A DNA stretch of 64,000 nucleotides from an uncultured Pseudomonadota bacterium (GCA_963843375.1 CAWJKT010000006.1:224001-288000), one strand, 5' to 3'. Positions 1 through 64,000 are shown, numbered from the stretch's first letter. Program-made: numbers and translations. The notes: a model not told the origin generated them from the sequence alone.

Positions 1-284
1 TGAAATTTGATTAAGAAACCATCCATCACCTTAACCCAAACTCTAACCCCTTAATTCCCTAACTACCCCAACCATGTCAGCCAAAACATAACCCCCAAAC
101 TAATTACCCCATTAAAACCTTCTAACACCCGCCAATCTTTTCCACCTACCCACCCATTTACACCTACCCTGATATACCCCACCTACTACCTCTGAATACT
201 GCTCCGGTTTGCCTTGCCTTGCTCTTGAATCTGATTTGAATTTGAATCTGTCTCATTCTCGATTTTTAAAAATAACGTCTTCTG

Positions 285-379
285 GTTTTCCCATGCGGAG
301 AGGGCGAGCCCCCCTATCGTTTCTCGCATCCGTACTTGATGCAGAGATAGGGGGGCTCGCCATCGGAGCATGGGAAAAC
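285..379. repeat. Long imperfect inverted repeat (~95-bp hairpin), candidate origin (oriT/dso/sso) of the element
   Basis: GTTTTCCCATGC..GGCGAGCCCCCCTATC..GCATC / GATGC..GATAGGGGGGCTCGCC..GCATGGGAAAAC pair with internal bulges. Confidence 0.7.
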
Positions 380-464
380 ACCCCCTTTTAAACCGAAAAA
401 TGAAAATTTGGAGTTCCGTCCGAATGAAAGACCGAATGAAATGATTTCCACGGCCAACGGGGTG

Positions 465-1352
465 TTATTCCGACAAGGGACGACTTATCTGGAACCAGAC
501 TCTCTCAAATGGCAGGGTCGTTACCCGGCCAAAGTCGCTTACCAACCACTTGGACCGGTCCCTTTCCATGACCCAAGCTTGCAGGTAGCGGATCATCCGC
601 CGGGAGTGGGGATAGGTTTCCGAGACGACAAGCCGCCAGGCCTGGGGAAAGGCGTCGTCCAGGTTGTAGACCATCCGCTGGACCATGTTCCAGTGATAGG
701 CCGTCCGTTCGAATTCCAGGACAAAGGCCCTCCTCTCCCCCTGGAAGTCGGCCTCGAAGTATCCGTCCGGCGTCCTTCGGACCAAGGACTTGGCCCTTTC
801 ATAGGCCCTAACCCGCCAGTTCCTTTCCAGCTCCCCATTGAGGAATTCGGCCTTGGTTCGCGGGGTGATACCGGCCCGCATTTCGAAGTCGCTGACCCAA
901 AAGATGTCTTCCAGGGTAGGGGTGGCCTCCAAGGTGATTCTTAGCTCCTGAACCATAAGGTCATGCTGTCTCTCGTAGGGGTTGATTCGGATGGGGTGTT
1001 TTCGGCCCATGACAATCATCCGCCCTGTCTCGTCCAGGGTACGGATGGCCGGAAGGGTCAGGAAGTAGAAGTTATGCGCGAACATATTTTCCTTTTCAAA
1101 AAGCAGAAAACCTTTTTTGACGTATTTGCTGAGGACGTAACAGGCGTTTCGGTAGGTGCCTTGGGGATAAAACTTTTTTTGGAAAAGCTGTGGGATGGTG
1201 AACTTGTTGGAGTGAATCCAGGCGAGGTGTTGGGCTTCGGTATCGTTGATTTCCAGGTATTGGCTCACGGGCGGCTTCCTTGCAGGGAGATTGCCTTCAT
1301 GCCTTTTGGACGATTCATTTCTCCTTTCCCTCCCAAAAATTTTAAGTGTCAT
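465..1352 (-). CDS. Replication-relaxation (Replic_Relax-like) family protein
   Basis: N-terminal wHTH-like region, HDLMV motif, then PD-(D/E)xK-like 'PDGYF...VLEFERT'. Confidence 0.7.
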   Translation of the reverse strand: MTLKIFGRERRNESSKRHEGNLPARKPPVSQYLEINDTEAQHLAWIHSNKFTIPQLFQKKFYPQGTYRNACYVLSKYVKKGFLLFEKENMFAHNFYFLTLPAIRTLDETGRMIVMGRKHPIRINPYERQHDLMVQELRITLEATPTLEDIFWVSDFEMRAGITPRTKAEFLNGELERNWRVRAYERAKSLVRRTPDGYFEADFQGERRAFVLEFERTAYHWNMVQRMVYNLDDAFPQAWRLVVSETYPHSRRMIRYLQAWVMERDRSKWLVSDFGRVTTLPFERVWFQISRPLSE

Positions 1353-1370
1353 AAAAATCTATTGCGTCCA

Positions 1371-1475
1371 ATCCATGGTCATCCATGGTTAACGATGGTT
1401 ACGGAGAATGCTCATAAAGCATCACTACCGATCACAAGTGGCAGTCAGCGGCAGTAAGTGACGGTCAGTGACATT
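1371..1475. repeat. Two sets of tandem 10-bp imperfect direct repeats (iteron/operator-like)
   Basis: ATCCATGGTC ATCCATGGTT AACGATGGTT (1371-1400); AAGTGGCAGT CAGCGGCAGT AAGTGACGGT CAGTGACATT (1436-1475). Confidence 0.6.
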
Positions 1476-1786
1476 TCAAAAAATTATTTACTTTTCAAAG
1501 AAACGTTTAGGGTCGCAAAACAGTCAAAAGAAATATCACAAAGTACGGCGGTGACGGATGACACGAACAATTTGAATTTCAGATTTTGCATTTAAAGGGC
1601 GATTACTGCCCCGAAGATTTCGCCCTCGCAAGTTGTTCCGCTTCGACAACCAAAAACAAAATTCCAAGTCAATCAGCCCGGAGAATCCCCCAAACCTTGA
1701 ACGCTTCACAACCCAATTTTCCACCCCTCCAAAGAGGACTCCTAGGAGGGTCTTTTATTTTAAATTTTGAAAAAGGGAGGTAGGTC

Positions 1787-2041
1787 ATGGTGGATCGCAG
1801 AAAGAATATCGAGCGGCGGAATTTCCTAATGTCGGACAAAGACATTGCCGAAAAAGCCGGTGTTTCCCCCAATACCGTCCGCTATTGGCGGCAGACCGGC
1901 ATCCTCCCTTTCGTGAAGGTCGGCAAGTATCCGAGGGTTTGGCATTCGGTGTTCCTGCAAGTTTTTAAAATACCCCTTTCATCTTGGACGGACCCTGCTG
2001 ATAAAATGCCAAGTGCTGGGGACATTAGGAGGGACGAATGA
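1787..2041 (+). CDS. Helix-turn-helix excisionase-like protein
   Basis: 'DIAEKAGVSPNTVRYWRQTGILPFVKVGKYPRV' MerR/Xis-type HTH; stop overlaps the integrase start (ATGA). Confidence 0.8.
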   Translation: MVDRRKNIERRNFLMSDKDIAEKAGVSPNTVRYWRQTGILPFVKVGKYPRVWHSVFLQVFKIPLSSWTDPADKMPSAGDIRRDE

Positions 2042-3153
2042 GTAGACCTAATGTTCATGGATTGCCCCAATTTCTCCGCAAGGACGAAAAGGGGTATTTC
2101 CTGGATTACTTCGTTGAAGAAGGGGGAATCAAAAAGCGCAAGAGGGTGAGGCTGGGCCAGATACCCGTGGCCCAAGCCAAGAAGGTGCTGGCCCAACACA
2201 TGCAAGAAATGGTGGAGTGTAAGTACTTGGCTCCCGAAAAACCGGAGGTCACTTTTTCCGAGGCGGCGGATTCGTTCCTGGCCTATTCCGAGGCAAGAAG
2301 GAAAAGCCATGAGAACGACATCCAGATGGTCAAGAGGCTCAAGGACTATTTCGGCAACAGGCCCTTGCGAAGCTTGACGCCCGATGTGGTGGAGGGGTTC
2401 TTGACTCACCGGCGGAAGGTGGGCAACCAGGCCCCCGGCGAGCAGAGGACGGGAAAGCCCCTATCCAATAGCACGCTGAACCGGGACCTCGGCGTTCTCA
2501 AGAGCATCGTGAACCGGGCGGTCTTCAACGGCTTGTTGGAGAAAAACCCGATTCAGCGGGTGCGGGCCTTCAAGGAAGAATCCCGCGACCGCACCTTGAC
2601 GAACGAGGAATACCAAGCCCTTTTGGGTTATTGCTCCCCGCGCCTTTCCGCCATCGTCCAGTTGGCTTATTGGACGGGCATGAGGAAGGGGGAGATTTTG
2701 GGTTTGCGGTGGGAACAGGTGGACTTTCAAAACAAGGTCATCATCCTGGAAGCCGCGGACACCAAGACCCAGGAGAAACGGGAGGTTCCCTTGACGGAGG
2801 CCCTAGCGAGCCTCTTGAAACGGATACCCAAAACCCTGGGATGCCCCCAGGTTTTCACCGAGAGGGGAAAGCGCATCCTCGACATCAAGACCGCTTTTCT
2901 CAAGGCCGTCCGCGCGGCGGGGATCAAGAACTTCCGGTTCCATGACCTCCGGCATTGCGCGGTCACGAACCTAAGAAAGGCGGGGGTGAACGACTCGGTC
3001 ATCATGTCCATATCGGGCCATAAGACCTACGCGATGTTCAAACGGTATAACCGGATCGACCGGCAGGACCGGGTGAACGCGCTGAAGCAGGTTGAGAGGC
3101 AGTTTGACACGGATATGACACGGAGCGGGTCCGGGCAGTTGGTGAAGTCGTAG
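2038..3153 (+). CDS. Tyrosine recombinase/phage-type integrase
   Basis: Catalytic motifs TGMRKGE, FHDLRH, SGHKT...Y. Confidence 0.95.
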   Translation: MSRPNVHGLPQFLRKDEKGYFLDYFVEEGGIKKRKRVRLGQIPVAQAKKVLAQHMQEMVECKYLAPEKPEVTFSEAADSFLAYSEARRKSHENDIQMVKRLKDYFGNRPLRSLTPDVVEGFLTHRRKVGNQAPGEQRTGKPLSNSTLNRDLGVLKSIVNRAVFNGLLEKNPIQRVRAFKEESRDRTLTNEEYQALLGYCSPRLSAIVQLAYWTGMRKGEILGLRWEQVDFQNKVIILEAADTKTQEKREVPLTEALASLLKRIPKTLGCPQVFTERGKRILDIKTAFLKAVRAAGIKNFRFHDLRHCAVTNLRKAGVNDSVIMSISGHKTYAMFKRYNRIDRQDRVNALKQVERQFDTDMTRSGSGQLVKS

Positions 3154-3168
3154 AATCGTTGAAAAATA

Positions 3169-3246
3169 TGGCGGGGTTGACGGGGCTCGAACCCGCGACC
3201 TCCTGCGTGACAGGCAGGCGCTCTAACCAAGCTGAGCTACAACCCC
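3169..3246 (-). tRNA. tRNA-Asp (GTC), CCA encoded
   Basis: Reverse complement GGGGTTGTAGCTCAGCTTGGTTAGAGCGCCTGCCT-GTC-ACGCAGGAGGTCGCGGGTTCGAGCCCCGTCAACCCCGCCA folds as a cloverleaf. Confidence 0.97.
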
Positions 3247-3394
3247 TAGCAGAAGGAAGAAAAAGCGGAAGGAACATCTATCGCTTTGTCACGACGACCC
3301 AAAGGCCATTCCCCTCAAGGGAAGCGAAACGAGGACGTATATTAATGGGCAGGTCCTATTTAGTCAAGCAACTCAAAATCCGGGTAGTGGCCCA

Positions 3395-6300
3395 TTAAGA
3401 AACGGGCTGTGGGGCTAATTCTTTGACGGGTTTTTGAATTCTGAACTTCTTCACCGAAAATCGTGACATGGAGTTCTTCGTGATGCTCTTGGCGGAAAGC
3501 TTGTAGAGATACTCGCCGTCGAGTTTTCCCGCAGCGTCCCAAATGGTCACGGCATAAGCTCCGCCTTCCCTTTTCTCCTCAACTTTCCCCACTAAGCCGC
3601 CCGTTGAATCAAAGACTTCCAAAGTCACGTTGCAGTCTTCTTTCAGAAAATAGTAAAAACGCAAGGGTCCGGGCTTGGGAGGCTGGGGAAAAATTCCCAT
3701 ATCTTCCGTAAAGACCGCGTCTTCAAGTACTTCATCCACCGAGATCGTGATGTCCTTTATGCGCAAAACCGGAAACTGGTCGCTGTAAAGACGAATCTCG
3801 TATTTTCCCTCGGGAAGACCCGAAAAGTTGAAATGTCCTTTGGGATCGGTCATCACCGTGGCCGCCACTTTATCACCTTTCATCATTTCTAATTTAGTGC
3901 CGGAAATGGGGGTCACCCCGTCCTTGCGGAGGAATGTTCCATAAACCTTGCCCAACCGCTGGATTTTCACCCGACGCCGCGAGGACAGGAGTCCGGGCTT
4001 GCCCTTTTTCCCGACCGCCGCGACGTGGAAATACCAGGTTCCTTCCTGGATGTCCCTTAATTGGATCGAACGTTCGGTGGTGAACTGGTCTTCGGAAGTA
4101 AGCGTTTCGATTTCGTTGGAGCTAAATTTATAAATATATCCCACGGGTTTATAACTGCCATCGTGCCGGTCATCCCAGGTGAAAAGGGGTTCATAGTGGT
4201 TGACCGCCTCATCCTCCGCCGGATGGGTGGGGCTTGACACCACCGGGGGAGGCATTTCCCCCGCCGCGACAAGGGCCATAAAATGGGTAGGCTCGGAAAG
4301 ATTACCCGCCTTGTCCTTGACCACCGCGTGAAAGTACCAAACTCCGGGCTCGGAGGATTTCAAGCTCACGATATTTTCCGTCGTCCTTTGGGCCTCGTTG
4401 GGTAGGGGCCGGGTGTCCGCCTTGCGGTCAAAAACATAATAGAAGCTCTCAACCCCTGACAATTTTGGGGCCGAGGCCATGTGAAACTCCAGTTTGTTGG
4501 AGGCGTACCAACGCTGCGAATCGGGATGAGTGGTTGAGGTGACCTGGGGAGCGGAAGGTTTGGAAAGGTCAATTTTGAGTCGGTAATGGGCCGCCTGTTC
4601 GCTGATATTGCCCGCTTTGTCCTTTGCGATCAGATGGAAATACCAAATGCCGCCTTCTAGGTTGGATAATTCCATTCGTCGGCCATCCACGAAATTGGAA
4701 GCTTCCGCCGTGGGTTTAGCGTTGGGGCTTTGATCCAAAAGATAATAGTAACCGGCGATGCCGGTGGCGTCCGCAGGGGCGTCCCAAATGAGAACGGGTG
4801 AGTTATGTGAGCTCCAGTCATCGCTGGAATGGGTGGGACTAGTGACCGTTGGAACCCCCACGCCATGGTCCGAAAGGGAAGCCGCCGTGGTGTTACCCTC
4901 ATGCTGTTCGTTGCCCATCCGGTCCACGGCCTGGATGCAATAATAGTAAACTGTGTTTTCTTTAAGCCCATCGCCCTTATCCGTGAAAACCGTTGTCTTG
5001 ATTTCCCCGTCAGTGGAGATTTTTTCTTTCTTGCCGCCTTCCAGCCACCGGTAGATCCGGTAATAGTCGGTGCCGGAAACCTTGTCCGCGACCGGGTTCC
5101 ATTTGAGTTCAATGTCTCCCCCCGTCTTGGGTGTAGCCTTTAACTGGGTAACCGCCGCCGGGGGTGAGATATCCGGGGTGGTGGCGGCCATCTCGCTCTC
5201 GGGGTAGAGTTCCAAGTTGCCGGCGTTGTCTTTGGCTCGGCATCGAAAGGCGTGCCGCTTTCCATCCTGCCCCTGGTAAACACCGTTGGATTCGGTCACG
5301 TTGGTCAGCCAGTCGGTCCAAGAGCCGTTATCGGTCTTGACCTGGACATCGTAAGAAGAGATGCCGCTATGAGCGTCGGTAGAACTCCATTCAAGGTAAA
5401 CCTGGGTCTTGTCCAACATGGCCGCAAGGGGTTTCATTTGAGACTTGGGTGCCGCGGTATCGATCAAGATGGGATAGTGAGCCGCTTCCTTCCCAACGTT
5501 ACCTACCATATCTTTCACGTTAACGTGGAAGAACCATTTACCATCCTTGAGAGCCGGGGCCGTAAGGGATGTTTCGGTGACCCACTTGCCATTTCCCGGT
5601 CCCGGTATGGTATGGGGTTGAGAATCGAGCGCGAGGTAATAACCTTCCACTCCCGATTGCTCCCGGGGTGGGTCCCACATGAATTTCGGGGCTGTCGTCT
5701 TAACCCATTGGTTTGGGGGATGGGTGGAGCTTTTGATAAAAGCTACCCCCGCTTCACTGTCTATCCGCATCTTGAAATGGGCGCAAGCGCTGACGTTTCC
5801 CGCCTTGTCCTTGGAACATACATGGAGGAACCAGATGCCATCTTCCGCGACCGTGGCAATGGTTCCCCGCCCCGTGGTCCAGGTCATGGATTTCAAGTCG
5901 GCAGTCCAGTTCTCGTCGCCGTTGAGCGCGTAGTAATAACCATCGATGCCCGAAAGGTCTCCGGGATCTTTCCACACGAATTCCACTCGCCGGGTTCCAT
6001 ACCACTTTTCGGGCAAGGAATGACTGGGTGACGAAACAACCGGGCTTTCGGCAATCGTGTCCAGACGGACGCGGAAAGTGGCAACTTCCTTTGATATATT
6101 CCCCGCCACGTCCTGGCAAACCACTGAAAGGATATGCACCCCGTCCCGAGGAATATCCAGGTTGATTTCGTTCTTATCCGTAAAGGAAGAAGATCTGGGA
6201 TCGGGGGTAATTTGGGGGTCTTCGGAAAAGGTGTAATAAAAACCCGTGATCCCCGAAAGATCATCGGGCGGCGTCAGTTTAAACACCGCCTTGGGCTTGG

Positions 6301-8968
6301 AATACCATTGTTCCTGTTCCGGGTGGCTGGGGGAGGAGACAAAAGCCCTAGCTACCTCCGTATCCACGTGCAGGGGGTAATGCACCGCCTTCCAATCCAC
6401 GTTGCCCGCCTTGTCCTTGGTGGTGATGTGGAAGTACCAAAGTCCGTCGTCGGTGAGTTCGAAGGAAACCATGCGCTGGCTGGTAAAAAGGGAGTTTTTG
6501 TCGTTGGGTACCGTATCGGCCTTGCGATCGATGTTGTAGTAATATCCCTCGATTCCGGAATGTTCGAATGGGTCCTCCCAATTCAAAACCACCCGTCGGT
6601 CCCGGTACCAGTGGGTCGTTTCCGAATGGGTGGAGGAAGATACCTGGGGCGGGCTGACCAAGGTATCGACGCAGATTTTGATATGCCCCGCCTGGGGAGA
6701 AATATTTTCGGCCTTATCCTTGGTGCGGACATGAACGAACCATTGGCCGTCCTGAATCTCGTCAAAGGTGATCTTGGTCTTTTCGGTCCATTGAGCATTC
6801 TCCGGATCCGGCAGGGTCATGGGGTCGTGGTCAATGCAGTAATAATATCCTTCCACACCTGAAAGGTCGTGGGGAGGGTTGATATGAACTTCCACTTTGT
6901 TGTTGGAATACCATTGGTCGCTCTGGGGATGGCTGGTGGAAGAAAGAGTAGGGGCCAAGGCTTTGGTGTCGATGCGAATGGGGTAATGGGAGGCCCGGAT
7001 ACCCACGTTGCCGGCCTCATCCTGGGTGGAGATGTGCAGGTACCAAAAGCCGTCCTCGAAGGGCCCCAGCGTCTTGCGGGTTTCCTGCGTAAAATCCCCC
7101 GCTCCCGGGCCCGGTACGGTGGTCGGCTCGTGATCGGCTTTTATGAAATAGCCTTTGATGCCCGATAAGTCCTTGGGTGTTTCCCAAGAAATAACCGGAG
7201 TGGGATTGGCAACCCACTTCTCGCTCTCGGGATGAGTAGAACTAGTCACCTTGACTGGCGGGGCCGCCTCCGTATCCACCAGAATCTTGAAATGGGAGGC
7301 TTGGCTCCCAATATTTCCCGCTTCATCCACTCCCACCACGTGGAAGTACCAGGTTCCCTGGGGGGTTGAGGAAAGAGCTACCCGCTTGTCCTCGGTATAA
7401 GAGGCTTCGGGCGGAGCGGGTAAAGTTTCGGGATAATGGTTCAAAAGGAAATAATAGCCCCGCAGCGGGGTGAGCGAATGCAGAAGGATTTCAATATCAC
7501 TGTTTTTCTCCCATTTCCCCGGATGAGAATGGGTGGGAGAGGTGATAGAGGGTGGCGGAACGCTCGGCGTAAAAAATGAAGCCGTCTCGCTCACCGAGAG
7601 CGAGGAAGTGCGATAGGCGCTTACCACCTTGAATTCATACTCGGTTTCGGATTTCAAGTCGGTCAAATGAATCCGGTGCCGTAATTTCATTCCCTTATCA
7701 ATGATGACTTTGCGTAAATCCTGATCTTCTTTTTTCTCGCCGTAATGGACTTCGGAAGTGGCGGAAATGTCGGTGGTCCAGGTAAGAAGAGCGCTGGAAG
7801 AGGAAAGCCTTTCCACCGTTAATTCCGAGATCGCCGGCATTCGGGCCATGTCAAAGGTGGAGCGTATAAGAGTGCCTCGGTTTTCGGTTCCAGCATAAAG
7901 GTAGTCGCCGAAAAGGGCGAAGGCCCGGACGCCCTCCTCATCGCCGGCAAAAGCCGTTTTCCAATCGGTCCCTTCGCTGGTCTTTAAAACCCTTCCCGAG
8001 TTGCCAGTCCCGGCGTAAAGAGCGTTCTCGAAAACTTCCATGCAGTAGAGGTTCAATTCACGGGCCGTCTCGTAAACGCATAGCCAGTCCAGACCGTTTT
8101 CGGTTCGGTAAATTTTCACGCCCTTGGGGCTGGAGGTTCCAGCGTAAAGGGCCCCGTTGAATTCCTGAAAGCACTGGATGAAATTCTGTCCCGTGGCGGT
8201 CATTTCCTCCCAATTAAATCCATCGGTGGAGGCGAAGATAAGCCCGCTGGGATAGGTGCCCGCGAAAATTTGGTCGTTGAAAATACCCAGGCAGGTGACG
8301 GCCACCTCGCTGAGGGAACCCACGGTGTTCCATTGGGTTCCGTCATAGGCGTATATCTTGCCTTTGGAACTGGTGCCCGCGTAAAGCCTTCCCTTGAATT
8401 CCAAGAGGGAATGGATGCGGTCCTCATCGGTGGTAAAGGCTTCCTTCCAATTTTCCCCATCGGTAGTCTGGTAGATACCGCCGTTGAGGTTGGTTCCGGC
8501 GTAAAGGACGGCTTCCTTGCCGGGAGAGGCGTAGACGCAAAGGCAGTAAATCTGGGTGACATAATCCCCCTTGCCTTCCTTGGCGTCCCCGACGGTGGAG
8601 AAGAACTTGGGATTCATTTGGGTAACGGGGATTTTTTTCCAGGAACCCGGCGCGCCGCTGCTGGATCGAAGGATCAGGTCCTGTCCCGTGGCGGCATAGA
8701 GATAACCCCGGTACTCCACCAAATCGTAAATAGTGGTAATGCCCTTGAATTCCTCAAGGCTTTCGAAAAAAGCGGGCGTGGCGGAGGTGAAATAAAGGTC
8801 GATGACGTTTTTGAGCTGTTCGAGGGCTTCTTTGGGGGTCTTACCCTGGGCCTGACAACCGGGAAGAAGCGAACAGCGGGCCACCACGTTGCCATGGGCG
8901 CGGGTTTCCAGTTCAATGGGAAACTCGTAAGGAAAATATTTTTTTTGGATTTTTTCTTCTTTTTTCAA
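3395..8968 (-). CDS. 1857-aa multidomain protein: N-terminal HicB-like domain, beta-propeller, FN3, ~10 Ig-like 'SxTHP...WYFH...DKAGN' repeats, carboxypeptidase-regulatory-like and C-terminal FlgD-like domains
   Basis: Continuous ORF; LPGCQAQGKTPKEAL motif; 'LYAGT' blade repeats; ~100-aa repeats visible in the translation. Confidence 0.8.
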   Translation of the reverse strand: MKKEEKIQKKYFPYEFPIELETRAHGNVVARCSLLPGCQAQGKTPKEALEQLKNVIDLYFTSATPAFFESLEEFKGITTIYDLVEYRGYLYAATGQDLILRSSSGAPGSWKKIPVTQMNPKFFSTVGDAKEGKGDYVTQIYCLCVYASPGKEAVLYAGTNLNGGIYQTTDGENWKEAFTTDEDRIHSLLEFKGRLYAGTSSKGKIYAYDGTQWNTVGSLSEVAVTCLGIFNDQIFAGTYPSGLIFASTDGFNWEEMTATGQNFIQCFQEFNGALYAGTSSPKGVKIYRTENGLDWLCVYETARELNLYCMEVFENALYAGTGNSGRVLKTSEGTDWKTAFAGDEEGVRAFALFGDYLYAGTENRGTLIRSTFDMARMPAISELTVERLSSSSALLTWTTDISATSEVHYGEKKEDQDLRKVIIDKGMKLRHRIHLTDLKSETEYEFKVVSAYRTSSLSVSETASFFTPSVPPPSITSPTHSHPGKWEKNSDIEILLHSLTPLRGYYFLLNHYPETLPAPPEASYTEDKRVALSSTPQGTWYFHVVGVDEAGNIGSQASHFKILVDTEAAPPVKVTSSTHPESEKWVANPTPVISWETPKDLSGIKGYFIKADHEPTTVPGPGAGDFTQETRKTLGPFEDGFWYLHISTQDEAGNVGIRASHYPIRIDTKALAPTLSSTSHPQSDQWYSNNKVEVHINPPHDLSGVEGYYYCIDHDPMTLPDPENAQWTEKTKITFDEIQDGQWFVHVRTKDKAENISPQAGHIKICVDTLVSPPQVSSSTHSETTHWYRDRRVVLNWEDPFEHSGIEGYYYNIDRKADTVPNDKNSLFTSQRMVSFELTDDGLWYFHITTKDKAGNVDWKAVHYPLHVDTEVARAFVSSPSHPEQEQWYSKPKAVFKLTPPDDLSGITGFYYTFSEDPQITPDPRSSSFTDKNEINLDIPRDGVHILSVVCQDVAGNISKEVATFRVRLDTIAESPVVSSPSHSLPEKWYGTRRVEFVWKDPGDLSGIDGYYYALNGDENWTADLKSMTWTTGRGTIATVAEDGIWFLHVCSKDKAGNVSACAHFKMRIDSEAGVAFIKSSTHPPNQWVKTTAPKFMWDPPREQSGVEGYYLALDSQPHTIPGPGNGKWVTETSLTAPALKDGKWFFHVNVKDMVGNVGKEAAHYPILIDTAAPKSQMKPLAAMLDKTQVYLEWSSTDAHSGISSYDVQVKTDNGSWTDWLTNVTESNGVYQGQDGKRHAFRCRAKDNAGNLELYPESEMAATTPDISPPAAVTQLKATPKTGGDIELKWNPVADKVSGTDYYRIYRWLEGGKKEKISTDGEIKTTVFTDKGDGLKENTVYYYCIQAVDRMGNEQHEGNTTAASLSDHGVGVPTVTSPTHSSDDWSSHNSPVLIWDAPADATGIAGYYYLLDQSPNAKPTAEASNFVDGRRMELSNLEGGIWYFHLIAKDKAGNISEQAAHYRLKIDLSKPSAPQVTSTTHPDSQRWYASNKLEFHMASAPKLSGVESFYYVFDRKADTRPLPNEAQRTTENIVSLKSSEPGVWYFHAVVKDKAGNLSEPTHFMALVAAGEMPPPVVSSPTHPAEDEAVNHYEPLFTWDDRHDGSYKPVGYIYKFSSNEIETLTSEDQFTTERSIQLRDIQEGTWYFHVAAVGKKGKPGLLSSRRRVKIQRLGKVYGTFLRKDGVTPISGTKLEMMKGDKVAATVMTDPKGHFNFSGLPEGKYEIRLYSDQFPVLRIKDITISVDEVLEDAVFTEDMGIFPQPPKPGPLRFYYFLKEDCNVTLEVFDSTGGLVGKVEEKREGGAYAVTIWDAAGKLDGEYLYKLSAKSITKNSMSRFSVKKFRIQKPVKELAPQPVS

Positions 8969-9159
8969 CCCAACCCACCTGAGTTAAAGCAATGTCGTAA
9001 AGGTATTGTCGCCGGAATCGCCAGCCAAGGGGACTATTTTAATCAAAGGCCCGAAGGTTGACAGTAACATTATCAACCGGTAATTCATCAGGAATGAGAG
9101 CGATTAGGGGGGGCATTCTCATATTCATGGGGCTTTAGCGGAACAGGGATCTTCTCGAC

Positions 9160-9690
9160 CTAGGGGGTACTGGAATCCAAATCGGTCGCTTCCGGTTTCA
9201 ATTCGGCGAAGGTCCTCAAAACCTCGGTGGTTAGATCCACCCCGTTTTTGACGCCGACCACATCATTCTTATTCAGCACCAGGGCGATTTGGTATTTCTT
9301 GGCGATCCCGATTATAACGTCCTTGATGCGGACCGTCAGCTTTTCCATCATTTCCTGGTTGCGCTCTTGCAATTCGTTCTGGATGCGGTTTTTCTCTTCC
9401 TGATAGTTCTGGTTTGCTTCCTCGAACTCTTTTTCCTTCTGCTTTCTTTCCCGGCTGGACAAGGCGCCCTTCGGGTCGCTCAGTACCCCTTGAAGGTCTC
9501 TCAAGGCCGATTCCAAATCGGCCAAATCCTGCCTTTTCTCCTGGGCTAATTCGTCAAACTTCTTCTGGGCCTTGGTGGTTCCGGGATATTGTTTGTAAAG
9601 TTCCTGCATATCCACGACGCCCACCACAAAATCTTTCGCCGTCGCCGCCGACGCGGCCAGAAAGAAACACAAAAGGATCAGGAAGCGCAT
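9160..9690 (-). CDS. skp: OmpH/Skp family periplasmic chaperone
   Basis: Signal peptide, 'VGVVDMQEL', coiled coil, 'DLTTEVL' C-terminus. Confidence 0.85.
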   Translation of the reverse strand: MRFLILLCFFLAASAATAKDFVVGVVDMQELYKQYPGTTKAQKKFDELAQEKRQDLADLESALRDLQGVLSDPKGALSSRERKQKEKEFEEANQNYQEEKNRIQNELQERNQEMMEKLTVRIKDVIIGIAKKYQIALVLNKNDVVGVKNGVDLTTEVLRTFAELKPEATDLDSSTP

Positions 9691-9832
9691 AAGACATCCT
9701 CTCAAAAAGATTGAAATTCCATCCGAAACTTCGCTCGATAGAATAACCCCAATTTTTGTTTTGAGTAGTAAAAAAACTTAGAAAGCGGAATTTTCTTTCC
9801 CCTTATCTAATCTAAGTGCAGGACGGTTAAAT

Positions 9833-12457
9833 CTATCCTTCGATTTTCTTTTTCCACTCCCCCATTAGGTTCAAGGCTTCGCGGGGAGTTAGGCCGTCCA
9901 CATCCAAACCCTTTAACTCTTCTAAAATCGGATGTTGGGCGCCGGTGCCGAAAAAGGAGAGTTGGGGGGCCGCCGATTCCTGGGTTTCGGCCTTGGAAAG
10001 CGCGGGGGCCTCGGTGGTTTTGGAAAGAAAGGTCCCCGTTTCCAGGCTCGCCAATATTTTCTTGGCCCGGACCACGACTTCATTCGGCACCCCCGCCAAA
10101 CGGGCCACCTGGATACCGTAACTCTTGTCCGTTCCGCCTTCCACGATCTTGCGCAGGAAAAGGATCTGTTCGTTCCATTCCCTCACCGCGATATTGAAAT
10201 TCTTGACGTTGGGAAAAACCCCCGACAGGCGGGTCAATTCATGGTAATGGGTCGCGAAAAGAGTCCGGGCTTTGAGTTTTTGGGCGATATATTCCACCAC
10301 CGCCCAGGCGATGGAAACCCCGTCGTAAGTGGAGGTGCCCCGGCCCACTTCATCCAGGATGAGAAGACTCTTGGCTGTCGCGTGGTTCAAGATATTGGCG
10401 GTCTCCACCATTTCCACCATGAAGGTGCTCTGTCCCTGAGTCAAGGCGTCGGAAGCCCCTACCCTTGAGAAAATGCGGTCGACGATCCCCGCCTTCATTT
10501 GTTTGGCGGGGACATAAAAACCCACTTGGGCCATCAGGGAAAGCAGGGCCACTTGCCGGATATAGGTGCTTTTGCCCGCCATGTTGGGTCCGGTGAGGAC
10601 GATGATCTCGGTGCCGTCCACGCCCAGGTGGGTGTCGTTGGGCACGAATTGGTCAGAGGAAAGAATGCGGTCCAAAACCGGGTGCCGTCCATCGACAATG
10701 GATAGCTCGGGGGAATCATCCACTTCGGGCCGAACGTAACGGCCCCGGTCGGCCACCGCGGCCATGCAGGAAAAGGTGTCCAGTTCGGCGATGATGCGGG
10801 CCACCCGCTGAAGCCGGGAAAGTTCCTTGGCCACCTGGGCGCGGATGCCCTCGAAGATTTCGTACTCCAGGCGGTCGGCCTTGTCCTGAGCCCCGAGCAC
10901 CTTGCCTTCCATTTCCTTGAGTTCGGGCGTGATGAAACGCTCGGCGTTGACCAGGGTTTGTTTGCGGTGGTAATCCTTGGGCACCTTATCCAAGTTGGCC
11001 TTGGAGACTTCGATGTAATAGCCGAAGACAGATGTAAAACGCACCTTGAGGGAGGCGATACCGGTACGGGATTTTTCCTTTTCTTCCAATTGGGCGATCC
11101 AGCTTTTGCCCTCGAGGGAGGCGCTTTTCAACTCATCCAGTTCCTTGTCGTATCCCGCCTTGATGAGTCCCCCTTCTTTCAGGGCCAAGGGGGGCTCGTC
11201 ATGAATGGCCTTTTGCAGCAAATGCTGGACTTCCTTCAGGTTGTCCCAAACCTCCACCCTTTCCTTGATGGCCTGGGCCTTGAATCCCGAAAGCACCTGA
11301 TAGAGCTTGGGCAAGAGGGTAAGGGTATTCTTTAAAGCCACCATATCCCGGGCATTGGCGGTGCCGCAGCCGATGCGGCCGGATAACCTTTCCAAATCGG
11401 ATACTTCCCGGAAATGGTCCCGCATGGTTTCCCGGTCATCCTTGCGGGCCAAAAGCTCCTCAACCGCGTCCTGGCGCCTCTTGATTTGGGAAACCGAAGT
11501 CAAGGGGGTGATGAGCCACTGTCGAAGAAGGCGCCCGCCCATGGAGGTGACCGTCTCATCCAGCACGGAAAGGAGGGTTCCCTCTTTACCGTCATCGCGC
11601 ATGGGCTTGATGATTTCAAGGTTCCTTTGGGTGGTGGCGTCCAGCACCATGCCTTCCCCCACCTGGAAAGTGGAAAGAGAGACCAAATGCGAAAGGACGC
11701 TGTGGGTGGTTTCCTTGAGATATTGCAGGATGGCCCCCGCCGCTTGGATCGCTTGGTCCTGGCCCGACAGGCCAAACCCGTCAAGAGACTTGACCAGAAA
11801 ATGCTCCTCGAGCATATCCTTGCCCTCATCCGTGGAAAATTTCCAATCATCCATATGGGATCGTTTGGCGCCGTTGACCGACTTCAAAAGCCGGCCCCAT
11901 TCCTCAGCCTCGGGCTGGGTATGGGGCAGGAGGATTTCGGAAGGGTTGAATTTGAAAAGTTCGTTGGAAGCCACGGAAAACCGGTCCGGCCCCTGGAGTT
12001 GACAGGCTTTGAACTCGCCGGTCGTCACGTCCACGACTGCGATCCCTAATCCCTGGGCCGATGGGGCGAGGGCGACCAGGTAATTGTTGGATTTCTCCTC
12101 CAGCATGGAGGCCGACAAAATCGTGCCCGGGGTGATGACGCGCGCGATTTCCCGCTTCACCAATCCCTTGGCCAAAGCGGGATCTTCCATTTGCTCGCAA
12201 ATGGCGATGGAATAGCCGTTCTTGACCAGCTTGGAAATGTAGTTATCCGCGGCGTGGAAGGGGATGCCGGCCATAGGGACTTTCTGGTTATTGCCCCCGG
12301 CCCGGGCGGTGAGGGTCAGGTGGAGCACCCTTGCCGCCGTCTTGGCGTCGTCGAAGAACATCTCGTAAAAATCACCCAAACGAAAAAAGAGAATCTCCTC
12401 TTTATGGATTCTCTTCAGGTCGAGGTACTGCTTCATCATGGGCGTCAAATCATCCAT
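9833..12457 (-). CDS. mutS: DNA mismatch repair protein MutS
   Basis: TPMMKQY, FRLGDFYEMF, TGPNMAGKSTY, DEVGRGTST. Confidence 0.98.
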   Translation of the reverse strand: MDDLTPMMKQYLDLKRIHKEEILFFRLGDFYEMFFDDAKTAARVLHLTLTARAGGNNQKVPMAGIPFHAADNYISKLVKNGYSIAICEQMEDPALAKGLVKREIARVITPGTILSASMLEEKSNNYLVALAPSAQGLGIAVVDVTTGEFKACQLQGPDRFSVASNELFKFNPSEILLPHTQPEAEEWGRLLKSVNGAKRSHMDDWKFSTDEGKDMLEEHFLVKSLDGFGLSGQDQAIQAAGAILQYLKETTHSVLSHLVSLSTFQVGEGMVLDATTQRNLEIIKPMRDDGKEGTLLSVLDETVTSMGGRLLRQWLITPLTSVSQIKRRQDAVEELLARKDDRETMRDHFREVSDLERLSGRIGCGTANARDMVALKNTLTLLPKLYQVLSGFKAQAIKERVEVWDNLKEVQHLLQKAIHDEPPLALKEGGLIKAGYDKELDELKSASLEGKSWIAQLEEKEKSRTGIASLKVRFTSVFGYYIEVSKANLDKVPKDYHRKQTLVNAERFITPELKEMEGKVLGAQDKADRLEYEIFEGIRAQVAKELSRLQRVARIIAELDTFSCMAAVADRGRYVRPEVDDSPELSIVDGRHPVLDRILSSDQFVPNDTHLGVDGTEIIVLTGPNMAGKSTYIRQVALLSLMAQVGFYVPAKQMKAGIVDRIFSRVGASDALTQGQSTFMVEMVETANILNHATAKSLLILDEVGRGTSTYDGVSIAWAVVEYIAQKLKARTLFATHYHELTRLSGVFPNVKNFNIAVREWNEQILFLRKIVEGGTDKSYGIQVARLAGVPNEVVVRAKKILASLETGTFLSKTTEAPALSKAETQESAAPQLSFFGTGAQHPILEELKGLDVDGLTPREALNLMGEWKKKIEG

Positions 12458-12577
12458 TCAGCACCTGGCCCTAAAGTTTGGCCTCGGAGGGCCTGAGAAC
12501 CATCGAGAATTCGCCGCTGCTTTTCCATCTTCCACAAAAGCCTTTTAGAGCCGCTTCGTAAATTCAAAGGGGCTTGG

Positions 12578-13570
12578 TTAATTGATAACGACAATGGGGA
12601 TGCCTTTGGCCATATAGGACAAACTTTTCTGGGCGGGCACATAGCCTTGGTCCGCTGATTTTTGAAAGAATTCTTTCGCCTTATTCAAATCCTTGTCGAC
12701 TCCCTCTCCCTGCTGGTAACAGGCGCCCAGGTAAAACTCGCCTTTGGGGTCGCCTTGATCCGCAGCCTTCCGGTACCAATTGAATTCTTCATGATAATCC
12801 CGGTTAACGCCAAGACCCTTTCGATAAAGGCTGGCCATGGACGTTTGGGCATAGGGGTTTCCAGCATCGGCGCTCTTCCTTATCCATTGGACGCCCGAAT
12901 TGACATCTTTGGGGATTCCAAGGCCTATGAGATAGTGGGTTCCCAACTGGGCTTCCCCGGCGGTATTGCCCGATTCCGCCGCTTTTCGAAACAAGGAAAC
13001 CGCGCCGCTATAATCCTCTTTTTGTTCATCCACCATGCCTTGGGACACCCAAGAGTCCGCTTCGTCGCTCCCCCTATCGGCAAGATGATTGGTAAAAACG
13101 GGAATATTTTTTTTCTTGTCTTCTTCAGCCGCGGTTATGGAGGCTAACCTCTTCAGGGCGTTTTCCGCCCCGATAAACCCCTGCTGAAGGGCCGTCTGAT
13201 AATATTTCTTGGCTTCCCCCAGGTTCAGAGCCACACCCCAGCCGTTCTCATAACAGCTTCCCAGGTGAAACTCGCTCCTGGAGTCTCCCTGATCCGAAGA
13301 CTTGCGGAACCATTTCACCGCCAGCTGCTCGTCAACCCTGACGCCCTGACCCGTCAAGTAACAATAACCCAGGTGATACTGCGCCTCCGAATTACCGGCT
13401 TCGGCGGCAATCCGGAACCATTGGAATGCCTTGCCATATTTCCCCATTTTTTGGGCGTCCAAACCCTTTTGCAGAATCCCATTGACTCCGCTTTGGGCGA
13501 AGGCTGCGTTTTTTCCTGATCCCAAAAGGCTCAGGGCCAAAACCAACCCCAGAAGCGCTCGTTTCATCAT
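12578..13570 (-). CDS. Secreted Sel1-repeat protein
   Basis: Signal peptide and repeated 'AQYHLGYCY..G.GV..D...A..WFRK.A.QG'. Confidence 0.9.
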   Translation of the reverse strand: MMKRALLGLVLALSLLGSGKNAAFAQSGVNGILQKGLDAQKMGKYGKAFQWFRIAAEAGNSEAQYHLGYCYLTGQGVRVDEQLAVKWFRKSSDQGDSRSEFHLGSCYENGWGVALNLGEAKKYYQTALQQGFIGAENALKRLASITAAEEDKKKNIPVFTNHLADRGSDEADSWVSQGMVDEQKEDYSGAVSLFRKAAESGNTAGEAQLGTHYLIGLGIPKDVNSGVQWIRKSADAGNPYAQTSMASLYRKGLGVNRDYHEEFNWYRKAADQGDPKGEFYLGACYQQGEGVDKDLNKAKEFFQKSADQGYVPAQKSLSYMAKGIPIVVIN

Positions 13571-13645
13571 TTTTTCCTCCCTTCGCCCAAAACCCAGAAT
13601 ATCTCCCTAGTCCAGCTTTCACCTTTGAGGACGCTCAACTAAAGA

Positions 13646-14824
13646 TTATTCCTCGATGACAATGGCTTTTTCTTTGGTCTTTCGCGCCAATTCTCTGGCG
13701 ACTTTTTCGGCGGAAGCCCGGTCGGCAAAATGTCCGACACGCACTTTGTAGTAGGTATAGGGTACCCCATCCTGTTGGGCGGTTACCACGTAAGAACCGT
13801 ATCCCGCTTTTTTGATCAATCTTCTCGTTTTATCCACGTTGAACTTCTTGGAATAAACCCCCACCTGAACATGGAAGGGTTTTGAAATCACGACTTCTTG
13901 AGTATTTTGAGTTTCGGTAGCTGGAGATGAGGTAACCGTTTCAACCGTCGGGGTCGGTTCCGCTAAAACAGCGGCCATGGTCGCCGTGGGCTCGGGGGCT
14001 TGGGCTTCGGGGGAACGAGGCAATTCCGCGTGCTGGCTTTCCAGGTCCCGCAGGCGTTCCCGGGCCTCCGCGACCTCAAAAGACTTGGGATATTGATCGA
14101 TCAGGTTCTGGTAAGCGGCGTGGGCCTCTTTCCATTTCTTTTCAGCCTCGTAGGTTTGCCCGAGCCTGAGGTAAACCAGGTTTAATTCATCGTAAAGGTG
14201 GTATTGGTCGAGGATTCTTAAATATTGGTTCTGGGCGTCGGCATATTTTTTCAATTTGTAATAAGCCGTTCCCATTCCCACCAGTGACTTGGGAGCCCAG
14301 GGGCTGTCCTTGGCGCCGTTCAAAGCCCTTTTAAATTCCTCGGCCGCCTCCTTGTTTTGGTCCATGGCCAAAAGCGAGGACGCGTACCAATAGTGGATCT
14401 CCGGCAAGGAGGCGCTTTTGGGGTAGTTGTCGAGGAAATCCTTATAGCTCTGGGCGGCGTCCGCGTACTTATCCGCCAGGTAATAACGGGCTCCCAAATC
14501 CTTTTGGGCCTCTTCCCCCTCGGGCCGGGCGTTATATTCGGCCGCGAGATCCTTGAACTGGGCGATGGAAATGTTGAAGTCCTCCTGGAGGTTGGCCAGA
14601 AGCAGGCGGGCCTTGGGAATAAAATCCTCCATCGGGTGCTTGGCCACCAGTTGGTTCAGGATGTCCTTGGATTCCTGGTAATTCTTTTGGTCGAATAGCT
14701 TTTGGGCCTTTTCAAAAAGGGAGCGGCTATCCTCCGGGGTGGCGGTTGGATCCGGCATCCCCTCCGAGGCTCGAAGAAGACAGGGACCGGCGCAAAGAAG
14801 AAGGATTAAAATAATTTTTTTCAT
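13646..14824 (-). CDS. TPR (BamD/CpoB-like) protein with C-terminal SPOR domain
   Basis: Signal peptide, TPRs, 'FHVQVGVYS...YKVRVGHF' SPOR motif. Confidence 0.85.
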   Translation of the reverse strand: MKKIILILLLCAGPCLLRASEGMPDPTATPEDSRSLFEKAQKLFDQKNYQESKDILNQLVAKHPMEDFIPKARLLLANLQEDFNISIAQFKDLAAEYNARPEGEEAQKDLGARYYLADKYADAAQSYKDFLDNYPKSASLPEIHYWYASSLLAMDQNKEAAEEFKRALNGAKDSPWAPKSLVGMGTAYYKLKKYADAQNQYLRILDQYHLYDELNLVYLRLGQTYEAEKKWKEAHAAYQNLIDQYPKSFEVAEARERLRDLESQHAELPRSPEAQAPEPTATMAAVLAEPTPTVETVTSSPATETQNTQEVVISKPFHVQVGVYSKKFNVDKTRRLIKKAGYGSYVVTAQQDGVPYTYYKVRVGHFADRASAEKVARELARKTKEKAIVIEE

Positions 14825-14836
14825 GGAACCTCGCGA

Positions 14837-16195
14837 TTATCGTGAATGCGCAACCGACCCAAAGAGATTGGCGACTTTGTGGTTTTCGATATTAACCCAA
14901 ACCTTGTCCCCCGCTTTGTACCCTTTTCCTGGAAAAACAACGGTGCGGTTTTGGCGGCTTTTGCCGTAGAAAGCGTTAGGCGTCTTGTCCGCCGGGCCTT
15001 CAACGAGCACTTCCTCGATCCTGCCCAGGCGGGCCTCGCAACTTTCAAAAGCGTGCTTCCAGGCCTTCTCATTGAGCCGGGCCAACCGCTCATCCTTCAC
15101 TTCCTCCGGCACTTGATCCAGCATCCGTGCCGCGGGCGTTCCGAGCCGCGGGGAGTATTTAAAGCTATAGACGGCGTCATATCGGACTTGATCCAGCAAA
15201 TCCAAGGTCTGCTGAAAGTCTTCATCCGTTTCCCCGGGGAATCCGATAATAAGGTCGGTGGTGATAAAAAGATCCTGGATGGAGGATCTAAGCTTTTGAA
15301 CCCGTTCCAGGTAATGGGCCACGTTGTATTTGCGGCTCATCCGCTTCAACACTTTGTCCGATCCGCACTGCACCGGCAAATGAATGGACTCGCAAACCGA
15401 GGGCACCCTGGCCATGACTTCCACCAACTCATCGGATAAATCCAGTGGATGGGAAGTCATAAAACGCACCCGCTCGATCCCTTCCACTCCGCCCACTTGT
15501 CCCAATAGCTCCGGGAAGGTGATCGTCTTGGCCCTTCGACTTCAACCCCAATCCATAGGAATTCACGTTCTGGCCCAGCAGCATGACTTCCTTCACGCCC
15601 GCCCTCGCAATCGCCTGTAATTTCCTCCAGAATACTCTCGGTGGGGCGGGAAACTTCCCGGCCCCGGGTAAAAGGAACCACGCAAAAGGTGCAGAACTTA
15701 TCGCAGCCCTTCATGATTTCAATAAAAGCCCGGTGGGGCTGGGAAAGCCGGGACGGGATCGTTCTGCGGGAAATAAACCGGGTCGAAATCCGCCAGCACC
15801 TGGCTTTGGCCCGTCCTGAAGCCTCCCGGATGACCTGGGGAACCTTTAAATATTGGTCGGGTCCCACCACCATGTCCAAATGGGGCGCCCTTTCCATCAA
15901 TTGGTCTTTATAGCTGGTAGCCATACAGCCCAGGACGCCGATGACCCGGCCTTCCCTGCCGCGTTTCCAATCGGCCAGTTGGCCCAGGCGGGAAAAAACC
16001 TTGTGTTCGGCGTGGTCGACGGATGGAACAGGTGTTAAAGAGAATGACGTCGGCTTCTTCAATCGATTGGGTCATGGAAAAATCGTTTTTGAGGAGAAGG
16101 CCCGTGACGTGGTCCGATTCCAGAACGTTGGACTGGCATCCAAAGGTTTCCATAAAAACCTTTTTTTCTTTCGTTTTCGCGGTCAAAGTTTCCAT
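14837..16195 (-). CDS. miaB: tRNA methylthiotransferase MiaB (split across 3 ORFs by apparent frameshifts)
   Basis: ETFGCQ, NTCS, GCDKFCTFCVVP radical SAM motif, HLPVQ, TRAM domain spread over ORFs 15908-16195, 15457-16062, 14837-15505. Confidence 0.9.
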
Positions 16196-16349
16196 GATTT
16201 TCCTATGTTATTAAGGGTGAAGGGTTTTGATTTTACAGGATGGCGTAAAAGTCTTAAAGCAGGACTTTACATGAATATGGGGGAAATCCCTGTTATTCGT
16301 TGTCCTGGCTGGCGGGAGGAGCCGATATATCCCCAAGCTAGGGGAAAGG

Positions 16350-16637
16350 TTATCGATGGTGCATAATCAATAAAGCCAGCAATAGGGCGAAAAGGATGAC
16401 ACAAAACCGAAGGATCCACCGGGCATTGCCCGGGGAAAAACGGGCTCCATACAAACCCCTGGGGATCTTCCCAACGATGTCCCTGGGATGAAAAACATTT
16501 CCTTCTTCATCATAAATCAGAGGTAAGTTGGCGCCGCAACGGCCGCAAATTTTGTTTTCGGGGATATTCATGGCCCCGCACCGAAGGCACTCCACATCGT
16601 TGTTCCGGCGGGGTTTGGAAGGAATCGTTTCCGGCAC
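16350..16637 (-). CDS. Zinc-ribbon membrane protein
   Basis: CLRCG...CGRCG and a C-terminal TM helix. Confidence 0.7.
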   Translation of the reverse strand: MPETIPSKPRRNNDVECLRCGAMNIPENKICGRCGANLPLIYDEEGNVFHPRDIVGKIPRGLYGARFSPGNARWILRFCVILFALLLALLIMHHR

Positions 16638-16642
16638 GGGTT

Positions 16643-17899
16643 TTATTTAAGCCCCGAGAGGCGGGTCAGGATCAATCCCACTTTCTTGGCTTCCTCCGGC
16701 ATTTTTTTCTGCGTGAAAACAACCTGAAGCTTTTTGTAGATATCGATGACTTCCTGCTTCTTTCCCATCTTCAGGCAGATTTCGGCTTTTTTCTTGAGGA
16801 CTTCGATATTGTCGGGCTCCAGCGCCAGGATGGAATCAAAATAACCGAAGGCGGCGTCCGTCTTGTTATCCTTCAAAGCGCCCAGCGCCAGATTGAGATA
16901 TATTTGAAGGGCCTCGCTCCTTTTGCCCACTTGCAAAAGTATGCGGGCCAAGCGGGGCTGGAGTTTGGGATCATCGGGGCGTTTTTGAAGCAGGATGGCG
17001 ATGTGGCTTTGGGCAGCGTTCCAATCCTTGGTTTCCTCTGAAAGAGCCAACAATTGTTCCACCAGGCCTATATCCTCGGGGTTTTCCTTGAGGATGGCTT
17101 CCAATTGCTGCTTGGCTTCGGCGGTTTTTTTCAATGCCATGAAAGTCTTGGCCAAGAGGAGTTTCAAATCCCCCCTGCCGACCTGGGTCGCCGCCTCAAT
17201 CGCGTTCTTGGCTTCTTCATACTGACCGGAATCAAAAGCCAGCTGGGCGAGTTTTCCGTAATGCTTGGCGGCGGCCTCCGAATCCCCCTTTTGCTGGGCC
17301 AGGCTCGCCAGCAAGCGAAGGGTGTCGATGCCTTCCGGATCGATGAGGGAGAGTTTACCCGCGTAGGTTTGAGCCATCTCCAGGCGCCCCTCAGAAAAAT
17401 GGATATCCGCGACCGCTTTCAACTGGGCTGCCGCCTCGGAAACCATGGCGTTCTCCAGGAATAAGTTGGCCAGCCTCTCCCGGTAGGAGAAATTGATGGG
17501 CTCAGCCGCGATTAACTGTTGGAAATAAGCCACCGCCTCGTCCAGCCGCCCGTCGGCCGCCAGACGATCGGCTTCCTGGGTCTTGGTGATGGAGAGAAAA
17601 TATTGCTTTTGTTTGATGTCCATTCGATCGGGCGAAAGCTTGGCAATTTTTCTCTCGATGGAGGCGACTTTGTTGGACTGTCCCTGCTTTTCGTAAATTT
17701 CCTTGGATTTCAGGTAAGACTGGAAGGCGTCGGCGTCATCTTTTTTCTTGGCGTAGGCGTCGCCCATCATATTGTGAACGTGGGCGTCCTGGGGATCGAA
17801 CGCCAAGAGTTTTTTGTATTCCTCGATGGCCTTATACCACTCTTCTCCCTGAACGTAGAGAAAGGCCATCTTGACTATCATCGCCTTATCGTCTGGCAT
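16643..17899 (-). CDS. Tetratricopeptide repeat protein
   Basis: Multiple TPR-like helical repeats. Confidence 0.8.
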   Translation of the reverse strand: MPDDKAMIVKMAFLYVQGEEWYKAIEEYKKLLAFDPQDAHVHNMMGDAYAKKKDDADAFQSYLKSKEIYEKQGQSNKVASIERKIAKLSPDRMDIKQKQYFLSITKTQEADRLAADGRLDEAVAYFQQLIAAEPINFSYRERLANLFLENAMVSEAAAQLKAVADIHFSEGRLEMAQTYAGKLSLIDPEGIDTLRLLASLAQQKGDSEAAAKHYGKLAQLAFDSGQYEEAKNAIEAATQVGRGDLKLLLAKTFMALKKTAEAKQQLEAILKENPEDIGLVEQLLALSEETKDWNAAQSHIAILLQKRPDDPKLQPRLARILLQVGKRSEALQIYLNLALGALKDNKTDAAFGYFDSILALEPDNIEVLKKKAEICLKMGKKQEVIDIYKKLQVVFTQKKMPEEAKKVGLILTRLSGLK

Positions 17900-18100
17900 A
17901 TAAAAACCTCATGAACCAACCACAAGTCGCCAAGACAAGGTACCCTTGATTGGAAGCGTTTTTAAAAGATCTTTTCATATTACCGGCTGCCTTTGCTTTT
18001 TCCGGGGATGGAACGTTTAAAAAGAAATGACTTAAAACCAATTTTCCGGTCTTTTCATTGGGTCTTCCTATTTCAACGGTGAACTTGTTTTTGGGAAATA

Positions 18101-19798
18101 TCAAGGCTTCAATCCCTGGACACTATAGGCCACGACCTTCTCGGTTTTGCCTTTGACTTTGATGGGATCCAGCATAACGGCTTCAACTTTGTTTTTGACC
18201 CGTTCGTAGGTCGAGGCTGAAATCAGGATTTGTCCCTTTTCCGCGACCGATTCCAGGCGCTGGGTCAGGTTGACGTTATCGCCGATGGCGGTATATTCCA
18301 TCCGCTCGTTGGAGCCGATATTGCCGACCACAACTTCACCCGTGTTGATGCCGATTCCAATGTTCACTTCCAGCTTTCCCTCCATCCTCCACTTGGCCTG
18401 GAGTTCCGTCATTTTCCGGGCCATTTCAATCGCCGTCAAAACCGCCCGTTCCGCGTGATCGGCAATTTCAATGGGCGCCCCATAAACCGCCATGATAGCG
18501 TCACCCATGAATTTATCCAACGTTCCTTCATATTTAAAAATGATGGCCGTCATGGCCGTGAAATATTCATTCAACAATTGGACTACTTCCTCGGCGCTCA
18601 AAGTCTCGGCCATGGAGGTAAATCCCCGAATGTCGGAAAAGAAAACCGTAACCACTTTTTTCTCCCCTCCCAGTTTCAAACCGTCCCGGTGCTGGAGGAT
18701 CCGGTCCACCACGCTTTTGGTCACATATTTGGAAAAAGCCCCTTTAATGACTTCTTTCTCCCGCAGGGACTTGGCCATGTCGTTGAAGGCGTCGGTTAAA
18801 TCCCCCAATTCATCCGAGCGCTTAATGTTGATCTTTTGGTCCAGGTTGCCCGCCGCGATGGCCGAAACCCCCTTCACCAAAAGGCGGATAGGCTTGATCA
18901 TGACCGTTACGAAAACCATCATGACGAGAATGCCTAAAATGAGAACTCCCACGGTGCTGAGGATGATGGCCACCGCGACGTAACGCACCACCCGGGTGAT
19001 GATGTTTTGGTTCATTCCCAGGTGAACCTCGCCGATTTTGATCGCCTTTCCTTCCGCCGCCACATTGATTGGCGCCGCGATGTCATAAATCAGGCGGCCA
19101 TGGTCCTGGAAAGTCTGGACAAGGATGGTATCCGTGTCGGCCATGGGATGGACTCCCGGGGGCGGCGTATAGGTCTCATGCTCGGTGTATTTTTGAATAT
19201 CGCCCTTGAGGTCGGAATAGGCCAGGTACTTGTTGTTCTTATCGATGATGAAGGAGTACTCGGTATTGCCCCTCTTGGTGTTTTCAGCGTCCGGCCAGAT
19301 GTATTTTTGAATATCTTCATTATAAATGTTGATCAAAGCCAGGACTTGCTCCTCCAAGGGGGTTAAGTCGGACGGGATATTCTGGTCGGACTGGCTGGAT
19401 TCCATCTTTACGGCGTCATTGACGAATTGCATCAAGGGGAGGGTGGGATCACCCGCTTGGGAGACGGGCTGATTGAGTTGGAGAACCAGATCCCCGCTGT
19501 TCAAGGCCAGACTTCGGGCCTGTGACTCGCCGCGGTTAACCACCTGTTGGACCAGGGTTTCCTTCATTTGGCTAAGAACCAGCCAAGTCACCGTGCCCAT
19601 CACCAGGAATATCAGCAAGGTCAAGAACAGGATGAATTTGACACGAAGGGAAAAAAGGTGGTGCCTGCGGCCTTGCCTCGCCCCTGAAACACCTGGATTC
19701 TTAGGCGCGGACTGGCTCAAAAAAGCTCTCCTGAAACGGTTTGACGAAAAAGCGCGGCAAGACGGGTTTACTATAAACAAGCGGTTTTGGCGTGTCAA
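18101..19798 (-). CDS. Membrane adenylate/guanylate cyclase (class III) with HAMP domain
   Basis: Two TMs, HAMP 'DELGDLTDAFNDM', FSDIRGFT, DKFMGDAIMA, YTAIGDNVN. Confidence 0.93.
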   Translation of the reverse strand: MTRQNRLFIVNPSCRAFSSNRFRRAFLSQSAPKNPGVSGARQGRRHHLFSLRVKFILFLTLLIFLVMGTVTWLVLSQMKETLVQQVVNRGESQARSLALNSGDLVLQLNQPVSQAGDPTLPLMQFVNDAVKMESSQSDQNIPSDLTPLEEQVLALINIYNEDIQKYIWPDAENTKRGNTEYSFIIDKNNKYLAYSDLKGDIQKYTEHETYTPPPGVHPMADTDTILVQTFQDHGRLIYDIAAPINVAAEGKAIKIGEVHLGMNQNIITRVVRYVAVAIILSTVGVLILGILVMMVFVTVMIKPIRLLVKGVSAIAAGNLDQKINIKRSDELGDLTDAFNDMAKSLREKEVIKGAFSKYVTKSVVDRILQHRDGLKLGGEKKVVTVFFSDIRGFTSMAETLSAEEVVQLLNEYFTAMTAIIFKYEGTLDKFMGDAIMAVYGAPIEIADHAERAVLTAIEMARKMTELQAKWRMEGKLEVNIGIGINTGEVVVGNIGSNERMEYTAIGDNVNLTQRLESVAEKGQILISASTYERVKNKVEAVMLDPIKVKGKTEKVVAYSVQGLKP

Positions 19799-20508
19799 AC
19801 ATAACGGGGATTTCCAAGCGAACTTAATTCTCGGAAGTGGGTTCGGGTGGCGGGATTGGGATCCGCGGGCGGCTCGAAATTCGACGATTCATTTTCCATC
19901 GCGGGAGCCAGTCCTAATTTGGTTTCCCGGCGGCGCAATTCCCCCTCCATTTCTTTCAAGAACTCCGGGGAAGGCTTGTCGCCGGCCAATTCCTGGATTT
20001 CGGAAACTTTGGGAAGGTCGGATAAATCCTTCAGGCCAAAATGCAACAAGAACTCATGGGTGGTGGCGTAAAGCAGGGGCCTTCCCGGGGTTTCGGCCCT
20101 TCCCAATATCCTCACCATCTTTTTTTCCAGGAGGGATTGGACCAGGTTGCTCACTTCCACTCCGCGGATGGCCTCAACTTCCGCCCGGGTGACGGGCTGT
20201 TTATAAGCAATGATGGCCAGGGCTTCCAGGGCCGCCTTGGAAAGGCGGGTTTTGGAAATAACCTTGTAAAGTTCCTTCGCCCACTTGTGATACTCGGGGC
20301 GCGTCACGAGTTGGAAGCCTTCGGCGATTTGGATAACCTGGAAACTTCGATCCATCCCGTTGATATCCTCCTGAAGCGAGGCCAAGGCCTGTTGGACTTC
20401 GTCCAGGGTGGTGTCCTTCACGAAAGAGACGATTTTCTTCGGAGCAAGGGGGATTTCGCTCACGAAAAGAAGGCTCTCAAGGATTTTTTTAAGTTTTTCT
20501 AATTCCAT
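19795..20508 (-). CDS. scpB: SMC-Scp complex subunit ScpB
   Basis: LSKAALEALAIIAYKQPVTRAEVEAIRGV, PGRPLLYATT; start at ATG after GGAGG. Confidence 0.95.
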   Translation of the reverse strand: MELEKLKKILESLLFVSEIPLAPKKIVSFVKDTTLDEVQQALASLQEDINGMDRSFQVIQIAEGFQLVTRPEYHKWAKELYKVISKTRLSKAALEALAIIAYKQPVTRAEVEAIRGVEVSNLVQSLLEKKMVRILGRAETPGRPLLYATTHEFLLHFGLKDLSDLPKVSEIQELAGDKPSPEFLKEMEGELRRRETKLGLAPAMENESSNFEPPADPNPATRTHFRELSSLGNPRYV

Positions 20509-20560
20509 GGGTTGGATATTCCTCCGTAAATTATTGGTGTTGAAAGCCGGTTCAATTGGG

Positions 20561-21383
20561 TCAAGACACGCTCGGAGAATTACCGGGTGTTTCAATCGTG
20601 GACAAATGAACTTCGATTTCCCCAAAAACCTTATCTTGAAAAACCCGCACCAGTTTCAATCGAACCATTTCTAACAGGGCCAAAAGAGCCACGATTTTTT
20701 CGATTTTGGTACGGCAAGCCGTCAAAAAAGGGCGAAATACAACTTTTTGGTCGGTTTGAAGCAAATCCATCAAATCATTGATCTTCTGACTCACCGTGAT
20801 CTCGGGCCTGGTCAATTCGGCGGTCACATCTTCTTGGGTGTGAATCAGGACGTCTTTAAAGGCGGCCAAAAGGCCGAAAAGGGTGACTTCTTCCAGATGT
20901 TCCTCCTGTCCCACTTCCTTCATATCCATCGGAACGTTCCGGGGAAAGAGATAGTGCTTGTTTTTTTCCATGTCCAATAATTGGTCCGCGGCGTCCTTGA
21001 ATTTTTTATACTCAATCAACCGCCGCATCAATTCCAGACGGGGGTCCTCTTCGGGTTGGTCGGGTGTAGGGTCGACGGGCAAAAGCATCCGGCTCTTAAT
21101 TTGCATGAGAGTGGCGGCCATCACCAAAAAATCACCCGCGATTTCCAAGGTTGAGGGACTCCATGATCTCGATATAAGCCAGGTATTCCTTGGTGATTTT
21201 GGAGATGGGAATATCGTAAATATCCAGTTCGTGTTCTTTGATGAGGTGAAGAAGCAGGTCCATGGGCCCGTCAAAATAGGGCAGGGTAATTTGATAGGTC
21301 GAGCGTTGGTCGTCCTGATTGATGATTTCCTTGATGACGACCTGGGTGGTGGAAGAAGAAAGGGATAACGGCCACCGGCTCAA
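20561..21383 (-). CDS. scpA: Segregation/condensation protein ScpA (frameshifted)
   Basis: FDGPMDLLLHLIKEHELDIYDIPI and 'GDFLVMAATLMQIKSRMLLP' in adjacent frames. Confidence 0.9.
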
Positions 21384-21409
21384 TGTCGGCGTTATTTTCC
21401 GGATTCATT

Positions 21410-22465
21410 TCAGTCATGGGCAGCTCGATCAAGGCCGTTGTTCAAAATGGCCTTCTTTATTTTAGACAGGGGTAGTCCGGTGGCCTCATAGACCTGTTCC
21501 ATCGTCGCGGCGGCCACCCGCCGGGCCTTGCGGGCCCCTTGAATGAGGATATCTTCCACCTGATCCGGTTTTTCCTCCAGCTTTTTCCGCTTTTCACGAG
21601 CTTCCCCGCCGAAAAACTCCTCCAATTTGGCGATCAATAATTTTTTAGCGTCGCCATAGCCCATTCCCCCTTGCCGGAAACCCTTTTCCATTTGGGCGGT
21701 TTCCTCAGGCTTGGCCATCAGGCGGTACAAAAGATAAATGACATTTTGTTCCGGGTCCTTGGCTTCGTTCACCCCTTTGGAATCCGTCACGATCCCCATC
21801 ACCTTTTTCTTGATTTCCGAAGGCTCTCCAAAAATGGGAATCACGCTGGCCTCGTCGCTCTTACTCATCTTTCCGCCGGTTAAGCCCATGACTTTCGGGG
21901 CTTCGCTTAAGATTCCTTCGGGCAGTTTGAAAACATCCTTTTTAAAAGTGTGGTTGAAGTAACCCGCCATATCCCGGCACATTTCGATATGCTGGATTTG
22001 GTCCTGTCCCACGGGAACCTTGTCACTCTGGTAGATGAGGATGTCGGCCGCCATCAAGGCCGGGTAAAAAAACAGGCCCAGACTGGATGGAAATTCCCTT
22101 GGCCACTTTGTCTTTATAGGAATGGGCCCTCTCCATCAGCCCCATCCCCGTGACCGTGCTTAAGATCCAGGCCAACTCGGTGACCTCGGGCACATCGCTT
22201 TGGCGGAAAAGAAAGGCTTTCGCTGGGTCCAACCCCAGGGCCAGGTAATCGGCCGCGGCCATGAAAGGTGAATTGGCCCAGCTGGTCTGGCGTCTTGGAC
22301 GGTGTTGAGGGAATGGTAATTGGCGATGAAATAAAAGCATTCGCCCTCATCCTGCAGGCGGATATGGTTGCGGATGGCCCCGAAATAGTTGCCCAGGTGC
22401 AGCCGCCCGCTGGATTGGACGCCTGAAAGGTAACGGGTTTGTTTTTTGACTGGTTCTTGTGGCAA
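21410..22465 (-). CDS. trpS: Tryptophanyl-tRNA synthetase (frameshifted)
   Basis: [25 protein letters not shown]...[15 protein letters not shown]. Confidence 0.93.
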
Positions 22466-22479
22466 GAAATCCTCTGTTT

Positions 22480-23093
22480 TTAAAAAGATTGAATCCTTAT
22501 AAATTCGAAGCAAGAAGAAAACCGCGAAGAGAATGATATAGCCATAACGGTCCAATCGGGAAACTTGATAGGACCACTTGGGAGGCAGGATGGATTTAAT
22601 ATCCAGGAGCCATCCAATGGATAAATGGGAATCAAGTTAAACAGGGCCAGGGCGACGTTTATATAAATAAAAAATTGGAGCAAGGCTCCCCAGCGTCATG
22701 AACGTAGCCTCATCCCCGAAAGAGGAGAAGGTTCCCATCAAAACCAAAATACCAAAGAACAAAAGCGCCAAAAGCATATTCATGGCGGGCCCGGCTAATG
22801 CCACCAAGGCCCCATCCCGTCCGGGGTTTGTTCAAATTTTCAACGGTGACGGGAACAGGCTTGGCCCATCCAAACAAGAAAGGTCCGGGATATAAAAACA
22901 TCATGAGGGGGAAAAGAATCGTCCCGACCGGATCCACATGGGCCCGGGGATCAATTGTCATTCGCCCAAGCATTTTTGCGGTGGGATCGCCCAGCCGATA
23001 GGCGGCGTAGGCATGGCCAAACTCATGAAGGCACAAGGAGAAAACAAGGACTCCGAGTTTCATGACAGCATCCAGGATTCGAGCTTGATCCAT
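22480..23093 (-). CDS. Site-2 protease (M50) family protein (frameshifted)
   Basis: HEFGHAYAAYRLGDPT, FGWAKPVP, FNLIPIYPLDGS. Confidence 0.88.
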
Positions 23094-23231
23094 TTTCCAT
23101 CCAGTTTGAATAAGGGGTTATAAGCCGGACAACTTTAACGGATTAAACTACCGTAAAAAACAAAAAATTAAAGTTCTCAACCGATACCGGTTCAATCTCC
23201 CACCGGAACCATTCATGGCGGATTCCTGCCA

Positions 23232-24494
23232 TCAGGAAACAAAAGATTTTTTCACCCAGTCCAAAGCCGCCTTGCGGCTCTTGAACTTTTCATCCAGCTG
23301 CCCGTTCAGGGCTTCCAACAAGATGAAGGTATAACGGAAACCCGGCGGAATTCCCATGGCTTGAAGATCCCGGCCTCGAATCCAGGGAACGGATTTTTGG
23401 ATCTTCATGAAATAATGCTCCATTTTTTTGCGCAGTCCGTTCGAAGCGGCGGCCATGAGGAAACATTGAACCTCGGCTTTTAAGGGACAAAGGAGTTTGT
23501 ACATCCGGCTGACCGTCATTTCCTCTTTATCCAGCTGATGAAGAAAAGAGGGATAGGCTTTAATCGATTGGGAAACGATCTTTTGTTCGGATCGGGACAG
23601 GGTCAACCTTTTGATGAGGCCCGCCCCGCCTTTTTCGTCCGTCGTCTTCAACAGGGCCTGAAACCAAACCATCTTTTCGTCTTCCAATAGAATCTTATTC
23701 TTTTTAAAAAAAGCGATACTTCCTGAAATTTTAGGAAGCACTTTTTTCGCCGCTATCGAAACTCCCAGGGAAGGGTGGATGTGGGGTAAAACCCCCAGTT
23801 CATCCAGACGCCAAACCGCGCCTTCGGGATGAGCTTCCTGGAAAATCAGCCGCAATTCGTTACGGAGCCTTTCGCCCGAAACCCGCTGGATATAATCACC
23901 CTTCACCGCCTCCAAGAGCCACCGCTGGGTTCTTTCCTCGATCTTTTTTTTAAAGCGCTGTTCAAAACGCACGGCCCGGAAGATACGGGTGGGATCATCG
24001 ATGAAACTTTTCTCATGCAATGCCCGGATTCTTCCCTTCTTCAAATCTTCCAGCCCCTCAAAAGGATCCAGCAATTTCAGGAAATATCCCGGGGAAAGGC
24101 TCAAGGCCATGGAGTTGATGGTGAAATCCCGGCGGTAAAGATCCTGGATGATTCCCCCTTTTTTTACCGAGGGAAGGGCGCCTGGATGGTCGTAACTCTC
24201 GGTGCGGGCTGTAGCCACGTCCACTTTCCCAAATCCCGGAACAATCACGATGGAGGTGCCAAAACGGGTAAAAGCTTCCACTTCCGATCCGGTCATTTTG
24301 GCCAAATTTTCCGCGAACGTCACCCCATCCCCCTCGACGGTAATATCAATATCCACGCCCGGATGTTTCAAAACCAAGTCCCGAACGAATCCTCCAACCG
24401 CATAAGCGGCTTCACCCCGCTCATCCGCCAACTGGCCGATTTTTTTCAGGAGTCCGGCGGTTTTCGAAGGAACTTTGAATTTAACGTTTTTCAT
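23232..24494 (-). CDS. tRNA nucleotidyltransferase/poly(A) polymerase family protein
   Basis: VGGFVRDL, DIDI, DLYRRDFTINSMA, DDPTRIFRAVRF. Confidence 0.92.
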   Translation of the reverse strand: MKNVKFKVPSKTAGLLKKIGQLADERGEAAYAVGGFVRDLVLKHPGVDIDITVEGDGVTFAENLAKMTGSEVEAFTRFGTSIVIVPGFGKVDVATARTESYDHPGALPSVKKGGIIQDLYRRDFTINSMALSLSPGYFLKLLDPFEGLEDLKKGRIRALHEKSFIDDPTRIFRAVRFEQRFKKKIEERTQRWLLEAVKGDYIQRVSGERLRNELRLIFQEAHPEGAVWRLDELGVLPHIHPSLGVSIAAKKVLPKISGSIAFFKKNKILLEDEKMVWFQALLKTTDEKGGAGLIKRLTLSRSEQKIVSQSIKAYPSFLHQLDKEEMTVSRMYKLLCPLKAEVQCFLMAAASNGLRKKMEHYFMKIQKSVPWIRGRDLQAMGIPPGFRYTFILLEALNGQLDEKFKSRKAALDWVKKSFVS

Positions 24495-24572
24495 AAATAC
24501 CTTTCTGGAACATTAAAGTACTCCCCGGCCAAAAAAGCATTCTCAAAATGGGGGTTTTTCGCGGGCTCCAGC

Positions 24573-25550
24573 TTACCCTTTTTGGCTGTCCCATTCATTT
24601 CGCTTGGCCCGGAATAGACCTCGGAGGGTCTCTAATTCCGTTCCCGCCAGATGGGACAAGGCGACACGTTTAATTTGGATCCCCGTTTGATGCAGTTCCT
24701 TTAAATTCTTGGAACGCGCCAATTTCTCTTTCCAATAGCCAAAGGGGCCGCCTGGAGATTTTTGGGCCAGGGTTTCCATAACCGGACCAAAGGTCAACCT
24801 ATGTTCAGGGCAGATGCCATGGTTTTCCAGGGCCTTCAGGTGTTCTTCCGTCCCGTATCCTTTGTGACCCTCAAAACCATAGACCGGGTATTGTTGATGG
24901 AGCTGCCCCATGATCCTGTCCCGGGTGACTTTCGCGATAATCGAAGCCGCAGCGATGGTTGTGGACAAGGCGTCCCCATGGATCAAGGGCTCTTGGGTAA
25001 TGGAAGAAAGCCGCGGGAGGGGCATGGCATCTGTCAATAAATAATCCGGTTTTTGGCCCAAGGCCTCCACCGCTCGTTCCATGGCCAATTGGGCCGCTCG
25101 ATAGATATTCAACTCGTCAATTTCAGCAACGCTGGCCTGGCCCACCCCGACCCCGATGGCTGATTGTTGTATTCGAAAAAAAAGTTCCTCCCTTTTGGAG
25201 GCTGTCAACTTCTTGGAATCATCCACGCCGGTTAAAACAATGTTGGGGGGAAGAATAACCGCTGCCGCCACCACAGGCCCCGCCAAGGGCCCCCGGCCCG
25301 CTTCATCAACCCCGGCTATAAACCGGAAACCTTTTTTTTTAGCTATTTCCTCGTGTTTCCAAAGTTCTTTGAGCCTTTTAGTTTCCCGGGCGTCTTTGGC
25401 GGCCCTTTTCTCAAATTTCCCAAGAAGGTTCGCGGCTCCAGTCCGGTTGTCATCTTTTAATTGAGCCCTCAAAAACTCCAGAGCTTCCGCAGCCGACCCT
25501 TTTTTTAAGGCCAGGGCCTCAATTTCCGGGAGTGGTTGTAGGCTGGACAT
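24573..25550 (-). CDS. rnhB: Ribonuclease HII (start approximate)
   Basis: GVDEAGRGPLAGPVVAAAV, DSKKL, AAASIIAKVTRD. Confidence 0.95.
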   Translation of the reverse strand: MSSLQPLPEIEALALKKGSAAEALEFLRAQLKDDNRTGAANLLGKFEKRAAKDARETKRLKELWKHEEIAKKKGFRFIAGVDEAGRGPLAGPVVAAAVILPPNIVLTGVDDSKKLTASKREELFFRIQQSAIGVGVGQASVAEIDELNIYRAAQLAMERAVEALGQKPDYLLTDAMPLPRLSSITQEPLIHGDALSTTIAAASIIAKVTRDRIMGQLHQQYPVYGFEGHKGYGTEEHLKALENHGICPEHRLTFGPVMETLAQKSPGGPFGYWKEKLARSKNLKELHQTGIQIKRVALSHLAGTELETLRGLFRAKRNEWDSQKG

Positions 25551-27288
25551 TCGGTGAACCGCCTTTTTGCGAAATGGCCCCGGCTTGGGAGGCGGGGGTT
25601 GCACCAGTGCTTTGGACTGCCGTGGGAGTGGTGGAAACCGCAACCGGAGTGCTCGTTCCTGTGGCTAGTTTTGATCCCGTGGAGAGGATATCCGTCTTTG
25701 GTTCGGCGGCCAACATAGTTACGGCGGCCGCTTCCGACATGACCTTATCAAGTGAAACAAGGAAGGCCTTCAGCAGAACAGGATATTCTTTTTTCTCGCC
25801 TTTTTTCTCCTGAAGCAAGACCGTGACCGTCTTGAGCTCGGAGGAGGCGACATTCCCGATTTCCCACTCCAAATCGTCCCCTTTCATTTTCCAAGAACCG
25901 GTGACACTCGTGGCAATTTTCGAGGAACTCCCGCCACTTTGGGACGTTCCAGAGGCGGAAGGAGCTGATACTGAATTGGTGGAACCAGAGATCGGGGCGG
26001 CGGTTGATGGGGTCGAACTAACCTGGGAAATTGGCGTTGGGGTTCCCACAATCGCAGCCGCTTTGCCCGCGCTGGTGGGTACCGCGGTCCCGTTAGGGGT
26101 GGGAGAGGCTTGTGGCTGGTAAGCCTCAAATCCCTTGGGAATCGCCAGCTCATAGGTCATCAATGGAGATGCTTTCGGACTTTGGTTCATCAAAGTGTAA
26201 GTTACGGTCCAATAAGGGCTGGACTTGGATGGTTCTTTGGCCGTGCCTTTGAAGAGGAAAGAAAACTTGGTCATTTCCCCATTTGGCTGGAATTTCAGGA
26301 TCGTTCCGTTTGCCCCCACAATAAAACCTACATCCTTATAAAAAGAGATGTAATTCAGGGAAGGTTTTCCTTCCGGTTTTTGGTGTGAAATCCAGCGGGT
26401 GCCATCGTAATAAATCAAGGTCCCGTCCTGGCCGGTAGCCCAACCATCGTCGTCGCTTTTCATGTAAACCTGATACAAGTCGAAACCGGAGAAGGCGCTG
26501 GTAATTTTGCTCCAAGCGGTCCCGTTATAACGAAGAATGGTCCCATAAGCGCCCACGATCCAGGCCTGCACGTCGTTGATGACGGAAACGGAGTTAAGGC
26601 GTTCGGTCGAGGGACTGGCGGCATAAGTGGTCCATTTCTGACCGTCGTAGTGCAGAATCAGTCCCAGGTTTCCGACGGCCCAGCCGTTGTTTTGGTCAGC
26701 CATGCCAATGCTGTAAATATCGCTGGTGACTGTGGAAGCGGCCCCGGAGGCGGATGAAACCGCGCTGATGCTGCCCCAGGAAAGACCGTTATAAGTGAGA
26801 ATCGTGCCGTTAGAACCCACGACCCAAGCTACACGAGCCGGAGATATGGTGATGCCATAGAGTGTTTCCTCAGTTGGGGAATTGTCCTGGCTCCAGCTTC
26901 CGTTGAGGTAATGAAGAATCACCCCATGGGTTCCGACAATCCAACCTTCCGATTCATTGAGGAAGGCAACCGCCATCAGATTTTCATTTGGAGCCAGGCC
27001 CGTGGTCACTTTTTCCCAAGTATCCCCGTCATAATGAAGGACAATGCCATTATTGCCACAAGCCCAGCCCACCTTTTTGTTCAGGAGGAAAACCCCGTTC
27101 AAGGGATCCGTCAGGGTGAAAGTCACAGGAAAGGATGTCCAATAAACCACATCCGAATCAGTGGTGAGGGAGGTATCCGCCTCGGAAGCCTTGGTTGGAG
27201 TAAGGGGGGTCACCGCGCCGCTGCCGGTGCAACCGGCCTCGAAACAAGCGGATAACAGGAGGACCAGGAGAATAGACATTATTTTCAT
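25519..27288 (-). CDS. Lipoprotein with YCF48/WD40-like beta-propeller and Ser/Thr/Pro-rich linker
   Basis: Lipobox LLSAC; repeats 'GWAVG..G.ILHYDG..W'. Confidence 0.8.
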   Translation of the reverse strand: MKIMSILLVLLLSACFEAGCTGSGAVTPLTPTKASEADTSLTTDSDVVYWTSFPVTFTLTDPLNGVFLLNKKVGWACGNNGIVLHYDGDTWEKVTTGLAPNENLMAVAFLNESEGWIVGTHGVILHYLNGSWSQDNSPTEETLYGITISPARVAWVVGSNGTILTYNGLSWGSISAVSSASGAASTVTSDIYSIGMADQNNGWAVGNLGLILHYDGQKWTTYAASPSTERLNSVSVINDVQAWIVGAYGTILRYNGTAWSKITSAFSGFDLYQVYMKSDDDGWATGQDGTLIYYDGTRWISHQKPEGKPSLNYISFYKDVGFIVGANGTILKFQPNGEMTKFSFLFKGTAKEPSKSSPYWTVTYTLMNQSPKASPLMTYELAIPKGFEAYQPQASPTPNGTAVPTSAGKAAAIVGTPTPISQVSSTPSTAAPISGSTNSVSAPSASGTSQSGGSSSKIATSVTGSWKMKGDDLEWEIGNVASSELKTVTVLLQEKKGEKKEYPVLLKAFLVSLDKVMSEAAAVTMLAAEPKTDILSTGSKLATGTSTPVAVSTTPTAVQSTGATPASQAGAISQKGGSPNVQPTTTPGN

Positions 27289-27340
27289 GCCCGTATCCTA
27301 CCTATGAAATGAAGGTGGTGCAAGGTAGGGGTCGGGAAAT

Positions 27341-27371
27341 AAAAAAACCGCTCCGGTTTAGAGGAGCGGTT
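27341..27371 (-). terminator. Rho-independent terminator after rplS
   Basis: AACCGCTCC/GGAGCGGTT stem followed by a T-run on the minus strand. Confidence 0.8.
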
Positions 27372-27398
27372 AATGAAGATGCTTTTGGAACTGGATAA

Positions 27399-27869
27399 TT
27401 AAGCTTTTTCCGTCTTGGGCTCGGAAGCGGTCGCGGTAGGAGCCTCCACCGGAGCCGGAGCAGGTTCAACGTTCGTGGCGGAAACCGTCTCGGCAACGCC
27501 TTCGCTGGGAACCTGGACGGCTTTTTTGCTTTCCTGAATCCTCGCGTCCTTCTTGTTGAGCTTGGCCCGCAAGTAAAAGAGTTTCGCGCGTCGGACTTTA
27601 CCGGAACGGACGCTTTTAACTTCTTTGATCATGGGTGATTGGTAATAGAAAGACTTTTCCACGCCAACCCCGTAAGAAATTTTACGGACGGTGAACTTCA
27701 TTTTGCCGCCGGCGCCTTGAATCCCGGTGACGACACCTTCGTAAATCTGGATACGTTCTTTTTCACCTTCTCGGATTCTCACGGAGACTTTCACCGTATC
27801 GCCCACCTTGAAGGGGACGTTTTTACGGATGATTTGGCTTTCTTCTATTTTTCGAATCGTCGCGTTCAT
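27399..27869 (-). CDS. rplS: 50S ribosomal protein L19
   Basis: FKVGDTVKV...EGEKERIQIYEG...GKVRRAKLFYLR. Confidence 0.97.
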   Translation of the reverse strand: MNATIRKIEESQIIRKNVPFKVGDTVKVSVRIREGEKERIQIYEGVVTGIQGAGGKMKFTVRKISYGVGVEKSFYYQSPMIKEVKSVRSGKVRRAKLFYLRAKLNKKDARIQESKKAVQVPSEGVAETVSATNVEPAPAPVEAPTATASEPKTEKA

Positions 27870-27916
27870 GACTTAACAACTCCTTCTCTCTTCAAAATCT
27901 CTTGAGGCCTGATTGG

Positions 27917-28667
27917 TTATTCACCCGCCTCAAGTTCTTCTTGGGCTTCCATTAAAAGCTTTTGTTCTTCCTCGGTTAAACGAACCCGGGCTAAAAGGTC
28001 GGGTCTTTTTGCCAAGGTATTCTTGAGGGATTCCTTTTTTCTCCAGCGCTCAATTCGGGCGTGATTGCCCGATAAAAGAACCTCCGGCACTCCCATTCCC
28101 TTAAAGAAGCGGGGACGAGTATAGTGCGGATAATCCAATAATCCATTAAAAAAGCTGTCCTTTTCCACCGATTCCCTTTGTCCCACAACACCCGGTAGGA
28201 ATCGCACCAACGCATCCACTATCACGGCGGCAGCCGGTTCCCCACCCGTCATCACGAAATCCCCCAGGCTCACTTCCCCATCAATGGATTTCATGGCCCT
28301 TTCGTCCAGGCCCTCGTAATGCCCGCAAACGAGCAGAAGATTCTTTTCCCGGGAAAGCTCCATGACCATCGCATGGTCTAACCTTTTTCCCTGGGGCGAC
28401 ATCAAAAGGGTCTTCACTTTTTTACGGCCTTTTTTAATGGCCGCCAAGGCCTTGGCCAGCGGTTCGGGCTTCATCACCATTCCGGCGCCCCCGCCATAAG
28501 GGGACATCATCCGCGGTATGATGTTTGTCCGTCGTGAATTTTCTCAAATCGTGTAGACGAATATCGACCGCTTTTTTGGCCAGCGCCCGTTTCATCATGC
28601 TCACGGTGAAAGGCCCCTGAAAGTAATCGGGAAAAAGCGTTAGGATGTCAATCCGCGGTGTCCGCAT
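27917..28667 (-). CDS. trmD: tRNA (guanine-N1)-methyltransferase (frameshifted)
   Basis: IDILTLFPD; PYGGGAGMVMK, CGHYEGLDER, SLGDFVMTGGE. Confidence 0.95.
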
Positions 28668-29190
28668 CGATCTCTTCCGGCAGGTCAACCACCATCCTCC
28701 GGCCTTTCAAATCCACTTCCCGGATAACGGATTTCAAGGCAGGAATAAGGATTTCTTTTTCTCCATTCCGCACCACGCAAACACCGTTGGCCAGGTTCTC
28801 CATAATTTCAGCGATTTGGCCCAGAGTTTCACCGGTAGTATTCACCACCGCCAAACCCACCAGGTCATCCAAATAATAATGATCCGGCCGGCAAGTCCGG
28901 CTTTTCTTCCGATAAAATCGCCAACTGGGCGCCTCGCAAGGTTTCCGCTTCCTCGATGCCCACCACTTCCTTTAATCGAACCACCGCGTCCCCATCCGGA
29001 TGCTGGAAAGACCGAATGATCGTCACCTTTTTTAATTCTTTCCCATCCTTCACGAGCCTCAAGGTTTTACAGGAAACCAATCGATCTAGTCCCGAACAGG
29101 ACAAGGAAACCTTCACCTCACCCTTCAACCCATGAGACCTCACGATGGTCCCAAGGACAATAAAGTCGTCCGATGGATTTTCGGAGGTTT
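28648..29190 (-). CDS. rimM: 16S rRNA processing protein RimM (frameshifted; start approximate)
   Basis: HGLKGEVKV; DLVGLAVV...EILIPALKSVIREVDL; synteny. Confidence 0.9.
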
Positions 29191-29202
29191 GAACCTTCGG
29201 TG

Positions 29203-29433
29203 TTACTCAACGACTTCGAGGGAATACTTCAATCCGTTTTTGGCGCAAGAGGCCGAAACGAGTGTGCGAAGGGCCTTGATCGTGCGCCCTTGCTTTCCGA
29301 TGATTTTGCCGTAATCTTCCTTGGAAACGCGAAGTTCCAGGACTGTCAAATTGCCTTCCAGTCTCTGTTGGATCGCGACATTCTCGGGCTTATCTACCAG
29401 CGACTTGGCCACATACTCAATGAGTTCTTTCAT
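29203..29433 (-). CDS. khpA: KH-domain RNA-binding protein
   Basis: MKELIEYVAKSLVD...GKIIGKQGRTIKALRT; between rpsP and rimM. Confidence 0.93.
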   Translation of the reverse strand: MKELIEYVAKSLVDKPENVAIQQRLEGNLTVLELRVSKEDYGKIIGKQGRTIKALRTLVSASCAKNGLKYSLEVVE

Positions 29434-29518
29434 ACTGCCCTTCTTTCAAATCAATGATTCGTCTTCGGCCAGCCGTTTTGGGTACCAGGTACCAACCACG
29501 GCCCGGGGGATAGGGTAA

Positions 29519-29770
29519 TCAGACTTTGACGCCGGCTTTTTTCATGATTCCTTGAACGGTATCGGAAGGAATGGCGCCTTTTTTCACCCACTCGACGAAT
29601 GATTCTTTTTTTAAGTTCAAAACTTGGCTTTCTTCTTTGGCCCGGGGATTGTAGGTTCCCAGATCTTCAACCCGGCGTCCCTTACCCGACATCGTGGAAT
29701 CCAAAACCACAATCCGGTAACAGGCTTTTTTGTTGCTTCCCATGCGCTTCAAACGAATCTTAACGGACAC
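29519..29770 (-). CDS. rpsP: 30S ribosomal protein S16 (GTG start)
   Basis: VKIRLKRMG...YRIVV...GTYNP; GGAGG RBS. Confidence 0.96.
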   Translation of the reverse strand: MSVKIRLKRMGSNKKACYRIVVLDSTMSGKGRRVEDLGTYNPRAKEESQVLNLKKESFVEWVKKGAIPSDTVQGIMKKAGVKV

Positions 29771-30279
29771 AATTCCTCCTAAGGCAAACTTCAAAATTAT
29801 TTTGATTTGGTTAACAGCGGGCTTGAATGAGGCCCAGCCTTTTTTTCCCAAAGGGATAAAGGGAAGGAGGATTTTAAAAATCCATCCTGGCTTTGTCAAG
29901 GAAATAGCCCCAAAACCCCAGAAAACCCATGATCTGCTGGTTGAATAATTTGTTTTGTCGGCGATCTTGAGAATTTGTAGACCAACTTATCCGCCATTCG
30001 GGTTTATAGGCTGAACCAACGCTAAATACGTGCCGCTGGCAACGTTGGAAGTGTTCTAGGAGATCTCGTTGGGTCCGGCAGCGCTGTTTCTGACGTGGAT
30101 CAACTCGTCCGCCACCCTGTATATCGTTGCCTCTAATTTGGAGGGCCATGGGTAAGTTGGCATGAAAAATTGTCGTCAAAGGGTCTTTGGAAGATATATT
30201 CGGCCAAGTCGTCAACGATCCAATTCTAATATCGTTGAGGTCCTCCACGGTGCTTTCCCAGCCGTGGACAAACATTTTT

Positions 30280-30813
30280 TTATTTAACTATTGAGTAACA
30301 ATAAACATCTCGGGGTTCGTTGCTGATGTTGGGATGAATAATCCGCCGGCGCAAAATTCCCTCCCGTTTCATCCCGACCTTTTCCATCACCCTGGCCGAT
30401 CCGGGATTATCGATATCGCAAATCGACCAAATCCTGAAAATACCGCTTTGAGCGAGGCCCCAATCGACGAAAGCCTTGAGCGCTTCCGTCATATAACCCT
30501 TTCTCCAATAGGTCTTGGCAAGGACGTACCCAACGTCCGCCATATACCCGTCGAGCCTGATTTCGAACATACCGAGCAATTGGCCGTCAGGTTTCCGGTC
30601 GATCACATAGGTAAACTTGGTGTTGTTTTCTGGAATTTTCAAAAGACTCTCAAGAAAATTCCTGGTCTCTTCAATATTTTTGTGAGGGTGCCAGGTCAAA
30701 TATTTCACGACTTCCGGGTCTTGGGCATAGCCAAGGAAGATCTTATCTGCATCTTCCATCTTTGGGGGCCGCAAGCGAAGACGGGTGGTTTCAATAATTT
30801 CAGGTGGCTTCAT
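30280..30813 (-). CDS. GNAT (RimJ/RimL-type) acetyltransferase
   Basis: IETTRLRLRP, GYVLAKTYWRKGYMTEA, NPGSARVMEKVGM. Confidence 0.92.
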   Translation of the reverse strand: MKPPEIIETTRLRLRPPKMEDADKIFLGYAQDPEVVKYLTWHPHKNIEETRNFLESLLKIPENNTKFTYVIDRKPDGQLLGMFEIRLDGYMADVGYVLAKTYWRKGYMTEALKAFVDWGLAQSGIFRIWSICDIDNPGSARVMEKVGMKREGILRRRIIHPNISNEPRDVYCYSIVK

Positions 30814-30896
30814 ATGGCACTTTCCACAAAATCAACATAGGGTCCCCGGTTATTTAAGGTTGTCCACGACGGATCCCCGTAGTGAACAAGTACGGT

Positions 30897-31061
30897 TTAA
30901 GGTTTATAGACGAGTGTGGCTTTGATGTACATGGCGATGGCGCCGACAATCCAGCCCGCGAAAAATATAGCGACGGGCTTAGTTTGTTCCATACCACCCT
31001 TGAGCCAAAATAGGCCGAGAACGATGGCCACCGCGATCCCCCAACTAACGAATGGATTTAT
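30897..31061 (-). CDS. Small 54-aa two-TM membrane protein missed by the ORF track (ATA at the start position)
   Basis: AGGAGG RBS, then ATA-AAT-CCA...: (M)NPFVSWGIAVAIVLGLFWLKGGMEQTKPVAIFFAGWIVGAIAMYIKATLVYKP*. Confidence 0.6.
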   Translation of the reverse strand: MNPFVSWGIAVAIVLGLFWLKGGMEQTKPVAIFFAGWIVGAIAMYIKATLVYKP

Positions 31062-31220
31062 GATGTACCCTCCTAAAAAATTGTTTTTTTATCGTCCAAT
31101 CCGGGTCCCAATCGTGGACAACCTTTTAAAGACAATCAAACCTCTTTCCGGGACAAAGGAACCATTCCGGCCCATTGCCCAACCTTTCGCTTTTAAAAAG
31201 GAAATGAAAACCGTTTCAAG

Positions 31221-31252
31221 AAAAAAAGCCCGGGCTTTGAGGCCCAGGCTTT
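31221..31252 (-). terminator. Rho-independent terminator after the 811-aa lipoprotein
   Basis: AAAGCCTGGGCC/GCCCGGGCTTTTTTT on the minus strand. Confidence 0.75.
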
Positions 31253-31273
31253 CGAAATCCCGTTAATTATTAA

Positions 31274-33709
31274 TTAAAAAGTACAGCTATTGCTGACCGT
31301 TACACTAATACCGGATACATTGCTGTAAGTGCCGCTGGAGGTTGCCGATGCCCCGCTCAGCACTTCCTGCTCGGTAAAGTTGCCCTGGGAACAACTGGTG
31401 GCACTGGGGTTGTCGTAAACGGCCCAACCGTCCCCGGCAATATTCCCCGGATTGTAATTCTGCAGGGCGCTGACGATGGCATTAAAACCATAGCCGCTGC
31501 CGCCATTACCGTTGTCGTTGATAATGACCAGTTCAGTATTTTCACCCGGAGCGGCTTCGACGGAAAAGCTTCCGCCGGAACCCGACGCTCCATTGCTTAA
31601 CGCTTCAAAATTGCCGTTCTGGTCATAGGTCGCCACAAAAACATTTCCGGGGGCCGCGCTCCAGTTCACCGTACCGCTGAGCGTGATCCCTTGGTAAGTA
31701 TTGGCGGTGTTAAAAGTGATACCTACGTTGTTGACGACGCCCACCGTATAGGGACCCATGATGGTGACCGGATCCCCGATACAAGGTTCCTGACCGTTAT
31801 CGCAATTATTACCGTTGGAGGAGTACCAAGCCTGGAACCAATATTGGGTGATTGTGGAGGGAAGGCTGTTGTCGATCATGTCATACCGGCCGCCATTCAC
31901 GGTCACGCTATTTCCCGAGTTGAGGTAGGAAACACAGTTGGAATCGGTGTAAACCGCCCAATCGATCTGGTCCGAATTGCTGACACCCCCCGGCGTATAG
32001 TCGGCATAGCCCCCTATCCCCGTAAAGGTACAAGGCTCCGACCCATAAGGGAATGGCATGTTCAAGCTTACGCCGCCGGATAGGGTGATGCTTTTTCCAC
32101 TCCCCAAACTGGAAAAACAATATCCCGCGGTGGCGGAGCCTCCGGCGGAGGCGAAACCGTAAAACTGATAATAATCGCCTACGTGAGGATTGTTGTTAAA
32201 GGGGGAGTCGCCGATGGGATACCCCACCCCGCTGGCCCCGTAAATGATCCCGACATCATAGCTGGTGGCCGTGGTGTCGGTGATGACCACGGAGTTGGTT
32301 ACGCTTTGGGCGTAAACCGAATTATATTCGTTCCCGTTAAAACCAGCGGCGACCACCCAAACCAACTGGTGGGTGCTGTTGACAGGGTACGTGGTCGTAT
32401 TTATGTTGACGCCCAAGGTCACGGGGTCGCCATAGGAATTAATACCGTCATTAAGGTTTATCGGCTGGTTGTTTGGATTCCCGACCGAGCAGGAAACCGG
32501 CACGGAATTGATATAGGTGACCGGATCGCTTGTGGTGGGCGTGGCCGAAGTGCTGGCGTTGCCTCCCACGTCATAGAAAGCCACCAAGTCAAAAGAGGGA
32601 ATATTGCCGTTGGAATTAAGGAGGGACACGCTGAATTTACCCGGATTACTGGGGACGGTCGATGAGGTAATCAGGGTTCCATAGTTGGTTCCCGACTCGT
32701 AAGCAAGGACGTGTATCCGGTTCGTACTGCTGACCGCATAACCATCGCTGAGGTTGTCGGTGAAGGTCACACCCCCCCCAACGCCTTGCGCGACGCTGCT
32801 GTCCCCGAAATTGATATTGCCCAAATTATAGGTACCGGCGGTAAAAGTGGACCCCTGGGCCGGAATGCCGCCCTGCGTATTGGAATTTGAGCCGTTCCAG
32901 TTGACATCCGTATAGGGCTCTCCAGGGAATGGACCCGCCTGGTCCACCAACCCGAGGTTTCCGGTCCTGCCGTTAAAGTCGTAATTGGCCAGGATGTAGT
33001 AGGTACCCGGGGAAGCCAGCGTCACGCTGAAGGAACCGCCGTTAGAGGTCACCGTCGTGGCCGCCGCGATGCTCACGCCGCTATTGCCGGCGATGTAGCT
33101 GCTGTTGTTATAGACCTCAATCCCAATCGCATCGGTGGAGTTCACTCCCGGGCTTGAGGCGAAACTGCCGGTGTAGGAGACACTGCCGCTTAATATCACT
33201 CCCGTGATCGTGGCAGTTACGGTGGCAGTTGGAGTCCCAGTGGGAGTCTTGGTCAGGGTGTACTGGCTAGTCGGGGTGGGGGTACCCGTTTGGGTGGGTG
33301 TGCCGGAATTAGTCGGCGTACTCGTAATCGTATAGGTCGCTGTGATGGTAGGAGTATTGGTAATCGTGGGGGTTGGAGTCGTGGTGGCGCTGTTGGTGGG
33401 AGTTCCGGAATTAGTAGGAGTGGCACTATTGGTCGGCGAGTTGGTAATCGTGTAGGTATCCGTCGTGGTGGCGGTGTTGCTGGGAGTGCTGGTAGGGGTC
33501 ACCGTGGCGGTGTTGGTCGGGGTCTGGGAGAAGGTCGGTGTACAAGTGTGTCCCGAACCGTCCGTACAGACGGTGTTGGTAACTGTGAAGGTAAAGGTGT
33601 TGGTGGGAGCGGCAGGGCTGGAAGGGCTGCTGCTTTTTGAGGGACATCCGATAGTTAAAAAAACAACTCCAATTAAAAGTGAAAATATTCCTATGATGCG
33701 AAGTTTCAT
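31274..33709 (-). CDS. Large secreted/lipoprotein with Thr-Pro repeats and beta-rich extracellular domains
   Basis: Lipobox-like LTIGC, TPTNT/TPT repeats, Asn/Gly/Ser/Tyr-rich. Confidence 0.8.
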   Translation of the reverse strand: MKLRIIGIFSLLIGVVFLTIGCPSKSSSPSSPAAPTNTFTFTVTNTVCTDGSGHTCTPTFSQTPTNTATVTPTSTPSNTATTTDTYTITNSPTNSATPTNSGTPTNSATTTPTPTITNTPTITATYTITSTPTNSGTPTQTGTPTPTSQYTLTKTPTGTPTATVTATITGVILSGSVSYTGSFASSPGVNSTDAIGIEVYNNSSYIAGNSGVSIAAATTVTSNGGSFSVTLASPGTYYILANYDFNGRTGNLGLVDQAGPFPGEPYTDVNWNGSNSNTQGGIPAQGSTFTAGTYNLGNINFGDSSVAQGVGGGVTFTDNLSDGYAVSSTNRIHVLAYESGTNYGTLITSSTVPSNPGKFSVSLLNSNGNIPSFDLVAFYDVGGNASTSATPTTSDPVTYINSVPVSCSVGNPNNQPINLNDGINSYGDPVTLGVNINTTTYPVNSTHQLVWVVAAGFNGNEYNSVYAQSVTNSVVITDTTATSYDVGIIYGASGVGYPIGDSPFNNNPHVGDYYQFYGFASAGGSATAGYCFSSLGSGKSITLSGGVSLNMPFPYGSEPCTFTGIGGYADYTPGGVSNSDQIDWAVYTDSNCVSYLNSGNSVTVNGGRYDMIDNSLPSTITQYWFQAWYSSNGNNCDNGQEPCIGDPVTIMGPYTVGVVNNVGITFNTANTYQGITLSGTVNWSAAPGNVFVATYDQNGNFEALSNGASGSGGSFSVEAAPGENTELVIINDNGNGGSGYGFNAIVSALQNYNPGNIAGDGWAVYDNPSATSCSQGNFTEQEVLSGASATSSGTYSNVSGISVTVSNSCTF

Positions 33710-33919
33710 TGAAATAACCTCAAATCGATATGGGGCGTTGGGAGGGGTGGGAGAAACTGTTTAACTAAAAAATTTTAGTTTGACCGTGAGCCGTAGGCAA
33801 CATAATAAATAACAGATAAAATTACACTTTTAATGTTAAATTTAAGTAAAAAAGGTTTTTAGTTGTCCCATGCACCTCCCCGTCGTGGATCGCGAAATCG
33901 ATTCTCTATCCCAATCCCC

Positions 33920-36619
33920 TTAAGGGGTGATTAAAAATTTGCCCCGCTGCAATACCATTTGGCCGTTCTGAATCACGTAATAGTAAATTCCAGGTGAGAC
34001 GGTCGATCCTTGCTGGTTCTTCGCCCCGACCCATTCGGTGGGGTCTCCCGACTGGCTGATACTGTTGACCAGTTCGCCCGAAAGGGTGTAAATGAAAACC
34101 TGCGCACCTGCGGGCAGGCAGCTGATTCTCAGAGAATGGTTCAAGGCCCAATGGGGGCTGTAAGGGTCAGGCCAGACATGAATGGCACAGGGAGGCGTCG
34201 AAGTTGGTGTAACAGAAGAAGTGGTGGTAAACGTGGCGGTCAAGGTGATGGTAGCCGTTATGGTCGGGCTGTTGGTAGGAGTGTTTGTGGGGGTCTGCGT
34301 CACCGTGGGGGTAACAGTATTCGTTGGTGACAGAGTCGACGGGGGAGTGACAGTTGGCGTGGAGGTAGCTAAGGCAAATTTGGTGACGAAAGCGTCGCCG
34401 AAGCCCCCCGTATCCCCGATAACGGTTTGATAGGCACCGGCCGTGATTGGGAAATTGGCAGAAGTCGTCATGCCGGTAATGTAAAGCCCTCCCGAACCAT
34501 CCATGGCCAAGCCTTGCCCATATTCAACGGAGCTTCCCCCTAAATAAGTGGAATAAAGAAGATTCGTGCCGGTCGGGTTCAATTCAAAGAGAAACGCATC
34601 CTGCGAACCCCCCAGGGCGGTTTGGAAAGCCCCCGGGGTGGTTGGGAAATTGGGGGAGGCGGTCCATCCCGAAACGAAGGCGTCTCCACTGGAATCCACC
34701 GCCAAGCCATACGCATATTCCGCGACGGTACCGCCAAGATAAGTGGAATATGCCAGGGAGGCTCCACCAGCGTTCAATTTAGTCACGACCGCATTTTCAC
34801 CCTTTTGAACCGTTTGATAGGCTCCGGAAGTTATGGGGTAGTTCGTCGCGTCGGTGGAGCCGCCCACATAGGCATTACCGGCTGAGTCCACCGTGATCAC
34901 TCCCCCGTAATTGTTGCCGTTCCCCGCAAGGTAAGTGGAGTACACCAACCCGCTCCCCGAAGGATTCAACTCGGTTACCATGATATCGGAGGCCCCGGTG
35001 ACGTAATTGGGTTGGAACGAGCCTGGGGTGGTGGGAAAACCGCCCAGGGTGTAGCCCACGACATAGGCATCATCAGCCGGGTCCAGGGCGATCCCGAACC
35101 CATCGGAGACATCGGTCCCGTTCAGGTAAGTGGAATAGACCAAGCCGGTTCCGTTGGGGTTCACCTTGGTGATGAAGAGGCCCGAGAGGGGTGGTGCGAC
35201 GGTTTCATAAGCCCCGGATGTAGTTGGAAAGTTTGGCGAGCTGACATCGCCTTCCACATAAGCGTTGCCCCCGGCGTCAACCGCGATGCCGGTCCCTTCA
35301 TCGTTCTGGGATCCTCCCAGGTAAGAGGAATAGACCAGGGCCGAACCCGTAGGATTGAGTTTGGTGACAAAAGCGTCATAATCCCCTCCCACGGCCGACT
35401 GGAAGGCACCCGGAGTGGTCGGGTAATTGGTGGTACCGGTGAAACCGGTGACATAGGCGTTCCCGCCTCCGTCCAAGGCGATGGCGGAGCCCTCGTTGAC
35501 GGGTCCGCCCAAGGTTGTACCGGGGTCCGCGATGGTCCCCCCTAAAAAGGTGGAATAGACCAGAGCGGTCCCGGTGGGGTTCAACTTCGTCACGAACGCG
35601 TTGAAACCAGCGATCGTATTCTGGAAAGCGCCAGCCGTGATCGGGAAATTGGTGGAGTCGGAATAACCCACGATATATGCATTCCCCCCGGCATCCACCG
35701 CGATGCCCGTGCCCTCTTCCTGGCGGATTCCCCCCAGAAATGTGGAATAGGCCAGCACAGGATCGATGACCAGAGGCTGGGTGCGATCGTAAGTTCCCAC
35801 CCGGAACCCGATGATGCCCTTTCCCACAAGGGCGTATCTTCCATTCACGATCATCCTCCGGCCAGCCAGATCCTGATAGGCCACCGGCGCCTTGAAGACC
35901 GCCGCCCCCTGACCCCTTCCTAAATATAGGTCCCCCTTACCGTCCAGATGAATCCCCCGGGGACCGCTATAGGCCAGCCGGATCTGCCCCGGGTCGGCGC
36001 CCGGTTTTAAGACAAAGTCATACTCCAGCCGGCCTTGCCGCCCGTAATAGACCATGTCGATGCCGGTATAAACGTCCTTGGCCACGACACGACTATATTG
36101 GGGGATGTTCGAATGCCATTTTTTGGGGTCGTTACCGAGGAAATAGTTGCTGTGGCCGAGGAGTTTTTGATCCCCTTCCCAGGAAGCCCGGGGATCAGCT
36201 CCTTTGAGCCCCAGCCAAACCGTTTGGTGAGAACGGGGCGAAGGCTTGGTACTTGGAAGTTTCGGCGAATACCATACATGGGTCTCTTTCCTTCCCAGCC
36301 CCTCGGGCCCTACCCATGACAAGAAGGCTCCTGTTTCGGTCAGAAAAAGAGTGTAACCCGATCCCCGAGCCAGGAACTTGACCTTTGAGTCGGCCTGCCC
36401 CTCGTTGGGTTCGAAAGCCAAGGGCAGAAGGCCGAAGGTGTTTTTAAGGTCAATCAGGGATGGATCATGAGGAAAAAATCGGGAAGGCACGCCGTGGAAT
36501 ATCCTCTGGAAGAAGTTCCGGACAGGAACCGGCGACCGATAGACGAAAAAACCAATCACCAAGACGAAAAGAAGGGGCCCCATGGCCAAACTGACCGGTC
36601 GAAAAAGACACCACTTCAT
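33920..36619 (-). CDS. SBBP (seven-bladed beta-propeller) repeat surface protein with TP linker and FlgD/CTD-like C-terminus
   Basis: FEPNEGQ N-terminal domain, repeats 'YSTYLGG...G.GIAVD..GNAYV.G.T.S.NFPTT.GAFQ'. Confidence 0.9.
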   Translation of the reverse strand: MKWCLFRPVSLAMGPLLFVLVIGFFVYRSPVPVRNFFQRIFHGVPSRFFPHDPSLIDLKNTFGLLPLAFEPNEGQADSKVKFLARGSGYTLFLTETGAFLSWVGPEGLGRKETHVWYSPKLPSTKPSPRSHQTVWLGLKGADPRASWEGDQKLLGHSNYFLGNDPKKWHSNIPQYSRVVAKDVYTGIDMVYYGRQGRLEYDFVLKPGADPGQIRLAYSGPRGIHLDGKGDLYLGRGQGAAVFKAPVAYQDLAGRRMIVNGRYALVGKGIIGFRVGTYDRTQPLVIDPVLAYSTFLGGIRQEEGTGIAVDAGGNAYIVGYSDSTNFPITAGAFQNTIAGFNAFVTKLNPTGTALVYSTFLGGTIADPGTTLGGPVNEGSAIALDGGGNAYVTGFTGTTNYPTTPGAFQSAVGGDYDAFVTKLNPTGSALVYSSYLGGSQNDEGTGIAVDAGGNAYVEGDVSSPNFPTTSGAYETVAPPLSGLFITKVNPNGTGLVYSTYLNGTDVSDGFGIALDPADDAYVVGYTLGGFPTTPGSFQPNYVTGASDIMVTELNPSGSGLVYSTYLAGNGNNYGGVITVDSAGNAYVGGSTDATNYPITSGAYQTVQKGENAVVTKLNAGGASLAYSTYLGGTVAEYAYGLAVDSSGDAFVSGWTASPNFPTTPGAFQTALGGSQDAFLFELNPTGTNLLYSTYLGGSSVEYGQGLAMDGSGGLYITGMTTSANFPITAGAYQTVIGDTGGFGDAFVTKFALATSTPTVTPPSTLSPTNTVTPTVTQTPTNTPTNSPTITATITLTATFTTTSSVTPTSTPPCAIHVWPDPYSPHWALNHSLRISCLPAGAQVFIYTLSGELVNSISQSGDPTEWVGAKNQQGSTVSPGIYYYVIQNGQMVLQRGKFLITP

Positions 36620-36825
36620 ATGCCCTCCCAATAAAAACCCCCGCGATCAAGCCTTTGGGTCCAGACGAAGAGGGGTCCATAAGTCTTCTAAATACAAAAC
36701 CAATTAATATGGATTTTATCACCAAACCGCAGCCCTCTTGATAAAAGCAGGTCACTTTTTCCGCTTTTTTGGAACAGGTCAGGTTTGAATTTCATGTTGA
36801 ATAGCGTTTTATTTTAATTATTTAG

Positions 36826-37266
36826 TCAGCTCACCTTTTTTCTATTTCGAGGCTTAAACCCATATCTTATTGCCACTTCAAGTACATCAATGTTTATATC
36901 TTTCAGCGTTTTGAACTTAATGCAATATCCGCTCACACTCACCTTGCCGAGTTTTTTTCCGTATGTTCTGGCTAAATATTTCTTATCCTTGATACCAAGT
37001 ATATAGACAGAGATTCCGGTTTTGTTTGCACTGATACCAATTCGATAAAACTCTCTGGTTTTTCCTCCCGCATATTTTATGGTTTGAAACCCATATCCTA
37101 TATTAGGATTAGAAATAATTTTATTCTCGCTGTTTTTACCGCCCAAGAACCATAATTTACACGCTGGCATTACTTGAAGAATGATGCGGTGCAACGCTTG
37201 CATGTCGCTGTGTTTTGGTTCAGGTTGGCTACTAATATACTTTTTGATTTGTTTTTGAACGTTCAT
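36826..37266 (-). CDS. DUF1801-like protein
   Basis: YISSQPEPK...IGYG...ISVYI...CIKFKTLKDINIDVL; noticeably AT-rich. Confidence 0.7.
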   Translation of the reverse strand: MNVQKQIKKYISSQPEPKHSDMQALHRIILQVMPACKLWFLGGKNSENKIISNPNIGYGFQTIKYAGGKTREFYRIGISANKTGISVYILGIKDKKYLARTYGKKLGKVSVSGYCIKFKTLKDINIDVLEVAIRYGFKPRNRKKVS

Positions 37267-37454
37267 ATAAATCCGGGATTCCCCAGATGACTTCTCCCTA
37301 CAACATCGCCGGTTAATTTGTTCCTCATTTAATTCCCCTCCTTCCCCCTGCTTCCTTTACTTGTCCAATCTTGGTCCCCGTCGGACAATTATTCCTGGGA
37401 ATCTCGCCGCCCTCACAACAACTTGTCTGGGGAATGATCAACAAGTTGGCCGCC

Positions 37455-38039
37455 TTAGGCTCCAATAGTACCTGTCTTAACTTTTCCGGCCCGCTTGTAA
37501 TTGGCAAAGATCACTCCGGTTGGCGTTACCATACTCTCGGTTAATGTAAATGCCGCCGGAATCGCGCCACCGTCAAACAACTTTTTTCCTTTACCAAGGG
37601 TCAACGGGCAGATCCTGAGCCAGAGTTCGTCCACTAAATCATTCTTCAGTAGAAGTTGAATGAGCTCACCACTGCCGTGAACTTGAATGTCAGGACCTTT
37701 TGAATTTTTGAGCTTTTTGATATCCGCTGAGCTTTTGATAAAAACTGAGTTTTTCCAATCCGACTTTTTCAGGGTCTTGGACAGGACATACTTTGTCCCT
37801 TCATTGATGCCTGGCCAAAAGTCTGAATGTTTAGGCCAATAGGGGGCCCAACTCTCAAACGTTTTTCTGCCCAAAAGATAATCCGCGGGTTTCGAAAGTT
37901 GTTCCTGGACCTTCTTCCTCCCAACTTCGGTAATATAAGGCGCAATCCAACCGCCATATTTGAAACCGCCTGATTTATCTTGCCCAGCTTGCATAACTCC
38001 ATCTAATGTAATAGCTGATAAGACGATAATTTTTCTCAT
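37455..38039 (-). CDS. Dihydrofolate reductase-like / RibD C-terminal family protein
   Basis: MRKIIV...TLDGVMQ, LLGRKTFE, GSGELIQ, LVDEL...PLTLGKGKKLF. Confidence 0.9.
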   Translation of the reverse strand: MRKIIVLSAITLDGVMQAGQDKSGGFKYGGWIAPYITEVGRKKVQEQLSKPADYLLGRKTFESWAPYWPKHSDFWPGINEGTKYVLSKTLKKSDWKNSVFIKSSADIKKLKNSKGPDIQVHGSGELIQLLLKNDLVDELWLRICPLTLGKGKKLFDGGAIPAAFTLTESMVTPTGVIFANYKRAGKVKTGTIGA

Positions 38040-38247
38040 GTAATCGCCCCCTCCAAAGTTCAATTGTTAAATAAAATTCCAAACACAAACTGCGACATTT
38101 TAATTAATATTCTTTTGTCCACGATGGGTCCTCGTCAATGACAACTTCATTGTTCATTAAGTCTTCACTAACGTGCGAAACGCAAAAACCCGCATAGTGT
38201 GCAAAGGAGCCTTGATCTAAGTCGATAGCATCAATCCCGCCCCATCG

Positions 38248-38664
38248 TCAAAGCAGCCCACGATGGCCTCGATAGTCCGAATTTTTATCAAGTCCACGCT
38301 CTTGGATGACTTTCCCGGCCGCAGCTAACGCCGTCGCAACAGCCGGAAATCCCACATAAGGCAGCGCCTGAACCAGGGCCTCTTCGATTTCATCGAGGGT
38401 GAGGCCATTGTTGAGAGCAATATTCATGTGGATCGCGAACTCATTTGGCTGCCTCAAGGCGATCATGACGGCCATCGACACCAGACTGCGCGCTTTCCGA
38501 TCCAAGCCCGGCCGAGTCCAGATTTCGCCGAAGGCCTGATCAATTGCAAATCTCGCAACCATTGAGCCAAACGTGCCTGATTCGGCGGATGCCAATAGTC
38601 GCTCCGAAGTTTCTTCGCCCATTAATTCGACTATGATTTTTTCACCTGCTTCTCTTCGTTCCAT
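38248..38664 (-). CDS. Carboxymuconolactone decarboxylase family protein
   Basis: FGEIWTRPGLDRKARSL...H...ALNNGLT..EIEE...PYVGFP. Confidence 0.9.
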   Translation of the reverse strand: MERREAGEKIIVELMGEETSERLLASAESGTFGSMVARFAIDQAFGEIWTRPGLDRKARSLVSMAVMIALRQPNEFAIHMNIALNNGLTLDEIEEALVQALPYVGFPAVATALAAAGKVIQERGLDKNSDYRGHRGLL

Positions 38665-38868
38665 AACCACCCCCCAAGTTTGTTCCATCGATCAAATTAT
38701 TACTATAAATAGGAACGCCCCGTCCACGACGGGTTCCCGCCGTGGACAGGGCGTTTCGCCCGCTTGACCATAAAATTATTTTAATTTATTTGAAACAACT
38801 TTTTGGCAAGATTTGAAAGGTTCAAAACGCGTTAAGTTTAAACGGGGATGAAAAAAAGCCGGGCAACA

Positions 38869-40224
38869 TCATCCCGGCAGGGGCTTGGTGACGAGCGTCG
38901 AGAGATAGTCCCTTAACGCGTCCAATTCCTCCGGTGTGCCCACGATCTGCGGCATATAGGCGTGGTAGGGGGAATCAGGCTTGTCCTCGTGTAGTATTTT
39001 CAAAAGACTTCCGATGGCTTCCTTGTCCCTTCCGGCCAAAAGCTGGTTTATGGGCCGGTAGCCGTCCACGGTGTGGCAGGACATGCATTGGCCCCGGAAC
39101 ATGGCCTCGCCCACCGCCAAATGCGGGTCCCCTCCCTCCCTCACCCAGGAGGAATGGGTCAAAAAGCCGTCGTTGTTGAATTTGTCCACCGACTTCAGGC
39201 GAACCCCGTTGGAGAACATGTGCCCCACGATGATGTAGGGCTTGCGAAGCATTTCCCGCACATATTCGGAGGAGGCGGTGGCGCAGAGCCCCAATAGCAA
39301 TATGGCCATGGCGTGGCCCGGGCGGAAGTCGTTTGGCGAGCGCCAAGCGAAGAAATAAACCACCCCCACCACCGTAACTGAGGTCATCAGGATGACTAGG
39401 ACCATTCGGGTCACCTGGGTGAACATTCCCTTGCCCATGGTGGCGATGCCCAGTTCCAAAAGGCCCCTCTGGGATTCGGGAATCTGGTGGAGGAACCATA
39501 GCAAAAGAAAGGGCATGCTGAAAAAAAGCGGCAGAAGCCATTGGGCGCTCCAATGCACCAGTTCGGCCCGCAAGGCGGCATCCTCATGGCCCATGCGGCT
39601 GTAGGAAACCAATGCCCAAACCCCCGCAAGGGAAAAGCAGACCCCCATGCGGAGAAAGAGGCTGGGCCAATAGGTGGGGTTAAAGAAAGCCTCCCAAAAG
39701 CGGCTGGACTCCTGCCCCGTGCCGGCCACCGAAAGCCATGCGGCCCCAGGAGTCAGCTTGAAAGTAAGGATGCCGTTGATGATGATAAGAGTGAAAAGAG
39801 AGGAAACCGCGTAAAGAAGCCCCACTTTCAAGTGCAGTTCGTCGGAAATGCGGCCCCAGGTGTAGTAATAGACCGCCACGGTGCTGAGCTCCACGATGAA
39901 GAAAACCCACTCAATGGCCCAACCGAAGACGAAGTTGTGGATGAGGGTGCTAGTGGCCTCGGGCGCGGCCAGGCCGATGGCGAACCAGATGCCCACCCCC
40001 GAAACCGTACCGAAAACGCCCGTCACGAGCAGGAAGAAGCGCGAGTGTGCCTGGATGATCTTAAGCCAGTCCAACCGGCCGTCCTTGAGGGCCTTGCGTT
40101 CGGCGAAATAAAGGTAGATGCCCCCGCCCACGGCGAACTGGGAAATCATCACGTGGAAGATGGCGATCATGCCGATCACCCATCCGCTGCCGGTGAAGGG
40201 GACGACCCAGAAGGGATAGTTCAT
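38869..40224 (-). CDS. Cytochrome bd oxidase subunit I-like membrane protein with C-terminal c-type heme
   Basis: FHVMISQFAVGGG, WAIEWVFF, EYVREMLRKPY, CMSCH. Confidence 0.75.
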   Translation of the reverse strand: MNYPFWVVPFTGSGWVIGMIAIFHVMISQFAVGGGIYLYFAERKALKDGRLDWLKIIQAHSRFFLLVTGVFGTVSGVGIWFAIGLAAPEATSTLIHNFVFGWAIEWVFFIVELSTVAVYYYTWGRISDELHLKVGLLYAVSSLFTLIIINGILTFKLTPGAAWLSVAGTGQESSRFWEAFFNPTYWPSLFLRMGVCFSLAGVWALVSYSRMGHEDAALRAELVHWSAQWLLPLFFSMPFLLLWFLHQIPESQRGLLELGIATMGKGMFTQVTRMVLVILMTSVTVVGVVYFFAWRSPNDFRPGHAMAILLLGLCATASSEYVREMLRKPYIIVGHMFSNGVRLKSVDKFNNDGFLTHSSWVREGGDPHLAVGEAMFRGQCMSCHTVDGYRPINQLLAGRDKEAIGSLLKILHEDKPDSPYHAYMPQIVGTPEELDALRDYLSTLVTKPLPG

Positions 40225-40241
40225 TTTTTAAAATCTCCTTT

Positions 40242-41312
40242 TCAAACGCCCAGGTAGCCCCAGACGGTCAACCCCGCCAGGAGCCCCAGGACCAGAAGGC
40301 CGAAATAGGTGGCGTTTTTCCCCCGTCGGCCCGAATTGGAAACGGGGTCATAGAGGGGGACGAGGAACCACAACACCAATCCTAGGGTGAAAAGCACGAG
40401 CCCCAGGCTTTCCCCCATTTCTCCCGGAAAAAGCTTCCCGAAAACCTTGAGCACCTGAAAGGAACTCATGAAATACCATTCGGGATGGATTCCAGGGGGG
40501 GCGGACTTAAGTAAATCAGCCTGGTCACCCAGTTCCCAGGGAAAGAGGGCGGCGAAAAGGGTAAGCAGGTTGAGGGTGATGAGCCACATGGCCAGATCCT
40601 GCATCATGAAGTTGGGAAAAAAGGGGATGCTTTTGCGCTTGGACGGCTGGACCGATACCTCGGACGGCGGCAGGGCGTTGCCGTGCTTCTGCACCAGCCA
40701 GAGGTGAAAGGCCAGGAGGGGAATGAAAATGGCGGGCATGACCACCACGTGCAGGGCGAAAAAACGCTGGACCGTGGTGGCCGTCACGTCCGAACCGCCC
40801 CGGACGATGCTCGAAATCTGGTGACCGATTAGGGGGAAATGGGTGGGAATATCCAGCCCCACCTTGGTGGCGAAAAGGGCTAGCTCGTTCATGGGCAAAA
40901 GATAGCCGCTGAAGCCCCAGACCATGGTGAGGATGAGGAGGAAAATACCGCTCCACCAACCGAATTCCCGGGGACTGCGGTAGGCCTTCATGAAAAAGAC
41001 CGAGAACATGTGGACGAAAATTGCCAGCACCATCAGATTGGCGGCCCAGGAATGAGTGGAGCGGATGAGCCAGCCGAAATTAATCTCGTAACTGATTTGC
41101 CGCACCGACTCATAGGCCGAGGGGCCAGGCTGGTAATAGATGAGCAAAAGCACGCCCGTAACCCCCTGGACGAGGAAGAGGAAAAGCGAGATGCCGCCCC
41201 AGTAATACCAGAAGGAGTGCTTGTGCTGGGGCACGGTCTTGTGGCTGGCGAATTCGATGATCTCGCTTAGGCCGAGGCGCTCGTCGACCCAGTTGTAGAT
41301 TTTCTTGTTCAT
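40242..41312 (-). CDS. Cytochrome b of a bc/b6f-type complex (fused subunit IV)
   Basis: GWLIRSTHSWAAN, HMFSVF, RFFALH, HPEWYF. Confidence 0.93.
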   Translation of the reverse strand: MNKKIYNWVDERLGLSEIIEFASHKTVPQHKHSFWYYWGGISLFLFLVQGVTGVLLLIYYQPGPSAYESVRQISYEINFGWLIRSTHSWAANLMVLAIFVHMFSVFFMKAYRSPREFGWWSGIFLLILTMVWGFSGYLLPMNELALFATKVGLDIPTHFPLIGHQISSIVRGGSDVTATTVQRFFALHVVVMPAIFIPLLAFHLWLVQKHGNALPPSEVSVQPSKRKSIPFFPNFMMQDLAMWLITLNLLTLFAALFPWELGDQADLLKSAPPGIHPEWYFMSSFQVLKVFGKLFPGEMGESLGLVLFTLGLVLWFLVPLYDPVSNSGRRGKNATYFGLLVLGLLAGLTVWGYLGV

Positions 41313-41322
41313 TCTCTTTTTC

Positions 41323-41778
41323 CTAAGTTCTGGATACGGCCACGCCGCCGGGTACCACTTTGGCCACGTAAAGGGTTAAGGGCCGGGGCGGGGGCCCGCT
41401 GATGTTTTTTCCTGTTTGGGCGTCGTATTCGCCGCCGTGGCAATTGCAATGGATGACGTTGCGGACCGGCAAATATTCCACCGTGCAGCCCAGGTGGGTA
41501 CAGACCGCGTCCATGGCCACCCAATTTCCGTCCTCATGGTGGATGAGGAGCGAGGGCCGGGAACCGAAGCTGAACATCAGGACACTCCCTTTTGGGAGGT
41601 TTTCCGCGTCCTTCAAAGTGACCTCGGTGACTGTGGACATGCCCGCTTCCTTCTCGGCGGGCGAGGTGAGATAGCGGTAGACCGGATAGCCGATGGCTGC
41701 CCCGTAGCAGGCCCCCACGCCTAGGACCGCCACCTTCACGAACTCGCGGCGGGTGATGGGCATCTTCGGATCAGTCAT
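41323..41778 (-). CDS. Rieske 2Fe-2S protein with Tat-like signal
   Basis: TRREFV, CTHLGC, CNCHGGEY, GPPPRPL. Confidence 0.95.
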   Translation of the reverse strand: MTDPKMPITRREFVKVAVLGVGACYGAAIGYPVYRYLTSPAEKEAGMSTVTEVTLKDAENLPKGSVLMFSFGSRPSLLIHHEDGNWVAMDAVCTHLGCTVEYLPVRNVIHCNCHGGEYDAQTGKNISGPPPRPLTLYVAKVVPGGVAVSRT

Positions 41779-42883
41779 GACTCCCTCCTTCGAGGATGGG
41801 TTTTGAACGCATCAGCACGGAGATCAGCCAGGCTAGGGCCCCGATACCGAGGACGAAAACCCAAAGGAAGGTCACCACCACCAACCAGTTGGTGACGACA
41901 GGCTGGCTCCAAACGTCAAAGCCCTTGTGGGCCAGGGTCACATCACGGATGCCGTCCCGGAGGATAACCCAATTGGCCACAGCCAAAAGAGCCATCAGCG
42001 CGGCCACATAACCGGCGGCAGGACCCCGGGGTTTTTTCACCACGGTCCAAAGCCCAAAAAGCAGAATCACCAAAGCCAATGGGTAATAGGTAAAGGAAAC
42101 CATGCTGTAAAAGCCATTGGCGGAAAGTCCTGAACTCACAAAATCCGGCTGGTTGGAAATGATGAGGTAATAGGTGACGGCCTGTAGGAGTATGCCCAAG
42201 ACGGCCATTTTCCCCCCCAGGCCCGACAGGTAAAGCTTGAGAGGTTCCTGGACGCTCTTGCGGCCCGCGATCCAGACCATCCAGAAACCGGACACCCAAA
42301 GGGCGCCGCAAAGCATGAAGAGCCAGCGGGGGTTCAGGGTAGGGTCGTAGGGTGGTATTTGATTTCCCAAGGGAGCGGCGGAATACATGTCGCGCCAAAC
42401 CTCCGGCTTGAGCATGAGTGCCATGTTGGTGGATAAAATGCGGGAGATGATCCCGGCCAAAAACAGAGAAGCAAATCCCTTGAACCATGGCTTTTTCCCT
42501 GCGGCCACCCCATCCGAAAAACCGTAGAGCAGCCAATAACATGCCATCAGCAGGAGGATCACAGAAAACCAGAAGAAACCGATCAGCACATTGGCGGTAT
42601 AGAGAGCCGGACCGTAGAGCACCTGGGCAAAGAGGAGCGGCGGGATACCCAGGTTGATGACGTAGGTCATGACAATGGGAAGTCTTTTAGCTAAGGCTTT
42701 TGCCGCCTCCTGCCGCTGGGCGTTGGAGGAACCGAGGAGATTGAGCAGGATGGCTGTCAGGAGTCCACCCAGGAACATCTTCACCGCAATGAAGTGGAGG
42801 CTGAGGGTAAGGACGTCCAACCCCTTGAATAGCCAGACAGGCGCGGGCAGAGGGATGGGGTCGGTCCAGGGAAAAAGGTTCAT
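41771..42883 (-). CDS. Polytopic membrane protein, possibly a second bd-oxidase-like subunit
   Basis: ~9 TMs; DPIPLPAP...LHFIAV...NLGIPPLLFAQVLYG; first gene of the respiratory operon. Confidence 0.65.
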   Translation of the reverse strand: MNLFPWTDPIPLPAPVWLFKGLDVLTLSLHFIAVKMFLGGLLTAILLNLLGSSNAQRQEAAKALAKRLPIVMTYVINLGIPPLLFAQVLYGPALYTANVLIGFFWFSVILLLMACYWLLYGFSDGVAAGKKPWFKGFASLFLAGIISRILSTNMALMLKPEVWRDMYSAAPLGNQIPPYDPTLNPRWLFMLCGALWVSGFWMVWIAGRKSVQEPLKLYLSGLGGKMAVLGILLQAVTYYLIISNQPDFVSSGLSANGFYSMVSFTYYPLALVILLFGLWTVVKKPRGPAAGYVAALMALLAVANWVILRDGIRDVTLAHKGFDVWSQPVVTNWLVVVTFLWVFVLGIGALAWLISVLMRSKPILEGGSHD

Positions 42884-42952
42884 GGAATAAGGCGCTCCAT
42901 TTTTTGACGAAAACCCTGCAAGCTTTCCCCCCGATTGCGCGGAATGCACCAA

Positions 42953-42995
42953 AGGTTATTTCATGTGTACTTTTTGTTCTATGATCAAAATCATA
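42953..42995 (-). promoter_or_regulatory. FNR/CRP-like box with a candidate -10 element
   Basis: TATGAT-CAAA-ATCATA palindrome (42980-42995); TAACCT at 42958-42953 on the minus strand. Confidence 0.5.
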
Positions 42996-43167
42996 TTGGA
43001 CAGATATTCACCCTGCCCATGGGCGAAAGCAAGAGGCAAGACGGATTTAGATAGCCGGATTAAAAATAAATCTTGTTGATATTTTAGTAGTGTGGTTGTC
43101 CACGACGGGTCCCCGCCGTGGACAACTGATTCATTTTAAGATGGTTGATATTGGCTGGGTTTTATTG

Positions 43168-43731
43168 TCAGCCATCGATGACTTTTAAGCTTTTCAACTG
43201 GCGCAGTATCCGCATGTCCTCGGCCATATCCCCGATTTTTTCGGCCCATCGGCGAAGGTACTTTTTATCGAGGAACGGTCCTTGCCGGGCCACAATGGCT
43301 TCGACGTCCGCCAAATCTTTTGTCCTTCCAGGAATCAATTTTAAAAGGATTAAATCTTCCGGCGAAGGCATGGGAACCATCCGCCCAAAAAGCTTTAACG
43401 AAACCTTTCGGCTCAAGGCGGAACGCTCCAATTCAGTGGAGGCGATAATCACGTCCACAGGGACCTTCCGAAAAGCGATGGTAAACGCCCCTCTGGTCTT
43501 TGCGCCATAAATGGCTTTTTGAGGATTGACTTGAAATTTTTTGCCTGCTTTTTTAAGGAAGGCGGGCAAACCCGCCTTCTCGATGAATAAAATAAGGTCG
43601 ATATCCTGGGTCATTCGCGGCTGGCCCGAGGCCAAAACCGCCAATCCACCGATCAACAGATAATCCGCTTTGGTTTCTTTGAGAAGGGAAATCAGCTCGT
43701 GGAAGGCCGACTCAATGGGATTGGTGGACAT
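43168..43731 (-). CDS. Nucleotidyltransferase (DUF6036/AbiEii-like), putative toxin
   Basis: YLLIGGLAV...PRMTQDIDL...PEDLILLKL...KDLADV. Confidence 0.8.
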   Translation of the reverse strand: MSTNPIESAFHELISLLKETKADYLLIGGLAVLASGQPRMTQDIDLILFIEKAGLPAFLKKAGKKFQVNPQKAIYGAKTRGAFTIAFRKVPVDVIIASTELERSALSRKVSLKLFGRMVPMPSPEDLILLKLIPGRTKDLADVEAIVARQGPFLDKKYLRRWAEKIGDMAEDMRILRQLKSLKVIDG

Positions 43732-43903
43732 AAAAGGAAAGCGCCATGGGCTTATCGTGTCGCAAATTGGGTTTTTTCGCGTTGAAGGCGGCCCGAATCA
43801 GGTTTTCCCCCATGCGAATACTTTCCTTCAACGAAAGCTTTCGCAGGGAAGACCGGTTTTCTTTTTCGCTGTATTTCTTGAATCTTTTGGGGTTCTTAAC
43901 CAT
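43712..43903 (-). CDS. Small basic protein, putative antitoxin partner of the nucleotidyltransferase
   Basis: Short ORF overlapping the NTase start. Confidence 0.5.
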   Translation of the reverse strand: MVKNPKRFKKYSEKENRSSLRKLSLKESIRMGENLIRAAFNAKKPNLRHDKPMALSFYVHQSH

Positions 43904-44090
43904 GGTTGAATTCATTGTAGGGGGCATTCACGGCAGGTTCAACGTGTATTGGTCCGTCTTGAAATTTCCATCCCTGTGGTTTAAGCCTTTCTAGGGTAAA
44001 AATTGGACCCACTATCATTTTCGCCGTCCAATACACTGTCCACGACGGGTCCCCGTCGTGGACAGGTTATATTTTTAATCTTGATCCAAT

Positions 44091-46194
44091 TTACTTTTGG
44101 CGCATGATCTCGATGGCGCAGACCTTGGCGTTATGGACCGAGGAAACGAATCGTAGATGGATCATCCCATCCGCGTCCGGGCTGGATGTCCGGGAAGCTT
44201 TTATCGACAGCCTTGTCGAAGGCCCCCGCCTCCTTGAGGATATCGAAATGGGCGAGAACCTTTTTCCCGTTGATGAGAATATCAAATACCCTATCGCCTT
44301 CTTTCTTCACGTTGGTCTCGGCGAACCTCAAATGAACCTGGTACTTACCCGGTAACACCGGAAGGGAATAACTGAAATCCCTCCCGTTGCGTTCGAATTG
44401 ATATAGTTCCTGCGTCCGGGTTCCAGCGATGGAATCCCAACAACGGGCCACATCCCCATCGGAATAGCCAATATCCGACGACCAGTACAAACCATCCTTG
44501 TCCCGGAATTCTTCCCAGCCGGTTCGGATGCGCCAATGGTCCGTGGGGGCCAGGGGTATGGGATTGGGCTGCGGCGAGAGGGACACTTGTTCTGGGACGA
44601 CCCCGGGTAGCATTTCGAACCAGTCGAAGTCCGCGTAATTCTCGGATTCCTTGCCGTTGGCCGTGGCATAGAGGCCGACCACTGTTCCGGTAAAGCCGCC
44701 AGCCTTCTCCCGGGAAAGATCGGCGGACGGGCAAGCCGCGAGGTTGTTCCAGGTCTTACCGTCGTTGGACCAGGCGAATTGGTACCGGTCTTCGGTGCCG
44801 GAAATCTCCAGTTGGACTTTGCCCGATTTCATCGGTTCTTGGGCAATCATATATTCCCGGTTTTTAATCCGGTTCCGTACGAATAGCCGGGTTTCCCCGC
44901 CGAACCGCCCCAAGCCAACCTCATAATGGTTATCCTCGTTGGCCCGCACACAAAGACCCGCCTCCTCGCCGTCTTGCAGTGGATTAAATTCCATCTCGGT
45001 ACGGGCGCTAAAACGGAACGAGGTCTGGCGCCGGCCCACGAAAGCGGGATCTTCAAAAATGGTGTTCAGGCTGTCCTTGGTCGCCCGGATTCGGAGATAT
45101 CCTTTCCGTTCCGTCAGGGAGAAATTTTCCGGGTCAAAATTTCGGATATGCAGCCACTCAGGGCCCAACTGGGAGCCGGTAAAAAGGGTCCTCGGTTGGG
45201 GAGCCTCCACGGCGAACAGCTTTAACTTTGGTGCTTCCATTTCCAGGGCAACATGGTGGTTTTTACCCGCCACTGGCCAACCATCCAGTGTCCATTGGAC
45301 AGGCGTGAGAAAGGTTTCCCGGCCCAGCACCGACATGCCGCCCTGGGGCCGGGTTCCGAGGAAAACTAGCCACCAGGTTCCGTCAGGAGCGTCAATTAAG
45401 TCGGCGTGTCCCGCGCATTGGATGGGGCTTTGGGGATCGTCGCGTTGGGTGAGGATGGGATTATGGGGGCAGGACTCAAAAGGGCCCCAAGGGCTGCTGC
45501 TCCGGGCCGCGACTTCTTGATGATAACTTCCGGTTCCACCCGTGGCGCTGATGAGATAGTACATCCCTTTGATCTTGTACATGTGCGGGCCCTCATTCCA
45601 TTCGCCCTGGTATTCCCAAGCCTTCTTGAAGGGTGTTTTCAGCTTCAGGCTGGACGGGTCTAATTCGGCCTGCGCGATGCCGTTCCCATTGTCGGCCCCG
45701 GCATGGTCGTAATAGATCTTCCCGTCGTCGTCAAAGAACATGGAACCGTCGATCCCGTAATCGTTCAGCCAGACCGGCTCCGACCAGGGGCCCGCCGGGT
45801 CCTTGGCGGTGACGATGAAATTTCCCCCTCCGCTGACGTTGTCGCAGGTCAGGTAAAAAGTCCCCTTCCAGTAGCGAAGGGTTGGCGCGTATAGGCCGCC
45901 CCGGTCCGACGCCCCTTGGAGGGGCAACTGGCTGGGGCGGTTCAGGGCATTTCCGATGAATTCCCAATGGACTAGGTCACGGCTGTGGTAGATAGGAAGG
46001 CCGGGGAAATACTCGAAGGTGGAATTGGTGAGGTAAAAGTCCTCCCCTACCCGGCAGATGCTGGGATCGGGATGGAAACCGGTCAGGATGGGATTCTTGA
46101 AGGTTTTTAACATGGTCTTGGCGTCCGCCTTATCCACCATCCCCGAAAACCACAGGGAGATGGCCATGATTGGACCCAAAAATCTAAAGCGCAT
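44091..46194 (-). CDS. Secreted GH43 beta-xylosidase/arabinofuranosidase with C-terminal malectin domain (frameshift near 44170)
   Basis: NPILTGFHPDPSICRVGEDFY, LYAPTLRY, EGPH, GHADL; malectin 'LRFAE...RVFDILING'; last strands in ORF 44091-44285. Confidence 0.92.
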
Positions 46195-46358
46195 GAGGCC
46201 TCCTTTGGGACTGGGTCGTTTGATTATAGACCAGGGATAAGGTGGTTGAGAAAAAACGATTTGGGAACAGGAGTTGGATTGGACAGCGGTTATTAATTGT
46301 CCACGATGGGTCCCCGTCGCGGACAAAGCCCGAACCTCGATTTTCCCATTCGGCCCGG

Positions 46359-46754
46359 CTAATTATTCACGAGAAGATAAACCGCCATTACGAGGCCAAT
46401 GAGACCCAGTCCCAAGGCAATTCCGATTCCCAAATAGGATGGTTTGATCTCGGGGGTTTCTCCCAGTTTAAGAAAGGAAACAAAGCGCACATAGTCGGCA
46501 ACGACCAACCCTTGAACCAGGACCCCCGTTAAAACCAAAAGTGTTCCAAACCACATAGACCATCCCGAGTGTCCGGGCAAGGAGTTATCAACCCGCCCTT
46601 GAATCATGCGCAGGAACAAGCTGAAACGGGCAACGACGAAACCGAAACCCATCAGGGCCAAACCGGTCCTGATCCAAGCCAGGAAGGTTCGTTCCTTCGC
46701 CCAAAAAATTCGAGGATCGACATTTTTAAACTGGTTTTTGGTGGATGTTTTCAT
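46359..46754 (-). CDS. DUF202/YidH family membrane protein
   Basis: AKERTFLAWIRTGLALMGFGFVVARF. Confidence 0.92.
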   Translation of the reverse strand: MKTSTKNQFKNVDPRIFWAKERTFLAWIRTGLALMGFGFVVARFSLFLRMIQGRVDNSLPGHSGWSMWFGTLLVLTGVLVQGLVVADYVRFVSFLKLGETPEIKPSYLGIGIALGLGLIGLVMAVYLLVNN

Positions 46755-47285
46755 GTTGGATATTTTCGCCTGTCGATAATTAAAAAGTGCCCTGTATTAA
46801 CCCCAAACATTTAAGATCGTCTGTGCCTTCGTCCAATCCGGATCCCCGCCGTGGGCAAAATCAGCCGCCTTATTTGTTTTTTTGTCTTCGTCGATCTTGA
46901 GGATTTCCCTGACCTTTTCCATGAAATCCGGTTTCAACCCCTGGTAATGTCCCGAGACGTCGATATTCCCGGTACCCGGGAACTCCAATCCATCAAGACA
47001 ATAATTGGAAAAACGTTAAAAGCCCATCTTTTTTTAGGCAGGATTCGTTCCTCTTTAGCTCCAACTCTCCCTTTTCGGTTTATTTTCGGGTTATTTAAAA
47101 TCTTCAACTCCATTTTACTCCTCAAAATCCTTTCTGAGCCCTACCCAAAAACTGGTCAAAATAAAGTCAAGGTGCCTTTAAAAAAAATAAAAAGAGGCCG
47201 GTTAAGCATCGCCCCCGGGAAGATCAAAAGGCTAGTCGGTTTTAACCGGTTTTTGCCGCCCTTGCCTGCCTCTAACTGCCACAAC

Positions 47286-47327
47286 AAAAAAACCTCCACC
47301 GAAAAAACATAACGAGTGGAGGCTTTT
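47286..47327 (-). terminator. Probable terminator downstream of tRNA-Thr
   Basis: CCTCCAC/GTGGAGG stem flanked by A and T runs. Confidence 0.55.
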
Positions 47328-47396
47328 AAAATGCGCTAGGGACAATGATTTATTCGACTTTTACTACGTTTCCTTTGACAGACAAAATGGAAAAAA

Positions 47397-47472
47397 TGGA
47401 GCTGGGGACCGGGATCGGACCGGCGACCTGCTGTTTACGAAACAGCTGCTCTACCAACTGAGCTACCCCAGC
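47397..47472 (-). tRNA. tRNA-Thr (CGT), CCA encoded
   Basis: Reverse complement GCTGGGGTAGCTCAGTTGGTAGAGCAGCTGTTT-CGT-AAACAGCAGGTCGCCGGTCCGATCCCGGTCCCCAGCTCCA. Confidence 0.93.
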
Positions 47473-47534
47473 CTTTCAAAAGAACAAGAGGAGGCAAAGT
47501 TTACTCATCGTCATGACCATCGTCAATCGAGAAT

Positions 47535-47570
47535 AAAAAAATCCCCGGATTTCAAAAGAAACCCGGGGAT
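47535..47570 (-). terminator. Rho-independent terminator after the CBM11-like gene
   Basis: ATCCCCGG...CCGGGGAT followed by a T-run on the minus strand. Confidence 0.75.
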
Positions 47571-47597
47571 CAGGGTAAACCGGACTTTTAAAAAACG

Positions 47598-48728
47598 TTA
47601 CTTGGCGATCATGTTATCCACGGCAAAAGTTATTTTCCCGACCGTCTTGGGCTGGATATTGAATGTCGCTATCTTGCTGAAATCCTCTGGCGCTCCCTTT
47701 TTCGCATCGGGAGGCGTGTAATAAGGATCCAATTTGAAATCGCTGATGGAAACCGTTACGGTCTCCCATTTGCCGCCCGTGGTCGCCGGCGTATCCGCGA
47801 CATATTGATTATTGTTATTGTCCTTCAAAGCCAATCCCAAAACGATCGAGTCTTTTGAATAAATCATCATACTGATAGTTTTGAGCCCCGTGAGGTTCGC
47901 GCCTTTCCAATCAGGTCCACCCGCTCGGCACCACATTCCACAATAACCACCCTGCTTCAATTCGTAGGAAACGGAAAGGTATTGCTGGCCTTTCTTATTG
48001 GGATTGTCTTTAGCCGTAAAAGTAAAGGTGGATCCCTGGCTGTCCTGGAAGGTTCCTGCGTTTTTAGGGTCGGTAACACCGGTACAATCGAGAATTGCCG
48101 TAGCTGTTCCTGTAGAAGCAGAACTACTAGCAGGAGCGGCGGAAGAAACCATGCCGGCTGTTCCAGCGGAAGAAGATGCCGAGGCCGTCCCCGCGGTTTC
48201 CACGGTGCCAATTAAAACAATCCCCGAACCCGCCGTCTGGGGGGAGAAATTCAAATTTCCCACTTTGCTTAAATCCATCGGATGGCCGGCGATCGCATCT
48301 GGCGGAGTGTAATAAGGATCCTTCGCGAAGGACGATAAGTTAACCGTCACCAGAGTCCAATCAGCGGAAGGAATTTGAACCTTCGTGATGTATTGAACAT
48401 TAAAAGCATCCTTAATGGCGATTTGGAGGTCCCCAGGAAGAGTTGATTTGGCCATGAATTTCAGGGAAGCAGCCTTGGATAAATCCCAAGCGCCGCCGGT
48501 ATAAACTCCAACATAGCCGTTAGCTACCAAGCTATAGGTCATCTTGAGGGCTTTGTCGGAACCTTTGGGACCGGCATCATAAGTGAAATCTATCTTGGAT
48601 CCGTTACTGTCCTGATAGGTCCCTGCCATACCGGCTTGGACGGAAGTCCAATCCTGGACCACATCCGCGAAAGCGGCGGAAACTTGCAGCAAAAAACCCG
48701 CCATCAATAAACCCAGAAATCTTTTCAT
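47598..48728 (-). CDS. Secreted protein with two CBM11/CIA30-like carbohydrate-binding domains
   Basis: Signal peptide; internal duplication 'GTYQDS.GS...KD..N.QY...F..DPYYTPPDA..G.P.D.SK'. Confidence 0.75.
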   Translation of the reverse strand: MKRFLGLLMAGFLLQVSAAFADVVQDWTSVQAGMAGTYQDSNGSKIDFTYDAGPKGSDKALKMTYSLVANGYVGVYTGGAWDLSKAASLKFMAKSTLPGDLQIAIKDAFNVQYITKVQIPSADWTLVTVNLSSFAKDPYYTPPDAIAGHPMDLSKVGNLNFSPQTAGSGIVLIGTVETAGTASASSSAGTAGMVSSAAPASSSASTGTATAILDCTGVTDPKNAGTFQDSQGSTFTFTAKDNPNKKGQQYLSVSYELKQGGYCGMWCRAGGPDWKGANLTGLKTISMMIYSKDSIVLGLALKDNNNNQYVADTPATTGGKWETVTVSISDFKLDPYYTPPDAKKGAPEDFSKIATFNIQPKTVGKITFAVDNMIAK

Positions 48729-48763
48729 CTTGTTTCTCCTTCGAATTTTTCGATTTCCTGCGA

Positions 48764-48946
48764 TTAAAACTTATCTTCAATTAACCCCAAAAACGTCAAC
48801 TCCACCACAACCCAAATCGCTGCATAAACAATGAAGGTTGAAATTTCATGGCGAACACTCCAACCCACATAACTGAAAAGTGAAAAAATCGAATAATTCA
48901 AAAACCAAAGAATCAGTGCCAATCGCGGAAGGCTAAAATTTTTCAT
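48764..48946 (-). CDS. Small membrane protein
   Basis: AGGAG RBS, two hydrophobic segments. Confidence 0.55.
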   Translation of the reverse strand: MKNFSLPRLALILWFLNYSIFSLFSYVGWSVRHEISTFIVYAAIWVVVELTFLGLIEDKF

Positions 48947-48980
48947 CGGATGTCTCCTGAAATATCGCGGACCTTTTCAA

Positions 48981-49589
48981 TTAGGGAACAGCGATAGATT
49001 TTAAGCTAGACCTCAAAATTTCTTCAACTGTTGATTTCTCACCCAGCACATGAATAGCGGCCAAAACTGCCCGGCGTGATTCCGCCAGCGAATATCCTAA
49101 AGTCATCATCGCCTGAATCGCGTCGGTAATGTTCTTAGTTTCAACGTTAAAAACGCTTTCCGGGGATAATACTCCCCCACCCATCAATTTAGTTACCTTA
49201 TCTTTCAGTTCCAAAACGACATGTTGAGCCGTTTTTTGTCCGATCCCGGGGATGGATTTGAGTGTGGCTAAATCATTTTGGAGAATCGCCCGATAGAAAG
49301 CCTCGGAATTAAAAGCCGAAAGAATATTCATCGCCGCCCTTGGTCCAATACCGGAAACGGACAAGGCCAATAGAAAAGCCTGTTTTTCAGAGTCCTTTAA
49401 AAACCCGAAAAGCTGGAGCACATCTTCCCGGACATGAAGATAAGTTTTCAAAAGAACATTTTGACCGACCGGAGGAAGGGATTGCAAAGTTTTCTGTGAT
49501 ACGAAAAGTTCGTATCCTACTCCGTTAACATCCATCTCCACCCGGTCAGGAAACTTCTCGGTCAAGACGCCTTGCAAAAAAGCAATCAT
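48981..49589 (-). CDS. ruvA: Holliday junction branch migration protein RuvA
   Basis: MIAFLQG...NGVGY...HVRED...LFGF...SVSGIGPR...IPGIGQKTA. Confidence 0.96.
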   Translation of the reverse strand: MIAFLQGVLTEKFPDRVEMDVNGVGYELFVSQKTLQSLPPVGQNVLLKTYLHVREDVLQLFGFLKDSEKQAFLLALSVSGIGPRAAMNILSAFNSEAFYRAILQNDLATLKSIPGIGQKTAQHVVLELKDKVTKLMGGGVLSPESVFNVETKNITDAIQAMMTLGYSLAESRRAVLAAIHVLGEKSTVEEILRSSLKSIAVP

Positions 49590-49634
49590 TACCCCTCCGA
49601 AGATCGTCGGGAGTTAAAATTCGCCTTTAGGCGA

Positions 49635-50204
49635 TTAGTCTTCCAGGAATTTAAGGTGAACCAGGATATGCAGGAGTTCCTCGACCTGGGTCAGTGCCGG
49701 AGCTTCCTTGTTTTGAGTGGCCGCATACCAGAAAGAAATGATGTTTTGATCGAGCCAAATGCCTTTAGTCTCGAAATCCTCATCGATCACCAGGGCTTTA
49801 TAATAATGTTCGTCGAGTTCGTTATCAGAAATGGGGCTTTTCAAACCGGAGGATCGAAGCTTGATGTGTTCCTTGGCCTGGTTGAAATATTTCTGGTCAT
49901 CCTCGTTCAAGTTCTCGAAAACAACCTGGGCCGCTTCTCGGTCAATCGCCTCCAGGATGCTCTTATCAATCCAGACACCCATGGATTCCTCATCCCAAAG
50001 ATACTCATGACCCTGGTGCTCCATAATGGTCATGGGTTGACTGCTATCGGGACTGATTTTTTCCGATTTTCCCTTGTTGACGGTATCCTTCGAAAAATCT
50101 TCGGCTGTAACGTTGAATTTCTCATCAGCGGGATAGCCGCACTCTGGACAATACCGGGCGTTTTCAAAAAGTTTGTTGCGGCAATTTTTGCATTTCATGG
50201 ACAT
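49635..50204 (-). CDS. Zinc-ribbon domain hypothetical protein
   Basis: CKNC...CPECG N-terminus. Confidence 0.7.
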   Translation of the reverse strand: MSMKCKNCRNKLFENARYCPECGYPADEKFNVTAEDFSKDTVNKGKSEKISPDSSQPMTIMEHQGHEYLWDEESMGVWIDKSILEAIDREAAQVVFENLNEDDQKYFNQAKEHIKLRSSGLKSPISDNELDEHYYKALVIDEDFETKGIWLDQNIISFWYAATQNKEAPALTQVEELLHILVHLKFLED

Positions 50205-50211
50205 AAATCTC

Positions 50212-50784
50212 CTATCGTTTCAAAATCATTGTTCTGGCGACCGGATTGCGGGAAAGCTTTTTAATCGCCTCCGACAAACGAGTCCCCGAACATTGCGCAT
50301 GCGTGATGGCGATAGCCAAAGCATCCGCCGTATCGTCAGGTTTCGGGACCTCTGTCAGTCCCAACAACAACTTCACCATCTTTTGAATCTGCTCCTTGTC
50401 CGCGCCGCCAAAACCAGCCACCGCCTGTTTCACTTCAACCGGCTTGTATTCGTAAACCGGAAGACCGGCCAAACCACAGGCCAAAAGAGCCACTCCCCTT
50501 GCCTGCCCCACAACAATGGCCGTTTTTACGTTACGGGAAAAAAACAACTCTTCCATTGCGACCACTTCAGGTTTTACTTTTTTTAAAACTTTCTGCATCT
50601 TTTTGAAAATCTCAGCCAGTCTTTGTTCCAAAGGCTGATGGGCTTCGGTGGTCAAAGTTCCAGAGACCAAAGCCTTCATTTGGCTTCCCTGCTGAACCAC
50701 CGCTCCATAACCCATTCGGGCTAGTCCCGGGTCAATTCCCAGAATCACTCTTTTCCCGGCTTGCGGAAAATTATTATCTTTCAA
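50212..50784 (-). CDS. ruvC: Crossover junction endodeoxyribonuclease RuvC
   Basis: ILGIDPG, EELFF, GQARGV, PDDTADALAIAITH. Confidence 0.97.
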   Translation of the reverse strand: MKDNNFPQAGKRVILGIDPGLARMGYGAVVQQGSQMKALVSGTLTTEAHQPLEQRLAEIFKKMQKVLKKVKPEVVAMEELFFSRNVKTAIVVGQARGVALLACGLAGLPVYEYKPVEVKQAVAGFGGADKEQIQKMVKLLLGLTEVPKPDDTADALAIAITHAQCSGTRLSEAIKKLSRNPVARTMILKR

Positions 50785-51523
50785 GCTTCGCCATGATTTC
50801 GTCGCTCACCTCGAAATTCGCGTATACGTTTTGGACGTCGTCATGCTCATCCAAGGCATCATAAAGTTTAAAAACCGACTCCGCTTTTTTCTCGTCCAGG
50901 GGTACGGTGGTCTTGGGAATCATGGTCACTTCCGCGCTTTCGGGAGTGATTTTCCTGTCTTCCAGGGCCTTTTTCACTTTATCAAAGGCCTCTTGCGGGG
51001 TGATGATCTCATAGACATCCGCTTTATCGGTCTTTAAATCTTCCGCCCCCGCGTCCAAAACCAAACCCATAAGTTCATCTTCCCCGATTGTTTCCTTTTT
51101 AAGGATAATCAGGCCTTTTTTATCGAAAAGAAAACTGACCGATCCCGATTCCCCCATGTTTCCGTTATATTTTGAAAAAACCGAGCGGATATCGGCCGCC
51201 GTGCGGTTACGGTTATCGGATACGGCCTCCACCAATATCGCCACTCCCGCGGGACCATAGCCTTCATAAAGCATCTCCTCCAGAGCAGCTCCAGCTTCAG
51301 CGCCCGTGCCCTTATTGATTGCCCTTTTGATGGTGTCTGCGGGCATGCTGACTTCCCTGGCTTTTAAAAGAATTGTCCGCAACCGGAGATTCGTATCCGG
51401 ATCGCCCCCACTCTTGGCCGCCAACTGGATTTCCTTGGACAAACGGGAAAAGACCTGGCCGCGCTTCTGGTCCAGCGCGCCTTTATATCTTTTGACTTTC
51501 GCCCATTTACTGTGGCCGCTCAT
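50774..51523 (-). CDS. yebC: YebC/PmpR family protein
   Basis: MSGHSKWA, YEGYGP, DNRNRT, DDVQNVYANF. Confidence 0.97.
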   Translation of the reverse strand: MSGHSKWAKVKRYKGALDQKRGQVFSRLSKEIQLAAKSGGDPDTNLRLRTILLKAREVSMPADTIKRAINKGTGAEAGAALEEMLYEGYGPAGVAILVEAVSDNRNRTAADIRSVFSKYNGNMGESGSVSFLFDKKGLIILKKETIGEDELMGLVLDAGAEDLKTDKADVYEIITPQEAFDKVKKALEDRKITPESAEVTMIPKTTVPLDEKKAESVFKLYDALDEHDDVQNVYANFEVSDEIMAKLER

Positions 51524-51780
51524 GTATTGATCCCATTAAGTGAAAAATTTTTATGATATTTTTCGTTTTTAGCTTTTTAGTGGTCGTAAGTAATTTCATC
51601 GGCCTGAAAAACAAAGGGTTTTCGGCCGTAAATTTTGCCCTAAAACGACAAAAGGCCGTTTTCTTGAAAAGCGCCTCAAGAAAACGAACCTTTGTTGAAA
51701 GAAATTATAACTGATGTTAAGACGCCAAGGCTAGAAAAAACCAGCCTTCTTTCCAAGAAAGTCCTGATATTTCAAGTGAA

Positions 51781-53526
51781 TTAATTCGGATTTTTTAATG
51801 GAAGTTCTTTTTCGTCCGGCAAGAATCCGGCTAAAAGAAGAACCAGGGGAGCATTCCAATTGATGGCCACTTCGTTGGAGGAATAGGAACCTTGTTCATC
51901 CAGATAGGATCGGGCCGGAGGCCCCGGGGGCAATTGGCGAAGCACCGGATCACCCGGATGTTGATTGGGCCCGCCCGCCAAAAGACCGGGCCAGGGCTGG
52001 GGCAGCCCCAAAGCCGCGCTTGGACGGTGGTGGGGATGCAAGACCGAATGGGTTCCCAATTGGGTTACAAAACAAAGGGCGAAGGTATTGCGCCCAAACA
52101 AGTAATGCAGATTTTCCAAGGCGGTGGAAAGATAATCGGGATTCGGCTTGATGCGGTTGGCCGCCAAAAGCATCACGCCAAAATTGGCGGCTACAGCGTT
52201 GGAACCCCAAATATAATTTTCAGCCCGAAGGCTGTGGTGATAACCCACTTTACGGGAGGCTTCCACCACCCTATCGGCGGCATTCAGGGTTTGTTCCCTG
52301 ATATCCGCGATTGTTTTGGCATCAGCATCAACACGATCTGAATAAGCATAATCCCACAGTCCCAGATTGGACACCGAACCCCAGGCCTGGGGCCAAAGAT
52401 CGGATATCGAAAAGTTTTTATAATTTTCAACGAAGTAGCGTCCATATTCCGCTTTACCAGTTAGACGAAAGAGTTCTGCCGAAGCCCAAAGGAGTTCGTC
52501 TCCACAATCACTGTCTATGTAACCCCCGGTGGAAACCCCTGGAGGGTTTGAAAAGGTGACGTTGGGATGGGCCGTCAACCAATTCCAAGCTTTTTCCGAA
52601 GCTTCCTGGCATTGCTTTGCATATTGAGGAAGAAAAGGTTTGTAGATTCGGGACGCCATCGCCATAACGGCCGAGAAATCGCCTGTTGCCCCGGAACTTT
52701 TATAGGGCTCTTTGCCCGTGCCGATTATATAGCGTGTTCCGCCGTCATCTTTCTCCGGAGCGACGAACCCACAGAACTTCTCCGTCGTCAACTTGTGCCA
52801 AACACCGCCGTCCCCGTCTTGCATGGTCAACATCCAATCCAGGTTCCATTTGATCTCATTGAGTATGTCGGGCAAACCGTTTCCGGATTCAGGAATATCC
52901 AGTCGAATGGCGCCGATCTTCTGCGGATACCATTCATAAGCCCAAAGCAGGGTTCCACAAGAGATCCCCGAATTCACCACGTACTTGCCGTAATCCCCCG
53001 CGTCATGCCAGCCCTTAGTCGCGTCCTTTTTCCCGTTTTTGCCCGAGGAAAGATGAAAGACCCCATCTTCGGTATGACAGGCTTCATGATGATATTGGGG
53101 AAACCTGGGACTCAGGTCGACTTTGATGCCGCATCGTTGGCCATAATAGGAACGCATACAAAGGTAATAGGCGTCGGAATAAACATCCGGTGCCGAGTGG
53201 AAATGAAAACTCTCCCCCACCCCTGGAACCGTGATATAGAACTCACCCATTTCTTGAAGACCGGAAAAATCAGCCTCACGCAGGGTATCGCCTGAGTCCG
53301 GATCATGGACGGGTGGGCTTAGCAGTCCCTTAAAGGCAATGGAATGGTCCAAAGCACGGCGCACCTGGAAGGAGCCATTGGCTTTGGCAGATGTAATGAA
53401 AGCGCTTTTGGGTTGGGAGGGTAGATATCCAACTTGATCCACTTTAATGTCCAAGGTTGGATCGGCGACAACCCGGACGGTCAGCAGGACCGCCGGCAAA
53501 AAAAGAAAAACAACAATCTTTTTCAA
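51781..53526 (-). CDS. Secreted glycoside hydrolase family 9 endoglucanase with N-terminal Ig-like domain
   Basis: VDQVGY, GWHDAGDYGKY, HPHHRPS, NEVAINWNA. Confidence 0.95.
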   Translation of the reverse strand: MKKIVVFLFLPAVLLTVRVVADPTLDIKVDQVGYLPSQPKSAFITSAKANGSFQVRRALDHSIAFKGLLSPPVHDPDSGDTLREADFSGLQEMGEFYITVPGVGESFHFHSAPDVYSDAYYLCMRSYYGQRCGIKVDLSPRFPQYHHEACHTEDGVFHLSSGKNGKKDATKGWHDAGDYGKYVVNSGISCGTLLWAYEWYPQKIGAIRLDIPESGNGLPDILNEIKWNLDWMLTMQDGDGGVWHKLTTEKFCGFVAPEKDDGGTRYIIGTGKEPYKSSGATGDFSAVMAMASRIYKPFLPQYAKQCQEASEKAWNWLTAHPNVTFSNPPGVSTGGYIDSDCGDELLWASAELFRLTGKAEYGRYFVENYKNFSISDLWPQAWGSVSNLGLWDYAYSDRVDADAKTIADIREQTLNAADRVVEASRKVGYHHSLRAENYIWGSNAVAANFGVMLLAANRIKPNPDYLSTALENLHYLFGRNTFALCFVTQLGTHSVLHPHHRPSAALGLPQPWPGLLAGGPNQHPGDPVLRQLPPGPPARSYLDEQGSYSSNEVAINWNAPLVLLLAGFLPDEKELPLKNPN

Positions 53527-53545
53527 ATCATCCTTTGATTCGCGA

Positions 53546-54793
53546 TTAATCTTCAGCCGTGATTTTTAAAATTACTTTTTTTCCAAAACGCAAAAGGAGT
53601 GAATCGCCGCGATTCATTTGAATAGAATCGTTAATATTGAGGATCCTTTCCTCTGCGCCATTGAGTCCTAAACTGACAGCTTTTTCCTCAAGTTTCCTTT
53701 TGGCTTCGCTTCGGGATTTAACCAAACCCAGTTGAACCAGAAAATCAGGGCTTAAACGAACGCCTATTTTTAACTTCACTTGTTTATGTTCAACATCCGA
53801 ACCCGTTGTTCGTCTATTTTCAAAATAATTCCAAGCTTCCTTTGCTTTTTCCGCGGAATGAAATCGTTTAGTAATTTCATCGGCTAATTCTAATTTCGCA
53901 TTTTTGGGGTTGTATTCCATCTTTTCAGCCTTGGCCCTTTTAGATTTCCATTCATCGGAATTCCCATCGGATAAAAGGTCATAATATTTCCACATCAATT
54001 CATCCGAAATGCTCATGATTTTCCCGAACATTTCCCTTGGTTCATCCGTCACTCCCACGTAATTCCCAAGGCTTTTGGACATTTTCTTGACCCCGTCCAA
54101 CCCTTCAAGTATAGGCACGCTGATTATGACCTCAGGTTTTTGGCCCGCCTCTTCCTGCAAAGCCCGGCCCACCAAGCAATTGAATTTCTGGTCGGTCCCG
54201 CACATTTCCACATCGGATTGGAGTACCACCGAGTCATAACCCTGGATGAGGGGATAAAGTAGTTCGTGAAGACCGATGGGTTTTTGTTCCTTCATTCGGT
54301 TGGTGAAATCGTCCCGTTCCAGAATGCGGGCCACCGTATACCGGGAAGCCAAACGAATGACATCCTCGAAACTCATGGGCCTGCACCATTCGCTGTTATA
54401 ACGAATTTCGACCTTGGCCGGATCCTTATCCAGCACTTTGAAGACCTGTTCCATATAGGTCTTGGCGTTGGCTTCCACTTCATCGCGGGTCAAAGGTTTT
54501 CGAGTGGCCGACTTGCCGGTGGGATCGCCAATCATGGCGGTGAAATCGCCAATCAGGAACTGCACCTTGTGACCCAGGTCCTGGAACTGGCGAAGTTTGC
54601 GCAAAACAACCGTATGTCCCAGGTGTATATCCGGAGCCGAAGGATCGGCGCCCCATTTCACCTTCAGAGGCTTGCCTTCTTTATACGAATCCTTAAGTTT
54701 ATCCAAAAGCTCATGACGAGAAATCACTTCAGCGGTTCCATGCGAAAGTTCTTCCAGTTGTTGCTCGGGAGTTTTGGGGAAATGCGTTTTCAT
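53546..54793 (-). CDS. tyrS: Tyrosyl-tRNA synthetase
   Basis: [28 protein letters not shown]-terminal S4-like domain. Confidence 0.97.
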
Positions 54794-54888
54794 AGGGGCA
54801 ATATCATAACAAAAGTGTTTTGAACGGGCTGTTGAAAAAGGAGGCTGGTGGCTATAATGAGCCCCTTCGAAAACCCAATCCAAGAGGA

Positions 54889-57117
54889 ATGATCTTGCCG
54901 ATCGAAAAAATCGAAAAAGCCAACCGGCCTTTTCTCACTTTTTTAAAGGTCGCCTTCGCCATCTGTTTCGCCCTAGCCGGCATTGGCATTGGCTGCCTTT
55001 ACGCCCAATTACAGGATCTTCCGGATATTAAGCTTCTTCAAACCACCAGTCCCTCTCAGGCCACCCGTATCTATGATATCAACGGCGAGGTGATCAGCCA
55101 GCTTTGGCTGGAACAGCGGACACTGGTATCCCTCGACAAGATCCCCCTCACCCTCCAAGACGCCCTCATCGCCATCGAGGACGACCGCTTTTACCGTCAT
55201 ATCGGCATCGACCCCATCGGCATCGCCCGCGCCTTCATCCAGAATATCCGTCATGCGGGCCAAAAGGTGGAAGGCGGAAGCACCCTGACCCAGCAGCTGG
55301 CCCGCAATCTTTTCCTGACCCATGAAAAAACTTTCACCCGGAAAATTCGCGAAGCCCTTCTAGCCCTTCAGATCGAGCGAAACTATTCGAAGAAAGAAAT
55401 CCTGGAGATGTACATGAACCAGATTTACTTCGGAGAAGGCGCCTATGGGGTGGAGTCGGCGGCCCGGAGCTATTTCGGGAAACACGTGGAGGAATTGACC
55501 CTTCCCGAATGCGCCATGGTGGCAAGCCTTCCCAAAGCCCCTAACGATTACGATCCTTACAAGCATCCCCTGGAGGCCCTGAGCCGCCGCAACTTGGTTT
55601 TAAACGCCATGGCCGAACACGGCTTTATCAGCCCCCAAGACGCCATTGACGCCAAAAACGTTCCGATTGAACTCAAAAAAATCGAGGTTCAAAACGCTCC
55701 TTATTTCGTGGAATACGTCCGCCAGCAATTAGAAGCCCGTTATGGAACCAACGCGGTTTATAAGGGCGGCCTTTCGGTTTATACCACCCTCGACCTAAAA
55801 ATGCAGGAAGCCGCCCAACAGGCTCTTTCCCGGGGCGTGGAAAACGCCGAGATTGTCGCTCGCAAGAACCGCTTGACCAACATCCCCGTGGACCAGCCTA
55901 TCCAGGGAGCGCTTTTGGCCATGGACCCCCATACGGGCGCCATTCGCGCCATGATCGGGGGAATCGACTTCCGCAAGAGCGTCTTTAATCGCGCCATCCA
56001 GGCCCGTCGCCAGCCCGGGTCGGCTTTCAAACCCTTTATCTACACCGCAGCCATTGAAAACGGCTATACCATGGCCGATGTATTTTTGGATTCTCCGGTG
56101 GTTTACCCGGATCCTATTACGGGCCAGCCCTGGCGGCCCACGAATTTCTCGGGTAAATTCAAGGGCCCCACAACCCTCCATACGGCTCTTATGTATTCCA
56201 TCAACGTTGTCACCATCAAGCTCCTGGAAAAGCTTGGAATTCAACCCGTCGTCAGCGTGGCCCGCCGCTTGGGGATAACCACCCCCATCAAGCCCAACCT
56301 TACTTTAGGTTTGGGCACCTCGGAAGTGAATTTGGAAGAAATGGTGCAGGCTTTCTCGGTTTTTGACAACCAGGGTGTAAGGGTGGAACCTTTTGGTATT
56401 TTGAGCGTCAAGGATTCTTCCGACCATGTCCTGGAAAACAACGCCCCCATAGCCCAGGAAGTTTTGGACCCGCAAGTGGCTTATATCATGACCAATACCA
56501 TGCGCGACGTCATCGACCAGGGAACGGGCCGCATCATCCGTCGATTGGGTTTCACCTATCCCGCCGCCGGCAAAACCGGAACCACGAACGACAACGTGGA
56601 TGCCTGGTTTATCGGCTTTACGCCCAGCCTGGCTTGCGGTGTTTGGATCGGCTATGACGAACGACAAAGTCTTGGTAAAAAGCAGACGGGAGGGGAGGCC
56701 GCGGCTCCTATTTGGGCGGAATTCATGAAAGCCGCCACGGAAGGGAAACCCGCGGAGGATTTCCAGCCTCCTAAAGGTTCCGAAGACGAATTCGTCCATA
56801 AGAAAATATGCCTGGACTCGGGGCTTTTAGCCACGGCCTTCTGTCCGCGCACCCGGGATGAGATTTTCAAGAAAGAGACTGCCCCTACCAAGTTTTGCAA
56901 TCTCCACTCGGGTTCCGGCGAAACGTCGCCCGGAATGGACGAAACGGGAAATAGCAACGCTCCCGCCCAACCTGGCGGCGACATCCTGGAAATGGGAGGC
57001 CCGGCGGTGGTCAAAACGGCTCCGACAACCGAATCCACCCCGGGCGAGGAAGAGGAACAGGGGCGGAAAAGAAACCCGCCAATGAACCAGGAAGCCTACC
57101 CGGACGAGGGCTTTTAA
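54889..57117 (+). CDS. Class A penicillin-binding protein (PBP1A family)
   Basis: [31 protein letters not shown]. Confidence 0.95.
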
Positions 57118-57155
57118 ACTTCCAGTCAAAAAATTCGGACTCGATAAAAAAATTT

Positions 57156-57914
57156 TTATTCGACGATTTTATATTTTTTCCGGATTTCCGGCTCCGGTAA
57201 GGCGTTATAGTGCCACCATTCGTGGGATAGTTGGATGAATCCCGCTTGAGTCATGACATTCCTCAAAATCAATCGGTTTTCCATTTGCCGCCGGGTCAGC
57301 TTCCCTTCCTTCAAAAACTTCTCTTCTAATTTCGGCTCCGAGAGCTCGGAAAAAGAATCAAACCCCGTGCCCATGTCGATTTCTTTTCCCTTTTCATCCA
57401 AAAGACTTAAATCCACCGCCATACCATAATTGTGGGGGGAGCCAATTTCCGCGTTGGCCACATATTTTCGCTTCGGGGTATCCTTCACCCGGTTCCACAT
57501 AACCCACTGGACGGAATGGGGCCTCAGGGCGTCGAAAACAATGAAGGACCATCCGGGTTTTTCCTTCCTTAAAAGTTCTGTGGCCTTTTTAAATTTAAGG
57601 GCGGCATCCTTGTGGAGGAACGCCTTGTTGAAATCCCCATACATGTTGATTCCCATGAAATTATCCGTGGTGGCATATTTCAAGGAAATGACGTTGCCGG
57701 GAAGTGTTGAAAGATCGACATAATCCGGATTGTGTTCGAGCTTGTTCAAGGAATCCGCCGGTGAACTATGTTTTAAAGGCTCTTTGAATCCCATAACGGG
57801 ATCGGCCAAGACAGTTGAAGCGAAGAATATAAGCGCGAGAACAAAGAACTGGATTCCGGCCCTGGTTCCTATCACGATCCGGCCGCTAAGCGGACGTTCC
57901 TTTGATCTGGTCAA
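57156..57914 (-). CDS. D-Ala-D-Ala dipeptidase (M15D/VanX-DdpX family)
   Basis: LKYATTDNF, FDALRP, SPHNYGMAVDL, EWWHY. Confidence 0.92.
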   Translation of the reverse strand: MTRSKERPLSGRIVIGTRAGIQFFVLALIFFASTVLADPVMGFKEPLKHSSPADSLNKLEHNPDYVDLSTLPGNVISLKYATTDNFMGINMYGDFNKAFLHKDAALKFKKATELLRKEKPGWSFIVFDALRPHSVQWVMWNRVKDTPKRKYVANAEIGSPHNYGMAVDLSLLDEKGKEIDMGTGFDSFSELSEPKLEEKFLKEGKLTRRQMENRLILRNVMTQAGFIQLSHEWWHYNALPEPEIRKKYKIVE

Positions 57915-58366
57915 CCGCCAGACGCAGGACAGGCCTTAAAACATCCATTGAATCCTTAATAGCGGTGGGGGAGCCCGGCATGTTGAGGAGCAGGGTCTTT
58001 CCCCTTATTCCCGCCACCCCCCGGGTCAAGGCCACCAACGGGGTCTTTTCGTAGGCTTTATTACGGATAAGCTCGGATAACCCCGGAATCCACTTCTCAC
58101 AAACCTGGTACATGGCCTCCGGTACCCGATCCTTGGGTTGAACCCCGATCCCATCCACGGTAAAGATTAGGTCGATTGTCCCGCTGTCAGCGGTCTGGAC
58201 CAAGTGGGCGGCTAGGGACTGCTCGTCGTCCCCCAGCGCCTGGCGGATCACTACTTCCCATCCCATTTTCAGACAAGAGGCGTTGAGATTGTCCCCGGCC
58301 TCGTCTTTGGCGCCCCCAGTAGACGTATTTCTCTCCAACAGTGAACAAAGCGACTTGGATGGGCAT
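57886..58366 (-). CDS. MogA/MoaB molybdopterin biosynthesis family protein (frameshift near the 5' end)
   Basis: DLIFTVDGIG...DRVPEA...RGVAGIRGKTLLLNMPGSP; RBS plus ATG at 58366 in another frame. Confidence 0.85.
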
Positions 58367-58475
58367 AAATCTCCTTGGAAATTCACCAATAAAAACCGGG
58401 TGATGAATTTGTTTCGTAGGGATTTTAATTCGGAAATAGGATTTTTACAGCGGTGGAATGAATTATTTTCTCGAA

Positions 58476-60474
58476 TTAATGTTGACTACCGTTGCCCAGG
58501 TCGTCGGTGGGAGGCAGATCCAAATCTTTGGGAGGCGCCACATCCGCGTCTTTCAGTGGCGGCAATGCCAGGCTGGAATCACTGGATGAGTTGGAGGGTG
58601 TGGGATTGCCGGTGGCCGGGCTGTTATTGGAACCAGTGGCCGTGGAGGGGCTGGAAAGATCCGGTCCCAAATCCAAGGGAGGAGCCTGCATGCCGTCGAT
58701 ATCCCCGCCGACTCCATTCAAGGATTGAAGCGCTTTTTGTTGATCCTCCGCGCTAACCGTCGGCGCCGCAGTGGGTTGGGGGGTAACCGGAGCCGGCTGG
58801 ACAACTGGGGCGGCTGGAGGCGGAACCATGTTGTTATCGGTGGTGCTGGCCGGGACCGGCGGCACCGGAGGAACGGATGCCGAGGGCGGATTCGGGGCTG
58901 CGGTGGTTGCGGTTGAAGAAACAGCGGCCGGAGGAGGTGTTATTTGCTCGGTTAAATCCGGCGGCGGTGGAACGCTAGGCGCTGGGGGAGGATTTGGGCT
59001 TGCGGTGGTTGTGGAAGCAGTGGAAGCTGGAGAAGTAGAATTGACAATATCCGGGGGAGCGATGACGTCCACTGAAGGTGGAGCGGGTGGGGTTGTCGAA
59101 TTAGCCGTTGAAGAAGGAACTTCAGGAGGAGGAGCAGCCGCGTTCCCTGCCACCGGCGGCGGTGGAAGCGTAACATCCGAATTGGGCAAAGACGGTGGAG
59201 CCGAAACCTCTGGCGGCGCTGGAACGGATGGCGCGGTTGAGGAAACAGCGGCAGGCGGCTCGGGAACGGGGGGTGACGAGGGAACTGGAGTTGGAACGGA
59301 AGGTTCAGAAGCAACGGGAGGATTCGATGGGGCCGCAACCGACGGGCTCTCAGCGGAGGGGGATGGCACGACCGCAGCTTCCTCCGCCACGTTTCCTTGA
59401 TCCGGGGGCAGATTAGCTAAGGGTTTTAAAGTATGTGGAGCAGCCGGCAATTCTTTTACTTTAGCGATCTGTGTCCCGGCGGGGGACTCGGGCTCGGTGG
59501 TTTCCGCAGCCTCCGGAGCAGGTTCGGCGGCCTCCGGGGCGGCTTGTTCGGCGGGTGGAGCGGAAACTTCAGCAGGGGGAGCTTCGACGGCCGCGGACGA
59601 TGGAGCCGGTTGTTTTTGTGGATTTTGGCGGGCCAAGGCCTCCTGCTTCTCCTTTTTTTCCTGTGTCTTGAGGGCCATTTCCATTTGCTTGGTAATCAGG
59701 GGCAACTGGGTCCGGACATAAATCCGAAGAACTTCTTTCAGGGATTTCAAGGGTTTCAGGCTCACCGACCCCTGGATTTTGGCTTGGACTGTTTTCTCGT
59801 CGGAATTTCCCCAATAATTATCTCCGAGCTTGCGCCGCCGGGGTGTTATTGACGACTTCCTTATCGTTATCATGGATGCTGTTGTTGGTGAAATCAAAAT
59901 CCGTAAAGTTCTTCAGGTAAAGCCCATAGGTATTTTCAGTAATTGTGTTGAATTCCAGGACCGCCTTGACTTGGCCATCCAATACGACCCCGGTGGCATT
60001 CCCGTAAATTTTGCCGTTTTCCACACTTGCGGTCGTAGCCCCGCGCAAATAAAGTCCGCTTCCCTTGGTCATTTCAAACCATTGCAAATGCAGTTGTGAG
60101 TCTTGGACCAGGAAAACACCGCTGAGGATGCGGACATTGGTCATGTCGGCTGTAGCGCCATTGATAAAGAGCTCGCTTTGGAGCCCTCCCTGAATCATTC
60201 CAAATATCGCCGGTGCCGCCGCCGAACCCTCGACGTCCAGGGTCCCATCCACTTCCAAGGCCGCGGGGCCCTGAAAATCAACTCTTACTCCGGGGCCGAC
60301 ATGCAAGGTCGCGCCTTTTGCCACGACCACCCTGCCTTGGATCAAATAGGGACTGCCCGAAGCATCCCATTGCGTGTCCGTGGTAATGAAAGCAGGGACA
60401 TTGGTGGAAGCAAAACCAGAGATGGAAAGGGTTGAAAAAACGAGGAAGAGCGGTAAATAAATCTTGTGTTTCAT
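58476..60474 (-). CDS. Secreted right-handed beta-helix protein with long Pro/Ala/Ser-rich tail (frameshift near 59830)
   Basis: Signal peptide, 'W...GSPY', 'FNTITENTYG', then NYWG and a Pro-rich region in the next frame. Confidence 0.7.
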
Positions 60475-60786
60475 AAAGTGGCTTACAACCTCATGAAATT
60501 ATTTTTCTAACAACAATCGATACCTGATATTTTTTGGAAGAGTCGTAAAGTCCCGTTACTATAACACAAAACGTTATTGGATAAATGACAAAGACAATAT
60601 CCGAAAGAAAGACTTGGGGACCGTTGCCAAGATGGTGAAAAGGTATTTTTCAGCCTCTTGTCCACGGCCACGGGTTTGAACGTGCCACTTAAAATACGGT
60701 TTTTTTGCGCATGGCGCCGTTCACAATCAGGAAAAAGTCCCTATTCCGGACTTTTAAACATCCAATAAAAGCATTGGGTATGGAAT

Positions 60787-60820
60787 AAAAAAGGGGCGGA
60801 AGTTTCCTTCCATCCCTCTT
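60787..60820 (-). terminator. Probable terminator after ppdK
   Basis: Imperfect GC stem followed by TTTTTT on the minus strand. Confidence 0.55.
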
Positions 60821-60829
60821 CAAAGTGTT

Positions 60830-63610
60830 TTATTTCGAGGAATATTCCTTCCCCTTACCTGAATGCCGGATAGCGGCCTGAGCTGCGGCCAAACGGGCGA
60901 TCGGCACACGATAAGGGGAGCAGGAGACGTAATTTAATCCTACGATATGGCAGAACTCAACGGAATTGGGATCCCCGCCGTGTTCCCCGCATATACCAAC
61001 CTTGAGTTTGGGCTTCACGGAACGGCCCTTTTCCACGCCCATCCGGACCAATTGGCCGACGCCATTGCGGTCCAGAACCTGGAATGGATCCTTCTCGTAA
61101 ATCCCGTTGTCTTGGTAATAACGAATAATCTTCGCGGTGTCATCCCGGGAAAATCCGAAGGTGGTCTGGGTGAGATCATTGGTGCCAAAACTGAAGAAAT
61201 CGGCTTCTTCGGCGATCTTATCCGCCGTGACCGCCGCCCTGGGCAGTTCAATCATGGTTCCAATCAGGTATTCCAACTTGACCCCGTACTTCTTGATGGT
61301 CTCATCGGCTATCTTGATGACGATGGCCTTTTGGTTTTTCAATTCAGCCGTGTCACCCACCAGTGGAATCATGATTTCGGGAATGATCTTCTCTCCCTTT
61401 TTCACCATCTCACAAGCCGCGCTAATGACGGCTTCGGTTTGCATTTCCGTGATTTCGGGGTAAGTGATGCCCAAACGGCAGCCCCGGTGCCCCAGCATGG
61501 GATTGAATTCGTGCAGTTCCTCCACACGGTGAAGGAGTTTCTTGGCCTTGTGCAAATCCGAGCCCTCTTCCTTGACCAGTTCCAGGGCTTTTTTGATCAT
61601 GTCATTGGAAGTCGAATTCTTACCCGAGGCTTCCATCCGAGCGATTTCCACCATCAGCTCTTCCCGCTTGGGCAGGAATTCATGAAGCGGCGGATCCAGG
61701 AACCGCACGGTCACCGGATAGCCTTCCATGGCCTCGAAGAGGCCCAGGAAGTCTGACTTTTGCATCGGCAAAAGCTTCTTTAAGGCTTCCCGGCGGGAAG
61801 CTTCGTCGGTGGCCAGAATCATGGCCTGCATATAGGGAAGACGGTCTTCGGCGAAAAACATATGTTCGGTTCGGCACAGGCCGATACCTTCAGCGCCAAA
61901 TTGACGGGCGACGATGGCGTCCCGGGGAATATCCGCGTTGGCACGTACCTTCAGGGTGCGAGCCGCATCCGCCCAGCTCATCAGGGTGGCAAAGTCGCCG
62001 GAAAGTTCCGCTTCCATCGTAGGTACTTTGCCGTTAATCACTTCCCCGGTGGAACCGTTCAGCGAAATCCAGTCGCCTTCTCCCACCGTGACGCTTCCAA
62101 CCGAGAATTTCCGGCCGTGTTCGTCGACTTTGATCGATTCGCAGCCTGCCACGCAGGTCTTGCCCATGCCGCGGGCCACGACGGCCGCATGGGAGGTCAT
62201 TCCGCCGCGGGCGGTGAGGATGCCTTCCGCCGCGTCCATTCCGTGGATGTCATCAGGGGATGTTTCCAGGCGGACCAGGATGACCTTCTTGCCCGCTTCT
62301 TTCCATTCCACCGCCACATCGGCTGTGAAAACGGCTTGGCCGGTGGCCGCTCCGGGCGAGGCCGGCAAGCCCTTGGTAATGACGTCCTTCTTGGCTTTGG
62401 GATCAAACACCGGATGGAGCAATTGGTCCAATTGAATGGGTTCCACCCTCTGGAGGGCTTCTTCCTTGGTGATGAGCTTTTCGCCCACCAAATCAATGGC
62501 GATCTTCACGGCCGCCGCCGCCGTGCGCTTACCGGTGCGGGTTTGCAGCATGAAAAGCTTGTTTTTCTCGATCGTGAACTCGAAATCCTGGATGTCACGA
62601 TAATGTTTTTCCAGCTTCTTGGTGGTATCGTAAAGCTGCTTGTAAACCTTGGGCATGTCCTTTTCCAGGTTCGAAATCGGGAGCGGTGTGCGAACACCGG
62701 CCACCACGTCCTCGCCCTGGGCGTTCAGCAAATACTCGCCGTAGAACTTCTTTTCGCCGGTCGCCGGATTACGCGTGAATCCCACTCCCGTGCCCGAATC
62801 ATCACCCATGTTTCCGAACACCATGGACTGCACATTGACGGCCGTTCCAATATTGTGGGGAATATCGTTTTGCTTGCGGTAATAAATGGCCCGGTCGTTC
62901 ATCCAGGAACGGAACACGGCGTCACGGGCTCCCCGTAATTGGGCCATGACATCCTGGGGAAAGTCCTTGCCGGTTTTCTCCTTGATGAGTTTCTTGAATT
63001 GATCAACCATTTCCTTTAAATCGGAGGCCGACAACTCGGTGTCAAGCTTTACGCCCTTTTCTTCCTTCATGTGGCCGATCACGTGTTCAAAAACTTCCTT
63101 GCCCATTTCCATGACCACGTTGCCGTACATTTGGATGAACCGGCGGTAGGAATCCCAGGCAAAACGCTCGTTATTGGTGGAAGCCACCAAACCTTTGATA
63201 GTCTCGTCATTGAGCCCCAAGTTGAGGATGGTGTCCATCATGCCGGGCATGGAAAACTTGGCGCCGGAACGAACCGAAACCAGGAGTGGATTGTTGCGGT
63301 CCCCAAATTTCTTGCTCAAGGCCTTTTCCAAACGGGCCAAATGAACCTGCATTTCCTTGTCGATGGATTCCGGAACCTTTTTGCCGCTTTCATAATAAAT
63401 CCGGCAGGTTTCGGTCGTGATCGTGAAGCCCGGGGGAACGGGAACACCCGCATTGGTCATTTCGGCTAGGCCAGCTCCCTTACCGCCCAGTTCCGCTTTC
63501 ATGGTTCCTTCGCCTTCGGCCTTTCCGTTTCCAAAAAAATAAACGAATTTTTTGGACTTGGCGCTTCCCTTGGACTTCGCGGGCGACTTTTTCTTGGCGG
63601 CTTTCGGCAT
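60830..63610 (-). CDS. ppdK: Pyruvate, phosphate dikinase
   Basis: LGGKGAGLAEM, VSVRSGA, GGMTSHAAVVARG, GLCRTEHMF, SFGTNDLTQ. Confidence 0.98.
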   Translation of the reverse strand: MPKAAKKKSPAKSKGSAKSKKFVYFFGNGKAEGEGTMKAELGGKGAGLAEMTNAGVPVPPGFTITTETCRIYYESGKKVPESIDKEMQVHLARLEKALSKKFGDRNNPLLVSVRSGAKFSMPGMMDTILNLGLNDETIKGLVASTNNERFAWDSYRRFIQMYGNVVMEMGKEVFEHVIGHMKEEKGVKLDTELSASDLKEMVDQFKKLIKEKTGKDFPQDVMAQLRGARDAVFRSWMNDRAIYYRKQNDIPHNIGTAVNVQSMVFGNMGDDSGTGVGFTRNPATGEKKFYGEYLLNAQGEDVVAGVRTPLPISNLEKDMPKVYKQLYDTTKKLEKHYRDIQDFEFTIEKNKLFMLQTRTGKRTAAAAVKIAIDLVGEKLITKEEALQRVEPIQLDQLLHPVFDPKAKKDVITKGLPASPGAATGQAVFTADVAVEWKEAGKKVILVRLETSPDDIHGMDAAEGILTARGGMTSHAAVVARGMGKTCVAGCESIKVDEHGRKFSVGSVTVGEGDWISLNGSTGEVINGKVPTMEAELSGDFATLMSWADAARTLKVRANADIPRDAIVARQFGAEGIGLCRTEHMFFAEDRLPYMQAMILATDEASRREALKKLLPMQKSDFLGLFEAMEGYPVTVRFLDPPLHEFLPKREELMVEIARMEASGKNSTSNDMIKKALELVKEEGSDLHKAKKLLHRVEELHEFNPMLGHRGCRLGITYPEITEMQTEAVISAACEMVKKGEKIIPEIMIPLVGDTAELKNQKAIVIKIADETIKKYGVKLEYLIGTMIELPRAAVTADKIAEEADFFSFGTNDLTQTTFGFSRDDTAKIIRYYQDNGIYEKDPFQVLDRNGVGQLVRMGVEKGRSVKPKLKVGICGEHGGDPNSVEFCHIVGLNYVSCSPYRVPIARLAAAQAAIRHSGKGKEYSSK

Positions 63611-63833
63611 TTGTACCCTCCTAAAAATGGTTAAACAGGAATATTGTCAAAAACATCGGGGCGTCCGGACCCGCGACTCAAAGGTTTTTCACAAAAGGCC
63701 CGGAAAGGGGGCTTATTGTAGCAAACCCCCTTTTGAATGCAACGAAAGCACTAAAAATAAGGAACGTACAAAACAAGGAAATTTTAGGGGTTTACAGCCT
63801 TATGGGTGCTTAACGGGATGGATGGACGGGAGT

Positions 63834-64000
63834 TTAAGAGGCATAGACCAGTTTTCTGAAATCGCAAAGAATCAAAAGAAGGTCGGCGGTCTGGCGAAGA
63901 AGGGCCAGCCGGTTGTTGCGGATCTTCGCGTTTTTATCCATCACCATCACCTTCTCAAAAAAGTCATGGATAGGTTGGACCAGGGTTTCCAAGTGGCCCA
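63834..64000 (-). CDS. glyS: Glycyl-tRNA synthetase beta subunit, C-terminal fragment
   Basis: Manual translation ...PIHDFFEKVMVMDKNAKIRNNRLALLRQ...DFRKLVYAS*; glyS-ppdK synteny. Confidence 0.85.
   Translation of the reverse strand, partial: GHLETLVQPIHDFFEKVMVMDKNAKIRNNRLALLRQTADLLLILCDFRKLVYAS

Follow-up and report, generated by a model that had tools for sequence, protein, structure and literature searches.

28-bp palindromic sites appear to delimit mobile gene cassettes in a family of candidate phylum FCPU426 and adjoin a candidate serine recombinase

Between rpsP and tRNA-Thr in the window (the whole 64,000-nt stretch of DNA analysed here, from a genome designated G000), a preliminary description had noted 11 palindromic sites at the junctions between unrelated genes. 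What are these sites, do the genes between them move, and which enzyme might move them? These questions were addressed computationally. Scored with a weight matrix derived from the genome's own copies of the site, nine of the 11 exceed a threshold of 12 bits, and the scan finds no further copy above 12 bits in the window. The other two, at 30242 and 37362, carry indels and score lower; we take both to be decayed, since homology to cassettes of relatives begins or stops at these points. All 11 are co-oriented on the + strand, and the gene content listed earlier for the array agrees with Pfam.

The 17.5-kb array is absent from the same-genus genome G054, in which the rpsP and tRNA-Thr flanks lie 121 bp apart. 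No site was found at this locus in 13 relatives, and empty loci hold none. Compared with these genomes, the window array is an insertion. G054 homology ends at window position 29914, and the left end of the inserted segment (29915..30241), which lies outside the first recognisable site, is absent from G054 and has no homologue in 30 family genomes. On the other side, comparison with relatives places the right end at 46858..47396, abutting the 3′ end of tRNA-Thr (CGT; 47397..47472, - strand). Positions 47234-47396 are similar to DNA directly 3′ of tRNA-Thr or tRNA-Phe in other genomes, and seem to resemble the conserved end of a tRNA-targeting island.

All cassette genes lie on the - strand. 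The decayed site at 30242..30270, with its 7-nt centre, is followed by cassette 1, encoding a GNAT acetyltransferase (30280..30813; Pfam Acetyltransf_3, E 1.7e-32). A 74% identical copy in G048:C21 has sites at both ends and unrelated neighbours, and its homology stops at the 30242 site, beside an intact site in that genome. Beyond the site at 30861..30888 (39.6 bits), cassette 2 holds an ORF for a 44-aa hydrophobic protein (30897..31031); at least 16 family genomes carry copies of its 232-bp unit (70-86% identity), with sites on both sides in G054:C1. The site at 31093..31120 (32.1 bits) has an AATCC-type left arm and no hairpin fold, and leads to cassette 3, an 811-aa repeat protein lacking any Pfam match (31274..33709). 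A weak site follows (33864..33891, 12.5 bits); a matching site begins an 88% identical SBBP unit in G054:C2. Cassette 4 (33920..37266) combines a DUF7948/SBBP gene (33920-36631) with a DUF1801-like gene (36826-37266), both assigned by Pfam. Homology breaks at 36742 and 36786, indicating separate ancestry of the two units, and reading the sequence between them revealed no site relic.

The second decayed site (37362..37389) has lost 2 nt from its right arm, as read from the sequence, and homologues of the next cassette begin inside it, at window position 37383. This cassette 5 encodes a RibD_C (DHFR-like) protein (37455..38063; Pfam), with copies at 77-80% identity in other arrays (G000:C6:15577, two in G048:C26, and G054:C2). 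Cassette 6, a CMD-family protein (38248..38688; Pfam), lies between sites at 38116..38143 (23.1 bits) and 38721..38748 (40.2 bits). Next comes cassette 7 (38869..42952; Pfam), comprising four genes for a cytochrome bd-I-like protein, cytochrome b, a Rieske protein and a 393-aa protein, whose homologues sit at other places in relatives at 68-78% identity. Between the sites at 43097..43124 (48.6 bits) and 44037..44064 (a perfect consensus, 50.7 bits) is cassette 8, a toxin-antitoxin-like pair of a nucleotidyltransferase (DUF6036) and a 71-aa partner (43168..43927; Pfam); homology to its 82% identical copy in G066:C44 stops at the outer edges of both sites. Cassette 9 encodes a GH43 xylosidase with GH43_C2 and malectin domains (44131..46326; Pfam); its called TTG start overlaps the site at 46298..46325 (44.7 bits), and the true start is probably further in. 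Cassette 10, a DUF202 membrane protein (46359..46754; Pfam), has homologues at 75-83% identity in seven genomes, and the array closes with the first site on the tRNA side (46830..46857, 28.4 bits), also with an AATCC-type left arm. An 85% identical copy of cassette 6 in G066:C70 has no site within the surrounding 10 kb, and an 87% identical copy of cassette 9 in G051:C4 has none within 14 kb; thus not every such gene is a cassette.

The motif had been described as confined to the rpsP–tRNA-Thr interval, which is true of the window but not of the genome, where about 84 sites exceed 12 bits on 13 of 32 contigs, versus 2 in a block-shuffled genome copy. The genome-wide weight-matrix scan, proposed earlier as a check on whether the motif is scattered, finds it clustered and co-oriented. 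Most sites are grouped into about eight co-oriented arrays. Among 77 sites of at least 19 bits, 68 lie no more than 6 kb from another site (mean 15 and maximum 30 in 500 trials of random placement), and 54 of 59 adjacent pairs share one orientation. At 63 of the 77, both flanking genes lie on the strand opposite to the site as written. The median gap from stop codon to site is 43 nt, and that from site to next start 121 nt (quartiles 49-336 nt). The motif is limited to one family of candidate phylum FCPU426, where it is present in 27 of 30 other genomes, with roughly 50-150 sites between unrelated genes in each genome.

Within the window, the 28-base consensus TGTCCACGACGGGTCCCCGTCGTGGACA occurs at five positions with at most three mismatches (0.00 expected, 100 shuffles). 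A logo of 276 sites reveals 13 symmetric bases on each side, with the central TC as the sole asymmetry. This corrects the 11-6-11 layout first assigned to the sites, and with it the tyrosine-recombinase geometry deduced from that layout: the arms are 13 bp, and the asymmetric centre is 2 bp. A 13-2-13 palindrome around an asymmetric TC is instead the geometry of a serine-recombinase site.

Short GC-rich multi-copy palindromes after genes also recall REP elements with their RAYT. The sites might be REP- or terminator-like, or protein-binding, marks at gene 3′ ends, with cassettes exchanged by homologous recombination and the recombinase described below being an unconnected resolvase or invertase whose site happens to be similar. 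The short distance to the preceding stop codon fits such a mark, and strong hairpins are predicted for consensus copies (z about -6.5). However, sites with an AATCC-type left arm do not fold, no T-run was found 3′ of the hairpin in the gene sense, and in 114 of 279 sites (~41%) eight or fewer of 11 arm positions are complementary, with no compensating arm changes among these 114. The centre GGTCCC is retained in 222 of the 279, and all 28 positions, the asymmetric centre included, are conserved across 16 of the family's 17 genera. Because poor palindromes lack compensation, the centre is kept and AATCC-arm sites stay unfolded, the site is best regarded as a double-stranded protein site rather than a hairpin. 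Unlike REP elements, moreover, the sites are concentrated in accessory arrays rather than dispersed behind housekeeping genes, no Y1/RAYT transposase scores above the cut-off, and the sites bound units that move between genomes. A dyad-symmetric, intergenic 28-bp element upstream of the next gene could also be the operator of a dimeric transcription factor co-regulating accessory genes. We consider this very improbable, as the distance to the next start is highly variable while that to the preceding stop is short, the centre is conserved as strongly as the arms, and an operator would account neither for breakpoints within sites nor for a constant location next to a recombinase gene.

Evidence that the cassettes move comes from single cassettes with unrelated flanks, which are 100% (L231 versus L244), 99.6% (G047:C6 versus G054:C2), 96.4% (G048:C21 versus G054:C4) and 96.3% (G000:C9 versus G044:C60) identical; housekeeping DNA of the same genera is only about 66-75% identical. 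At the ends of cassettes, the inner left arm matches closely (mean mismatches 0.56 versus 3.00 in the null, P=0.0001, n=9), as does the inner right arm (0.71 versus 1.62, P=0.04, n=7), in contrast to the outer right (1.44 versus 1.63, P=0.41) and outer left arms (2.29 versus 3.00, P=0.17), these being statistics of 9 and 7 ends, some on short metagenome or bin contigs that are possibly mis-binned. Sequence identity therefore breaks inside the sites, with the inner arm moving with the cassette and the outer arm staying behind, and the sites are genuine junctions of exchangeable gene cassettes. Together with the insertion at rpsP, these breakpoints support the earlier proposal that the array is integron-like, with mobile cassettes and a dedicated site, and the comparison of the rpsP–tRNA-Thr interval among relatives, suggested at the same time, bears it out. 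Crossovers by homologous recombination between 28-bp repeats would be expected to land inside sites as well; a REP- or terminator-like mark is nevertheless improbable in our judgement, given also that 96-100% identical cassettes cross genera as single units.

Which enzyme might act at these sites? No recombinase lies in or beside the window array, in keeping with the earlier suggestion that it acts from outside. Elsewhere, a conserved 275-283-aa serine recombinase with Pfam Resolvase and Recombinase domains and a YVRVSS catalytic motif is the only recombinase physically tied to the site. Downstream DNA is available for 12 copies or C-terminal fragments, and in 11 of these a full co-oriented site lies 3′ of the gene; the twelfth, in G000, has a half site, with the nearest full site 3 kb off. 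From stop codon to site there are 8-34 nt in ten genome copies; in two metagenome contigs the distance is about 38-48 nt, counted from the end of the protein match. The site always lies on the same strand, left arm towards the gene. Further co-oriented sites above 12 bits follow downstream of eight of nine genome copies with a full site. The link between recombinase and site is one of position.

The short recombinase forms a discrete clade of nineteen 90%-identity clusters, all 275-283 aa and at least 74% mutually identical, with nearest relatives outside the clade at 61% identity or less. Within the phylum, it is confined to the same family as the motif. It is 48-55% identical to full-length 510-570-aa paralogues of that family and stops just before the Cys4 zinc ribbon of the 510-515-aa paralogues: it is a large serine recombinase in which zinc ribbon and coiled coil are missing. 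Full-length copies occur in only five of 31 family genomes, with fragments in two more, and none was detected at E<=1e-10 in the site-rich genomes G047 (90% complete), G044 (89%) and G066 (98%). Because it is missing from most genomes, most arrays are without a resident enzyme.

The same cassette arrays could alternatively be served in trans by a tyrosine recombinase acting on an 11-6-11 site in a pdif- or lox-like manner, as first proposed. The dif geometry is likewise 28 bp with inverted arms (PMC12907356). G000 has 14 Phage_integrase (PF00589) matches, for 11 of which an ORF was called. Candidates are a single Xer-like protein (G000:C10:182366-183469), whose synteny is conserved across the family, or one of six 370-aa integrase paralogues; a 370-aa integrase gene is found no more than 4 kb from each of the three solitary weak sites (24-27 bits). 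These weak sites, however, belong to toxin-antitoxin cassettes, and the 370-aa integrases, encoded at tRNA genes alongside excisionase-like or conjugation genes, resemble ordinary island integrases; their copy number does not follow that of the sites (1 copy and 74 pattern hits in G047, 3 copies and 4 hits in G068). In a tblastn search, 11 of the 14 enzymes had no homologue in the non-redundant metagenome DNA around sites (350 kb), and none adjoins the arrays of G047 or G048. There is no dif-like palindrome beside the Xer-like gene. Tyrosine recombinases are present in G058 (97% complete), which has no copy of the motif with three or fewer mismatches; the motif is therefore not the family's dif. 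Combined with the 2-bp centre, these observations make a tyrosine enzyme unlikely, if marginally less so than a REP- or terminator-like mark. No integron integrase above the cut-off was found in five genomes and no attC features were found. The site matches neither attC nor chromosomal dif, as had been anticipated.

We therefore favour, as a reading somewhat better than even, integron-type gene capture in which the 275-283-aa serine recombinase (catalytic plus 'recombinase' DNA-binding domain) crosses over at the 28-bp site. A dimer would bind the pair of 13-bp half sites and cleave at the dinucleotide between them, whose non-palindromic TC would permit religation only between directly oriented sites. 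A cassette comprises the right half of one site, then a single gene or short operon together with its upstream region, and finally the left half of the next site; it would be excised as a circle with one site and reinserted at any other site. In several genomes the recombinase gene leads directly into a 'primary' site and then the array, like intI-attI-cassettes. For the window array, the enzyme would come in trans from the copy at G000:C9:137160-138005, and the system may still be active. If the enzyme assignment is true, integron-type capture has been built here from a different enzyme class.

An integron attC is a folded single-stranded element of 55-141 nt with variable sequence. The site here, by contrast, is a double-stranded 13-2-13 palindrome, near-identical everywhere, and the linked enzyme is a serine recombinase rather than the tyrosine integrase IntI. 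Unlike in integrons, cassette genes here face the recombinase gene and so have no common Pc-type promoter, and a genome holds many arrays (about eight in G000 and about a dozen in G054). Both systems nonetheless form co-oriented arrays of mostly one-gene cassettes with the site after the gene; among integrons, the likeness is greatest to sedentary chromosomal integrons and to CALINs, the attC clusters without an integrase (IntegronFinder, PMC4889954). They also share their cargo (toxin-antitoxin pairs, GNATs and small unknown genes), a platform of recombinase gene, primary site with one special arm and array, many arrays without a recombinase, and cassettes common to distant hosts.

The pdif modules of Acinetobacter, which exploit XerC-XerD (PMC12907356; PMC7399989), resemble these arrays in their 28-bp inverted-arm site around a short centre, small gene modules that replicons share, and no dedicated recombinase inside the module. 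According to the former, pdif sites copy the host chromosomal dif and alternate C/D and D/C. Here, the analogy drawn in the preliminary description fails: neighbouring sites are repeated in direct orientation (54 of 59 pairs), the centre measures 2 bp rather than 6, and the motif is not a universal dif.

Small serine recombinases such as Hin and gamma-delta share with the present system a dyad site, a polarity-setting 2-bp centre, an adjacent recombinase gene and recombination between like sites. The Hin site hix is 12-2-12, and res site I is the crossover site of gamma-delta resolvase. These invertases and resolvases carry a C-terminal helix-turn-helix, depend on enhancer or accessory sites and have two or three sites per element, unlike the many sites between unrelated genes here. 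Large serine recombinases (TP901-1, phiC31, Bxb1 and Ccr of SCCmec) share the N-terminal catalytic and Pfam 'Recombinase' domains, but yield one prophage or island rather than a cassette array. Their zinc ribbon (PF13408) and coiled coil bind the outer att-site part and limit the reaction to attP x attB; the short form lacks both, and identical 28-bp sites would recombine mutually. Its catalytic domain matches, in the PDB, TP901-1 integrase (3bvp) and a resolvase-family protein (3guv).

At up to three mismatches to the consensus TGTCCACGACGGGTCCCCGTCGTGGACA, the 28-bp palindrome that separates the cassettes occurs at five positions in the window against 0.00 expected, and a looser site pattern matches at seven positions against 0 expected. 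Using a weight matrix made from the copies of the site in G000, the genome whose contig C6 holds the window at 224001-288000, we scanned all 4.05 Mb of that genome at a threshold of 12 bits and found about 84 sites, compared with 2 in a block-shuffled genome. Nine of the 11 sites named in the preliminary description pass this matrix (window positions 30861, 31093, 33864, 38116, 38721, 43097, 44037, 46298 and 46830), all on the plus strand. The other two, at 30242 and 37362, fall below the threshold, each carrying an insertion or deletion, and we accept them as decayed sites because in relatives each of them marks a start or an end of cassette homology.

All 28 positions are conserved except positions 7-10 of the left arm (logo of 276 sites), and the centre GGTCCC is intact in 222 of 279 sites. 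The site had been described as two 11-bp arms around a 6-bp core. Positions 1-13 of the consensus are the exact reverse complement of positions 16-28, and the geometry is therefore 13-2-13, with arms of 13 bp and only the central TC asymmetric (T at 0.97, C at 0.96). A layout of this type is that of serine-recombinase crossover sites. In 114 of 279 sites, at most eight of 11 arm positions are complementary, and compensating changes are absent. Furthermore, sites with the AATCC variant of the left arm fold no better than shuffled sequences, and no T-run was found after the site in the sense of the genes. Together, these features argue for a double-stranded protein-binding site rather than a terminator, a REP hairpin or an attC-like folded strand. 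Membership in the REP/RAYT systems was rejected for lack of a Y1 transposase gene above cut-off in G000 (80% complete): an HUH/RAYT search of the genome returned nothing that passed, the single match to PF01797, at 20.8 bits, lying under the cut-off of 23.

The sites are strongly clustered. A neighbour within 6 kb is present for 68 of the 77 G000 sites scoring at least 19 bits. Random placement, repeated 500 times, gave such a neighbour to 15.0 sites on average and to 30 at most. Adjacent sites are direct repeats in 54 of 59 neighbouring pairs, in agreement with the co-orientation first reported. The motif is not confined to the interval between rpsP and tRNA-Thr, as had been proposed; it also occurs elsewhere in G000, clustered rather than scattered, on contigs C6 (7.5-63 kb, plus the window), C9 (93-134 kb and 243-271 kb), C10 and C18. 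By crude ORF calling, both flanking genes lie on the strand opposite to the site as written at 63 of 77 sites, with median distances of 43 nt from stop codon to site and 121 nt from site to next start.

Pfam searches bear out the gene content originally assigned to the window array (GNAT, RibD_C, CMD, a cytochrome b/Rieske unit, a nucleotidyltransferase pair, GH43 and DUF202). Among 93 genes of the other G000 arrays we found toxin-antitoxin pairs (YafQ/RelB, several PIN/VapB, MazF, BrnT and TacA-GNAT), five GNATs, small oxidoreductases and regulators, and no recombinase. The most widely conserved piece of the window array, present in at least 16 genomes of the family, is a unit encoding a 44-aa two-helix membrane protein (30897-31031); in G068, this unit sits away from that genome's only site cluster.

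The motif is largely restricted to one family of the candidate phylum FCPU426. Across 99 genomes of the phylum, it is present in 27 of the 30 other genomes of the family, which hold from 0 to ~165 pattern matches each, and outside the family only three single matches were found. In a scan of bacteria and archaea with one genome per species, nearly all matches fell in genomes titled candidate division FCPU426; a few further genomes, most of them high in GC, had one match each, which we read as chance. Scanning metagenomes gave at least 153 stretches with the motif.

A family-wide DNA search with the window array matched each cassette separately. The GNAT unit is flanked by two sites inside an otherwise unrelated array in G048 (C21), the match to the nucleotidyltransferase pair in G066 (C44) takes in both bounding sites up to their outer edges, and the SBBP unit begins at a site in G054 (C2), a genome of the same genus as G000. 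Two homologues speak against a simple picture in which every gene is a cassette: no site lies within the 14 kb fetched around a GH43 homologue in G051 (87% identical), or within the 10 kb fetched around a CMD homologue in G066 (85% identical).

A comparison of 359 units lying between sites, taken from G000, from fetched arrays and from metagenome loci, turned up near-identical cassettes in different contexts. Such pairs are shared by two metagenome contigs (L231 and L244, 100%), by the G054 arrays on C2 and C4 (100%), by G047:C6 and G054:C2 (99.6%), by G048:C21 and G054:C4 (96.4%), and by G000:C9 and G044:C60 (96.3%); some short bin contigs are possibly mis-binned, and several contigs with shared cassettes are 79 kb to 2 Mb long. 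Housekeeping DNA of those genera is ~66-75% identical.

When the flanks are included in the alignments, identity ends within the sites, which is where breakpoints had been sought. We counted mismatches in each arm for cassettes that share at least 95% identity and whose outer flanks are unrelated, a small set of nine and seven ends. At the site on the gene-start side, the inner (left) arm has a mean of 0.56 mismatches against a null of 3.00 (P = 0.0001, n = 9 independent ends), and the outer (right) arm 1.44 against 1.63 (P = 0.41, n = 9). At the other end, the inner (right) arm has 0.71 against 1.62 (P = 0.04, n = 7), and the outer (left) arm 2.29 against 3.00 (P = 0.17, n = 7). Because the inner arms match and the outer arms stay at the null, the crossover appears to lie somewhere between the two arms of the site. 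Homologous recombination between the site repeats would give the same pattern, so the breakpoints alone are no proof of a site-specific enzyme. Joints between sites in Logan contigs were rejected as a sign of excision: their shorter side, of 28-30 letters, is the repeat itself, an alignment artefact. Separately, part of an array is duplicated in inverted orientation at a contig end in G048 (L018, C26:133000-144686), including a RibD_C cassette and a 100% identical 901-bp cassette; it arose either through a real inversion between sites or as an artefact of assembly.

A search for resolvase domains uncovered a gene of ~280 aa near sites in G000 (C9:137160-138005), G054 (L181:828-1664), G048 and G067. 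Searching the family with the G054 protein gave five full-length copies of this short serine recombinase (G000, G054, G052, G048 and G067), as well as three C-terminal fragments in G048 and others in G070 and G072. Its domains are Pfam Resolvase (E = 4.2e-22) and Recombinase, and its catalytic domain matches PDB entries 3guv and 3bvp. All five full-length copies keep the motif YVRVSS and end just before the Cys4 zinc ribbon of 510-515-aa paralogues. A collection of 5.8 billion proteins contains 19 clusters of this form, all 275-283 aa and at least 74% identical, with the next matches at no more than 61%; the 19 clusters lack PF13408, and many of the next matches carry the zinc-ribbon family. 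Within the phylum, the short form is found only in the motif-bearing family. The family also has full-length relatives of 510-570 aa, 48-55% identical to the short recombinase, and no site was found near these.

A full site directly follows the gene, as its primary site, in 11 of the 12 short-form copies with downstream DNA. The twelfth, in G000, is followed by a half site consisting of left arm and centre, with the next full site 3 kb off, a broken platform. In the genome copies, 8-34 nt separate the stop codon from the primary site; a metagenome search with the recombinase added two short contigs, each with the gene end and then a site, ~38-48 nt after the end of the protein match. The primary site is always on the strand of the gene, with its left arm nearest the gene. 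Five of the 11 sites behind the recombinase have a special left arm, TGTTCCTTTTG, preceded by a 13-15-bp palindrome. This palindrome (TCAGTAnTACTGA, often GTCAGTAnTACTGAC) fills the gap between stop codon and primary site (fetched loci L377:6837-6850, L371:7907-7920 and others) and may serve as a terminator or have an accessory or regulatory role.

In eight of the nine genome copies with a full site, more sites above 12 bits lie downstream in the same orientation, and the full set of recombinase gene, primary site and array is found in G054, G048, G052, G067 and others. Inside an array at G000:C6:48654 we found a relic of the last ~40 nt of the recombinase gene with a primary-type site. Two other sites with a primary-type left arm, TGTTCCTT, have no recombinase remnant to their left (G000:C9:267172 and C18:52965) and do not fit a simple model, in which the primary arm should stay by the recombinase gene. 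The recombinase locus is not syntenic between G000 and G054, and the gene is absent from the assemblies of the site-rich genomes G047, G044 and G066.

The preliminary description had envisaged a tyrosine recombinase of the dif/pdif type acting in trans. Action in trans agrees with the lack of recombinase genes in most arrays; the tyrosine class is not supported, given the 2-bp centre, the linkage to a serine recombinase and the want of any tyrosine recombinase lead. G000 has 14 tyrosine recombinase matches, one of which is Xer-like and six of which are paralogues of 370 aa (58-66% identical) at tRNA genes. One of the six, of 371 aa (SAM_5 and Phage_integrase), lies in the window at 2038-3246, convergent with tRNA-Asp (3169-3246); the others adjoin an excisionase-like HTH_17 gene, a TraG-like coupling protein, Fic or IS21 copies. 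We rejected these integrases as the cassette recombinase, since their neighbours are of island type and their copy number does not follow site number; they are probably ordinary integrative-element integrases. G000 has at least three IS21-type copies (513-aa IstA-like and 257-aa IstB; C8:87789-90100, C11:52356-54667 and C8:175902-178213), two of them beside 370-aa integrases. Three tyrosine recombinase genes also stand in a row at G000:C8:95063-98359, a recombinase-in-trio arrangement found again in G048:C5, G067:C10 and G070:C16. By tblastn, the 11 of the 14 tyrosine recombinases with a called ORF had no match in 350 kb of non-redundant metagenome DNA around sites.

Integron integrases are likewise missing from the five genomes searched (G000, G054, G070, G067 and G048), in which the best match to the IntI profile TIGR02249 scored 73.9 bits against a cut-off of 265. 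Integron attC sites are imperfect hairpins of ~55-141 nt with RYYYAAC/GTTRRRY core sites, recognized as folded single strands. The site described here is 28 bp long, shows no GTTRRRY in its logo and has no fold requirement, and we found no likeness to dif, so that the original statement that it matches neither attC nor dif stands. In architecture and cassette content the arrays resemble integrons: here too, a recombinase gene and its primary site stand beside a co-oriented array. The enzyme, however, belongs to another class, and the two defining features of integrons, IntI and attC, are lacking.

The motif was also rejected as the chromosomal dif. G058 (97% complete) has no copy within three mismatches, low-copy genomes hold small co-oriented clusters with no single conserved site, and beside the conserved Xer-like gene of six genomes (one such gene was seen in G000) there is no dif-like palindrome, only an AT-rich conserved block. 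Modules of the pdif type have dif-like sites, to which XerC and XerD bind. In pdif modules, according to PMC12907356, sites alternate between C/D and D/C; their length is similar to that of our site, but orientation (direct here in 54 of 59 adjacent pairs), likeness to the host dif and enzyme all differ. With serine site-specific recombinases the system shares a resolvase-type catalytic domain with the active-site serine, and a dyad site with a 2-bp non-palindromic centre beside the recombinase gene. Enzymes of this class cleave both strands at the central dinucleotide and form a 5'-phosphoserine link. Unlike large serine recombinases, the short recombinase has no C-terminal zinc ribbon and coiled coil. 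Our search of the open-access literature found no paper on serine-recombinase cassette arrays or FCPU426 mobile elements.

On sequence evidence, the simplest account is an integron-like system in which the short serine recombinase would act on the 13-2-13 sites. The primary site behind its gene would be the counterpart of attI, and most arrays, including that of the window, would be recombinase-less and CALIN-like. Large serine recombinases bind the outer att DNA through their zinc ribbon and coiled coil, parts that restrict the reaction to attP x attB; the loss of both would fit a short site and recombination between identical sites. Tentatively, and as a reading we consider possible but hold to be somewhat less probable than its negation, this may be an active, independently evolved counterpart of the integron, in which a 'mini' large-serine recombinase, having lost its directionality domains, moves any DNA flanked by the 28-bp site in and out without restriction, sustaining a family-wide cassette pool in an uncultured soil phylum.

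Integrons are the textbook gene-capture platform, and to our knowledge all known integrons rely on folded attC sites and on integrases of a single tyrosine family. Should a serine recombinase and a plain 28-bp double-stranded site do the same job, cassette capture would have evolved at least twice, and motif and short recombinase would become a new marker for the mobile gene pools of uncultured soil bacteria. At 281 aa and 28 bp, the pair would also be compact, seemingly free of the attP/attB restriction, and of possible interest for genome engineering. How cassettes are first made is, as far as we know, unsolved for integrons. Because the site is so short and site-less versions of some cassette genes, 85-87% identical, stand in ordinary chromosomal contexts, this system, on the tentative reading above, may also show the first making of cassettes from resident genes. 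It is simple enough for two-site plasmid tests of excision, insertion and cassette origin.

The array itself is an insertion at a tRNA locus. We located trmD and ruvA across the family and aligned 13 syntenic loci to the window. Homology to G054 runs up to window position 29914 and resumes at 47391, with 121 bp between, and the whole 17.5 kb is therefore absent from this same-genus genome. None of the 13 relatives has a site above 12 bits at the locus, and three of them (G064, G066 and G068) carry different inserts of 9-16 kb there. In the reverse case, G054 has arrays at a locus that is uninterrupted in G000. No pre-existing site was found at either empty locus (G054 at the window locus, G000 at that of these G054 arrays).

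The insert lies directly against the 3' end of tRNA-Thr, and its part nearest the tRNA includes a conserved segment of 90-160 bp (window 47234-47396; G000:C15:35395-35480) that follows tRNA-Thr in the window, G066 and G067, and tRNA-Phe in G000:C15 and G073. At each of the G000 copies, a 28-bp site lies 190-410 bp further on. The segment may be the conserved end of a tRNA-targeting island carrying arrays. Since this tRNA-proximal DNA resembles that behind tRNA-Thr or tRNA-Phe elsewhere, the window array may ride on, or have grown inside, such an island. We compared the two ends of the 17.5-kb insert for att-like repeats, including a directly repeated tRNA-Thr 3' end, and found nothing significant; an Rfam scan of the array gave the tRNA plus sub-threshold chance matches only. 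Near this end, a short stretch (window 46864-46958) is 95-100% identical to two adjacent pieces at G000:C5:19627-19782, a small repeat. On the rpsP side, rimM is split into two overlapping ORFs, a PRC-barrel part (28648-28872) and an N-terminal part (28865-29143), pointing to a frameshift or to an error in assembly. At window position 29182, contigs from three runs have a 1-base deletion.
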